This document shows positions 1 through 32,000 of a DNA stretch of 32,000 nucleotides, piece after piece. Source of the DNA: Candidatus Nanohalobium constans (lineage in GTDB: Archaea > Nanohalarchaeota > Nanosalinia > Nanosalinales > Nanosalinaceae); NCBI RefSeq assembly GCF_009617975.1, contig NZ_CP040089.1:630001-662000 (forward strand), written 5' to 3'. The number at the start of each line of letters is the position of its first letter. The stretch's first letter is position 1. The position numbers and the translations under genes are program-made. The notes beneath the pieces were generated by a model that saw only the letters and a list, made by a program, of their open reading frames with translations, was not told the origin of the DNA and ran no database searches.

Positions 1-1292
1 ACATCTCCGAAAACATAGTCTATGTTTCGTTCTTTCAGTCCGTCTATTTTTTCTGGATCGTATTCAATGACAACCGGTTTCTCTTCAAGACCTTCGACAA
101 TTTTCTTGCCTTGTACATCATATCCTATGAGGATGATGTGGTTTTCCGGTTCGTCGACGGTTGACTCCATTCCGTCTGGTGTGGCGAAGAGGTTGGAGAA
201 TATTTTGTACAGTTTTTGCTGGTTTCTGCTGGTGTAAGCCGATAATGTCATCGTTGCTGCAGTAGCTACTACCACTGATTGAAGGAGACCTATCTGTATG
301 AGTTCAAGCAGGTATGCCTGTATCGCGATGATTACTGCGAACTCGCTTACCTGATCCAGTCCAAGACCTGTTAGGAATGCTACCCTGCTGTTCTCTTCTA
401 CCGTACGCAAAGCAGTATAAATCACGAAAGGATTAACAACTAGGGTAAACGCTGTTATTGCCGCAGCCGTGATGAATACTTGGGTGTCTGCGGTTGCCGC
501 TATTGCTCCGATGGATACGAACAGTATTGCTGTGAAGAAGTCTTTGAGAGTTCCAACTGTGTCGATTATCTCCAGGCTGTAAGGGTATTTTGAAAGAGCT
601 AGACCTGCTGCGAACGCTCCGACGACGGTTGGAATTTCCAGTATATAGGAGATTCCTACGAATCCTGCGAGCGTTCCAAGTGAGAAAACCATTATTGTCT
701 CTGTTGAGTCTTTGAAGCTTTTCGCGAAAACTGTAAATCCTTTTTTAAAGCTGTAAGACAGGATCAACAGGACTAAACCGTAGGTTACGGCGTGTAAAGG
801 AGTTACTGAGAAGATCAGAAGTATCAGTATTACAGCTGCCAGATCTTGAAGGAGTTGAACTGTTTCAATTAGTCTGCTGTGCACCAGTTCTTTTCTTAAG
901 TCGTCGCTGATAAGCTCTAATCCAACTAGGGAAGATGATAGGGCTGATGCAGATACAAATACTGCTATTTCAATCCCTCTTAGCTGTAGTAGAAGTGCTG
1001 TGGGCAGTGCTAGGGTCGTTGTCATGACTATGGATACGACGGCGGCTAGTCCTCCGTTTCTTGCGACTGATTGAAGTTTGCGTGTGCTGAACTTTACACC
1101 ATAGATGAAAACCAGGAATGCTATGCCCACTCTTGATAGGTCAAGCACCTGATTTAGTTCCATGAAATTGGTTAAGAATAGCCCTGATAGTATATAGAGC
1201 GGTACAGCTGGTTGGTCTAGTTCTCTGGAAATCAGCAGTGCTGTTGCTGCTGCCGTGAAGATAAGTGTAAGTGTAAACAGTATTTCGCTCAT
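1..1292 (-). CDS. CPA2-family (Kef-type) monovalent cation/H+ antiporter with C-terminal RCK/TrkA-N domain; partial, 3' end runs off the window
   Basis: Not in the supplied ORF track because it is open at the window edge. My own minus-strand translation from the ATG at 1292-1290 is stop-free down to position 1. It reads MSEILFTLTLIFTAAATALLISRELDQPAVPLYILSGLFL..., continues through many hydrophobic segments, and ends ...ENHIILIGYDVQGKKIVEGLEEKPVVIEYDPEKIDGLKERNIDYVFGD (Rossmann-like RCK start). It has the same architecture as 1289..2953. Its ATG overlaps that gene's TGA (ATGA). Confidence 0.75.
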   Translation of the reverse strand, partial: MSEILFTLTLIFTAAATALLISRELDQPAVPLYILSGLFLTNFMELNQVLDLSRVGIAFLVFIYGVKFSTRKLQSVARNGGLAAVVSIVMTTTLALPTALLLQLRGIEIAVFVSASALSSSLVGLELISDDLRKELVHSRLIETVQLLQDLAAVILILLIFSVTPLHAVTYGLVLLILSYSFKKGFTVFAKSFKDSTETIMVFSLGTLAGFVGISYILEIPTVVGAFAAGLALSKYPYSLEIIDTVGTLKDFFTAILFVSIGAIAATADTQVFITAAAITAFTLVVNPFVIYTALRTVEENSRVAFLTGLGLDQVSEFAVIIAIQAYLLELIQIGLLQSVVVATAATMTLSAYTSRNQQKLYKIFSNLFATPDGMESTVDEPENHIILIGYDVQGKKIVEGLEEKPVVIEYDPEKIDGLKERNIDYVFGD

Positions 1293-2953
1293 CTTGATTG
1301 CCACTTGATTTTTTCTTTTTCAGCTTTTATTTCCTGTTTGAATAGCTCCGGTTCTTCCCTGTAAAGGTTGAGGTAGTCGAGCAGTTGCTCTGCCGTCAAC
1401 TCGTTCCTGCGTATCACATAATGTGCGCCGAGTTCGTACAGCTCCAGGGCTTCTTCCAAGCTTTCAGCCCTTAAGAAGACTGTGGCATCAGTTACATCGT
1501 CAAGCACTTGAAGGTTTACCTCGTGCTGACCGGACACCGAGACGACGAGCTCAGCGCTTTGAAGCCTGGAAGAGTTTCTTATCTCACCATGCCGGAAATC
1601 ACCGTAGATATACTCAAAGCTTGAGCCGCTCAGTTCATCTATATTGTTGGAGTCAGAGTCAATAACAAGTATATCGTCAAAGCTTTCTTCCAGAGTTGTA
1701 ACTATTCCACGGGATATTGCATCGTAGCCTACGATAACCGCATGATCTTCTAATCGACTGATATCTACATCATTCTTTTCCTCTGACTTGAATCCTTCAA
1801 GCAAGTGTTCAAACCTGGAATGAAGAGAGGTATTGAAGTTTATGAGGTACGAGGATACTGTCATGGTTGTTATGGCTGTGAGGCTGGCAAAGCCGACGAA
1901 CTCTGTGGAAATCATTTGTTTGGATGCGGCTAGCGTTGCTAGGACAATTGAGAACTCGCTGATTTGTGCCATGTTTATGCTGGATAGGAATGAGGTTTCA
2001 GGTGAGAACTTGGAGTAATCTGTAAGCAGAAAGCCTGAGAAGAACTTAAGTGGGATAACCAGCAGTGATACTATGATTGCTTCCATCCAGTACATTGCTA
2101 TGGCGTCTTGTGTAAGCTTGAGTCCTACTCCTATGAAGAAGACTGCCATGAATACATCTGTGAGCGGTCTGATTCTTTCCATAACCTCTTCACTGATCTT
2201 TAGCCTTCCCAAGCCGATTCCTGCAAGAAATGAGCCGATCTCAACCGACAGGTTTAGGAACTGAGAGACCTGGATAAAAATGAAGAGCCAGGCAACTGCA
2301 TAGATCAGGAATCCGTGTTTCTCCTCAGCAAACGAATTAAATAGTCTTGAAAGAAGATACTTAGACGATATTACAGATACGACAGCTGTTAAAAGTATAA
2401 ATACAATCGTTTCACTTATTTTAAATCCTAGGGCAGTGAAGCTGTTGGCTGAAGTGTTTAAAGCGGCTAGACCTAGGACAACAACTATGTCTTGAAGTAA
2501 GAGTATGCTTACATCCAGCCTTCCTGGTAGAGAAGTTATCTGGTCTTTGTCGGAAAGCATTTTTACTACTACTGCCGTTGAGGAGAACATCAGGAATACT
2601 CCTGTGAATGCTGCCTGGACAGTTGTAAAGCCAAGCAGGTTTCCTATTATGAAGCCTGATATAAACATGAAGACCATTTGAAGACCTCCTATTAGAAGTG
2701 TAGGACCTATAATTTCCTTTACATCCTCAACATCGATTTCCAAGCCGATCAGGAACAGTAGGAATGCAAGACCGAGTTCTGAGAACAGTTTGATGGCTTC
2801 GCTGTGTGAAGTTACTCCGAATACCGCTGGTCCTAGAACCAGTCCTGTTAAAATGTATGCGATTACCGTGGGCTGTCTGAGCTTGTGGAAGATTATGGCT
2901 AGGGCTGCTGCTGAAACCACTGCTAACGCCGCTGCCTGTACTCCTACAACCAT
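1289..2953 (-). CDS. CPA2-family (Kef-type) K+/H+ antiporter with C-terminal RCK/TrkA-N domain
   Basis: The 554-aa product has a polytopic N-terminal part (ILTGLVLGPAVFG, ELGLAFLLFLIGLEID) typical of the Na_H_Exchanger/CPA2 family. The C-terminal part (HAVIVGYDAISRGIVTTLEE..VIDSD) is an RCK fold. Its start overlaps the Sua5 stop. Confidence 0.85.
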   Translation of the reverse strand: MVVGVQAAALAVVSAAALAIIFHKLRQPTVIAYILTGLVLGPAVFGVTSHSEAIKLFSELGLAFLLFLIGLEIDVEDVKEIIGPTLLIGGLQMVFMFISGFIIGNLLGFTTVQAAFTGVFLMFSSTAVVVKMLSDKDQITSLPGRLDVSILLLQDIVVVLGLAALNTSANSFTALGFKISETIVFILLTAVVSVISSKYLLSRLFNSFAEEKHGFLIYAVAWLFIFIQVSQFLNLSVEIGSFLAGIGLGRLKISEEVMERIRPLTDVFMAVFFIGVGLKLTQDAIAMYWMEAIIVSLLVIPLKFFSGFLLTDYSKFSPETSFLSSINMAQISEFSIVLATLAASKQMISTEFVGFASLTAITTMTVSSYLINFNTSLHSRFEHLLEGFKSEEKNDVDISRLEDHAVIVGYDAISRGIVTTLEESFDDILVIDSDSNNIDELSGSSFEYIYGDFRHGEIRNSSRLQSAELVVSVSGQHEVNLQVLDDVTDATVFLRAESLEEALELYELGAHYVIRRNELTAEQLLDYLNLYREEPELFKQEIKAEKEKIKWQSR

Positions 2954-3525
2954 TACTTCAACACTTCTTGGAGGTCCTCTTCAGAGATCGGTCCCCTACG
3001 ATGAAGTACGGCTTCTCCGTTATTAACTTCTGCGATAGTCGAAGTAGGACCATCACTCAACTTACCTTCATCAACCACGAAATCAACCTTCTCCAGTAAT
3101 TCATCAGAGATATCATCAACGCTGTAAGAAGTACTTTCGCCCGAGATGTTTGCAGAGGTAGCAGTTATAGGTCCTTCTTCAGCCAGTTTTCGAGCAGTTT
3201 CACTGCCTGGAATACGGAAGACAAAACTTTCATTCAAGTTATCTGGCACATGACTCTTTTTCTCTACGACTAAAGTTAGTGGTCCTGGCATAAACTCCTC
3301 AATCAATTTTCTTTCATCTTCAGTCAAATTAGCATGTTCTTCAACCTGCTCCAAGTCACAGCAGATAGTTGTCAAAGGCTTAGACTTCGGTCTCTGCTTC
3401 GCTTCGTATACTTTCTCCACTGATTCTTGATTTAATGCGTCTGCTGCGATTCCATACGCTGTCTCGGTTGGATAGACTCCGATTTTGCCTTCATCTAATC
3501 TTCCTCGGTATTCCTGGAGATTCAT
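2953..3525 (-). CDS. tsaC: YrdC/Sua5-domain threonylcarbamoyl-AMP synthase (short TsaC-type, t6A pathway)
   Basis: The 190-aa product carries the motifs YPTETAYGIAADA, KQRPKSKPL, GPLTLV and ATSANISG that are typical of YrdC/Sua5. It has no C-terminal SUA5 domain. Confidence 0.85.
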   Translation of the reverse strand: MNLQEYRGRLDEGKIGVYPTETAYGIAADALNQESVEKVYEAKQRPKSKPLTTICCDLEQVEEHANLTEDERKLIEEFMPGPLTLVVEKKSHVPDNLNESFVFRIPGSETARKLAEEGPITATSANISGESTSYSVDDISDELLEKVDFVVDEGKLSDGPTSTIAEVNNGEAVLHRRGPISEEDLQEVLK

Positions 3526-3599
3526 ACTTAATTTACCCTCTCTTCACAGTCAAGGTTTTCGCAGCTAAAATCTAAAAATGGTTCCTGACCCGGGTAAGA

Positions 3600-4139
3600 T
3601 TATGTCGTGCTTGAATTGACTACTCCCATTTCATATGCTGTGCCGTTGATTATGCTGTAGTAAGTGATCATAGCATCCCTACCGCGATACTTACTGTTCA
3701 GAAATATTCTTCCTTTCTCTAAACCGATATGCCCATCCCCGTCTGAATCCGTACCATCACTGATTATAGCTACTTTTTCACCTTCCGTCACCGGAAAATC
3801 CACGATTCCAGAATCGGATAAACCTAGAAATGATTCCTCCGCCCAGACACTTGTTTTCTTAGTCTTTCCACCGGCTTTCAAAGTATAATTCTCATCTTCA
3901 AATTCCTTGGTAAAGAACAATTTGCTGCTTTTAGATGTGAATTTTCCATCAACTACCTCATACACCAGCGTTTCATTCCCTTCATAGTACCTAGCATCTA
4001 CCTCAGGCTCTTCAACAGGTTCAGGACCATAATCAACTTCTTTTGGTAAGGAAAAAAGCAGAACTACCAGTAATAAAAGAGGTAAGAAGCCTATTAGGAT
4101 AACTTTTTTAAATTTCATTTGGATTGAAAAATCCTCCAT
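3600..4139 (-). CDS. hypothetical membrane-anchored or secreted acidic protein
   Basis: An N-terminal hydrophobic anchor (MKFKKVILIGFLPLLLLVVLLFSL) suggests the real start may be the ATG at 4118. There is a DSDGDGH calcium-binding-like motif. I recognised no family. Confidence 0.5.
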   Translation of the reverse strand: MEDFSIQMKFKKVILIGFLPLLLLVVLLFSLPKEVDYGPEPVEEPEVDARYYEGNETLVYEVVDGKFTSKSSKLFFTKEFEDENYTLKAGGKTKKTSVWAEESFLGLSDSGIVDFPVTEGEKVAIISDGTDSDGDGHIGLEKGRIFLNSKYRGRDAMITYYSIINGTAYEMGVVNSSTT

Positions 4140-4327
4140 ACTCGTCCTCCATAGTTTCTGCAGTGGTACCTCTGGTTAACTCAGTAATCCCTCCAGCAGA
4201 TTTTTCAAGAAAGTCACGCCTACCTAAAGAATTGCCGTCAACCATAGTATCTCACGCCCTCTACTTTTCTATACAAGTTTAAGACCCTTTCTAAACCTAT
4301 AACTAGTTTCTTAATAGCTTAAAACTA

Positions 4328-5302
4328 CTAAATCCAATCAACTTCGACTTGATCTGGACGCCAACCCGGCTTAACACCTGAATACGTCAAATCAAGCCCT
4401 TTATCACCATTTTTCAATTGAATTAATCCTTGGTGGGCAATCATCGCACCGTTATCCATGCAGTATGCTGGCGGCGGGAAGTATGCTTCTGCATCTCTCT
4501 GTTCACACATCTTTTCCACCATTTCACGCAGTCTAGAGTTCATTGCGACTCCTCCTGTAAGAAGTGCTTCTTTCGAACCGCTCTGACTCATCGCTCTTTC
4601 CAGTGCCTCTACTACAGCTGCATAGGCATGTTCCTGGAAGCTGTTGCAGAGAACCGGTTCTTCGACATCTCCAATCTTTCTCTGAGTTTCCGTGACTAAT
4701 CCAGAGAAGGAGAAGTCCATTCCCTTGATAGGATAGCTTAATTCGATTATTTCATCAGTTTTACCTGCCTGATTCTCTATTTCCGGTCCTCCAGGATGTG
4801 GATAACCCAAGTCACGAGCCAGTTTGTCTAGTGCGTTTCCCAGTGCGATGTCCTGTGTTTCTCCGATCACTCGGTATCGCCCAGATCTGTATTCTATTAT
4901 CTGACTGTTTCCTCCGGAGACATAGAGAGTGGTAGGGTCCTCCGCATTAGTGGTTCGAGTGCCGATGGAGATATGTGATAAGCAGTGGTTGACTCCTAGA
5001 AGAGGGATGTCGTGTTTCTCAGCCAGGCTTCTTGCCACGACTGCCCCAACATCCAAGCACTGAGGAATACCCGGGCCTTGAGAAAAAGCAATCGCATCAA
5101 GTTCATCAAAATCAGCGCTTTTCTGTTTCGCCTCATTCAACTTCTCCAAAGCATGCTGATAATGATGCTCAGCCGCCTTACGAGGGTGAATACCGCCCTC
5201 ATCCGGCTCAAACATCGACTTCACACTACACAGCACTTCGTCTTCACTGACTACTCCAACTCCAAATGTATGTGCAGTGCTTTCAATTCCAAGAACTTTC
5301 AT
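4328..5302 (-). CDS. kae1: Kae1 (tRNA N6-adenosine threonylcarbamoyltransferase), not fused to Bud32
   Basis: Motifs LGIESTAHTFGVGVV, GVNHCLSHI (metal-binding His pair), YVSGGNSQ, TGGVAMNSRLREM and CMDNGAMIA match the Kae1/TsaD family. Confidence 0.95.
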   Translation of the reverse strand: MKVLGIESTAHTFGVGVVSEDEVLCSVKSMFEPDEGGIHPRKAAEHHYQHALEKLNEAKQKSADFDELDAIAFSQGPGIPQCLDVGAVVARSLAEKHDIPLLGVNHCLSHISIGTRTTNAEDPTTLYVSGGNSQIIEYRSGRYRVIGETQDIALGNALDKLARDLGYPHPGGPEIENQAGKTDEIIELSYPIKGMDFSFSGLVTETQRKIGDVEEPVLCNSFQEHAYAAVVEALERAMSQSGSKEALLTGGVAMNSRLREMVEKMCEQRDAEAYFPPPAYCMDNGAMIAHQGLIQLKNGDKGLDLTYSGVKPGWRPDQVEVDWI

Positions 5303-5328
5303 ATCAAATAAATTAGAAGAAAGAGTTT

Positions 5329-5880
5329 TCAGTACTTTCTCTCAATGAATTCCTTAAGCTGAATAAGAGCTTCCTCCCTGTGAGAATTTTCATCCTTGAA
5401 CTCTGGATCTTCGCCCCAGGTCTTATCATTTCCTTCTGGCAGGAACAACGGATCGTAACCGAACCCTCCTTCACCTCTTGGTTCAACAATTTCTCCTTCA
5501 ACCTTGCCAGTGAAAACCCGATCTTCACCATCAGGAACATGCAGCGCTATAGCCGCTCTGAACTTGGCATCAGCACCTGGATCAACTAAGTCGAGTAATC
5601 TTTCCTTTCCGACCATACTGTCGAAAGGAGAGCTTAAAGGACCTGGAAACCCATTCAAAGAATCCACAAAGAGACCCGAGTCATCAGCGATAAGAAAAGT
5701 ACTATCCTCAAGATCCGACTTTTCAACAACCTGCTTCACCTTAGAAAGAGCAATTTCCTCGATTGAACCGGACTGAGGCTCCACAGTTTCAACATCTAAC
5801 TGTTCAACTTCACATTCAGAAAGAATATTTTGTGCATGCTCAACCTTACCAGAGTTACCGGTAGCGAAGTATATTTTCAT
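5329..5880 (-). CDS. non-canonical purine NTP pyrophosphatase (HAM1/RdgB/ITPase family)
   Basis: Motifs KIYFATGNSGK, ADDSGLFVDSLNGFPGP and GFGYDPLF. The ORF-track start at 5895 is a TTG codon. The ATG at 5880 gives the canonical N-terminus MKIYFATGN. Confidence 0.9.
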   Translation of the reverse strand: MKIYFATGNSGKVEHAQNILSECEVEQLDVETVEPQSGSIEEIALSKVKQVVEKSDLEDSTFLIADDSGLFVDSLNGFPGPLSSPFDSMVGKERLLDLVDPGADAKFRAAIALHVPDGEDRVFTGKVEGEIVEPRGEGGFGYDPLFLPEGNDKTWGEDPEFKDENSHREEALIQLKEFIERKY

Positions 5881-5913
5881 GTAGAGAAACTGCAAGAGAA
5901 AAAAGTAGTTAGT

Positions 5914-6063
5914 TTAGGAGTGTTTTGTGTAGCCGCATTTGCCGCAGCTCATGCGGTCTTCGTGGTCTGCTAGGAATGATCCACATCTTGGGCACTTCTC
6001 TCCCTGTGAGTTCCCTTCTTCATCGTATTTCTCGTGAATCTGAACTTTCTCATGTTTTCCCAT
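5914..6063 (-). CDS. rps27ae: ribosomal protein S27ae (eS31), zinc-ribbon
   Basis: Not in the ORF track because it is shorter than 60 aa. My translation is [49 protein letters not shown]. It has a CxxC..CxxC ribbon and sits directly downstream of S24e, as in most archaea. Confidence 0.85.
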
Positions 6064-6070
6064 TATTGGT

Positions 6071-6502
6071 TCACCTCTGGTTCTCTAACCAGTCAATTAG
6101 TGTTGTACGGTTTTTATCTTGTTTCTCTGCTTCGATTGCGGCTTTCCAGTCGACTTCTTCCATTGCCTGAAGTGTTTCCTTGGCTTCTGTGATTGTTCCT
6201 GCTACTGCGTCTGCCAGGTCTTGTGTGACTTCGACTTCTTCCTCGATTGTTTCTTCCTGTAGTTCTTCATCGTACTCGAACTCTTGGAAGATTTTGAGTG
6301 TGGCTGTGGAATTGTTTTTACCATAGCCTGTGTAAATCGAGTCTACATTGATTTCTTCTTCGTTCAGGTTGTTTTCTGCTGCTACACGGTTTTTGACATC
6401 TTCTTTGGAAGGAGTTTCTTCTCCTTCATGGTTTACTTTGACTTCTGCTTCTCTGCGATCGAGAAGTGGATTCTCCTTAACTGATGTTAGTTGAACTTCC
6501 AT
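6071..6502 (-). CDS. rps24e: ribosomal protein S24e (eS24) with an unusual C-terminal extension of about 60 aa
   Basis: The sequence [41 protein letters not shown] matches the S24e core. The ORF-track start at 6511 is GTG. The ATG at 6502 gives the canonical N-terminus. After about residue 85 the protein continues with an acidic linker and a helical module. Confidence 0.9.
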
Positions 6503-6516
6503 AGTATTCACTTTTT

Positions 6517-6705
6517 TTATTTGACTCTGACAGCGTATCTGCCAGGTGTTGAGATACCGATTTTATCTGCGATTTCAGAATCTTCCGGGTCGTAGATTAC
6601 GACTAGTCCGCTCCAAGAGTCGGATAGGTCGTTGTTTCTGCATACAGGACATTCTGACTCATCCTCTACAATCCTGTTGCAGTCTCTGCATGCTTTCTCA
6701 GCCAT
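6517..6705 (-). CDS. spt4: transcription elongation factor Spt4 (RpoE'')
   Basis: A 62-aa zinc ribbon (CRDCNRIV...CPVCRNN) followed by SWSGLVVIYDPEDSEIA. Its position directly after Rpo7 is canonical. Confidence 0.9.
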   Translation of the reverse strand: MAEKACRDCNRIVEDESECPVCRNNDLSDSWSGLVVIYDPEDSEIADKIGISTPGRYAVRVK

Positions 6706-6708
6706 GAA

Positions 6709-7290
6709 TTACTCTTCCTCTTCTTCGTCTTCTTGTTCTTGTTCGGCTTTTTCTTCTTCGTACATTTCGATCCATTCTTCTTTACCGAGTCCTGGCTGAC
6801 GCATCGTCAGGTTAATCTTATTAGTATCTTTCTTACCAAGAGAAACTGCGATAATTCTTGTTGTAAGTGTGTCACCGACTTCCAATGCTCTGTCCTGATC
6901 TTCTGAGATAAGCATTTGAGCATCTTCGTCCAGGTTGACATATTCATCCATTACCTGTGAAACATGGCATAGACCGTCGAATGGCCCGATACGGATGAAT
7001 GCTCCGAAATCTGTAATATCAACTACTTCACCAGTAACCACTTCATGCAGTTCTGGATCGTAGACAATTGCTTCGTATTCTACCTGGTAGTGAACCCCTG
7101 CGTCTTCAGGCTCGATATCGCCGCCTTCAACACTGTTCACATCCTCGACACCGATAACAACGCCGACATCCTCAACGATGTCACCTTCAACCTCTTCTCT
7201 AAGGCCATCTCTGACGCTGTCTGAAACATTTTCACCAAGATGCTGCGGTGGAACACGGACGGAATCCTGAATTGTTAATCTTTTGTACAT
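6709..7290 (-). CDS. rpo7: DNA-directed RNA polymerase subunit Rpo7 (RpoE') with poly-Glu C-terminal tail
   Basis: The N-terminus is MYKRLTIQDSVRVPPQHLG. An S1 domain is present (GEVVDITDFGAFIRIGPFDGLCHVSQV). The protein ends ...EEEKAEQEQEDEEEEE. Confidence 0.9.
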   Translation of the reverse strand: MYKRLTIQDSVRVPPQHLGENVSDSVRDGLREEVEGDIVEDVGVVIGVEDVNSVEGGDIEPEDAGVHYQVEYEAIVYDPELHEVVTGEVVDITDFGAFIRIGPFDGLCHVSQVMDEYVNLDEDAQMLISEDQDRALEVGDTLTTRIIAVSLGKKDTNKINLTMRQPGLGKEEWIEMYEEEKAEQEQEDEEEEE

Positions 7291-7336
7291 ACAGTTCCTC
7301 TACCTCTACAAGACAAAACTGAAATCGAAGACAAGC

Positions 7337-7342
7337 TTTAAA
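7337..7342. promoter_or_regulatory. palindromic TTTAAA TATA-like box upstream of rpo7
   Basis: It lies 47-52 nt upstream of the rpo7 ATG. A GAGGTAGAGGA Shine-Dalgarno-like run lies between them. Confidence 0.25.
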
Positions 7343-7413
7343 TGGCATTCCCACTCAACAAGAGTTTCACAGTTACCAAAAATAAGATGAGAGTTTCGTG
7401 ATAAACTGGCAAT

Positions 7414-8436
7414 ATGCCAAACTTTGCGGATTCTCTAAGAGAATTTTTCTTGGTGATAGCCAGCTCAGAGACAGAAATAAAAGAAAATAGCCTTCTGAAA
7501 AATCGTCTTGAAAAACTTGAGGAAATTTCGTCAGAACAGGAAATCGGATTTGATGCCTCTGAGGCACTTTTGAAATCTACTTTAGATGCAACATGTCTCA
7601 GCATTCTAAGCGGCAATATAGAGAAAAAGCCAACAGAATCAGAACTAACAATCGATGAAATCACAAATATTGGAGAAGAAAGCGACAGAAAAGAGGGATT
7701 AAACAGCGTAAGCCCCAGCAAGTCTAGGTCCTGGCTTTTCGAAAGCAGAGTTAGAGCGTGGTATGGAAATCATTTGAACCAAACTTTTCCTGACTTGACA
7801 CAAGAGTGCAATCACGAAAGCGTCTGTGAATTTATAATCAAGGAAGAAGATAAGGAAACTCAACTTGTCGAATGCAAGAGATTCAATTCTATAGTGGATT
7901 TAGAAGATGAAGAAATCGAAAGAAAATTCGAGACTCATTACAGCAAGGCATCGGGAAAACAGTTTCCCAGTACTGAAAATCTAGAGGATATCAAAAAATG
8001 TGAAAGGCACCTCTTAATCGGAATCACAGACTACTCCTCTGAAAAGAGAAAAATCACCGGTAACGGAACAGAATACGAAGTCGAAGGATGTAAGGAAGAA
8101 GACATTGAGCAAGTCAAGAAAGTAATAAAGTCAAACTACGAAGATTTCGATGTAGATCAAATCACTCTAGTTTGGACCACACTCTACAAAGACAAGGGAA
8201 AAGTAAAAGGAATAGCAGAGAGAACTGAAACAATAATCTCAAGTCCTGATGTAATAGACTACGAGGGATGGAATCTATTTGGCCATAAGGACTTTACAGG
8301 TGATGCATCTTTCGGAAGACTACTGTGTCATCATCAAGCAAAAAGCGATAACTGGATGATTGACGGATTAGATGCAGATAATCAAGTACTTTTCAGCCAG
8401 CAACCTGCGGAAAAAACAGGAAAATCTCAAGACTAG
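7414..8436 (+). CDS. hypothetical protein; possible PD-(D/E)xK nuclease-fold core
   Basis: A 340-aa ORF with an ATG start, on the opposite strand to the ribosomal/transcription string. Residues about 105-160 read WLFESRVRAWY...ESVCEFIIKEEDKETQLVECKRF. This is an E ... (D/E) ... ExK pattern like restriction-endonuclease-fold proteins. The gene is visibly more A-rich than its neighbours. The functional call is weak. Confidence 0.5.
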   Translation: MPNFADSLREFFLVIASSETEIKENSLLKNRLEKLEEISSEQEIGFDASEALLKSTLDATCLSILSGNIEKKPTESELTIDEITNIGEESDRKEGLNSVSPSKSRSWLFESRVRAWYGNHLNQTFPDLTQECNHESVCEFIIKEEDKETQLVECKRFNSIVDLEDEEIERKFETHYSKASGKQFPSTENLEDIKKCERHLLIGITDYSSEKRKITGNGTEYEVEGCKEEDIEQVKKVIKSNYEDFDVDQITLVWTTLYKDKGKVKGIAERTETIISSPDVIDYEGWNLFGHKDFTGDASFGRLLCHHQAKSDNWMIDGLDADNQVLFSQQPAEKTGKSQD

Positions 8437-8819
8437 AATCCGGGATCTTTCCTGTTCAGTACTTCTAGGTAGCTTTCATTTCGGATATGAATGACTTCAG
8501 CATTTACCTCCAGCAACCTTTCCTTCAATTCCCTGTCGTTGGTGGCGATTACATAGTCTCTGCTGATTTGTACTAGTAGGTCGTCTACTTCGCCTTGTCC
8601 TTCTGTTTCGAGTACTTCTATGTCTTTTTTCTCTATCAGTTTTTCGACTAGGTTGCCGTATTTTCCTTGTTCTATGCTTTGTGCTTCTTGGAGCGCATCA
8701 TCAATAGTATAAATCTCAGAATTTGGGAAGATTCTTTCTATTTCTTGGAATATGTCGATTGAGTCGAGTTGGAATGGTGCTGTGAGGAAGTTGGTGTCGA
8801 GTATGATTTCGCGGCTCAT
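8433..8819 (-). CDS. PIN-domain protein (Fcf1/Utp24-like archaeal PIN usually linked to aIF2-gamma)
   Basis: Acidic PIN signature residues are present: EIILDTNFL, ..ETEGQGEVDD.. and VIATNDRELKERL. Its stop overlaps the stop of the convergent 7414..8436 gene inside the palindrome CTAG. Confidence 0.8.
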   Translation of the reverse strand: MSREIILDTNFLTAPFQLDSIDIFQEIERIFPNSEIYTIDDALQEAQSIEQGKYGNLVEKLIEKKDIEVLETEGQGEVDDLLVQISRDYVIATNDRELKERLLEVNAEVIHIRNESYLEVLNRKDPGF

Positions 8820-8842
8820 AATTTTTGACTTGAGTTTAATCG

Positions 8843-10036
8843 TTAAATTGAGGGGTTGAAGAGTTTGTCAGCAGTTATTTCTGGTTCCTTTATCATGCCG
8901 CCTATTTCTTTCTCGAGTTTGTCAGCCCATTCTTGGTTTACTTTGCCGATGAGCATCTTGTCTTTGTCTTCTATGTTTTTCCAGTCGTTTCTTCCTGCTT
9001 TGTATATGTGGTGCCTTAGTGCTTCCCGGTTTCTGGCTACGAGGTAGAAGCTTCTGTCTACTGAACCGCCTAGTTCTATTAGTTCTTCGACTATTTCTTG
9101 GAAGTCTTCTCGATAGTTTTCGGATTGGCTGATTTTGTATGCTGCGACTAGTCTGAGATGGTAGTCGAAAGCTTTGTTTTTGTATGCTGTTCCTGTTGCT
9201 TCTTCTCTGTATAGTGCTCCGCCTTCTTCGGCTCTGTCGTAGAACGGTGTGTGGAGCCCTAGGATTTTTGGAAAGCCGCTTTTCTGTCCTGCTTTGAATC
9301 CGTTGTATGCTCTTGCTGCGTGAAACAGTTCATGTTTGGTCAGCATCCTGGCTTCTTCCTCGGAATACATCCTTTGACTATCTTCGCCTTTTGACACTAC
9401 AACTGTTTCTTTTTCAGGGATGTTGAAACAGCCTGAAACTTCTCTAAGCTCTACTTGGTAGTCCATTCCCAGTCTTTCTACTTCTGCTTCGAACATGTCT
9501 CTGAGTTCTTCAGGAGAAATATTTTCCTCCAGTTCTTCTTTTTCCAGTTCCTGAAGTTTCTGTAGCGAGTCTTGAACAGTTTCTTCACCGACCATTGACC
9601 AGATCTCTTCCGAATATCTTCTCCAAGAGCCTTCATCTTCTATATTGGCAGCTAATTTGGTGTAGAGTTTGAGTTCCTGGAATATTTCCTGGAAGAAGTT
9701 CTGCATTTCCTGTGAAGTAAGCTTCTTTGCACCATATTTCTCCAGATTATCTTCTTCAATTAGTTTTACAGCTTCTATGCATTGTTCAATAAGTTCAAGA
9801 AGTTTTTCTTCATCGTAGGATGTTTTGCTGTATTCAAAGTTTGGTTTGAAGTTTTCTTCTTTTTCTCTGGCTTTTTTGAATCGTTTTCTTTCCTGTTTTT
9901 TGTTTTGTATGTTGATGTTGGAGATCCATGAAGCCTGTTCCAGCAGTTTTTCTGCGGCTGTTGAGAGTTCCTGTATGATCTTATCTTGATCAAATTTTAG
10001 GACTTCTTGCTTTTGGTCGATTTCCTCAGGCTGCAT
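8843..10036 (-). CDS. DUF1704 / MATCAP-like (QEGLA-motif family) putative zinc metallocarboxypeptidase
   Basis: HELFH (HExxH, residues 235-239) is followed by AARAYNG, then ILGLHTPFYDRAEEGGALYREE. EEGGA matches the QEGLA third-ligand motif that names the family. The N-terminal region NIQNKKQERKRFKKAREKEENFKPNFEY resembles the family's conserved N-terminal segment. This is recollection of the family profile, not a search. Confidence 0.6.
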   Translation of the reverse strand: MQPEEIDQKQEVLKFDQDKIIQELSTAAEKLLEQASWISNINIQNKKQERKRFKKAREKEENFKPNFEYSKTSYDEEKLLELIEQCIEAVKLIEEDNLEKYGAKKLTSQEMQNFFQEIFQELKLYTKLAANIEDEGSWRRYSEEIWSMVGEETVQDSLQKLQELEKEELEENISPEELRDMFEAEVERLGMDYQVELREVSGCFNIPEKETVVVSKGEDSQRMYSEEEARMLTKHELFHAARAYNGFKAGQKSGFPKILGLHTPFYDRAEEGGALYREEATGTAYKNKAFDYHLRLVAAYKISQSENYREDFQEIVEELIELGGSVDRSFYLVARNREALRHHIYKAGRNDWKNIEDKDKMLIGKVNQEWADKLEKEIGGMIKEPEITADKLFNPSI

Positions 10037-10057
10037 AAGTTAACCAGTCTTTTCAGA

Positions 10058-10067
10058 AGAATTAAAG
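10058..10067. promoter_or_regulatory. TATA-like AT-rich box centred in the 57-nt divergent spacer
   Basis: GAATTAAAGA lies roughly 25-33 nt from both start codons (10036 on minus, 10094 on plus). This fits a shared bidirectional archaeal promoter with very short or no leaders. The call rests on the sequence pattern only. Confidence 0.3.
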
Positions 10068-10093
10068 AGTATTGAAGTAAGAGTTATGATTTC

Positions 10094-11044
10094 ATGAGCG
10101 AGCAAAATATTGCTTTCCTGTGGGATGCAGAAGTTGAATGGAATAGAGAAAAACCATTTGAAGGAGAAAGAAGCAAGGACTTCGAAAAATACACTGAGAT
10201 AGCCCATGATGAAGGCTTGAAAGTCTACTTCGCTAAATACAAGTGGTATAGCAACGGAAAACTGGATAAAGCCTGGTGCTGGAACGGGGAGAACTGGGAG
10301 AAGGTTCGAGATGTGGGTCTCGATGGGGTTTATGATAAATACAAATTTGACAACGAAACTAAAGATTTGAAGCAGGAGATTTTTGAAGAGCTACCTGTTG
10401 CCAATAACCCTGAGTTAGAGGAGATCTGTAAAGATAAGTTGAAGACTTATGAGCTTTTCTCGGATTATGTTCCTGAGACTCGGACCGCAACTAGGGAGAA
10501 TTCTGAGGAAATGCTTGAAGACGGGAAAATCGTGTTTAAGCCTCGTTACGGTTTTGCCGGGAAAGGAGTAGAAGTTTTAGAGGATACCAGCGAGTTTAAT
10601 GAACCAGAGGATCCGAAGTTGCATATTATTCAGCGTTTTGTTCCTACTGATGGCGCGCCGATGTTCGGTGTGGAGGGTCCTCATGATTTGAGGACGATTG
10701 TTATTGATGGTGAGATTCAGAACGGTAACTATATCCGAGTTCCTGAGGATGGCTTAATCAGCAATATTTCTCGTGGTGGAAATCAGAAGTATGTGGACAG
10801 AGATGAACTGCCTGAAAGCGTAGTAGAGATAATTGAAGAGATTAAGGAGGAGTTTGAAGAGTTCCAGCCCGGTATTTTCTCGGTTGACTTCATGTTTGAC
10901 GATGAGGAGACTCCTGTTATTGTGGAGTTGAATTCTAAACCAGGGACTTACTACCATCACCCTGTTAAGAAGAAGGAGAAGGAGTTGCCGAAAATCCGCA
11001 ATATTTTGAAGATGCTTCGAAAGAGGATTGAACAAGATGAATAA
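10094..11044 (+). CDS. ATP-grasp amidoligase (YheC/YheD- or TTL-like layout), paralogue 1
   Basis: The full ATP-grasp motif set is present: IVFKPRYGFAGKGVEVL, LHIIQRFV, HDLRTIVIDGEI, IRVPEDGLISNISRGGNQ and FSVDFMFDDEETPVIVELNSKPG. Confidence 0.75.
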   Translation: MSEQNIAFLWDAEVEWNREKPFEGERSKDFEKYTEIAHDEGLKVYFAKYKWYSNGKLDKAWCWNGENWEKVRDVGLDGVYDKYKFDNETKDLKQEIFEELPVANNPELEEICKDKLKTYELFSDYVPETRTATRENSEEMLEDGKIVFKPRYGFAGKGVEVLEDTSEFNEPEDPKLHIIQRFVPTDGAPMFGVEGPHDLRTIVIDGEIQNGNYIRVPEDGLISNISRGGNQKYVDRDELPESVVEIIEEIKEEFEEFQPGIFSVDFMFDDEETPVIVELNSKPGTYYHHPVKKKEKELPKIRNILKMLRKRIEQDE

Positions 11045-11990
11045 GACCGTCGCATTCCTGTGGTGGGAAGGAGAAGTACAATGGGAAAACGCAGACCAAC
11101 CCTTCTCCAAAGACTGGAAAAGCCAGGACTACGCAGAGTACATGGAGATGCTGGCAGAGAAAGATATCAGAGTAGTCTGCGGAGACTACACATGGTACAG
11201 AGATGAGAGCATGCAAAAGGCCTGGCATTGGAACGGCGAAGAATGGAGAAAAGTAGAAAAAGTTGAGTTAGACGGCGTTTATGATCTCTTCCGACATGAT
11301 AAAGGGAAGTACGAGTTGAAGAAAGAGATGAAAGAGGATGTCGGTATTTTGAATGATCCTGAGGTTGCTGAGCTGTGTCAAGACAAGTTGAAGACATTCG
11401 AAAGGTTTGAGGAGTACATACCTGAAACCAGGAAGGCTAGTGAGAAAAATGTAGAGGAGATGATCGAAAAGTATGGTAAGGTTATCGTTAAGCCTCGTTA
11501 CGGGTCTTCTGGAGAGGGTATTAGTGTTGTGGAGGATGTTTCTGAGTTTGAGGTGCCTGAGGACTGGGATGAAATGATAGTTCAGAAAATTATGGAGAAT
11601 TTAGGTACAGACGAGCTGGGTGTGGAGGGTCCTCATGACTTGCGTGTGATAGTTGTGAACGATGAGGTTATTGGCAGTTACCTTAGAATCCCTGAAGAGG
11701 GAGAGTTGCTCAGTAATGTGGCTCAGGGCGGATCGAAAAAGTATGTTGATTTGGATGATGTTCCTAAGGAAGCTTTGAGTATAGTTGAGGAAGTAGCCAG
11801 TGAATTAGACGATTATAGACCGGTAATCTATACTGTGGATGTCATGTTTTCTGACGGAGAACCTATGATCGTGGAGCTCAACTCTCAGCCTGGTATTTAT
11901 TATCACGGTCCTGGCAGGAAAGAGAGTCGAGAGAAGCCTTGGATGAAAAAAGTAGTTGAAGCCATAGGAGAATTAGCTGAGAGTAGTTAA
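11037..11990 (+). CDS. ATP-grasp amidoligase, paralogue 2 (tandem duplicate of 10094..11044)
   Basis: It is collinear with paralogue 1 over its full length (VIVKPRYGSSGEGISVV, HDLRVIVVNDEV, LRIPEEGELLSNVAQGGSKKY, YTVDVMFSDGEPMIVELNSQPG). The ORF-track start at 11028 is TTG. The ATG at 11037 overlaps the upstream stop (ATGAATAA) and is preceded by AGAGGA. Confidence 0.75.
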   Translation: MNKTVAFLWWEGEVQWENADQPFSKDWKSQDYAEYMEMLAEKDIRVVCGDYTWYRDESMQKAWHWNGEEWRKVEKVELDGVYDLFRHDKGKYELKKEMKEDVGILNDPEVAELCQDKLKTFERFEEYIPETRKASEKNVEEMIEKYGKVIVKPRYGSSGEGISVVEDVSEFEVPEDWDEMIVQKIMENLGTDELGVEGPHDLRVIVVNDEVIGSYLRIPEEGELLSNVAQGGSKKYVDLDDVPKEALSIVEEVASELDDYRPVIYTVDVMFSDGEPMIVELNSQPGIYYHGPGRKESREKPWMKKVVEAIGELAESS

Positions 11991-12865
11991 TGTGCTTGTT
12001 TTTCCATTGCTCTTTCGTGCATTCTTTCTACCATTCTGAGGATTACATCCTCTCCTATAAGCTGGTTCATTTCTTCGCTTATTCCGAATGAGCCGTTTAC
12101 CTCAAGTACATATGGTTCTTCTTCTCCGATTATATCTGCTCCGCAGATGTCGAATCCCATGGATGCTGAGGCTGCGAAAGCTACTTGCTTCATTTCATCT
12201 GTTATGTTGGCTTTGACTCTGTCGCCTCCTCCGGATATGTTTGAACGCCATTCGTCCCCACTGCTGCTTCTGGAGTATCCTGTTATGTAGTCGCCGATCT
12301 TGGTGACTCTGGTATCTTTTCCTCCGTGTTCTTTGAATTCCTGGAGGCATATCTCCTGTTCAAAGGACTTCATTGTATCCATTACAGGTTTTAACTCGTT
12401 TTCTGATGTTGCTCTCATCACTCCTTCTCCTCCTGCACCTCTGACTGTTTTCATGATTACAGGATAGCCTAGTTCTCTGGCAGATTCTACTGCTACTTCT
12501 GGGGAAAGCGTGTATATACTGTCAGGAACATTTACTCCGTTTTCAGCTAGTATCTTCATACTGTAGAACTTGTTTGATTCGTATGCGTATGTGTCGTTCT
12601 CTGCCTGGGTGACGACTCCTGATTCGTTTAGTACCTCTACTAGGTGTTCTGAGAACATCATGTCGTTGTCGGCTGTTCTTATGTATACTGCGTCGAACTC
12701 TGTGAGATCTGTGTCTTTGTAAAGTACTTTTTCCTCTTCTTCTCCATGCACGAATTTTATTCCTTCTATGGGTGCTGCGAGGACAGAGTCGAATATTTCT
12801 TCTGCTCTCTCCATCAGTAACTGGTGTTTTGTGGAGATTTCTCCATAGATAATTCCTAATTTCAT
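11987..12865 (-). CDS. RimK-family alpha-L-glutamate ligase-like ATP-grasp enzyme (catalytic motifs intact)
   Basis: Motifs PVIMKTVRGAGGEGVMRA, ICLQEFKEH, EWRSNISGGGD and PYVLEVNGSFG align with E. coli RimK (VVKLVEGTQGIGV, DFRSNLHRGG, VMEVNASPG). Its ATG overlaps the upstream TGA (ATGA) and is preceded by AAGGTGA. Confidence 0.85.
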   Translation of the reverse strand: MKLGIIYGEISTKHQLLMERAEEIFDSVLAAPIEGIKFVHGEEEEKVLYKDTDLTEFDAVYIRTADNDMMFSEHLVEVLNESGVVTQAENDTYAYESNKFYSMKILAENGVNVPDSIYTLSPEVAVESARELGYPVIMKTVRGAGGEGVMRATSENELKPVMDTMKSFEQEICLQEFKEHGGKDTRVTKIGDYITGYSRSSSGDEWRSNISGGGDRVKANITDEMKQVAFAASASMGFDICGADIIGEEEPYVLEVNGSFGISEEMNQLIGEDVILRMVERMHERAMEKQAH

Positions 12866-13674
12866 TTTTGTTCACCTTTGAGAACCTGGGAGACATTCTG
12901 ATGTACATCCTGCCCTGCCTTTCTCTCATACATCTGGAGATCCGGTTGAGGGTTCATGTCGACCACTTCTTGTCCTCTAAGCTTTACCTCTATGATATCA
13001 GCACCTAAGGCATTTGCTGCACCTTGAACTATCTCTTTCTTGTCGTTCGAAATGTTAGAGTATTTCAGTTTATCTTTTGAGAACTTCCAGTCTTCTGTAT
13101 TATCTTTAAGCGATATTACCTTATCTCCTAGAACCAGACAGTAGTATTTGTCGCCTGAACTGTATTCTTGGAAGAGGATAAATTCTTCTCCATATTCTAC
13201 TCCCTCTGTAAATCCTTGTATGGATTCTACTGTGTCAAGTTTCTTTGATTCTACTTCTTCTAGTTCTTCGAATCTTCTTGCTGTTACTGGGCCTTTGATG
13301 TGTCTTTCTATTCCTCTTGCAGCTTTTTCTGAGGCTATCGAAACTGTCTTCGGGCATTCAATGTTTTTCTGTGTTAGTACATGGTATAGGTAGTTTTTCT
13401 TTGCTGCTGTGAAGAATGATGTTGAGGATATGTTGACTGGTATTCCTTTTTCTTCTATCATTTCTAGAAGTACTCTGCCGAATACAGCGTTTTTACTTGG
13501 TATCTCGGCGTAGACTGCGTCGTATTTGTCTACTGTTTCTCCGTCTACTTTGACATCCGGCACTTGATCTATTACTTGAGGGGCTAACTGGTCAAGTGAC
13601 TTTGTCTGGACTTGTTCGAAGAAGTTTTCGAAATCTTCTTCTGTTTCCGAGTCACTGATTCTTAGAAGATCCAC
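12862..13674 (-). CDS. RimK-like ATP-grasp paralogue with degenerate catalytic motifs (probable pseudoenzyme)
   Basis: It is collinear with RimK, but the Lys/Gly-rich ATP loop is replaced by PVTARRFEELEEVES. The RxN..GG motif is replaced by DWKFSKDKLKY. ExN becomes VVDMNPQPD. The start is GTG at 13674, preceded by GGAGG, and lies inside the end of the upstream gene. Confidence 0.6.
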   Translation of the reverse strand: MDLLRISDSETEEDFENFFEQVQTKSLDQLAPQVIDQVPDVKVDGETVDKYDAVYAEIPSKNAVFGRVLLEMIEEKGIPVNISSTSFFTAAKKNYLYHVLTQKNIECPKTVSIASEKAARGIERHIKGPVTARRFEELEEVESKKLDTVESIQGFTEGVEYGEEFILFQEYSSGDKYYCLVLGDKVISLKDNTEDWKFSKDKLKYSNISNDKKEIVQGAANALGADIIEVKLRGQEVVDMNPQPDLQMYERKAGQDVHQNVSQVLKGEQK

Positions 13675-15163
13675 TTGTATCCTCCCTGTTTACGCCCCAT
13701 TCTCTTGAAAATTCGTCTTTCTCTCTGCTCCACTTCTCAATGTAACCCCTAACTGATACCGGCATCACATCTGTCAGCACTCTGCCTTGCCTCATGATTT
13801 TTCTAAGCCTGTTTTCCAGTGTCTTAGACAGATCTTCGTACTCTTCTTTTTCACTGTAGATAAGATCGTTCTTCAGTCTCCAGTGCGCATTGGTGCCTTC
13901 TCGTGCTAACACGATGTAGCCATCCTCACCGCTCATTAATTCTTTCATCCTGTTGCCTGCGACATAGTAGACTCCGTTCTCAGATCCTCTCCGAGTATCA
14001 ATGTTCAATACCTCTCCCGATTCAACAGCTACAGACAAAGTATAGTCATCTTCAGCATCCATGAACAGCCCTGATTTATCCAGTTTTGAGATAATTAAGG
14101 CTCCATCATTGAACCAGGATTTGAACTCAGTTCCTAGATCTGAAACTTTATCAGCTTCTATAAAGGCGGTCTTAATCTCTCCTTCAGACGCATCCTCAAC
14201 CAGTTTCTGAACATCCTCGGGTTCTTCACCTTCTAGCTTATCTATTATATCATCCCTGCTGTAGTAGTTTTCAAATATTTCAAGAGCTAGTTGGGCAGTG
14301 GCTGCTGTGTTTTCATCTTCAGAAGACTTAAAGTAAGAGTTTATCTCTTGAAGAGTCTCCAAGTCATTCTTGGACTTCTTAAACTTGATCCCAGAATCCA
14401 AGACCTTTCTGTTAGGCGTAAGAGACGTATAACCATCTTTGGTTTCAAGAGTCGTGCCAAACAAAGATACTTCCCTTATCTCACCAGTCTCATCATCAAG
14501 CTTTACTTCTTCACCCGGTCTGATAACCCGAGAATTCTTAAGATACAAACCTGCGCCGAGATTCTGGAACAAGTCTTTCAAGGAGTAGAAAACCAGTCCT
14601 GCCGCCAACAAAGCAAATGCCCATACAAACGCGTTAAGCAACTGATTTACCAATGCTATATTCAACTGCAGCTGGTAAAGCAGTATCTGCACCAGCACAA
14701 GATACAGAAAACCCTTGATCCCTGTAGAAAGAACATTAAATGATGCTGAAGAAATACCTGCCTCTCTGACATACTTCTTTAACCCCAATGTTTGGAAAAA
14801 GTCCTTGAAAACATTCTCAGCTATGTTTATCGTTATCACGCCAAGGAAACCTATTAAAATAGCTGACAATACATTCGGAGCATTCTGAACAAGAGTTTGT
14901 TGCAGTTGGGAGCTTATGCCCACATTCAGGTATGCCAATGCAACTACAACTACTATAGCATCTAGAGTATTAGAAACAAGTTTAATTCTATCCTCATGCT
15001 GACGCAGCTCTTTTACAGTAGCTTTTTCTGTAGTATACTTTCTAACTGCTTTCAAACCCAGTTTAATGCTGAGATGTCCTAATGCTAAGATTAGGAGTGC
15101 GCCCAGTATACGCAACATAGGTCCTGAAGCAAAGTTGGACAGAGTTTCGGATAGAATTGCCAT
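13652..15163 (-). CDS. MscS-family mechanosensitive channel homologue fused to an unassigned C-terminal domain of about 230 aa
   Basis: Several TM helices are followed by the pore-helix/beta-domain signature AAGLVFYSLKDLFQNLGAGLYLKNSRVIRPGEEVKLDDETGEIREVSLFGTTLETKDGYTSLTPNRKV. Residues about 270-504 are soluble, Cys-free and unrecognised. The ORF-track start at 15166 is TTG. An ATG follows at 15163. Confidence 0.7.
   Translation of the reverse strand: MAILSETLSNFASGPMLRILGALLILALGHLSIKLGLKAVRKYTTEKATVKELRQHEDRIKLVSNTLDAIVVVVALAYLNVGISSQLQQTLVQNAPNVLSAILIGFLGVITINIAENVFKDFFQTLGLKKYVREAGISSASFNVLSTGIKGFLYLVLVQILLYQLQLNIALVNQLLNAFVWAFALLAAGLVFYSLKDLFQNLGAGLYLKNSRVIRPGEEVKLDDETGEIREVSLFGTTLETKDGYTSLTPNRKVLDSGIKFKKSKNDLETLQEINSYFKSSEDENTAATAQLALEIFENYYSRDDIIDKLEGEEPEDVQKLVEDASEGEIKTAFIEADKVSDLGTEFKSWFNDGALIISKLDKSGLFMDAEDDYTLSVAVESGEVLNIDTRRGSENGVYYVAGNRMKELMSGEDGYIVLAREGTNAHWRLKNDLIYSEKEEYEDLSKTLENRLRKIMRQGRVLTDVMPVSVRGYIEKWSREKDEFSREWGVNREDTSGSSKNQ
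13681..13685 (-). promoter_or_regulatory. Shine-Dalgarno GGAGG for the GTG-started degenerate ATP-grasp gene
   Basis: The minus strand reads GGGAGGATACAAGTG. GGAGG sits 6 nt before the GTG at 13674, inside the 3' end of the MscS-like gene, which suggests translational coupling. Confidence 0.4.
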
Positions 15164-15209
15164 CAATATTAACCAGTAACTGATTCCTTGTTTAAAAACT
15201 CTGCGTTTT

Positions 15210-16400
15210 TTATTCTGTCGAGTTTATCCGTCCGTGACCGATTAGCCGCCATCGACTGCCCACCTGTCGCGAAATCGCTACTCGGTCATTCTCCTCTACG
15301 GATACCGGCATTTTAAGGTCGAGGCGTACATGCTTACCTGCCTGAGTTACAACCCCTGCAGTCTTCGTTGTACCGATGTTAAGCATCAGTGGCTCGTGCT
15401 CTTTGATATTCTCAATCTCTTCATCGTTCTCAGCACCAACCAAACGCTCCATCAACTCGACCTCAACCTCAACAGTATCTGTAACATCCGGAAGCTCTCC
15501 TTTAAGCCCTAAGACATTTCCTGCAAGACCATCAGACTTAACCATTGACGGATCAAGATCTGTTTCAATTCCTAACAGTCCTCCAGGCCTTCCTGTTTCC
15601 ACAGGAGAGTTACCCTGGATGATACTCTGGATTTCAGTAGTGACTGTTTCGAATTTTTCCCCGTCTTTCCGGATTCCCGGCTTGAGTTCAACTTCGTCAC
15701 CAGGCTCTAGTTCTCCCTTGACCAAGCTTCCTCCAATCACTCCTCCATTCAGTTCTTCTGGGAATGTTCCTGGCTTGTTAGTATCGAAAGAACGAGCTAC
15801 AAGCATCTTAGGATCTGACTCAAGATCTCTTTCAGGGGTAGGTATCTCAGTATCAACTGCCTCTAGAAGCGCATCAATGTTGACTTCGTGCTGGGCGCTG
15901 ATCGGAATAATCGGTGCGTCTTCAGCTACCGTGCCCTCAACGAACTCTTTGATCTGTTCATAGTTTTCCTTGGCTTCCTCTTCGGAAACCAGGTCAATCT
16001 TGTTCTGCGCTATTACGATATTGTCGATTCCAGCGATGTCCAGTGCGGCCAGGTGCTCACGGGTCTGAGGCTGTGGCACTTCTTCGTCAGCAGCTACTAG
16101 AAGGACTGCACCATCCATAATGGCTGCTCCGGAGAGTACATTTGCCATCAGTGTTTCGTGGCCTGGGGCATCGACAAGAGAAACAGTTCTCTCTTCTTCC
16201 CCGTTTCCTTCGACATTTAGTTCGCCGTCATCGTTGTAGTATGTGATGTCAGCGTAACCGATTCGGATTGTGATTCCTCTCTCCAATTCCTCACTGTGCT
16301 GATCCGTCCATTCTCCGGAAAGTGCTTGTGTCAGTGTGGTCTTTCCGTGGTCTACATGCCCTACTAGGCCGATGTTTACTTCTGGAATCTGATCTGTCAC
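15210..16400 (-). CDS. eif2g: translation initiation factor aIF2 gamma subunit
   Basis: GTPase motifs GHVDHGKTTL, DAPGHE, NKIDL and SAQ, followed by domains II and III. A GTG start at 16400 is required because the conserved N-terminus lies upstream of any ATG. A GGTGA motif lies upstream. Confidence 0.95.
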   Translation of the reverse strand: MTDQIPEVNIGLVGHVDHGKTTLTQALSGEWTDQHSEELERGITIRIGYADITYYNDDGELNVEGNGEEERTVSLVDAPGHETLMANVLSGAAIMDGAVLLVAADEEVPQPQTREHLAALDIAGIDNIVIAQNKIDLVSEEEAKENYEQIKEFVEGTVAEDAPIIPISAQHEVNIDALLEAVDTEIPTPERDLESDPKMLVARSFDTNKPGTFPEELNGGVIGGSLVKGELEPGDEVELKPGIRKDGEKFETVTTEIQSIIQGNSPVETGRPGGLLGIETDLDPSMVKSDGLAGNVLGLKGELPDVTDTVEVEVELMERLVGAENDEEIENIKEHEPLMLNIGTTKTAGVVTQAGKHVRLDLKMPVSVEENDRVAISRQVGSRWRLIGHGRINSTE

Positions 16401-16459
16401 TCGAAAATCACCCAGTGATTTTCTGTGAGTCCAGAAATTCTTTGAATTTCGTTCATAAT

Positions 16460-16834
16460 TTATTCTTCTTCGTCTTCGCTTAGAAGTTCTTCGACTGATT
16501 TGCTTCCTTCTTCGACGACTGTTGTATTTAATTGTTGGATTTCGTCTGAAATTCTTTTTCCTCTAACACTTTTTCTTCTTCGGACCCCATCTTCATCTTC
16601 GTTGATTCCTTGTCCTTCTCCTATCATTACTCTTTTTCTTTCGCTTCCTTCAATGCTTTCTCTCATTGGGATTCCGGATTTGTCGCTTCCGCCAGTGATC
16701 TTCAGTGTGTATCCTGATAGACCGATTATTCCGCCTTCGAATTCGTCTCCTACTTCTTTTCCGACTAACTGGCTTGTTTCTTCTGATTCCGTCTGAAATG
16801 TTTCGCCGTCTTGTGTTCCGATTGTAATTTGCAT
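16460..16834 (-). CDS. rps6e: ribosomal protein S6e (eS6)
   Basis: GYTLKITGGSDKSGIPMR and RRRKSVRG are typical of S6e. The protein ends ...LLSEDEEE. Confidence 0.9.
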   Translation of the reverse strand: MQITIGTQDGETFQTESEETSQLVGKEVGDEFEGGIIGLSGYTLKITGGSDKSGIPMRESIEGSERKRVMIGEGQGINEDEDGVRRRKSVRGKRISDEIQQLNTTVVEEGSKSVEELLSEDEEE

Positions 16835-16952
16835 AATTTAATCTACCTCAGTTTCCCGAGCATGAAACAAATCGGAGACAACCTTTTTGAATCAAATGAG
16901 GATGTGTTGCAGGTATGAATTTTTATTCGAGAACTGAGAACCGGTTAAGTGT

Positions 16953-18371
16953 ATGAGGCTTAGAGTGGTTTCTCAGATAATCGGAAGGTTCATGCTGGTT
17001 TTTGCCCCGATACTTGCCTCACCCGTGCTGATAGGACTCTACTACTCAGAGCCTAGTCACATACTAGCTCCTTTTATCTACGCATCGATCGCCTGTTTAA
17101 TCGCTGGTTTTATCTTGAAACACGGAGGAAAGAGCAGCGACCCTTCTGTAAAGGAAGCTCTTATAGCCACAGTACTAGGATGGAGCATAGCCACCTTTCT
17201 AGGAGGCGTACCGCTTCTATCAGAGATGAGTTTCATCAACGCAGTATTTGAATCAGCAGCAGGACTGACAACCACAGGGATATCAATGTTTCTAACACCC
17301 GAGGAACTACCTAACTCAATACTTTTCTGGAGATCATTGATGCAGTGGGTTGGCGGACTTGGAATTCTAACCTTCTTCATAGCAGTTATAAGAGAAAGCG
17401 GAGGCATCTCCCGCAGACTCTTCTCCGCTGAGACACATAAGACAGATCCAGGCAGCATAAGACCTTCACTTAGAAAGTCTATAATCGAACTCTGGCGCGT
17501 ATACGGATTCATCACCTCAGTAATCATAGGAACATTCGTCGCCCTAGGGATGACGCCTTTCAACGCTATCACTCACGGTTTCTCCACTTTATCTACAGGA
17601 GGCTTCTCAACGACCAGCCAAAGCCTTGGAGGTTTCTCGCCGGAGATCCAGGCTGCCACAATCCCATTCATGTTTATAGGTGGAGTTAACTTTGTCTTAC
17701 TTTACAGGTTCCTGCGTGGAGAGGCTAGTGCATTGAAGAACTCCGAATTAAAGATGTATATGCAGATCTTTATCGCCATGACAGGAGTCTTCTTCCTCGG
17801 ATATATGGGAAGTAGCAGCGCTCTTCTCGACTCAGCCTTCCAGTCCGCAGCCATTATTTCTTCCACAGGATTTGGGACTGCCTCACTCCTCACGCTTTCA
17901 ACAGCAATTCAAGTTGTGATAATTGCTGCAATGTTTGCTGGAGGATCTGTTGGCTCAACTGCGGGAGGAATCAAAGTTTTCAGATTGAAAGCATTGATAG
18001 AACTTGTTAAAACCCGTATCCGAGCTTACAGCCTTCCGGAAACTGCTGTTAACGAGGTTAAGATTGATGAAGAAATAATGGATAGGTCGACCATCAGAAC
18101 CATCTCAGTGCTGTTCTTTGTCTGGGTTGTGGTCGTTTTCGCTGGCACTGTCTCTGTTCTAGCTCTTGATGGCGTTACCTTCGAGGCAGCCCTGTCTGGG
18201 GCGGTTTCCTCAGCAGGAAACATGGGACCGGTGTTTATGGAGGGCGGACAGATGGTAGAGCTGAGCTGGATGAGCAAAAGTATCTGGATCCTGTTGATGT
18301 TGGCGGGTCGTCTGGAGATGCTTCCGCTTCTGGCAATATTTAATAGGAGCTTTCTCCCAGATTCAAAGTAA
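16953..18371 (+). CDS. trkH: TrkH/KtrB-family K+ transporter membrane subunit
   Basis: A 472-aa polytopic protein with repeated pore-loop-like segments (AAGLTTTGIS, LSTGGFST, ISSTGFGT, GSTAGGIKV). Confidence 0.9.
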   Translation: MRLRVVSQIIGRFMLVFAPILASPVLIGLYYSEPSHILAPFIYASIACLIAGFILKHGGKSSDPSVKEALIATVLGWSIATFLGGVPLLSEMSFINAVFESAAGLTTTGISMFLTPEELPNSILFWRSLMQWVGGLGILTFFIAVIRESGGISRRLFSAETHKTDPGSIRPSLRKSIIELWRVYGFITSVIIGTFVALGMTPFNAITHGFSTLSTGGFSTTSQSLGGFSPEIQAATIPFMFIGGVNFVLLYRFLRGEASALKNSELKMYMQIFIAMTGVFFLGYMGSSSALLDSAFQSAAIISSTGFGTASLLTLSTAIQVVIIAAMFAGGSVGSTAGGIKVFRLKALIELVKTRIRAYSLPETAVNEVKIDEEIMDRSTIRTISVLFFVWVVVVFAGTVSVLALDGVTFEAALSGAVSSAGNMGPVFMEGGQMVELSWMSKSIWILLMLAGRLEMLPLLAIFNRSFLPDSK

Positions 18372-19030
18372 TGTACATTGTAATCACCGGAATCAACACA
18401 CTTTCCAGAAGACTGGTTGACAGACTGGAAGGCAGACACGATGTGGTAGTAATAGAAGAGGACGAAGACAAATGTGAGAGACTGTACTCTTCAAGCGGGG
18501 CAACAGTCATTAACAAAGCACCGTCAACACTTTCAGCACTGGAAGACGCTGGAATAACACAAGCCGATGTACTGATCTCAACACAGAAAGACGACAACGA
18601 AAACATGGTAGTATGCTCACTCGGGAAAAAATACGGTGTGCCAAAAGTAGTCTCACGGATGGAAGACGACGAATACTTCGAAGCATTCCAGATAATCGAC
18701 GCACAAGCCATCGGACACACAGACCTACTTCTCTCAGAATTCCTATCAGCAGTAGAACACCCCTACCTCGTGAAACTGGCTAACCTTTCAGGCGACAGAG
18801 AAGTATTGAAAGCATCAATCAAAGACGACTCCTCTCTCCGTGGAAAAACAATCAAACAGATGAAACACCGAAAGAAATTCCCAAACGAATTCCTCGTCAC
18901 TTCAATAATAAAAGAAGAAGACACCATGAATGCCGAACCAGAAACTGAGATAGAGGAAGAAGACTCAATAATACTTATAGGACCTCAAGACGAGAAAGAA
19001 AAACTGGACAAGTTCTTCCAGAATCAATGA
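18371..19030 (+). CDS. trkA: TrkA-type RCK regulatory subunit (TrkA-N plus TrkA-C)
   Basis: The N-terminus MYIVITGINTLSRRLVDRLEGRHDVVVIEEDEDK is Rossmann-like. A C-terminal TrkA-C-like segment is present (LKASIKDDSSLRGKTIKQM...DSIILIGP). The start overlaps the trkH stop (TAATG). Confidence 0.85.
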   Translation: MYIVITGINTLSRRLVDRLEGRHDVVVIEEDEDKCERLYSSSGATVINKAPSTLSALEDAGITQADVLISTQKDDNENMVVCSLGKKYGVPKVVSRMEDDEYFEAFQIIDAQAIGHTDLLLSEFLSAVEHPYLVKLANLSGDREVLKASIKDDSSLRGKTIKQMKHRKKFPNEFLVTSIIKEEDTMNAEPETEIEEEDSIILIGPQDEKEKLDKFFQNQ

Positions 19031-19057
19031 TTTAAGATTTTATAAGCCGTTTAGAAT

Positions 19058-19351
19058 GTGAGCTTGCATAGGGAAAAAATAGGCAGGTTCCTTGAGGAGT
19101 CTGAATACCTTAAGGAGAACGCGAAGAATAGCGGCTGCATAGAAAAAGAGGAATTTAACGAAAATTCTAGGCGGGTGTATGAGGCACTGGAAGATATTCA
19201 TGACTCCTATCAAGAACTTGGTATTGACGAGCTCGATGAAGAAAGAACTAAATTCGCTTACTGGGCGTATGAGAAAGCCTTTGAGTTGTTAAGTGAGGCA
19301 GAATCAGAGGCGAATGAAGAGGAAGAATTCAAAATGCCCTGGAACCAATAA
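19058..19351 (+). CDS. hypothetical small acidic helical protein
   Basis: A 97-codon ORF that fills the gap between trkA and phr on the same strand. It has only GTG/TTG start options. I recognised no family. Confidence 0.4.
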   Translation: MSLHREKIGRFLEESEYLKENAKNSGCIEKEEFNENSRRVYEALEDIHDSYQELGIDELDEERTKFAYWAYEKAFELLSEAESEANEEEEFKMPWNQ

Positions 19352-19366
19352 TCAATTGAAGTAAAA

Positions 19367-20782
19367 ATGACAGCCATAGTCTGGATCAGAAGAAGCCTCA
19401 GAGAACACGACAACACAGCCCTAGTAGAAGCCTCTAAAGAACACGAAAAAGTAATACCCTTCTACTGCGTAGACGAAAACTACTTTGAAAACTCGACTCT
19501 AGGCCACCCAAGAGTTAAGTTCTGGCACGACAGCCTGAAAGAACTCAGAGATAATCTAGGCGATGAAAAGGGAAAAGAGCTCATAGTTCGAAAAGGCAAA
19601 CCCGTCGAAGAACTACAGAAACTAATAAAAGAAACTGATGCGGACGCAGTCTACCATAACAGAGACTATACCCCGTACAGCAGGGAAAGAGACCAGAAAG
19701 TTCAAGAAGAACTGGAGATACCTGTTGAGACATTCAAGGACATCGTCATGTTCGAGAAAGAGGAAATACTGACTAACTCAGGAACCCCCTACAAAGTCTA
19801 CACATACTACAGCAAAAAATGGTTCAAAAACGAAAAGAAGAGACCGCAGGAAGTTAAAGAATACAAGACACCAGAACTAGAATCTGATGAAATCCCCTCG
19901 CTGAAAGAATTAGGATACGAAAAACCTGAAGACATGGAAGTCTGGGAAGGCGGAAGAGAAAACGGCCTGGAACGAATAGAAGACTTCAAAGATAAGATCT
20001 GGAACTACGACGAAAATAGAGACTATGCATGGAAAGATGCGACCAGCAAACTTTCCCCTCACCTAAAGTTCGGAACAGTCTCAATCAGAGAGGTATTCTG
20101 GGAAGCAGAGAGAATCAAAGCCAGAAACCCAAACGACGATACCTCCGGAATCAAGACCTGGCAAGAGGAGCTGGCCTGGCGAGACTTCTACATACAGGTA
20201 CTCTGGAACTGGCCAGAAACCACAGAAAAACCATTCCTAGAACAGTACGAGGAAATAGAGTGGCGTTCAAAAGAGGAAGCTGAGGAAGATTGGGAAGCAT
20301 GGATAAACGGAGAAACCGGAGTACCGTTTGTCGACGCAGGCATGAGACAGTTGAAAAAGACCGGGTGGATGCACAACCGACTAAGGATGGTAGTAACATC
20401 ATTTGCATGTAAAGACCTCTGGCTGGACTGGAAAGACGTACACGAATACTTCAACAAGATGTTTATCGATGCGGAGATCGCCTCAATGGTCGGAGGAATC
20501 CAGTGGGCCTACAGTATAGGAACAGATGCACAGCCGTACTTCAGAGTCTTCAACCCATTCACTCAGGGAGAAGACTACGACCCGGACGGAAAATACATCA
20601 GAAAATGGGTTCCAGAACTCGAAGATGTTCCCGACGAACATATCCACAAGCCGCATGAGATGAATCAAATCGAACAGGAAAACTGCGGAGTAAAAATAGG
20701 AGAAGACTACCCTGAACCTATTATCGACCATGATGAGGAGAGGAAGAAGGCTGTTGAGAGGTTTGAAGATAAAAAAGATTAG
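19367..20782 (+). CDS. phr: deoxyribodipyrimidine photolyase (photolyase/cryptochrome family)
   Basis: The N-terminus IVWIRRSLREHDNTAL is typical. The FAD-binding region reads TGVPFVDAGMRQLKKTGWMHNRLRMVVTSFACKDL and GGIQWAYSIGTDAQPYFRVFNP. Confidence 0.9.
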   Translation: MTAIVWIRRSLREHDNTALVEASKEHEKVIPFYCVDENYFENSTLGHPRVKFWHDSLKELRDNLGDEKGKELIVRKGKPVEELQKLIKETDADAVYHNRDYTPYSRERDQKVQEELEIPVETFKDIVMFEKEEILTNSGTPYKVYTYYSKKWFKNEKKRPQEVKEYKTPELESDEIPSLKELGYEKPEDMEVWEGGRENGLERIEDFKDKIWNYDENRDYAWKDATSKLSPHLKFGTVSIREVFWEAERIKARNPNDDTSGIKTWQEELAWRDFYIQVLWNWPETTEKPFLEQYEEIEWRSKEEAEEDWEAWINGETGVPFVDAGMRQLKKTGWMHNRLRMVVTSFACKDLWLDWKDVHEYFNKMFIDAEIASMVGGIQWAYSIGTDAQPYFRVFNPFTQGEDYDPDGKYIRKWVPELEDVPDEHIHKPHEMNQIEQENCGVKIGEDYPEPIIDHDEERKKAVERFEDKKD

Positions 20783-20799
20783 GATTTTACCCCATTTCT

Positions 20800-22020
20800 G
20801 TGAGTCGAGAATTTCTTTGGGGTGCGTCCATGTCTCCACACCAGGTTGAGGGACATAATGAAAATAACTGGACAGAATGGGAGAAGAATAATGCTGAGAA
20901 GTTAGCAAAAGAGGCAGAATCCAGTTTTGGATCGTTAAAAATTTGGGATAAAATAAGTGAGAAAGCTACTTCTCCCCAAAATTACATGTCAGGCGAAGCT
21001 ATCAACCATAAGAACCGGTACAAGGAAGATATACAGCTTGCACAAGATATGGGTCTTAATGCTTTCCGTTTTGGAATTGAATGGTCTAGAGTAGAACCAA
21101 AAGAAGGAGAATTTTCAGAGGAAGCAATAAGCTACTATCGGGATTATATCTCCGAAGTCAGAGAAAATGGAATGGAGCCAATAGTCACTCTATGGCATTT
21201 CACGAATCCTAAATGGTTTTCTGAAAAAGGAGGATGGACCAACCCAGAAAACAAAGATTATTTTCTCAGATATGTTGAAAAAGTAATAGACGAATTTGGA
21301 GACAAAGTTACATACTGGATAACCTTAAACGAACCCTTAGGATTTATCTTTAATGCGTATATAATGGGTAATTGGGCTCCAGGGAGAAAAGCACCCTACT
21401 CCGCATTTAAATGCCTTAGAAATTTCCTATCAGTGCATAAAAAGACCTACGCTGAGATAAAAAGAAATCACCCTGATTCAATGGTTGCAACAGCTAACAA
21501 TATGACGAATTTCAACGCAGTAAATGACTTAATACCAAATAAGGTGATTGCGAAGGCATTAAGACGCATAGAAAGAGGTTACCTAATTGAGAAAACAATA
21601 GAGGAGCAGGACTTCATCGGAGTAAATCATTATTTTAAACATGATATTGACTTGTTAGGTCGAACATCAGAAGAAATAAAATCAGATCTTGGCTGGAGTC
21701 AGTCACCACAAAGCCTTGTCAGAGTAGTTGAGGAAATGTCAAAATGGGACAAACCTATACTCATAACAGAACACGGTATAGCAGACAGTAATGATGAGAA
21801 AAGAAAATCATATCTTCAGGAGTCTCTCTCAGAACTGGAAAATGCTGAAAACACAGAGATTCTAGGGTACCTCCACTGGAGCCTGCTAGATAATTTTGAA
21901 TGGGATAAAGGATTTTGGCCTAGATTCGGCTTAATAGAAATAGATTATGAAAACAATCTGGAAAGAAATATTAGAGATAGTGGCAAGCTCTACTCTCAAA
22001 TTATAAAAAAACTCAATTAG
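20800..22020 (+). CDS. glycoside hydrolase family 1 (beta-glucosidase/beta-galactosidase-like)
   Basis: Motifs FLWGASMSPHQVEG, FRFGIEWSRVEP, TLNEP (acid/base Glu), ITEHGIA (nucleophile Glu) and HWSLLDNFEW. A GTG start is required because the conserved FLWG precedes the first ATG. Confidence 0.85.
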   Translation: MSREFLWGASMSPHQVEGHNENNWTEWEKNNAEKLAKEAESSFGSLKIWDKISEKATSPQNYMSGEAINHKNRYKEDIQLAQDMGLNAFRFGIEWSRVEPKEGEFSEEAISYYRDYISEVRENGMEPIVTLWHFTNPKWFSEKGGWTNPENKDYFLRYVEKVIDEFGDKVTYWITLNEPLGFIFNAYIMGNWAPGRKAPYSAFKCLRNFLSVHKKTYAEIKRNHPDSMVATANNMTNFNAVNDLIPNKVIAKALRRIERGYLIEKTIEEQDFIGVNHYFKHDIDLLGRTSEEIKSDLGWSQSPQSLVRVVEEMSKWDKPILITEHGIADSNDEKRKSYLQESLSELENAENTEILGYLHWSLLDNFEWDKGFWPRFGLIEIDYENNLERNIRDSGKLYSQIIKKLN

Positions 22021-22021
22021 A

Positions 22022-23368
22022 TTAGATTTTCTTTTTTACCCTATACCATGTCTTATTTCTCCCTAATAGAAACTCAACAAAGGATTTTATCGTTATCAAG
22101 CTGAATATAGGGAAGATAAAGGGAGAAACAGGCCAAGATTTGATTCTTCCAATCCGGTTCTCAGATAGAGAATTATTCACGAGACCAGATATAGCAATCA
22201 GATAAATTATTAATACAGGGAGGATGTAGATTGAACTTACTCCCATAAAGACCAGCAACAAGAACTTAGATACAAGGAGAAGCATAAAAAAACTTCCAAA
22301 GATACTAAATACTCCCAGCAATACAGATAAAAAACTTCTACTACTCCAATTTCTCCTTAAAATACCTATATTTTTGCTGAGGACTTGGAAATACCCCAAC
22401 ATCCATCTTTTTCTCTGACACCACCAATCATCAAAACAGACAGGAGAAGCTTCCCTTGAACCCAATTTAAGAAAAGTTGACACATTCAAATCATTCCTAT
22501 AAGTTCTGAAAGCATAATCTATATCCTCAGTAAGTAATTCCTCATCAAACTTCCCTAATTTATTCAATTTTTCTCTCTTGAAAATTGTTGATTTCGTTAG
22601 TACAAGCCTGAACCCAGTAATATATCTAGTTAGCTGGCGAGGTAGCTTAAAGAACAAATCCTGATAGTATGTCAAACCTCCAAAAAAATCCTGAGATTCA
22701 GGCATATTTCTCCCTTGCACCACATCACTAGAATTATTGAGTTCTACTACTGCAGAAGAAATAAACTCTTCATCAACCACCTGATCAGCGTCAAAGAAAC
22801 CAACATAATCAGACTCAGTATTCTCAACAGCATAATTCAACGCACCCGCCTTACTTCCCGGATAACCATTAACCATGTACTCGAATCCATCAAACCTTTC
22901 CTGCAACCCTTCAGCTATATTCAAACCTTCCTCATCATCTTCCTCCAAAACACCAACAACCTTCAAATCTTCATAATCCGATCCTAGTAAGGACTCAACA
23001 CTTCTATGCAGAACATCAGCATCCTGATAACTCGGAACAACACACACAACAGAACCCCCTGCATCACCATAGTCAACATCACTCCAAGAAAAAAGCCTAT
23101 ACCCAAAAATCAAGGCTGAGAAAAAGAAAAAAGCAGCAAAACCCAGACTGGAAGAAACAGCATCCAAAAAAGCAAACTCAACAACCACAAAAAACAAATC
23201 CAGAGTAAAACTTTGCACCTGAACACCCTGAAAAACACCAAACAACAACAGCACAACAACTACAAAAGCAAAAACACCACGCTCCAACCACTTAGACAAC
23301 AAACCCACAACAAAACAAACAGAAACAAAAAAGTAAAAAACCTCAGCAAAACCCCTCCCGAAACCCAA
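22022..23368 (-). CDS. processive family-2 glycosyltransferase (cellulose/chitin/PNAG-synthase-like) with flanking TM helices
   Basis: The D, DxD, TED, QxxRW signature is present: VVPSYQDADV, FFDADQV, LLTEDIDYAF and CQRKRWMLG. There are about 3 N-terminal and about 4 C-terminal TM helices. The start is uncertain (TTG at 23368, no early ATG). Confidence 0.8.
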   Translation of the reverse strand: MGFGRGFAEVFYFFVSVCFVVGLLSKWLERGVFAFVVVVLLLFGVFQGVQVQSFTLDLFFVVVEFAFLDAVSSSLGFAAFFFFSALIFGYRLFSWSDVDYGDAGGSVVCVVPSYQDADVLHRSVESLLGSDYEDLKVVGVLEEDDEEGLNIAEGLQERFDGFEYMVNGYPGSKAGALNYAVENTESDYVGFFDADQVVDEEFISSAVVELNNSSDVVQGRNMPESQDFFGGLTYYQDLFFKLPRQLTRYITGFRLVLTKSTIFKREKLNKLGKFDEELLTEDIDYAFRTYRNDLNVSTFLKLGSREASPVCFDDWWCQRKRWMLGYFQVLSKNIGILRRNWSSRSFLSVLLGVFSIFGSFFMLLLVSKFLLLVFMGVSSIYILPVLIIYLIAISGLVNNSLSENRIGRIKSWPVSPFIFPIFSLITIKSFVEFLLGRNKTWYRVKKKI

Positions 23369-23484
23369 AAAACTAGTCCAAAAACAGCCTCAACAACCAA
23401 AAACAAAACATAACACCCAAAAAAACACTTCTCCCACCACAAACATCAAATTTACTTAAAACCCGATAGCCAATACAATAAACA
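23040..23484. other. extreme A+C-rich (G- and T-poor) tract on the plus strand
   Basis: Runs such as aaacaacaacagcacaacaactacaaaagcaaaaacaccac contain almost no T and few G for about 450 nt. The tract spans the 5' part of the GT2 gene and the whole divergent intergenic spacer. Confidence 0.7.
23451..23461 (+). promoter_or_regulatory. TATA-like box upstream of the surface-protein gene
   Basis: TTTACTTAAAA lies 24-34 nt upstream of the GTG at 23485. This fits a leaderless transcript. Confidence 0.25.
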
Positions 23485-25578
23485 GTGATTACTATCAGAT
23501 CACCTCTGAAAAAAACACTTCTACTACTCACACTAACAACCCTAACAATCAGCCTAGGAACAGCACTTCAGTGGGACCAACCCGATGAAAACGCCCACAT
23601 AAACGATGAATTTGAACTAACAGTAACTGGCAATGATGGGCTAGATGACGTAGAGTTGTATTATGATGAAGGCGACGGCTGGGAGTCAGCAGACTCTATG
23701 AGTGAGTCTTCCACGAAAGGAACATATACTAAGACCGGCGTTGATTCTGATATAGGAAGCTATGAAGGTTTAGAGCTTAAGGCTAATACCTCAGGAGAAG
23801 ATTCCACAGACGATAGAACAGTTACTTTAGATGTTGGAGAGCCCCAAGTTGAGTACAATGGAGACGGCGAGTTTGTCCAAAAGGATCCTACAGTCACTTT
23901 CGAGGTTTCTGATGAGTACAGTGAAGTAACTGGAGCTGAGATCAGCGTTGATTCTAACGACGGGGATGTCTCTGTCGATGGAGATGATGAAAAAGACCCT
24001 AACTGCGACGTAGACGATACTTGTGATGTTGAATTTGATATTGATACTGAAGACTTAGAAGAAGGAGATGAGATTGAAGTAACTGTAACTGCTGATGATG
24101 AAGCAGGTAATATAGAGAAGCAGGATGAGACTTTCACTCTTGATTCTGAATGGGATGGTGATTCTAGTGCTAGTGTTGAGTGGGTTGAGTCTGAGAGTAG
24201 TGTTTTGACTGGTTTTGAGGATGAGGATCAGGATTTGGATATTTCTTTCCAGCCGGATACTGTTTCCGACACTACTGTTATTTGCGAGGTTGATGGTGAT
24301 GAGGTAGACAATGCAAATATCGATGCTTCTGATGAGGATGAGACTGCTAGTTGTGAGTTTGATAGTGATGATTATGCTGGCAGTAGTTTTGAGTTGACTG
24401 TTGAGGCTGAGGATGAGGCTGGTAACAGTGAGACGTTGGTTGATGAGAAGCGTATGGTTTGGGATACTGATGCTCCTAGTGTGGATCGTTTGGAGCAGCC
24501 TCAAGGTGTTTCTACTTTTAACAGTGGTTTTGATTTGAGTGTTTTGGTTAATGATGATGCTTCGGGTATTGAGTCCTTGGAGTATTACTTTGATGCTGGT
24601 ACCGAGTTAGGTGAGGGCAGCCAGGTTGATCTGGAGGATTCCGAGTCTACTGTTATTGATCATGATTTCAAGGTGGAGCCCGGTGACTTGAGCAGAGGGA
24701 GTCATACGGTTTATGTCCGTGCTGAAGACGGTACCGGATTAACCGATGTCTCAAGCTTTGATTTCGAGTATTATCCTAACAGGAATCCGGAGATTAACCT
24801 GGGTGCTCCTGACCGTTTTGAAGTGACTTCAGGGGAGTCGAAGACCTTTGATTTAAGTATTGAAAACGGCGCTCCTTTCTTCTTGAACAGCGTTGAAGTT
24901 ACTTCCAGCAGTGCTGCCTGGGACGGGACTAGAACAGTTACAGGGCTTGAGGAAGGTGACAGCGTTAAGAGAAGTATTACTGTCGATGCTTCCAGCCTTG
25001 ACGTCGGTGTTTACGATTTGAAGATTCAGACTGCTAACTATGATGCCTCAAAAACTGTTGAAGTTGTTGTAAGGGCGACCGAGGATCAGAAGCAGAGTAT
25101 CGAGTCAAGTCTTCAGGACTGGAAGAGCAAGAGAGATGTTTTGAACGAGAATATTTCCAAAATTGGAAATCTTGAAGCCAGCGATGAGGATATCAGTCAG
25201 TTTACTGAGACGGTTTCAAAGGCTGAGAAGGCTGCTGAGAAAGGTAATTACTACGAGGTAAAGTCTCATCTCTCAAGTATTGATTCAAGCTTTGAGCAGG
25301 CGTCTCAAACTTTCTCCGAGAAAAAGGATACGTTCCAGAAGAAGCAGAGGAATCAGATGTACTTGATCGGATTCTTCTTACTGGTTTTGATAGGTGGCGG
25401 TGGAGTCGCAGCCTATCTTTACAGCGGTGAGGAAGATGTTTCCGAGCTGATTCCGGAGGATTGGGACGTAGAGCTACCTGAAGAGATGCCTGAGATCGGT
25501 GTAAGAGAGAAGGTTGAGGAGCTTGTAGGCGAGGCTGAGGAAGAAGTTGAGGAAGAGACAGGTTACAGCTTCAAGTAA
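23485..25578 (+). CDS. large acidic cell-surface protein with Ig-like DxAGN repeats, a C-terminal TM anchor and an acidic tail
   Basis: It starts at GTG with a signal peptide (MITIRSPLKKTLLLLTLTTLTISLGTALQ). Three repeat cores are present: VTADDEAGN at 24094, VEAEDEAGN at 24409 and VRAEDGTG at 24721. A coiled segment follows, then a TM helix (MYLIGFFLLVLIGGGGVAAYLY) and a tail of about 60 aa rich in E. Confidence 0.7.
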   Translation: MITIRSPLKKTLLLLTLTTLTISLGTALQWDQPDENAHINDEFELTVTGNDGLDDVELYYDEGDGWESADSMSESSTKGTYTKTGVDSDIGSYEGLELKANTSGEDSTDDRTVTLDVGEPQVEYNGDGEFVQKDPTVTFEVSDEYSEVTGAEISVDSNDGDVSVDGDDEKDPNCDVDDTCDVEFDIDTEDLEEGDEIEVTVTADDEAGNIEKQDETFTLDSEWDGDSSASVEWVESESSVLTGFEDEDQDLDISFQPDTVSDTTVICEVDGDEVDNANIDASDEDETASCEFDSDDYAGSSFELTVEAEDEAGNSETLVDEKRMVWDTDAPSVDRLEQPQGVSTFNSGFDLSVLVNDDASGIESLEYYFDAGTELGEGSQVDLEDSESTVIDHDFKVEPGDLSRGSHTVYVRAEDGTGLTDVSSFDFEYYPNRNPEINLGAPDRFEVTSGESKTFDLSIENGAPFFLNSVEVTSSSAAWDGTRTVTGLEEGDSVKRSITVDASSLDVGVYDLKIQTANYDASKTVEVVVRATEDQKQSIESSLQDWKSKRDVLNENISKIGNLEASDEDISQFTETVSKAEKAAEKGNYYEVKSHLSSIDSSFEQASQTFSEKKDTFQKKQRNQMYLIGFFLLVLIGGGGVAAYLYSGEEDVSELIPEDWDVELPEEMPEIGVREKVEELVGEAEEEVEEETGYSFK

Positions 25579-25582
25579 GGAG

Positions 25583-25927
25583 CTAGATTATTCTCTCGGC
25601 TTCTCCAAATTCTTCTTTCATTATTCCTTTGTCTCTTACTGTGGTGATTATGTTTCTTAGTTCTTCTACATAGCTTTCATCTTTCGCTACTTTGTCTGCG
25701 ATATCGTTGAGCAGTATACCGGTTTGCGGGTCTTCTTTCAGGTCCTCTACTATCCTCTGATTGGCTCTCTTCTGGTTCAGGTATTGGGAGACCGCCGGCT
25801 GAGTAACTTCCAGTTGATCCGCTATCTCGTACTGGTTTAGGCCGTATTCGTCCTGGAGTCTTGAAGCTACTACGCTTCTGACCGCAGGAAGTAATTCTTC
25901 AGTTACTACTTCAGATTCGAATTTCAC
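25583..25927 (-). CDS. HTH-domain transcriptional regulator (COG2522-like)
   Basis: A helix-turn-helix is present (LNQYEIADQLEVTQPAVSQYLNQKR). The start is GTG. The gene is convergent with the surface-protein gene at 4 nt spacing. Confidence 0.7.
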   Translation of the reverse strand: MKFESEVVTEELLPAVRSVVASRLQDEYGLNQYEIADQLEVTQPAVSQYLNQKRANQRIVEDLKEDPQTGILLNDIADKVAKDESYVEELRNIITTVRDKGIMKEEFGEAERII

Positions 25928-26013
25928 AGTAAATGATAACGCCGTGATATTGTTAAATCAAACCATGGTGAAAGAAGAATAAGTTGAGAGAAAAACAGAG
26001 GAGAAAGAAAATG

Positions 26014-26355
26014 TTAGTGGTCTGCCTGGTTGACTTCCCGTGATAGTTTTTCTATATCTGCGCTGAGTGCTTCTAGTTTGCGGCTGACTCGTTCTTTTTC
26101 TTTGATGATGTTTTCCACTTTTTCGTATTTCCTTGCTGCTGTGTCGAGATGGTGTTTTTCGACATATGCTGCGTCGGTTTCCATCATGTTGTCGATGATT
26201 TCCTGTGCGATCTCTCCTAGAAGAAGGTTGAGACCGTAGTATACGTTTGATCGGACGTACTGTCCTTCTCCGGCTTTGTCTCTGATCATTCTTTTGATTC
26301 TAGCATGTGTGAACGGAAGGTCTTCTACTTCAGTATCGTTTGGGACTTCTACCAT
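26014..26355 (-). CDS. histone-fold (CBF/NF-Y/archaeal histone-like) protein with C-terminal coiled-coil extension
   Basis: DLPFTHARIKRMIRDKAGEGQYVRSNVYYGLNLLLGEIAQEIIDNMMETDAAYVEKHHLDTAARKY fits the alpha1-L1-alpha2-L2-alpha3 pattern. The ARIKRMI segment resembles the ARIKKIM segment of NF-YC/NC2. A heptad-like tail of about 35 aa follows (VENIIKEKERVSRKLEALSADIEKLSREV). Confidence 0.5.
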   Translation of the reverse strand: MVEVPNDTEVEDLPFTHARIKRMIRDKAGEGQYVRSNVYYGLNLLLGEIAQEIIDNMMETDAAYVEKHHLDTAARKYEKVENIIKEKERVSRKLEALSADIEKLSREVNQADH

Positions 26356-26466
26356 GTTATCACAGGCAAAAATTCGGGTTAGAAGCTTTTAATGCTTTGC
26401 AGAACCCGGGAAATGTTGAGTTAGTTTACCGATAGATATAAACCCGCTGGTAAGTGAAAATTGGTT

Positions 26467-26691
26467 ATGGTTGATTGGCAGGCCGTGAATCTGGGATTGG
26501 ATATCATCGTGAAAATAGTTTTTCTAGCAGTTTTCGTGGCTTCTCTGTACATGCTTAAGAGGATGGATGACCTGGTTCAGAAGGCTGAAGAGTCTGCCGA
26601 GTCTATCGAGGATACCGCTGAGAATATTGGTAGGATGATTGAGTTTGCCCGTAAGCTTCCTTTCACAGGTAAAAAAGGTGATGAGAGTTGA
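26467..26691 (+). CDS. small single-TM protein with helical tail (DUF948-like architecture)
   Basis: A TM segment (LGLDIIVKIVFLAVFVASLYML) is followed by an amphipathic acidic helix. The ATG at 26467 lies inside a TTG-started ORF. Confidence 0.45.
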   Translation: MVDWQAVNLGLDIIVKIVFLAVFVASLYMLKRMDDLVQKAEESAESIEDTAENIGRMIEFARKLPFTGKKGDES

Positions 26692-26936
26692 ACGAGTTTG
26701 TTGAGGCGGCTAAAGATTCTTCCAGTTCTGAGGATTCTGAGGATCGTTATAACAAGGTGAAGAAGGAAGAGGCCGGGACCGAGGATACTGATCCTGCGAA
26801 GCAGCGTTATAACGAGATTAAGGAGAAGGCTAAGAGAGAGTATAAGAAGCAGGAGGAAAGGCGTAAGGAGCGGCAGGAAAAGAAGGAGCAAGAAGAGGAG
26901 GAAACTGAGGAAGATCCTGGTTTCGTAACCTATTAA
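26688..26936 (+). CDS. hypothetical K/E-rich small protein
   Basis: An 82-codon ORF with only a TTG start, overlapping the upstream TGA (TTGA). It contains a repeated RYN(K/E)(V/I)K motif. The composition is low-complexity, so coding status is uncertain. Confidence 0.3.
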   Translation: MNEFVEAAKDSSSSEDSEDRYNKVKKEEAGTEDTDPAKQRYNEIKEKAKREYKKQEERRKERQEKKEQEEEETEEDPGFVTY

Positions 26937-26962
26937 AACCGGTTTTTACTTAATCTTTGTAC

Positions 26963-28132
26963 ATGGAGCTTGACAAAATACCTGATATTGCTAAATATTT
27001 GTCCGCAGTTTTTCTTTTTGCCTGGATTGGTCGGAGCACAGTCTGGAACTTTCTGCCCGTGTTCTTCGAGAATAATGTTGAGTCTGTTTTTCTTGTAGGT
27101 ATTTTGACCTCCATAGGTTCGGCAATACCTATACTTTTGGATATCCCGGTCGGCAACCTGGTTCAGAGAGCAGGTGAGAAAATAGTTATCTTAATCGGTT
27201 TGTTAACAGCCATTTTTCCCCCAATCTTCTACTACACTGCTTTTACACCTTTGCTTTTTGCTGGAAAACTGGTCGAAGGAGCTGCAAAGTCCTTGATCTG
27301 GAATGGAAGCTGGAGCTTGACTTTGAAGAGTTCAAGCGAGGAGAACAGCTCTGAATCAATTTCCGTATTTCTTTTAGGGATTAACATGGCGATAGTTATC
27401 GGTCCTGTGATTGGCGGGTTCCTGATACAGGGATACGGATTCGGGATTCCAATGGCTTTGTGGGTTCTCTCATCCTCATTAGCGGTTTTAGTTTACTACT
27501 TCTATATCGGGGCGGAGACTGAGAAAGGTTTGAAAAGCTCTACCGAGGATTTGCTGCACCGCAACACATACCTCAACGACTTCCATCACTTGAAGGAGAA
27601 CTGGGTTAATTTGAGGCAGGAACTTTCACTCATATTTCTTTACTCCATTATCTTCTCGTTTTACTGGCTTGCTGTTCCGCTTTTACTAGATCAGATGAAC
27701 GCTGATTTCACTACAATGGGTTTAATCTTTGGATTTGCAGCCCTGTCTAAAATATTCCAGTTTATCTTCGGCGACATAGCAGACAAGATCGGAAAACACC
27801 GTACAGTACGACTGTTGACAGTTTTACTGATACCTACTCTCTTCGCCATGTCACTGGTAGAAAGCCTGGTTTTGACCGGTGCATTGTTCTTCTTAGCCCG
27901 GGTATTCACATCAGGAATGTCTCCCGCCATCCACGGAATCTTCGATGAGGAAGTACCTAACGAGATAGAAGGAGAGATGACAGGTTTCAACGAACTAGCC
28001 AAACACATCGGGCAGACCATCGGACCGTTCTTCGCAGGAACAGTAGCATCAATCTGGAGCCTGAACGGTTCTTTCATCGCTGCATCCGGTGTAGCAGGGC
28101 TGATACTGCTTGCTTCCCTAATTGATTTTTGA
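26963..28132 (+). CDS. MFS-family transporter
   Basis: About 12 TM helices, a central loop and the motif GDIADKIGKHRTVRL (MFS motif A-like). The ORF-track start at 26957 is TTG. The first ATG is at 26963. Confidence 0.8.
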   Translation: MELDKIPDIAKYLSAVFLFAWIGRSTVWNFLPVFFENNVESVFLVGILTSIGSAIPILLDIPVGNLVQRAGEKIVILIGLLTAIFPPIFYYTAFTPLLFAGKLVEGAAKSLIWNGSWSLTLKSSSEENSSESISVFLLGINMAIVIGPVIGGFLIQGYGFGIPMALWVLSSSLAVLVYYFYIGAETEKGLKSSTEDLLHRNTYLNDFHHLKENWVNLRQELSLIFLYSIIFSFYWLAVPLLLDQMNADFTTMGLIFGFAALSKIFQFIFGDIADKIGKHRTVRLLTVLLIPTLFAMSLVESLVLTGALFFLARVFTSGMSPAIHGIFDEEVPNEIEGEMTGFNELAKHIGQTIGPFFAGTVASIWSLNGSFIAASGVAGLILLASLIDF

Positions 28133-28849
28133 GATCTCTGGAAACTCGAAGTTTCCGGCCTCTCTGGAGACTGCTGTCGCCTTCAAACCATCTACGCCGT
28201 ATTCTCTTAGAACCGGGCATAGGAATTCGCTGCGAGGCATATTGTTGACTTCAGAACCATTAGAGATCTTTGAGTAAGCTGGCAAGACAATGAGGCTCAA
28301 ATCCTCTTCGAGTTCTCCGTACAGAACACAGGATACTTTCTCCTTCACTCCTACGTCATCAGTTAATGCTAGTGCAGGGTGTTCATGACCCATGACGACC
28401 GTATCATACTCCTCATCAAAATTTCCGAGCTTCATGTGTCCGTGTGTAAACAGGATATCGTTTTCGACAAAGTAGTCTTTTAGTTCCAAGCCGTGTTTTT
28501 CAGCTGTGTTATCGAGTATCGTATCATGATTTCCTTTGATCAGGATGACTTCTTCGAAAGTTTCTTGCAGGAATTCTAGGAATTCATCGAGTTCCTGTTT
28601 TTCTGTGTAACTGGTTGAGTACTGGTTTTTCAGGTCGCCGTTGACAAGTATCCGTGACGCCTGTGTCTCGTCCTGAAGTTCCTGGATCTCTTCCTTGATG
28701 TCATCGAGTTGGAATTTAGGCACATAACTTCCTTTCGAGGTCATACTTCCTTCCAAGCCTAGGTGTAGGTCAGCTATAACCAGTAAGTCCATCTCTTCAT
28801 GGAAAATCGCTGGCTTGCCTTCTACCGTTTTGAATCCCTGGAACTTCAT
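28118..28849 (-). CDS. calcineurin-like metallophosphoesterase (COG1407 / MJ0037-type ICC-like)
   Basis: Motifs LLVIADLHLGLE, LVNGDLKN, IKGNHD, FTHGH and VMGHEHP. Confidence 0.8.
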   Translation of the reverse strand: MKFQGFKTVEGKPAIFHEEMDLLVIADLHLGLEGSMTSKGSYVPKFQLDDIKEEIQELQDETQASRILVNGDLKNQYSTSYTEKQELDEFLEFLQETFEEVILIKGNHDTILDNTAEKHGLELKDYFVENDILFTHGHMKLGNFDEEYDTVVMGHEHPALALTDDVGVKEKVSCVLYGELEEDLSLIVLPAYSKISNGSEVNNMPRSEFLCPVLREYGVDGLKATAVSREAGNFEFPEISKIN

Positions 28850-28879
28850 CTCAAAACATTGTTCTGCCTAAAATGTTTT

Positions 28880-29737
28880 CTACCTGTTCAACCTTTGCCA
28901 TACATTGAAGAATGATTCGAAGAATTCGTCCTCTGTGTTGACCTGTACAAAATCTGCTTTGTTCTCAGCTGCTTTCTCCTGTATCTCACCGATGTGATTC
29001 TGAAGCTTGCTCTGATACTTTGACTTTACTTTCCCTGTCAAGTATGTCCTAAGAGTTGAGCTTGACTCAGGATCTTCTAGAATTTTGTCGCCCTTCATGT
29101 CCGGATCCATTTCCTCCCCGGAAAGTGTTTGAACTAGGACAACCTCTGAGCCAGCCAAACTCTGCAATGCATCCTCAATTTTCTCGATGTCGACCAGGAA
29201 ATCGGAAAGAATCACTACGATAGACTTGTTTTTGATTCTTGAGCTGTACTGTGTCAAGCATTCTCCTACCTGGCTTTCCGGAGTTTTACGCAGAGAGTTC
29301 ATTGTATCTACCAGCTGACCGAGATTGGCGTTCCTGCGGGCGGCAGTCAAGTCAGTAAGTGTCTCTGAGAACACAGAGTACCTGAACCGGTCATTAGTTT
29401 TGTTAGCCATGTAAGCCAGACCTAACCCGATTTTAGCGGCGTACTCATACTTGTTTACACTGCCGTAGTCCATGGAACTGCTTCTATCCACCACTATATG
29501 AAGAGTAACATTTTTCTCCTCCTGAAACCTCTTGACAAAAAGTTCCTTGGTCCTGGCATACGCTTTCCAATCTATTTTCCGAATATCATCGCCAGGAACA
29601 TATTTTTTGTGGTCTTTGAAGATCATTCCCTGACCGGAAAAATCTGATTTCTGCTCCCCTTGATTCACTTCGACAGAATTCTTATCCAGAGCACGCTGAA
29701 ACCTGTCCAGCTCATCCAGGAAGTCTATCTCTATCAC
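28880..29737 (-). CDS. DUF58 (vWA-like) protein, MoxR partner
   Basis: RKIDWKAYARTKELFVKRFQEEKNVTLHIVVDRSSSMDYG is typical of DUF58. The start is GTG. The gene lies immediately downstream of MoxR. Confidence 0.8.
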   Translation of the reverse strand: MIEIDFLDELDRFQRALDKNSVEVNQGEQKSDFSGQGMIFKDHKKYVPGDDIRKIDWKAYARTKELFVKRFQEEKNVTLHIVVDRSSSMDYGSVNKYEYAAKIGLGLAYMANKTNDRFRYSVFSETLTDLTAARRNANLGQLVDTMNSLRKTPESQVGECLTQYSSRIKNKSIVVILSDFLVDIEKIEDALQSLAGSEVVLVQTLSGEEMDPDMKGDKILEDPESSSTLRTYLTGKVKSKYQSKLQNHIGEIQEKAAENKADFVQVNTEDEFFESFFNVWQRLNR

Positions 29738-29781
29738 TCAGATTTCACCTTTTGAAGGCTGATAGGGAAAACTTGTCTTCG

Positions 29782-30747
29782 TCATTGTTGTTCGATTATT
29801 TGATCTATAATTTTGTCCTCATTCATCCCCTGCTTCTCTGCCTGGAAACTTAATCCAATCCTGTGGCGTAGGACTGGTTTAGCTACTTCCTTAATATCTT
29901 TCTCTGAGACATGATTTCTTCCTTCGATCAATGCACGAGCCTTCGATGCCAGTACGATGTTCATCGAGGCTCTTGGAGAAGCACCATAATCCAGTTCCTC
30001 CTTTTCACGAGTGGCAGAGGCGATGTTTACGGCTTTTTCCCTGAGATCATTCGCTATAGGAACTTTTCTAGTGAACTCTTGCAAACGGATCAGAGAAGAG
30101 CGACTGATAACATTCTCAAGCTCTGGCTCAAAGTCCAGCTCAGAGGTAAACCGGTCTACGATTTTGTTCTCTTCCTCGAGGCTTGGATAATCTAGTTCAA
30201 CCTTCATCATGAAACGGTCTCTCTGTGCTTCCGGCAATGGATATGTTCCTTCCTGTTCAATCGGGTTCTGCGTAGCCATAAGGAAGAACGGGTCATCCAG
30301 GCTGTAAGAATTGTTGCCTACAGTTACCTGCTTCTCCTGCATCGCCTCAAGTAATGCGGACTGCGTTTTAGGAGTAGCACGGTTAATCTCATCCGCTAAA
30401 ATCATGTTAGCGAAAATAGGTCCTTTTTGGAATACGAAGTCAGTTGTATCTGCCGATTCATCGACTATATGCGTACCTGTGATATCGGACGGCATCAGAT
30501 CCGGCGTATTCTGTATACGGGAGAACTCCAGACCTAAAACTTTTGATATAGTGCTTATCATCTTTGTCTTACCCATTCCCGGGTTTGACTCGAGAAGTAT
30601 GTTCCCATCGCAAAGTATGGATATCAGGACCTGCTCTATAACATCTTCCTGACCGACCATTACCTTTCCTACTTCTTCCTTGACCTGCGCAAGGCGTTCA
30701 TTCGCTTTATCGTACTTGCCGGATTCATCCATACTGCTTACTTTCAT
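29782..30747 (-). CDS. moxR: MoxR-family AAA+ ATPase
   Basis: Walker A is ESNPGMGKTKM. Walker B and the MoxR signature read ILADEINRATPKTQSALLEAMQEKQVTV, followed by ATQNPIEQEGTYPLPEAQRDRF. Confidence 0.9.
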   Translation of the reverse strand: MKVSSMDESGKYDKANERLAQVKEEVGKVMVGQEDVIEQVLISILCDGNILLESNPGMGKTKMISTISKVLGLEFSRIQNTPDLMPSDITGTHIVDESADTTDFVFQKGPIFANMILADEINRATPKTQSALLEAMQEKQVTVGNNSYSLDDPFFLMATQNPIEQEGTYPLPEAQRDRFMMKVELDYPSLEEENKIVDRFTSELDFEPELENVISRSSLIRLQEFTRKVPIANDLREKAVNIASATREKEELDYGASPRASMNIVLASKARALIEGRNHVSEKDIKEVAKPVLRHRIGLSFQAEKQGMNEDKIIDQIIEQQ

Positions 30748-30806
30748 AGAAAATTACTAGACCACGATAGAATTTAAATTCTATACTACAACGCTGCAAC
30801 TAAACT

Positions 30807-31550
30807 TTAACCCGAGTCCCTGATAGCCAGGCTATACCTTCTCGCCAACTCAACATCCTCCGGCATACTAGGATCAGAAGACCGGAAAACAAAATCCTCA
30901 GAAGCCCCGGAACCACCAGAACCGTCAGAACCTCCACTAGCATCGCCAGTAACATTTATCTCAAGATCAGTAGCAGAGCCCTGAATATCCTTAGCCTCAC
31001 CATAAATCTCAGACCCATTCTTCAACTGCTCAGGCTCAGGATTAAGTATATCCTCAGGCTGCAACTGAGAGAAAACCTCCCTACTCTCCTGCACAGGCTG
31101 AAAATCAGTTAAACCAGACAAAGCAGTCAAAAAACTCAAAACACCTATCAAAACAATCTTCTTAATAATCTCGGCCCCCGGAATAATACTCTCAGAAGTA
31201 ACACTCCTCGCCCTCTGCATCAAATCATCAAACATCGCCTGAGAAACAACATTCTGACTATCCAAATTATCCCGCGCAGTCCTCAAAATCTCACGGAGCT
31301 GAGGATTCTCCTCCTCATAAATCTCCAACCTATACTTCCGAGAACGATAAACCCAATCAGCCAAGAGAAAGATGAAAGCTGAGGCTGCTAAGATCCGGTA
31401 ATGTAGAAAATCACTGACAAGAGTAATATTCAAAATAAACAGGACAAGGTTTACAGCTAGAAAGGCTGTTAACGAGTCCAGGAAAGCCTGGATAAGATTG
31501 ACCTTGATAAATTCTCTTCGAAGCCGCTTAAGCAGTTTCTCAACCCTCAT
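30807..31550 (-). CDS. hypothetical membrane protein associated with the MoxR module
   Basis: Two N-terminal TM helices, a helical cytoplasmic segment, a third TM helix, then an acidic Gly/Ser-rich region (ASGGSDGSGGSGASE). It overlaps the upstream gene by 11 nt. Confidence 0.5.
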   Translation of the reverse strand: MRVEKLLKRLRREFIKVNLIQAFLDSLTAFLAVNLVLFILNITLVSDFLHYRILAASAFIFLLADWVYRSRKYRLEIYEEENPQLREILRTARDNLDSQNVVSQAMFDDLMQRARSVTSESIIPGAEIIKKIVLIGVLSFLTALSGLTDFQPVQESREVFSQLQPEDILNPEPEQLKNGSEIYGEAKDIQGSATDLEINVTGDASGGSDGSGGSGASEDFVFRSSDPSMPEDVELARRYSLAIRDSG

Positions 31551-31995
31551 TGCTTGTTCCTACCTCATGACCCCATCGATTACAGTTATGCTCTGCTCCA
31601 GAACCTCCAGAGCTCTCCGCACATACAACACTCATAGAAGAGTTAATATCATTTAGAGTATCCTCTAAATCCCTGCTTTCCCGAGCATTCTCAACCTCAC
31701 TCTCCAACTCAGAAATCCTATCATTTTTCTCATCAACAGTATCACTCAAGTTCTGTTTCTCAGCCCTCAACTCACCTAAATCTCCCTCATACTCACGAAG
31801 CTTAACAGACATGTTGGAAACACGGGCATCCAACCGAGTTACTTCAGTATCCAAACTGTTTCTCTCTTCCTTGAGTTCGCTGATCCTGTTCTGTTTATCG
31901 CTGATTTGATCCTGAGATAAAACTGCAACACCCGCCAAAAGCGAAAGAGCAGCTACGGTAGAGATCAGGAGCAGCGGGTTCAGCCGTCGTTTCAA
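31540..31995 (-). CDS. hypothetical N-terminally anchored coiled-coil protein
   Basis: A signal anchor (KRRLNPLLLISTVAALSLLAGVAVL) is followed by about 90 aa of heptad-like sequence and a Cys-containing tail. The start given is TTG. The reading frame stays open to the window edge, so the true 5' end is uncertain. Confidence 0.45.
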   Translation of the reverse strand: MKRRLNPLLLISTVAALSLLAGVAVLSQDQISDKQNRISELKEERNSLDTEVTRLDARVSNMSVKLREYEGDLGELRAEKQNLSDTVDEKNDRISELESEVENARESRDLEDTLNDINSSMSVVCAESSGGSGAEHNCNRWGHEVGTSNEG

Positions 31996-32000
31996 AAGTG

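Follow-up and report, generated by a model that had tools for sequence, protein, structure and literature searches.

Why should silent sites within a single gene switch between codons ending in G or T and codons ending in A or C? The question arises in a 32,000-nt stretch of the genome of the tiny halophilic archaeon Candidatus Nanohalobium constans, labelled G000 (contig NZ_CP040089.1, positions 630,001 to 662,000, hereafter the window), where the initial annotation described a patchwork of two synonymous-codon preferences that change inside genes, core genes included, on both strands.

Third-position skew within genes

Using the sense-strand third-position keto skew, k3 = (G+T-A-C)/n, we recovered every G/T or A/C block that had been named, and k3 bears out switches within core genes on both strands (Table 1). 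Further internal switches lie in the ATP-grasp genes near 10330 (k3 -0.04 to +0.39) and 11280 (-0.29 to +0.36) and in TrkH near 17900 (-0.24 to +0.12). Between its two G/T-ending blocks Kae1 has a k3 of -0.20 (4451-5040), aIF2-gamma upstream of its tract lies at -0.13 to -0.18, and the surface-protein gene reaches +0.66 at 24130-24760, with -0.03 and +0.27 on either side. As annotated, A/C-ending codons prevail along the full length of trkA (-0.52), phr (-0.47 / -0.27) and the MATCAP-like gene (-0.31 / -0.62).

It had also been proposed that third-position keto skew and its change points be compared with synonymous shuffles. Run genome-wide with a CUSUM statistic per gene against within-gene synonymous shuffles, this comparison detects intragenic patchiness at p<=0.05 in 359 of 738 genes, and 194 of the 738 reach the permutation floor. 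Shuffle z values in the window are 4.3 for Kae1, 3.7 for aIF2-gamma, 4.0 and 6.7 for the ATP-grasp genes, 3.5 for TrkH, 8.0 for the surface protein, 5.8 for GT2 and 6.6 for DUF7502. The synonymous-shuffle test scores 7% of genes as patchy in E. coli and 8% in G025, a nanohaloarchaeon of a different family; three same-genus assemblies and one closed genome of another genus (G009) show patchiness comparable to that of G000. Within the window the GC3 and purine3 axes give 8% each, so that the patchiness is confined to the G+T versus A+C axis.

Table 1. Tracts and blocks in the window. Values are + strand third-position skew unless marked sense k3; the strand given is the G/T-rich one.
Coordinates	G/T-rich strand	Feature	Basis	Contents and context
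3..2912	+	moderate tract, + strand G/T-rich (+0.29)	change-point segmentation of third positions	
4328..4450	-	Kae1 3' end, sense k3 +0.37	k3 of named block	
5041..5227	-	short tract within Kae1, sense k3 +0.68, flanks -0.04 and -0.20	k3; Kae1 shuffle z 4.3	weaker version common to three same-genus relatives
8535..9320	+	strong tract, + strand G/T-rich (+0.73)	segmentation, k3	straddles PIN-like / MATCAP-like gene junction; both genes - strand, A/C-rich sense
9323..13652	+	4.3 kb domain, + strand G/T-rich (+0.33)	segmentation, k3	genes in both orientations: MATCAP-like (-), two ATP-grasp (+), two RimK-like (-)
15330..15560	-	tract within aIF2-gamma, sense k3 +0.45	k3	absent from same-genus orthologues
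16122..17015	+	tract, + strand G/T-rich (+0.51)	segmentation	aIF2-gamma 5' end, ribosomal protein S6e, intergenic region, TrkH start; recombination breakpoints in relatives adjoin the locus
17018..22751	-	5.7 kb domain, + strand A/C-rich (-0.23)	segmentation	TrkH, trkA, phr, 20800-22020 gene (all +); GT2 3' part (-)
22754..23625	-	extreme tract, + strand A/C-rich (-0.67 third positions)	segmentation, k3	all-position skew -0.69 (200-nt windows); GT2 N-terminal membrane segment, entire divergent intergenic region, first surface-protein codons; sharp polarity flip at right end
23628..26742	+	domain, + strand G/T-rich (+0.39), core 24130-24760	segmentation, k3	surface-protein gene (+), three small - strand genes
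30825..31362	-	window's most extreme tract, + strand A/C-rich (-0.83), within DUF7502 gene	segmentation, k3	sense third positions A 0.04, C 0.06, G 0.38, T 0.52; gene in relatives at most +0.07 to +0.28
31365..31996	-	weaker continuation, + strand A/C-rich (-0.30)	segmentation	

The framing as two preferences did not hold. Hidden Markov fits continue to gain up to five states (emissions 0.13 to 0.85), the G/T share of third positions ranges locally from 13 to 85%, and the histogram of gene-level skew is broad and unimodal (SD 0.30): local skew is a continuum rather than two classes. The chromosome is tiled by ~880 single-copy tracts in which one strand is enriched in G+T and its partner in A+C, independent of gene direction. 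They cover ~46% of silent sites, core genes included. Their median length is ~0.25 kb and their mean length ~0.5 kb; the longest reach 5 kb. Polarity flips hundreds of times, mostly inside genes, with a correlation length of ~0.5 kb and no long-range component in G000 (autocorrelation 0.008 at >=9 kb), in keeping with the earlier argument that neither gene-level horizontal transfer nor a single replication skew fits.

A property of the physical strand

Sense k3 of neighboring genes correlates at +0.33 in tandem pairs, -0.31 in convergent pairs and -0.33 in divergent pairs, and the skew of intergenic DNA tracks that of the neighboring third positions (r 0.53 and 0.39). Amino-acid usage shifts along with the skew, with Val, Cys and Trp up and Thr, Gln and Pro down. 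Together these observations mark a property of the physical strand and not the synonymous-codon preference originally described. At 4-fold sites, composition mirrors between opposite tracts (A.58 C.24 G.08 T.10 versus A.12 C.09 G.20 T.59) at constant GC, with homogeneous GC3; the chief enriched base is T, or A on the partner strand. We therefore regard a strand-asymmetric process at the DNA level, rather than codon choice or an artifact, as very probable.

Polarised changes at 4-fold sites are directional as well. On the keto-rich strand, forward/reverse ratios are 2.9 for C>T/T>C, 2.4 for A>G/G>A, 1.7 for A>T/T>A and 2.8 for C>G/G>C, figures that rest on majority-rule ancestors at near-saturated sites, where two-step paths could imitate transversion asymmetry. 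All four changes that cross between amino and keto bases are thus unidirectional on a given strand; the within-class exchanges show no clear bias (A<>C 0.8, G<>T 1.4), and ratios in neutral tracts are about 1. Of the local mutational process suggested in the initial annotation, what stands is this directionality of silent-site change on one strand.

Recombination and mismatch repair

Comparisons within the genus indicate that recombination between diverged alleles, in tracts of about 0.5 kb, is frequent. The sequences L064 and L065 are 99% identical, with 61 of their 75 differences in one 490-nt tract and spaced mostly by multiples of three, while L060 and L061 match exactly for 2.4 kb, beyond which they diverge by 25-45%, with a k3 at the TrkH start of +0.85 in L060 versus +0.15 to +0.50 in L061. 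Support for the three four-taxon topologies differs between adjacent genes (27:7:4, 21:13:40 and 4:21:3). The earlier idea of recombination between two diverged populations holds in that such tracts exist in the genus. A simple two-population mosaic does not follow: skew similarity follows ancestry weakly (22/54 versus 18 by chance), and windows with outlying skew show no excess protein divergence (ratio 0.99), so any donors came from within the gene pool. Distant imports were tested as a cause and rejected.

NucS/EndoMS, intact with both domains, is the only mismatch-repair protein found in G000, where MutS was not found. Among relatives, NucS is present in 26 of 31 and MutS in none of the 31, in a search that was positive in 11 of 14 control genomes. 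In assays of enzymes from other species, NucS/EndoMS recognizes and cuts G/T, G/G and T/T mismatches and ignores A/C, A/A and C/C (PMC4838380; PMC6159521); it also suppresses homeologous recombination (PMC8228993). The set of directional changes at 4-fold sites coincides with this published specificity (PMC4838380, PMC6159521).

The best reading, which we hold tentatively and whose mechanism is inferred, is frequent recombination of diverged alleles whose heteroduplexes are policed by NucS/EndoMS alone. Pairing of the resident strand with one strand of a diverged allele would produce mismatches; those made by G and T would be cut and revert to the resident allele, and those made by A and C would be ignored and segregate, so that only the A/C alleles of the incoming strand would be transmitted. 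Each event could then shift several percent of the silent sites across an entire tract towards A/C on the incoming strand, leaving the protein undamaged because donor alleles have already passed selection. Events of both polarities would build a random field of mirror-image tracts at the scale of recombination tracts, with which the observed lengths are compatible, and selection would probably exclude a G/T-rich sense strand from conserved, highly expressed genes. This scheme assumes that conversion dominates silent-site change and that repair after cutting brings back the resident allele. Several observations speak against it, among them the weak link between skew similarity and ancestry noted above. 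The L064/L065 import contains 16 keto-increasing and 29 keto-decreasing changes, that is, change in both directions, so a strict filter was inactive there. G025 possesses NucS and yet has long-range domains without intragenic patches, which indicates that NucS alone does not set the patch scale.

Several other causes can be weighed against NucS-filtered conversion. One, rather unlikely, is that strands left briefly unpaired, as resected ends, gaps or displaced strands, accumulate damage. Such damage would drive the exposed strand, which sets the polarity, to T and G through C>T deamination, A>G deamination, and base loss with A inserted opposite. On the keto-rich strand, C>T and A>G do show the strongest directionality, T leads the 4-fold enrichment, and changes specific to G000 in Kae1 are mostly CAC>CAT, TAC>TAT and ATC>ATT. 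Endonuclease V, which acts on deaminated adenine, is reduced to a 51-residue remnant, and the amplitude resembles the strand asymmetry of vertebrate mitochondrial DNA. However, C>G is also unidirectional (2.8), which deamination does not predict, and a uracil-DNA glycosylase gene is present. Single damage events alter few bases, whereas the observed SD of ~0.37 would require each random-polarity event to alter ~10% of sites, wrecking coding positions unless local polarity persists. No determinant of lasting polarity emerged: the metagene profile is flat, increments are weakly asymmetric with no clear sawtooth, and no motif anchor was found.

An error bias of the polymerase or tautomer type, in low-fidelity local repair synthesis that reads one strand for a few hundred bases and prefers keto or amino mispairs, would yield correlated GC and TA skews, and we consider it unlikely. 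Correlated GC/TA skew, a third-position maximum, sign changes within 1 kb and amino-acid shifts all recall GRINS, whose authors offered this hypothesis (PMC8256042), and replication errors in nucS-deleted Streptomyces are strand-biased 3:1 on the keto axis (PMC11109965). As with damage, amplitude is the difficulty: error rates per event are far too low unless one strand is repeatedly resynthesised at one place, and neither such a polymerase nor a recurrent site was identified here.

It is distinctly improbable that the tracts are relics of long-range, replication-linked skew in related lineages, with opposite polarities pasted together by homologous recombination, which presupposes that lineages differ in the replication strand a given locus occupies. 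In its favor, the strand domains of G025 span 20 kb or more, with skews near +-0.3 and an opposite-strand neighbor correlation of -0.86, the genus recombines frequently, and TrkH alleles that differ greatly in skew sit between identical flanks in two haplotypes. The lack of autocorrelation in G000 at 9 kb and beyond argues against it, as do tracts at +-0.7 to 0.8, exceeding any long-range skew in sampled relatives, and the absence of added protein divergence in skew-outlier windows. Synteny across the window is kept in the genus while gene-level skew still differs (for example, -0.40 versus +0.28), and closed genomes of the same family, in the regions sampled, show patches or weak skew instead of strong polarity.

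Selection on codons or on RNA/DNA folding, such as translational optimisation or, given the high salt inside the cell, selection against stable secondary structure, is most improbable and, as primary cause, largely refuted. Sense strands are on average A/C-rich (mean k3 -0.14), and in the window ribosomal-protein genes strongly favor A/C-ending codons and G/T-rich sense strands occur only in poorly conserved genes, so selection probably limits the tolerated polarity; but the signal keeps to the physical strand across opposite genes and intergenic DNA, and the within-gene pattern is little conserved across genera (r 0.07-0.13). Avoidance of RNA structure was rejected: folding is no weaker in native windows than in their synonymous shuffles (-38.4 versus -37.6 and -37.2 kcal/mol), and G/U-rich windows form more stable folds than resampled controls do (n=3). 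Transcription, replication arms, UV context and palindrome anchors were each tested as causes and rejected. An assembly or sequencing artifact, be it the chimeric assembly raised initially or a consensus merging strains, is equally remote: in principle, relatives assembled from metagenomes could combine several strains, but the G000 assembly consists of one 973,463-bp contig agreeing in size and GC with the published closed co-culture genome of strain LC1Nh, reading frames are intact with recognized domains, a coherent amino-acid shift accompanies the skew, and the three same-genus assemblies and closed G009, assembled independently, give equal statistics.

Relation to known compositional asymmetries

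The closest published system is GRINS (PMC8256042). GRINS were defined as duplicated regions of >500 bp and >80% identity and were reported from bacteria, chiefly from Streptomyces polyketide synthase genes and from transposases (PMC8256042). Shared features are local, intense and co-varying GC and TA skews (G+T versus C+A) with abrupt same-strand sign changes within 1 kb, a third-position maximum, location in functional genes, the same amino-acid shifts and an association with gene conversion. In contrast to GRINS, the tracts described here are single-copy, archaeal and chromosome-wide; repeats make up just 0.22% of the genome and none of the window. When all codon positions are pooled, the GC/TA correlation is gone (r -0.05 to -0.13), a loss that we attribute to putative purine loading of the coding strand.

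Replication-associated asymmetry, with a G/T-rich leading strand and strand-biased transitions in nucS-deleted Streptomyces (PMC11109965), runs along the same compositional axis, and G025 has long domains of that type. It differs from the pattern in G000, where polarity flips at the sub-kilobase scale. The heavy and light strands of vertebrate mitochondrial DNA, one A/C-rich and the other G/T-rich, drag amino-acid composition along, with a similar amplitude at neutral sites; the mitochondrial genome has a single polarity set by its replication mode, whereas G000 is a mosaic of both.

In GC-biased gene conversion, biased handling of heteroduplex mismatches acts as a directional force on composition that is independent of fitness. 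It is the mechanistic analog of NucS-filtered conversion, whose bias would instead be keto/amino and strand-specific, and would produce mirror-image tracts rather than higher GC.

Local keto skew along the strand

The genome under study (G000) is a single contig of 973,463 bp at 43% GC, and agrees in size and GC with the closed chromosome of Candidatus Nanohalobium constans LC1Nh, obtained from a co-culture with Halomicrobium (PMC7443923). Neither skew nor codon usage is mentioned in that genome paper, and our literature search returned no description of a keto-skew pattern in nanohaloarchaea. Along the + strand of the window, keto skew (G+T-A-C) in 200-nt windows ranges from -0.69 to +0.40. 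At the gene level, third-position keto skew on the sense strand (k3) spans -0.66 to +0.64 across the window and -0.8 to +0.8 genome-wide (SD 0.30), with binomial noise estimated at about 0.06. The initial annotation had described a patchwork of A/C-ending and G/T-ending codon preferences that switch inside genes, and every block that it named was recovered at its position. Intragenic heterogeneity exceeded that of within-gene synonymous shuffles (p<=0.05) in 359 of 738 genes, 194 of them at the permutation floor; the test is well calibrated, since on the keto axis it flagged 7% of genes in E. coli and 8% in G025, a nanohaloarchaeon of another family, and in the window it flagged 8% on each of the GC3 and purine3 axes. 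The annotation's picture of two preferences proved a simplification: hidden Markov models fit better with more states, up to five, whose G/T fractions span 0.13 to 0.85 and whose dwell lengths are 250-500 nt. Decoded with three states, the + strand carries 422 A/C-rich tracts and 457 G/T-rich ones, of median length about 240-290 nt, mean about 0.5 kb and maximum 4.9 kb, which together cover 46% of silent sites; 98.8% of state changes fall inside genes, and 46 genes contain both extreme states.

This patchwork very probably reflects a DNA-level, strand-asymmetric process that varies locally. When 4-fold sites are classed by the skew of nearby 2-fold sites, their composition passes from A.58, C.24, G.08, T.10 to its mirror image, A.12, C.09, G.20, T.59, and their GC stays at 0.29-0.34 across skew classes. 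Codon positions 1 and 2 also follow the skew, and proteins change with it: in G/T tracts they gain Val, Ser, Asp, Cys, Trp and Phe and lose Thr, Asn, Lys, Ile and Gln, with ratios between extreme skew bins of 1.31 for Val, 1.46 for Cys, 1.35 for Trp, 0.64 for Thr, 0.75 for Gln and 0.86 for Pro, while Gly (1.07) and His (1.08) hardly move. Gene-level AT3 and GC3 skews are correlated at r -0.75 (that is, TA/GC +0.75); over all codon positions in 150-nt windows, mean absolute GC skew is 0.17-0.19 and mean absolute TA skew 0.21-0.24, and the correlation is lost (r -0.05 to -0.13).

Familiar sources of compositional bias fit poorly. Translational codon-usage bias acts on the sense strand only, extends gene-wide and is conserved in orthologues; here, intergenic skew tracks that of adjacent third positions (r 0.53 and 0.39; the spacer ahead of the GT2 gene, for example, is G/T-rich), genes are internally heterogeneous, and the within-gene pattern correlates across genera at r 0.07-0.13, below control axes. 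Transcription-associated asymmetry would take its polarity from the transcribed strand and vary along the unit, but among 929 confidently framed genes the sense skews of neighbours are correlated at +0.33 in tandem, -0.31 when convergent and -0.33 when divergent, and the profile measured from gene start and gene stop is flat. Replication-associated asymmetry, with arm-long polarity that switches at origins and termini, is at odds with 879 skewed tracts and a + strand third-position autocorrelation that falls to 0.02 at 2.4 kb and 0.008 at 9 kb. Read on the + strand, skew is still correlated at 2.4 kb (0.022); read on the sense strand, it is not (0.002), as befits a property of the DNA strand.

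Turnover and recombination among relatives

Genes of the window with clear domains include Kae1/TsaD, aIF2-gamma, S24e, S6e, photolyase, a GT2 glycosyltransferase, DUF7502, four ATP-grasp genes and a MATCAP-like peptidase. Three same-genus genomes are syntenic over this region at 66-82% DNA identity. Six frames are without counterpart in their syntenic regions (see table), so gene content varies within a conserved gene order; such frames adjoin several of the tracts with the strongest skew. One cluster, which combines a MATCAP-like carboxypeptidase with ATP-grasp genes, looks like a possible peptide-tail ligating and trimming system; the relatives carry a single ATP-grasp gene in place of the tandem pair and are without the MATCAP-like gene. 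A strongly A/C-ending gene encodes a protein of 113 residues without a Pfam match, which shows 93% identity in the three same-genus genomes. Several runs of six or seven T lie on the sense strand in the G/T-rich 5' part and leader of the GT2 gene; such runs are transcription terminators in other archaea.

Features of the window, of relatives and of the genome (positions are those of the window unless a contig is named; L-numbers denote contigs or genome stretches)
Feature	Location	Strand	Remark
Frame without same-genus counterpart	3600-4139		
Frame without same-genus counterpart	7414-8436		
Frame without same-genus counterpart	8843-10036		
Frame without same-genus counterpart	19058-19351		
Frame without same-genus counterpart	20800-22020		
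Frame without same-genus counterpart	26577-26891		
Cluster with ATP-grasp genes	8843-13674	-, +, -	MATCAP-like carboxypeptidase (-); tandem ATP-grasp pair (+), weak tubulin-tyrosine-ligase-like matches; two RimK-like ATP-grasp genes (-)
Gene with flipped skew	12862-13674		-0.40 vs +0.28
Runs of six or seven T, GT2 gene	22960-23440	-	
113-residue protein gene	26014-26355	-	k3 -0.60
Replaced TrkH tract	L060:1-800 vs L061:7825-8625		
Replaced TrkH tract	L064:84-569 vs L065:1802-2287		
Endonuclease V remnant	G000:C1 ~468,375-468,530 (L141:575-730)	-	51-residue frame

Skew profiles over 30 codons correlate between G000 and its same-genus relatives at r 0.29-0.53, and at 0.12-0.28 once gene means are removed, while gene-level values correlate at 0.49-0.80; some genes have flipped. 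Identity at 4-fold sites is 0.35-0.40, where 0.24-0.27 is expected for independent sites, and skew computed from disjoint sites still correlates at 0.30-0.43. From the profile correlations, the 4-fold identity and the disjoint-site correlations, it follows that the intragenic pattern is renewed at roughly the pace of silent-site change; the gene-level component of the skew is longer-lived. Patchy genes make up 35-45% of genes in the genus, 51% in G009 (a closed genome of another genus in the same family) and a weak 18% in G013. G025 has, instead of patches, domains that extend over at least 20 kb with a skew of about +-0.3. There (L055-L059, GC about 0.60), the strand with most genes is A/C-rich and real genes on the opposite strand are G/T-rich in sense; if these domains are replication-linked, an A/C-rich gene-rich strand would be opposite in bias to what is usual for a bacterial leading strand.

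Silent changes specific to G000 are dominated by C>T in G/T tracts (12 of 20 ancestral C) and by G>A and T>C in A/C tracts, a directional pattern that is visible codon by codon in Kae1. The nearest metagenomic match to G000 has only 82% DNA identity, and no closer relative was found for polarising recent changes. We pooled four genomes as focal lineages and polarised 541 changes at 4-fold sites, with majority-rule ancestors at nearly saturated sites. Read with that proviso, forward/reverse ratios on the keto-rich strand are 2.9 for C>T/T>C, 2.4 for A>G/G>A, 1.7 for A>T/T>A and 2.8 for C>G/G>C; from the same ancestors, exchanges within a class give 0.8 (A<>C) and 1.4 (G<>T), and neutral tracts 0.9-1.3.

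Recombination is frequent in this genus, yet does not by itself explain the skew. L064 and L065, both metagenomic contigs of the same species, share 99% identity, yet 61 of their 75 differences fall in one 490-nt tract, spaced mostly by multiples of three; this tract was imported from an allele with about 12% divergence. Two contigs from different samples (L060 and L061) show no difference over 2.4 kb, after which the TrkH start and spacer diverge by 25-45%. In L060, this TrkH start has k3 of +0.73 to +0.90 and encodes a Val/Phe/Gly/Ser-rich protein 53-60% identical to all relatives; the L061 allele is ordinary. In this genus TrkH, which lies beside S6e and aIF2-gamma, is a hot spot of recombination, with replaced tracts in these two independent near-identical contig pairs (table), and TrkH of G000 groups with that of G003, against its neighbouring genes. 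Adjacent genes of the window back differing four-taxon groupings (27:7:4, 21:13:40 and 4:21:3). Nonetheless, in windows where one genome is a skew outlier, the protein distance ratio is 0.99, with no extra divergence, and the closest-skew partner is the phylogenetic partner in 22 of 54 windows (18 by chance). Normal protein divergence and a near-chance partner match make imports from distant, long-range-skewed lineages unlikely. Sources outside the genus were rejected for the same lack of excess protein divergence, and the tracts are unlike horizontally acquired segments of atypical GC, since GC3 is heterogeneous in only 8% of genes.

NucS surveillance and a proposed biased conversion

The mismatches that EndoMS/NucS binds and cuts are those that consist of G and T (G/T, G/G and T/T); A/C, A/A and C/C are not recognised (PMC4838380; PMC6159521). 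The enzyme also suppresses homeologous recombination (PMC8228993). Set beside our substitution data, this specificity, published for enzymes of other species, would appear to coincide exactly with the axis and substitution classes of the skew. G000 encodes an intact NucS (NucS_N and NucS_C, 261-residue frame), and NucS was found in 26 of 31 relatives. MutS_V was found in none of the 31, with 11 of 14 control genomes positive. The combination of a two-domain NucS with no MutS in the MutS_V search agrees with NucS/EndoMS repair. The whole-genome search of G000 returned no intact endonuclease V; a short remnant, located immediately downstream of a class II aminoacyl-tRNA synthetase gene, resembles the family's C-terminal part at 21 bits, below cut-off.

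We tentatively favour a reading in which recombination heteroduplex between diverged alleles, under surveillance by NucS alone, would undergo strand-specific biased conversion, which would write mirror-image keto/amino skew tracts. On the present comparison we give this reading less than even weight, and prefer it because it agrees with the skew axis, with the length of the tracts and with the repair inventory, and because only recombination between alleles that selection has already passed can move several percent of a tract's silent sites in one step and leave the protein undamaged. Against it, the sole clearly delimited import (L064/L065) carries changes both ways, G025 has NucS yet no intragenic patches, and the direction of mismatch correction is an assumption.

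Other causes were rejected. Many small random mutation clusters would, we infer from the variance, need about 10% of sites changed per event. An origin-like sawtooth is contradicted by weak asymmetry (increment skewness 0.1-0.2; 88 large jumps up vs 78 down), and palindrome anchoring by small steps: the largest among 4-bp palindromes is 0.018 (GGCC +0.014, z 1.3), and the largest overall, -0.097 at GGTACC (n=57), is not significant. Transcription was rejected on the flat metagene profile and the anticorrelated divergent neighbours. Native windows are no less folded than local or genome-usage shuffles, contrary to avoidance of RNA or single-strand structure; UV dipyrimidine feedback is not borne out, since a 5' pyrimidine does not raise the T/C ratio at two-fold sites and only a general CpG-type effect appears; copy-the-neighbour slippage fails as T after T is disfavoured, and missing uracil repair as a uracil-DNA glycosylase gene is present.

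Likeness to GRINS and implications

In its phenomenology the patchwork closely resembles GRINS, repeats with intense nucleotide skews whose mechanism their authors call unknown (PMC8256042). As in GRINS, G000 has intense, positively correlated GC and TA skews that are strongest at third positions and that change abruptly inside functional genes, so that one strand carries both signs over a distance of about 1 kb. The amino-acid shifts (in GRINS, Gly, Val, Cys and Trp up and Pro, Thr, His and Gln down with positive skew) also recur, with Gly and His nearly flat. What G000 lacks is the duplication (>500 bp at >80% identity) that is the repeat substrate of paralogue gene conversion in GRINS: BLAST of the window against the genome returned just one 206-nt match at 72% and one 50-nt match, and repeats of at least 300 bp at at least 80% identity make up 0.22% of the genome. 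No paper in the literature library searched connects GRINS with NucS.

Actinobacteria likewise depend on NucS. A broader and more doubtful proposal is that NucS/EndoMS without MutS/MutL may lead to biased conversion that writes skew tracts across whole archaeal chromosomes, that the same mechanism might explain actinobacterial GRINS, and that codon and amino-acid usage would thereby be subject to a non-adaptive force of a new kind. The correspondence between the skew axis and the substrate specificity of NucS offers a concrete, genetically testable hypothesis for the origin of the skew.

Taken together, a local, strand-specific and gene-blind process shapes nearly half of the silent sites in a cultivated archaeon, and the finding extends the GRINS phenomenon from bacterial gene-cluster repeats to single-copy DNA chromosome-wide in an archaeon. 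Inference from codon usage in such genomes, whether for expression prediction, detection of horizontal transfer or codon optimisation, would mislead, and gene finding would too, because long shadow frames arise in skewed tracts. Amino-acid composition is dragged along, to the point that one TrkH allele is now only 53-60% identical to its relatives, and phylogenies of DPANN archaea may therefore be distorted.

What the first reader, a model, noticed from the sequence alone, without database searches (positions are those of the whole stretch)
8843..15166. Four ATP-grasp ligases, a MATCAP/DUF1704-like metallopeptidase and an MscS-fusion protein: candidate add/remove system for C-terminal amino-acid tails
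Six contiguous genes form two tightly coupled units.

- On the minus strand are the MscS-like fusion, the degenerate RimK paralogue and the intact RimK-like ligase. They are linked by a 23-nt overlap and an ATGA overlap.
- Around a 57-nt spacer, the HExxH/EEGGA DUF1704-like peptidase faces two tandem YheC/TTL-like ATP-grasp ligases.

Established knowledge gives the parallel. RimK adds Glu residues to the C-terminus of bacterial ribosomal protein bS6. TTL-family ATP-grasp enzymes add Tyr/Glu to tubulin tails. As far as I recall, MATCAP, the tubulin detyrosinase, belongs to the DUF1704 family.

Ligases and a matching carboxypeptidase in one locus suggest a reversible protein or peptide tail-modification cycle in a reduced archaeon. 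No such cycle is characterised in archaea to my knowledge.

The competing hypothesis is synthesis and turnover of a small peptide osmolyte, with the MscS-like protein as release valve. I see no precursor-peptide ORF, because the intergenic space is too small. That argues against a graspetide-type RiPP cluster.
Basis: partly seen in the sequence, partly recalled or inferred. Interest (0 to 1): 0.85.

Follow-up and report, generated by a model that had tools for sequence, protein, structure and literature searches.

The report
Archaeal peptide ligase–peptidase–channel gene cassette
Six adjacent genes in a tiny salt-loving archaeon form one conserved, exchangeable unit (four amino-acid ligases, a relative of the tubulin-trimming enzyme MATCAP, and a membrane channel fused to a dead peptidase domain) that probably builds and trims a short acidic peptide chain whose carrier is still unknown.

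Summary
The window is from Candidatus Nanohalobium constans, and all six ORFs, the gene overlaps and the 57-nt spacer are as described.

- **Peptidase (8843-10036).** It is a divergent but genuine DUF1704/MATCAP-family zinc peptidase (gluzincin). It carries HExxH instead of the family's HExxxH, and EEGGA in place of QEGLA.
- **Ligases.** There are two YheC/D-type ATP-grasp ligases, one RimK-type ligase about as conserved as eIF2γ, and one RimK pseudo-enzyme that is conserved across the phylum.
The C-terminal half of the MscS protein is a phytochelatin-synthase/C39-like papain-fold domain. Its catalytic Cys and His are lost here.
- **Distribution.** The block was found only in Nanohaloarchaeota.
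- **Swapped as one unit.** The closest relative has 89-91 % identical flanks, yet carries a different cassette: an intact Cys/His domain, a GCS2/YbdK ligase, one YheC ligase and no peptidase.
- **Peptidase location.** In other lineages the peptidase gene sits in the ribosomal stalk operon.
- **Bacterial parallel.** Two bacteria sampled have FGase–DUF1704–GshB-like ATP-grasp operons.

The six genes are therefore one ligase-plus-hydrolase system.

The parts
8843..10036 (-). Divergent DUF1704/MATCAP-family gluzincin metallopeptidase (397 aa), referred to as PEP
   Evidence: - PF08014: 28 bits against a cutoff of 27. TIGR02421: E 1e-8.
- hhalign against canonical DUF1704: probability 100 %, E 1.5e-38, 325 columns.
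- The canonical DUF1704 profile hits human MATCAP (7z5g) at E 2e-17.
- AF2 model pLDDT 93. The best PDB folds are M32 carboxypeptidases.
9320..9334 (-). Metal-binding motif H235-E-L-F-H239 (HExxH)
   Evidence: - Invariant in 33 orthologues.
- Aligns with HEvgvH of canonical DUF1704 with a one-residue deletion.
9215..9229 (-). E270-E-G-G-A274, the counterpart of the QEGLA/TEEGLA motif (by gluzincin analogy the third metal ligand)
   Evidence: - E270 is nearly invariant and E271, G272, G273 and A274 are invariant.
- Aligned to TEEGLA of canonical DUF1704; the canonical profile aligns the same motif to MATCAP.
10037..10093 (.). 57-nt A+T-rich spacer between the divergently transcribed peptidase and ligase genes; presumed to hold both promoters
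   Evidence: - Sequence read.
- The divergent arrangement is conserved in all type-A loci.
- Promoter function is inferred, not shown.
10094..11044 (+). YheC/D-type ATP-grasp ligase 1 (316 aa), catalytic motifs intact
   Evidence: - PF14398: 46.6 bits. PF02655: 47.2 bits.
- K-x3-G-x2-G-x-G-V, SNxxxGG and D...ExN motifs are present (read).
- 45 % identical to ligase 2.
11028..11990 (+). YheC/D-type ATP-grasp ligase 2 (320 aa; the start may be the ATG at 11037)
   Evidence: - PF08443: 57 bits. PF14398: 54 bits. GSH-S_ATP: 51 bits.
- Best PDB sequence hits are ArgX, RimK and GshB.
- Copy number of this family is 1-3 in orthologous cassettes.
11987..12865 (-). RimK-family alpha-L-glutamate-ligase-like enzyme (292 aa), intact
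   Evidence: - PF08443: 102 bits. TIGR00768: 136.6 bits against a cutoff of 143.4.
- RimK structures 7qyr, 5zct and 4iwx hit at E about 1e-22.
- Mean column identity across 10 orthologues is 80 %.
12862..13674 (-). Catalytically degenerate RimK paralogue (270 aa), a conserved pseudo-enzyme
   Evidence: - PF08443: 23 bits.
- All 10 orthologues aligned lack the Gly-rich loop, the RSN..GG motif and the first Mg-binding Asp.
- Present in every cassette seen.
14387..15166 (-). Membrane part of the fusion protein: five hydrophobic segments plus the MscS pore-lining helix and beta-domain (residues 1-260)
   Evidence: - PF00924: 29.3 bits at residues 198-259. PF05552: 20.8 bits.
- Hydropathy analysis.
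13652..14386 (-). Cytoplasmic phytochelatin-synthase/C39-like papain-fold domain (residues 261-504), with catalytic Cys and His lost in this genome
   Evidence: - Orthologues hit PF13529, PF03412 and PF05023.
- The AF2 model best matches Nostoc Alr0975 (E 5e-6, TM 0.5-0.6), then the PCAT1 and ComA C39 domains.
- The window protein has 'ENTAATAQ' and 'DDYTLS' where orthologues have 'YCGPAS' and 'GHFVLS'.

Best explanation
The six genes form one functional cassette, found here only in Nanohaloarchaeota. It assembles and trims a short, acidic, probably glutamate-rich peptide chain at the cytoplasmic face of an MscS-type channel.

**Inferred mechanism.**
- The intact RimK-type ligase, partnered by its conserved pseudo-enzyme paralogue, adds alpha-linked Glu to a terminal carboxylate in an ATP-dependent reaction.
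- The one to three YheC/D-type ligases add further or different residues.
- The DUF1704/MATCAP-type metallocarboxypeptidase removes C-terminal residues, for maturation or turnover.
- The channel fusion protein anchors the enzymes through its dead phytochelatin-synthase/C39-like domain, which would bind substrate. It either releases the product or glutamate, or couples the system to membrane tension.

I judge the acceptor more likely to be a free non-ribosomal peptide or metabolite than a protein.

**Shown.** Gene content, family membership, the state of the active sites, conservation, and behaviour as a single exchangeable unit.

**Inferred.** All chemistry, the physical complex, and the nature of the product.
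For: **One unit.**
- The genes overlap.
- The block is conserved in every locus long enough to show it.
- Against the closest relative (L036/L037), flanking proteins are 89-91 % identical. RimK, YheC and the channel fusion are only 66, 44 and 47 % identical.
- DNA homology breaks at about 15177 and about 8827, which are the cassette edges.

**A hydrolase is part of the pathway.** Cassettes with the metallopeptidase have lost Cys and/or His in the papain-fold domain. Cassettes with intact Cys and His lack the peptidase and carry a GCS2/YbdK ligase. The one exception is L030.

**Lean towards a small peptide.**
- Ligase number and type vary between cassettes.
- The papain-fold domain is closest in structure to the glutathione-cleaving enzyme Alr0975 (PMC12065762).
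- The YheC ligases also match GSH-S_ATP and glutathione synthase models.
- The two bacterial DUF1704 genes sampled lie in FGase–DUF1704–GshB-like operons.
- MscS-family channels export glutamate (PMC6110860).
- Ligase-plus-peptidase operons make the peptide osmolyte NAGGN (PMC8070244).
- From memory, most known RimK-family substrates other than bS6 and LysW are small molecules: MptN, CofF and RIMKLA/B.

**Glu chemistry.**
- RimK makes free poly-alpha-Glu, and its partner protease stimulates this (PMC11957791).
- MATCAP/TMCP enzymes are deglutamylases (PMC10499314).
Against: - No product, acceptor or activity is known for any of these proteins.
- The RimK-like enzyme is about as conserved as eIF2γ. 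That could equally suit a macromolecular substrate.
- The peptidase gene lives in the ribosomal stalk operon in other lineages.
- The only characterised DUF1704 members act on protein tails.
- GCS2-fold ligases and papain-fold domains also include protein modifiers (PafA; deubiquitinase-like enzymes; from memory).
- One cassette (L030) has neither the peptidase nor an intact Cys/His domain.
- Nanohaloarchaea are thought to use a salt-in strategy, so the need for an organic osmolyte is unclear (from memory).
Confidence: 0.45

Rival explanations
1. This is the first reader's idea: a writer/eraser cycle on a protein C-terminal tail. The ligases extend the C-terminus of a protein and the MATCAP-like carboxypeptidase removes the added or encoded terminal residues, analogous to RimK/RimB on bS6 or TTL/MATCAP on tubulin. 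Candidate acceptors suggested by this work are the ribosomal stalk protein P1 and the channel fusion protein's own tail.
For: - RimK-type ligase plus a peptidase is a proven tail cycle in Pseudomonas (PMC11957791).
- DUF1704 relatives remove C-terminal Tyr and Glu from acidic tails (PMC10499314).
- The peptidase gene lies between or beside the P0 and P1 genes in at least 6 lineages of this clade. Canonical DUF1704 genes lie beside P1 and alaS in two further nanohaloarchaeal lineages.
- A rough NJ tree suggests at least two moves between the ligase cassette and the stalk operon.
- Nanohaloarchaeal P1 ends in an acidic stretch followed by GLGxLF, with a terminal Phe.
- About half of the channel fusion proteins end in a conserved E[TA][ST]E[DN]N. 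Others end in WSPE[ED][ED].
- The RimK-like enzyme is about as conserved as eIF2γ.
Against: - No acceptor was identified. bS6 does not exist in archaea.
- Adjacency to translation genes is weak evidence in a roughly 1-Mb genome that is dense in such genes.
- Variable ligase number, substitution by GCS2, and the glutathione-hydrolase-like fold are less expected for a tail code.
- The TTL signal is marginal.
- The bacterial DUF1704 operons sampled look metabolic.
Confidence: 0.28
2. The genes are independent functions held together only by conserved synteny in a compact genome. The channel plus RimK pair, the YheC ligases and the peptidase would have no common substrate.
For: - The whole region from TrkH to S24e is syntenic across the phylum.
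- The peptidase can live elsewhere.
- The YheC genes and the peptidase are on different strands from the RimK unit.
Against: - The recombination or replacement breakpoints coincide with the six-gene block, not with sub-blocks.
- The active-site state of the papain-fold domain co-varies with the presence of the peptidase and GCS2.
- Gene overlaps and a 57-nt divergent spacer link the genes.
- DUF1704 and ATP-grasp genes overlap in two bacteria.
Confidence: 0.1
3. The RimK-family ligases serve a known small-molecule or carrier-protein pathway: glutamylation of tetrahydromethanopterin (MptN) or F420 (CofF), or LysX/ArgX-type ligation to LysW.
For: MptN, LysX and CofF are the next-best NCBIfam matches for the RimK-like protein, at 113, 100 and 70 bits. 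ArgX is the best PDB hit of YheC2.
Against: - All scores are far below the equivalog cutoffs of 350, 276 and 300 bits.
- No pathway partner genes lie in the window.
- DPANN archaea generally lack these biosynthetic pathways (from memory; not tested on the full genome).
Confidence: 0.04
4. The block is a graspetide-type RiPP cluster, or a C39-processed secreted peptide with a ribosomal precursor.
For: ATP-grasp ligases occur together with a C39-like domain fused to a membrane protein. This resembles PCAT exporters.
Against: - There is no precursor ORF. Intergenic gaps are at most 57 nt and the genes overlap.
- The ligases belong to RimK and YheC/D families rather than to any graspetide-ligase family.
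- The C39-like domain is catalytically dead here.
- The membrane part is an MscS fold, not an ABC transporter.
Confidence: 0.02

Closest known systems
RimK–RimB (RimABK) system of Pseudomonas
   Same: A RimK-family alpha-L-glutamate ligase is encoded next to a peptidase that removes the added glutamates. The same enzymes also make free poly-alpha-Glu (PMC11957791). The RimK-like protein here hits RimK structures at E about 1e-22.
   Different: - The peptidase here is a DUF1704 gluzincin, not a retropepsin.
- There is no RimA (EAL) regulator in the block.
- The substrate bS6 does not exist in archaea.
- Extra components here are a pseudo-RimK, YheC/D ligases and an MscS fusion protein.
TTL/TTLL ligases with MATCAP/TMCP carboxypeptidases on tubulin tails
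   Same: The peptidase family is the same (PF08014), shown by transitive profile matches. The logic is also the same: ATP-grasp ligases opposed by a carboxypeptidase on acidic C-termini (PMC10499314).
   Different: - The motif is HExxH rather than HExxxH.
- The ligases are YheC/D and RimK types with only marginal TTL scores.
- There is no tubulin-tail-like acceptor, and no acceptor is known.
- Foldseek did not return MATCAP among the top 50 hits.
Bacterial FGase–DUF1704 (QEGLA, TIGR02421)–GshB-like ATP-grasp operons
   Same: DUF1704 is directly coupled to an ATP-grasp ligase (overlapping genes) in Rubinisphaera and in a second bacterium. The function is uncharacterised in both cases.
   Different: - The bacterial ligase is only about 26 % identical over about 170 residues to the YheC-type ligases.
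- An FGase domain or gene is present in the bacteria and absent here.
- The bacteria have no channel, RimK or pseudo-RimK genes.
Phytochelatin-synthase-like enzyme Alr0975 / C39 and C39-like domains of PCAT and HlyB-type exporters
   Same: It is the best structural match of the C-terminal domain of the channel fusion protein. As in exporters, a papain-fold domain is fused to a membrane conduit. It occurs in both active and inactive forms; the inactive form in HlyB-type exporters is from memory.
   Different: The domain is fused to an MscS-type channel rather than an ABC transporter. No glutathione pathway or leader peptide has been identified.
NAGGN osmoprotectant operon (asnO–ngg–peptidase)
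   Same: It makes a non-ribosomal peptide using an ATP-grasp-containing ligase, with a peptidase encoded in the same operon, and it is linked to osmoadaptation (PMC8070244).
   Different: The enzyme families differ (GNAT–ATP-grasp fusion, asparagine synthase, M42 peptidase) and there is no channel. Window ligases give only weak matches to TIGR03103.

Membership tests
DUF1704 / MATCAP (PF08014, TIGR02421) | Profile match over the whole domain | tested here: met
   - PF08014: 28.0 bits against a cutoff of 27.
- The nanohaloarchaeal profile hits canonical members that score 158-336 bits on PF08014.
- hhalign: probability 100 %, E 1.5e-38, 325 columns.
- The canonical profile hits human MATCAP at E 2e-17.
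DUF1704 / MATCAP (PF08014, TIGR02421) | Extended HExxxH metal-binding motif | tested here: not met
   The motif here is H235-E-L-F-H239 (HExxH), invariant in 33 orthologues. It aligns to HEvgvH with a one-residue deletion. The His, Glu and His residues are retained.
DUF1704 / MATCAP (PF08014, TIGR02421) | xEGxA (QEGLA/TEEGLA) motif carrying the third metal ligand | tested here: met
   In EEGGA 270-274, E271, G272, G273 and A274 are invariant and E270 is nearly invariant. The motif aligns to TEEGLA of canonical DUF1704; the canonical profile aligns TEEGLA to MATCAP.
DUF1704 / MATCAP (PF08014, TIGR02421) | Fold similarity to solved MATCAP | tested here: inconclusive
   The model has pLDDT 93. 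The Foldseek top hits are M32 gluzincin carboxypeptidases (E 2e-3, TM 0.33-0.43). MATCAP is not among the top 50.
DUF1704 / MATCAP (PF08014, TIGR02421) | Carboxypeptidase activity on C-terminal Tyr, Phe or Glu | not testable with these tools
   Needs an enzyme assay.
RimK family (TIGR00768 / PF08443) | ATP-grasp catalytic motifs and family score | tested here: met
   - PF08443: 102 bits against a cutoff of 21.
- The Gly-rich loop, RSN..GG and D...ExN motifs are invariant.
- TIGR00768: 136.6 bits, just under its cutoff of 143.4.
RimK (bS6–glutamate ligase equivalog, NF007764) | Equivalog score and presence of the substrate bS6 | tested here: not met
   The score is 92 bits against a cutoff of 331. 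Archaea have no bS6 (established knowledge).
YheC/D ATP-grasp (PF14398) | Score above the gathering cutoff | tested here: met
   46.6 and 54.3 bits against a cutoff of 26.8.
Tubulin-tyrosine-ligase family (PF03133) | Score above the gathering cutoff over the domain | tested here: inconclusive
   21.0 bits (residues 254-293 only) and 18.4 bits, against a cutoff of 20.1.
MscS channel family | Pore-lining helix plus beta-domain | tested here: met
   - PF00924: 29.3 bits against a cutoff of 20.2.
- PF05552: 20.8 bits against a cutoff of 22.
- Five hydrophobic segments lie upstream.
- The canonical C-terminal alpha/beta vestibule domain gave no match. A papain-fold domain follows the beta-domain.
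Phytochelatin synthase / peptidase C39 (papain fold) | Fold | tested here: met
   - Foldseek: Alr0975 at E 5e-6, TM 0.5-0.6, rmsd 2.8 Å. PCAT1 and ComA C39 domains at E 1e-4 to 1e-3.
- Orthologues hit PF13529, PF03412 and PF05023.
Phytochelatin synthase / peptidase C39 (papain fold) | Catalytic Cys and His | tested here: not met
   Both are lost in the window protein. They are intact in about 40 of 108 orthologues.
Graspetide RiPP cluster | Precursor-peptide gene beside the ligase | tested here: not met
   There is no room for one. Gaps are at most 57 nt and the genes overlap.
Known anti-phage defence systems (PADLOC) | Any component match | tested here: not met
   No hits for seven proteins.

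The most novel reading that the evidence does not exclude
An archaeal 'tail code' on the translation machinery. The MATCAP-family carboxypeptidase would clip the terminal Phe (…EGLGxLF) of ribosomal stalk protein P1, and the ATP-grasp ligases would rebuild or glutamylate that tail. The MscS-type fusion protein would couple the cycle to membrane tension or salinity. This would be a prokaryotic forerunner of the tubulin tyrosination/glutamylation cycle acting on the factor-binding tail of the ribosome. A variant of the idea is that the channel's own conserved C-terminal tail is the substrate.
Probability: 0.1. Interest if true: 0.9.

Novelty: new variant of a known kind. Interest (0 to 1): 0.6.

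Why it matters
- **An undescribed combination.** I found no paper that describes it. Prokaryotic DUF1704 proteins, the relatives of the tubulin detyrosinase/deglutamylase MATCAP, have no known substrate. Here the family sits in a compact cassette, found only in Nanohaloarchaeota, with four amide ligases and a channel. That gives a small, tractable system for finding out what these enzymes do.
- **New architectures.** The MscS–phytochelatin-synthase-like fusion and the conserved pseudo-RimK have not been described.
- **A natural experiment.** The cassette exists in at least two exchangeable forms within closely related genomes: metallopeptidase with a dead Cys domain, versus GCS2 with a live Cys domain. 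This points to functional substitution of one hydrolase by another.
- **Consequences of either outcome.** If the product is a secreted or osmotically released peptide, it bears on how these obligate symbionts cope with salinity or talk to their haloarchaeal hosts. If the substrate is a protein tail, it would be the first such cycle in archaea.

Tried and rejected
- **Direct match to MATCAP.** The profile of the nanohaloarchaeal peptidases against PDB sequences gave no MATCAP hit. Foldseek of the model gave M32 carboxypeptidases, not MATCAP. Membership was established instead through canonical DUF1704 proteins.
- **Literature.** There are no papers combining DUF1704 and ATP-grasp, and nothing on these genes in Nanohaloarchaea. 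The Iyer et al. 2009 amidoligase survey, which I recall as relevant, is not held.
- **RNA and signals.** Rfam found nothing in the window. The sigma-70 promoter and terminator scan is at background level and does not apply to archaea.
- **Defence system.** Rejected; there are no PADLOC hits.
- **The 231-240-aa gene next to the peptidase in stalk-operon genomes.** It has no Pfam match and no copy in the window, so it is not a hidden ligase.
- **Common ancestry of the ligase partners.** The bacterial DUF1704-linked ATP-grasp shows only superfamily-level similarity to the YheC ligases, so an ancient conserved two-gene module is not supported.
- **Pseudomurein-like wall peptide synthesis.** Considered because of weak Ddl_archaea and PeiR matches. 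Rejected because the scores are far below cutoff and the domain is cytoplasmic.
- **Link between cassette types.** I could not determine whether genomes whose cassette lacks the peptidase are the same genomes that carry it in the stalk operon.

Full report
**Origin and observation.** The 397-aa ORF at 8843-10036 is 100 % identical to a protein of Candidatus Nanohalobium constans on a 973,463-bp contig. The window is therefore from this DPANN ectosymbiont of haloarchaea. All six ORFs are present as described. I read four junctions directly:
- the 23-nt overlap at 13652-13674;
- the ATGA overlap at 12862-12865;
- the 57-nt spacer at 10037-10093;
- an 8- or 17-nt overlap between the two plus-strand ligase genes.

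- PF08014 MATCAP: 28 bits against a cutoff of 27, plus TIGR02421 'QEGLA' at E 1e-8;
- YheC/D ATP-grasp: 46.6 and 54.3 bits;
- RimK: 102 bits;
- a weak RimK match of 23 bits for the 270-aa protein;
- MscS beta-domain: 29 bits.

The 'TTL-like' label rests on marginal, short matches.

**The peptidase.** Thirty-three orthologues (41-66 % identical) share several invariant motifs: H235-E-x-x-H239, E271-G-G-A274 (E270 is nearly invariant), R335-N-R337 and R341-H-H343.
- The clade's profile does not reach MATCAP directly in PDB sequences.
- A high-confidence model (pLDDT 93) is closest to M32 gluzincin carboxypeptidases. MATCAP is not in the top 50.
- An exhaustive profile search found only 9 representatives below E 1e-30, which form the nanohaloarchaeal clade. 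It then found hundreds of proteins at E 1e-25 to 1e-9. Ten of these were scanned and score 158-336 bits on PF08014.
- Profile–profile comparison with those canonical DUF1704 proteins gives probability 100 % and E 1.5e-38 over 325 columns.
- The canonical profile hits human MATCAP (7z5g, 7z6s) at E 2e-17.

The protein is therefore a genuine but divergent family member. Its HExxxH motif is shortened to HExxH, and TEEGLA has become EEGGA. MATCAP/TMCP enzymes are gluzincins that remove C-terminal Tyr and also shorten poly-Glu chains (PMC10499314).

**The ligases.**
- The 292-aa protein matches RimK structures at E about 1e-22. It keeps every catalytic motif. It is very conserved, with a mean column identity of 80 %. 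Across genomes it is 64-80 % identical, against 65-78 % for eIF2γ in most loci compared.
- The 270-aa paralogue is only 19 % identical to it. All ten orthologues aligned lack the Gly-rich loop, the RSN..GG motif and the first Mg-binding Asp. It is a conserved pseudo-enzyme, translationally coupled to RimK. It is probably a non-catalytic partner, which is an inference.
- The two plus-strand ligases are 45 % identical tandem paralogues with intact motifs. Their secondary matches are to glutathione synthetase, ArgX/LysX and MptN models, far below the equivalog cutoffs.

The C-terminal half of the MscS fusion is a papain-fold domain.
- Orthologues hit Peptidase_C39_2, C39 and phytochelatin-synthase models.
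- A model of the domain (core pLDDT 85-93) is closest to the Nostoc glutathione-cleaving 'primitive phytochelatin synthase' Alr0975 (E 5e-6, TM 0.5-0.6). The C39 domains of PCAT1 and ComA come next.
- In N. constans the catalytic Cys and His are replaced. About 40 of 108 orthologues keep both.
- The membrane part has five hydrophobic segments before the MscS beta-domain. By the known MscS topology, the papain-fold domain should then be cytoplasmic, alongside the ATP-dependent ligases (inferred).

**Comparative genomics.** All relatives found with the peptidase-clade, channel-fusion and RimK queries are nanohaloarchaeal.
- **Type A**, as in the window: S6e–eIF2γ–[MscS fusion–pseudo-RimK–RimK–1, 2 or 3 YheC ligases–peptidase]–PIN–Rpb7. 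This occurs in about 15 lineages, including Nanosalinarum J07AB56 and Nanohalococcus occultus.
- **Type A′**: the same site carries MscS fusion–pseudo-RimK–RimK–GCS2/YbdK-type carboxylate-amine ligase–one YheC ligase, with no peptidase. It is seen in two lineages: L036/L037, and Nanohalovita haloferacivicina with the near-identical L033-L035 contigs. One lineage (L030) has neither GCS2 nor the peptidase.
- **Type B**: the peptidase gene lies between the stalk genes L10/P0 and L12/P1, with no ligase nearby.

Canonical DUF1704 genes of two other nanohaloarchaeal lineages lie beside P1 and alaS. A third, L046, has no obvious partners.

Two further results bear on function.
1. *Active-site state tracks cassette type.* The Cys/His state of the papain-fold domain co-varies with cassette type. 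It is intact exactly where GCS2 is present and the peptidase is absent. It is lost wherever the peptidase is present.
2. *The block is swapped whole.* The closest relative (L036/L037) has flanks 89-91 % identical at protein level. Its RimK, YheC and channel proteins are only 66, 44 and 47 % identical, which is less than in much more distant genomes. DNA homology stops at about 15177 and resumes at about 8827, which are the borders of the six-gene block.

The block is therefore exchanged as one unit. This is the strongest evidence that the six genes work together.

**Outside the archaea.** Two bacterial DUF1704 genes chosen for look-up both lie in overlapping FGase–DUF1704–GshB-like ATP-grasp operons. 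The pairing of DUF1704 with an ATP-grasp ligase is therefore not restricted to archaea. The ligases involved are not orthologous, and the bacterial system is uncharacterised.

**Interpretation.** I regard it as established that this is a single ligase-plus-hydrolase cassette with a membrane component. I favour a non-ribosomal acidic peptide as the product (confidence 0.45) for these reasons:
- ligase number and type vary between cassettes;
- the papain-fold domain resembles a glutathione hydrolase;
- the bacterial partners are GshB-like ligases and FGase;
- MscS channels export glutamate (PMC6110860);
- a ligase–peptidase operon makes the peptide osmolyte NAGGN (PMC8070244);
- RimK can make free poly-alpha-Glu, and its partner protease stimulates this (PMC11957791).

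The protein-tail reading (0.28) remains open:
- RimK/RimB and TTL/MATCAP are the only characterised precedents for such pairs;
- RimK conservation rivals that of eIF2γ;
- DUF1704 genes associate with the stalk operon in several lineages. A rough tree suggests the gene moved at least twice between the ligase cassette and the stalk operon;
- nanohaloarchaeal P1 ends in an acidic run followed by GLGxLF;
- the channel protein often has a conserved extreme C-terminus.

Pure synteny, cofactor or LysW pathways, RiPP clusters and defence systems are unlikely.

**Novelty and score.** Amide-ligase/peptidase neighbourhoods are a known kind. This archaeal cassette, with its MscS–phytochelatin-synthase-like fusion, pseudo-RimK, divergent MATCAP relative and two interchangeable forms, is an undescribed variant. 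I score interest at 0.6. It stays substantial because the system could reveal what prokaryotic MATCAP relatives do.

Noticed in passing
window 8827-15177 versus L036 2647-7900: The six-gene block differs sharply from that of the closest relative, although the flanks are 89-91 % identical at protein level. This points to cassette replacement or recombination among nanohaloarchaea, with breakpoints at the block edges.
   Followed up: yes
L003, L005, L015, L016, L019, L022 (peptidase between L10/P0 and L12/P1); L044, L045 (canonical DUF1704 beside P1 and alaS): DUF1704 genes lie in or beside the ribosomal stalk operon in several nanohaloarchaeal lineages. The four P1 proteins examined end in …EGLG[SNG][LM]F. 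The three P0 proteins examined lack that shared tail.
   Followed up: partly
window 13652-13700 (C-terminus of the channel fusion) and orthologues P0102-P0215: The otherwise variable acidic tail ends in a recurrent motif, E[TA][ST]E[DN]N. Of 108 orthologues, 48 end in Asn. Many others stop at WSPE[ED][ED]. This could be a recognition or modification site.
   Followed up: partly
window 7414-8436 (+): A 340-aa ORF with no Pfam or PADLOC match sits between the PIN and Rpb7 genes. This spot holds different genes in relatives: 291 aa in SG9, 226 aa in L036, none in L007. It is a second variable site next to the cassette.
   Followed up: partly
L005 9221-9943 (-) and orthologues in L003, L015, L016, L019, L022: A conserved 231-240-aa protein of unknown family accompanies the peptidase in every stalk-operon (type B) locus, directly adjacent and convergent in most, further downstream in L022. 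It has no Pfam match and no copy in the window.
   Followed up: partly
L047 7001-10038; L048 5210-8984: These are bacterial operons of FGase, DUF1704 and a GshB-like ATP-grasp ligase with overlapping genes. In L048 a Lon-type protease gene lies immediately upstream. About 665-aa FGase–DUF1704 fusion proteins are common.
   Followed up: partly
L023 (JBLGBK010000004.1): This contig is labelled 'MAG: Colwellia polaris', but it carries the complete nanohaloarchaeal cassette and flanks. It is probably a mis-binned or mislabelled contig.
   Followed up: no
window 1289-2953, 16953-19030: Ion-homeostasis genes bracket the region: a Na+/H+ exchanger with a TrkA_N domain, plus TrkH and TrkA. They are syntenic across the phylum. 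Further along are a photolyase, a GH1 glycosidase, a GT2 glycosyltransferase and a 697-aa protein with a faint Ig-like match.
   Followed up: no
L042 7466-7774; L043 7514-7771: An extra 85-102-aa ORF of unknown family lies between the S6e and eIF2γ genes in Nanohalovita and Nanohalococcus. It is absent from the window, where the gap is 59 nt.
   Followed up: no
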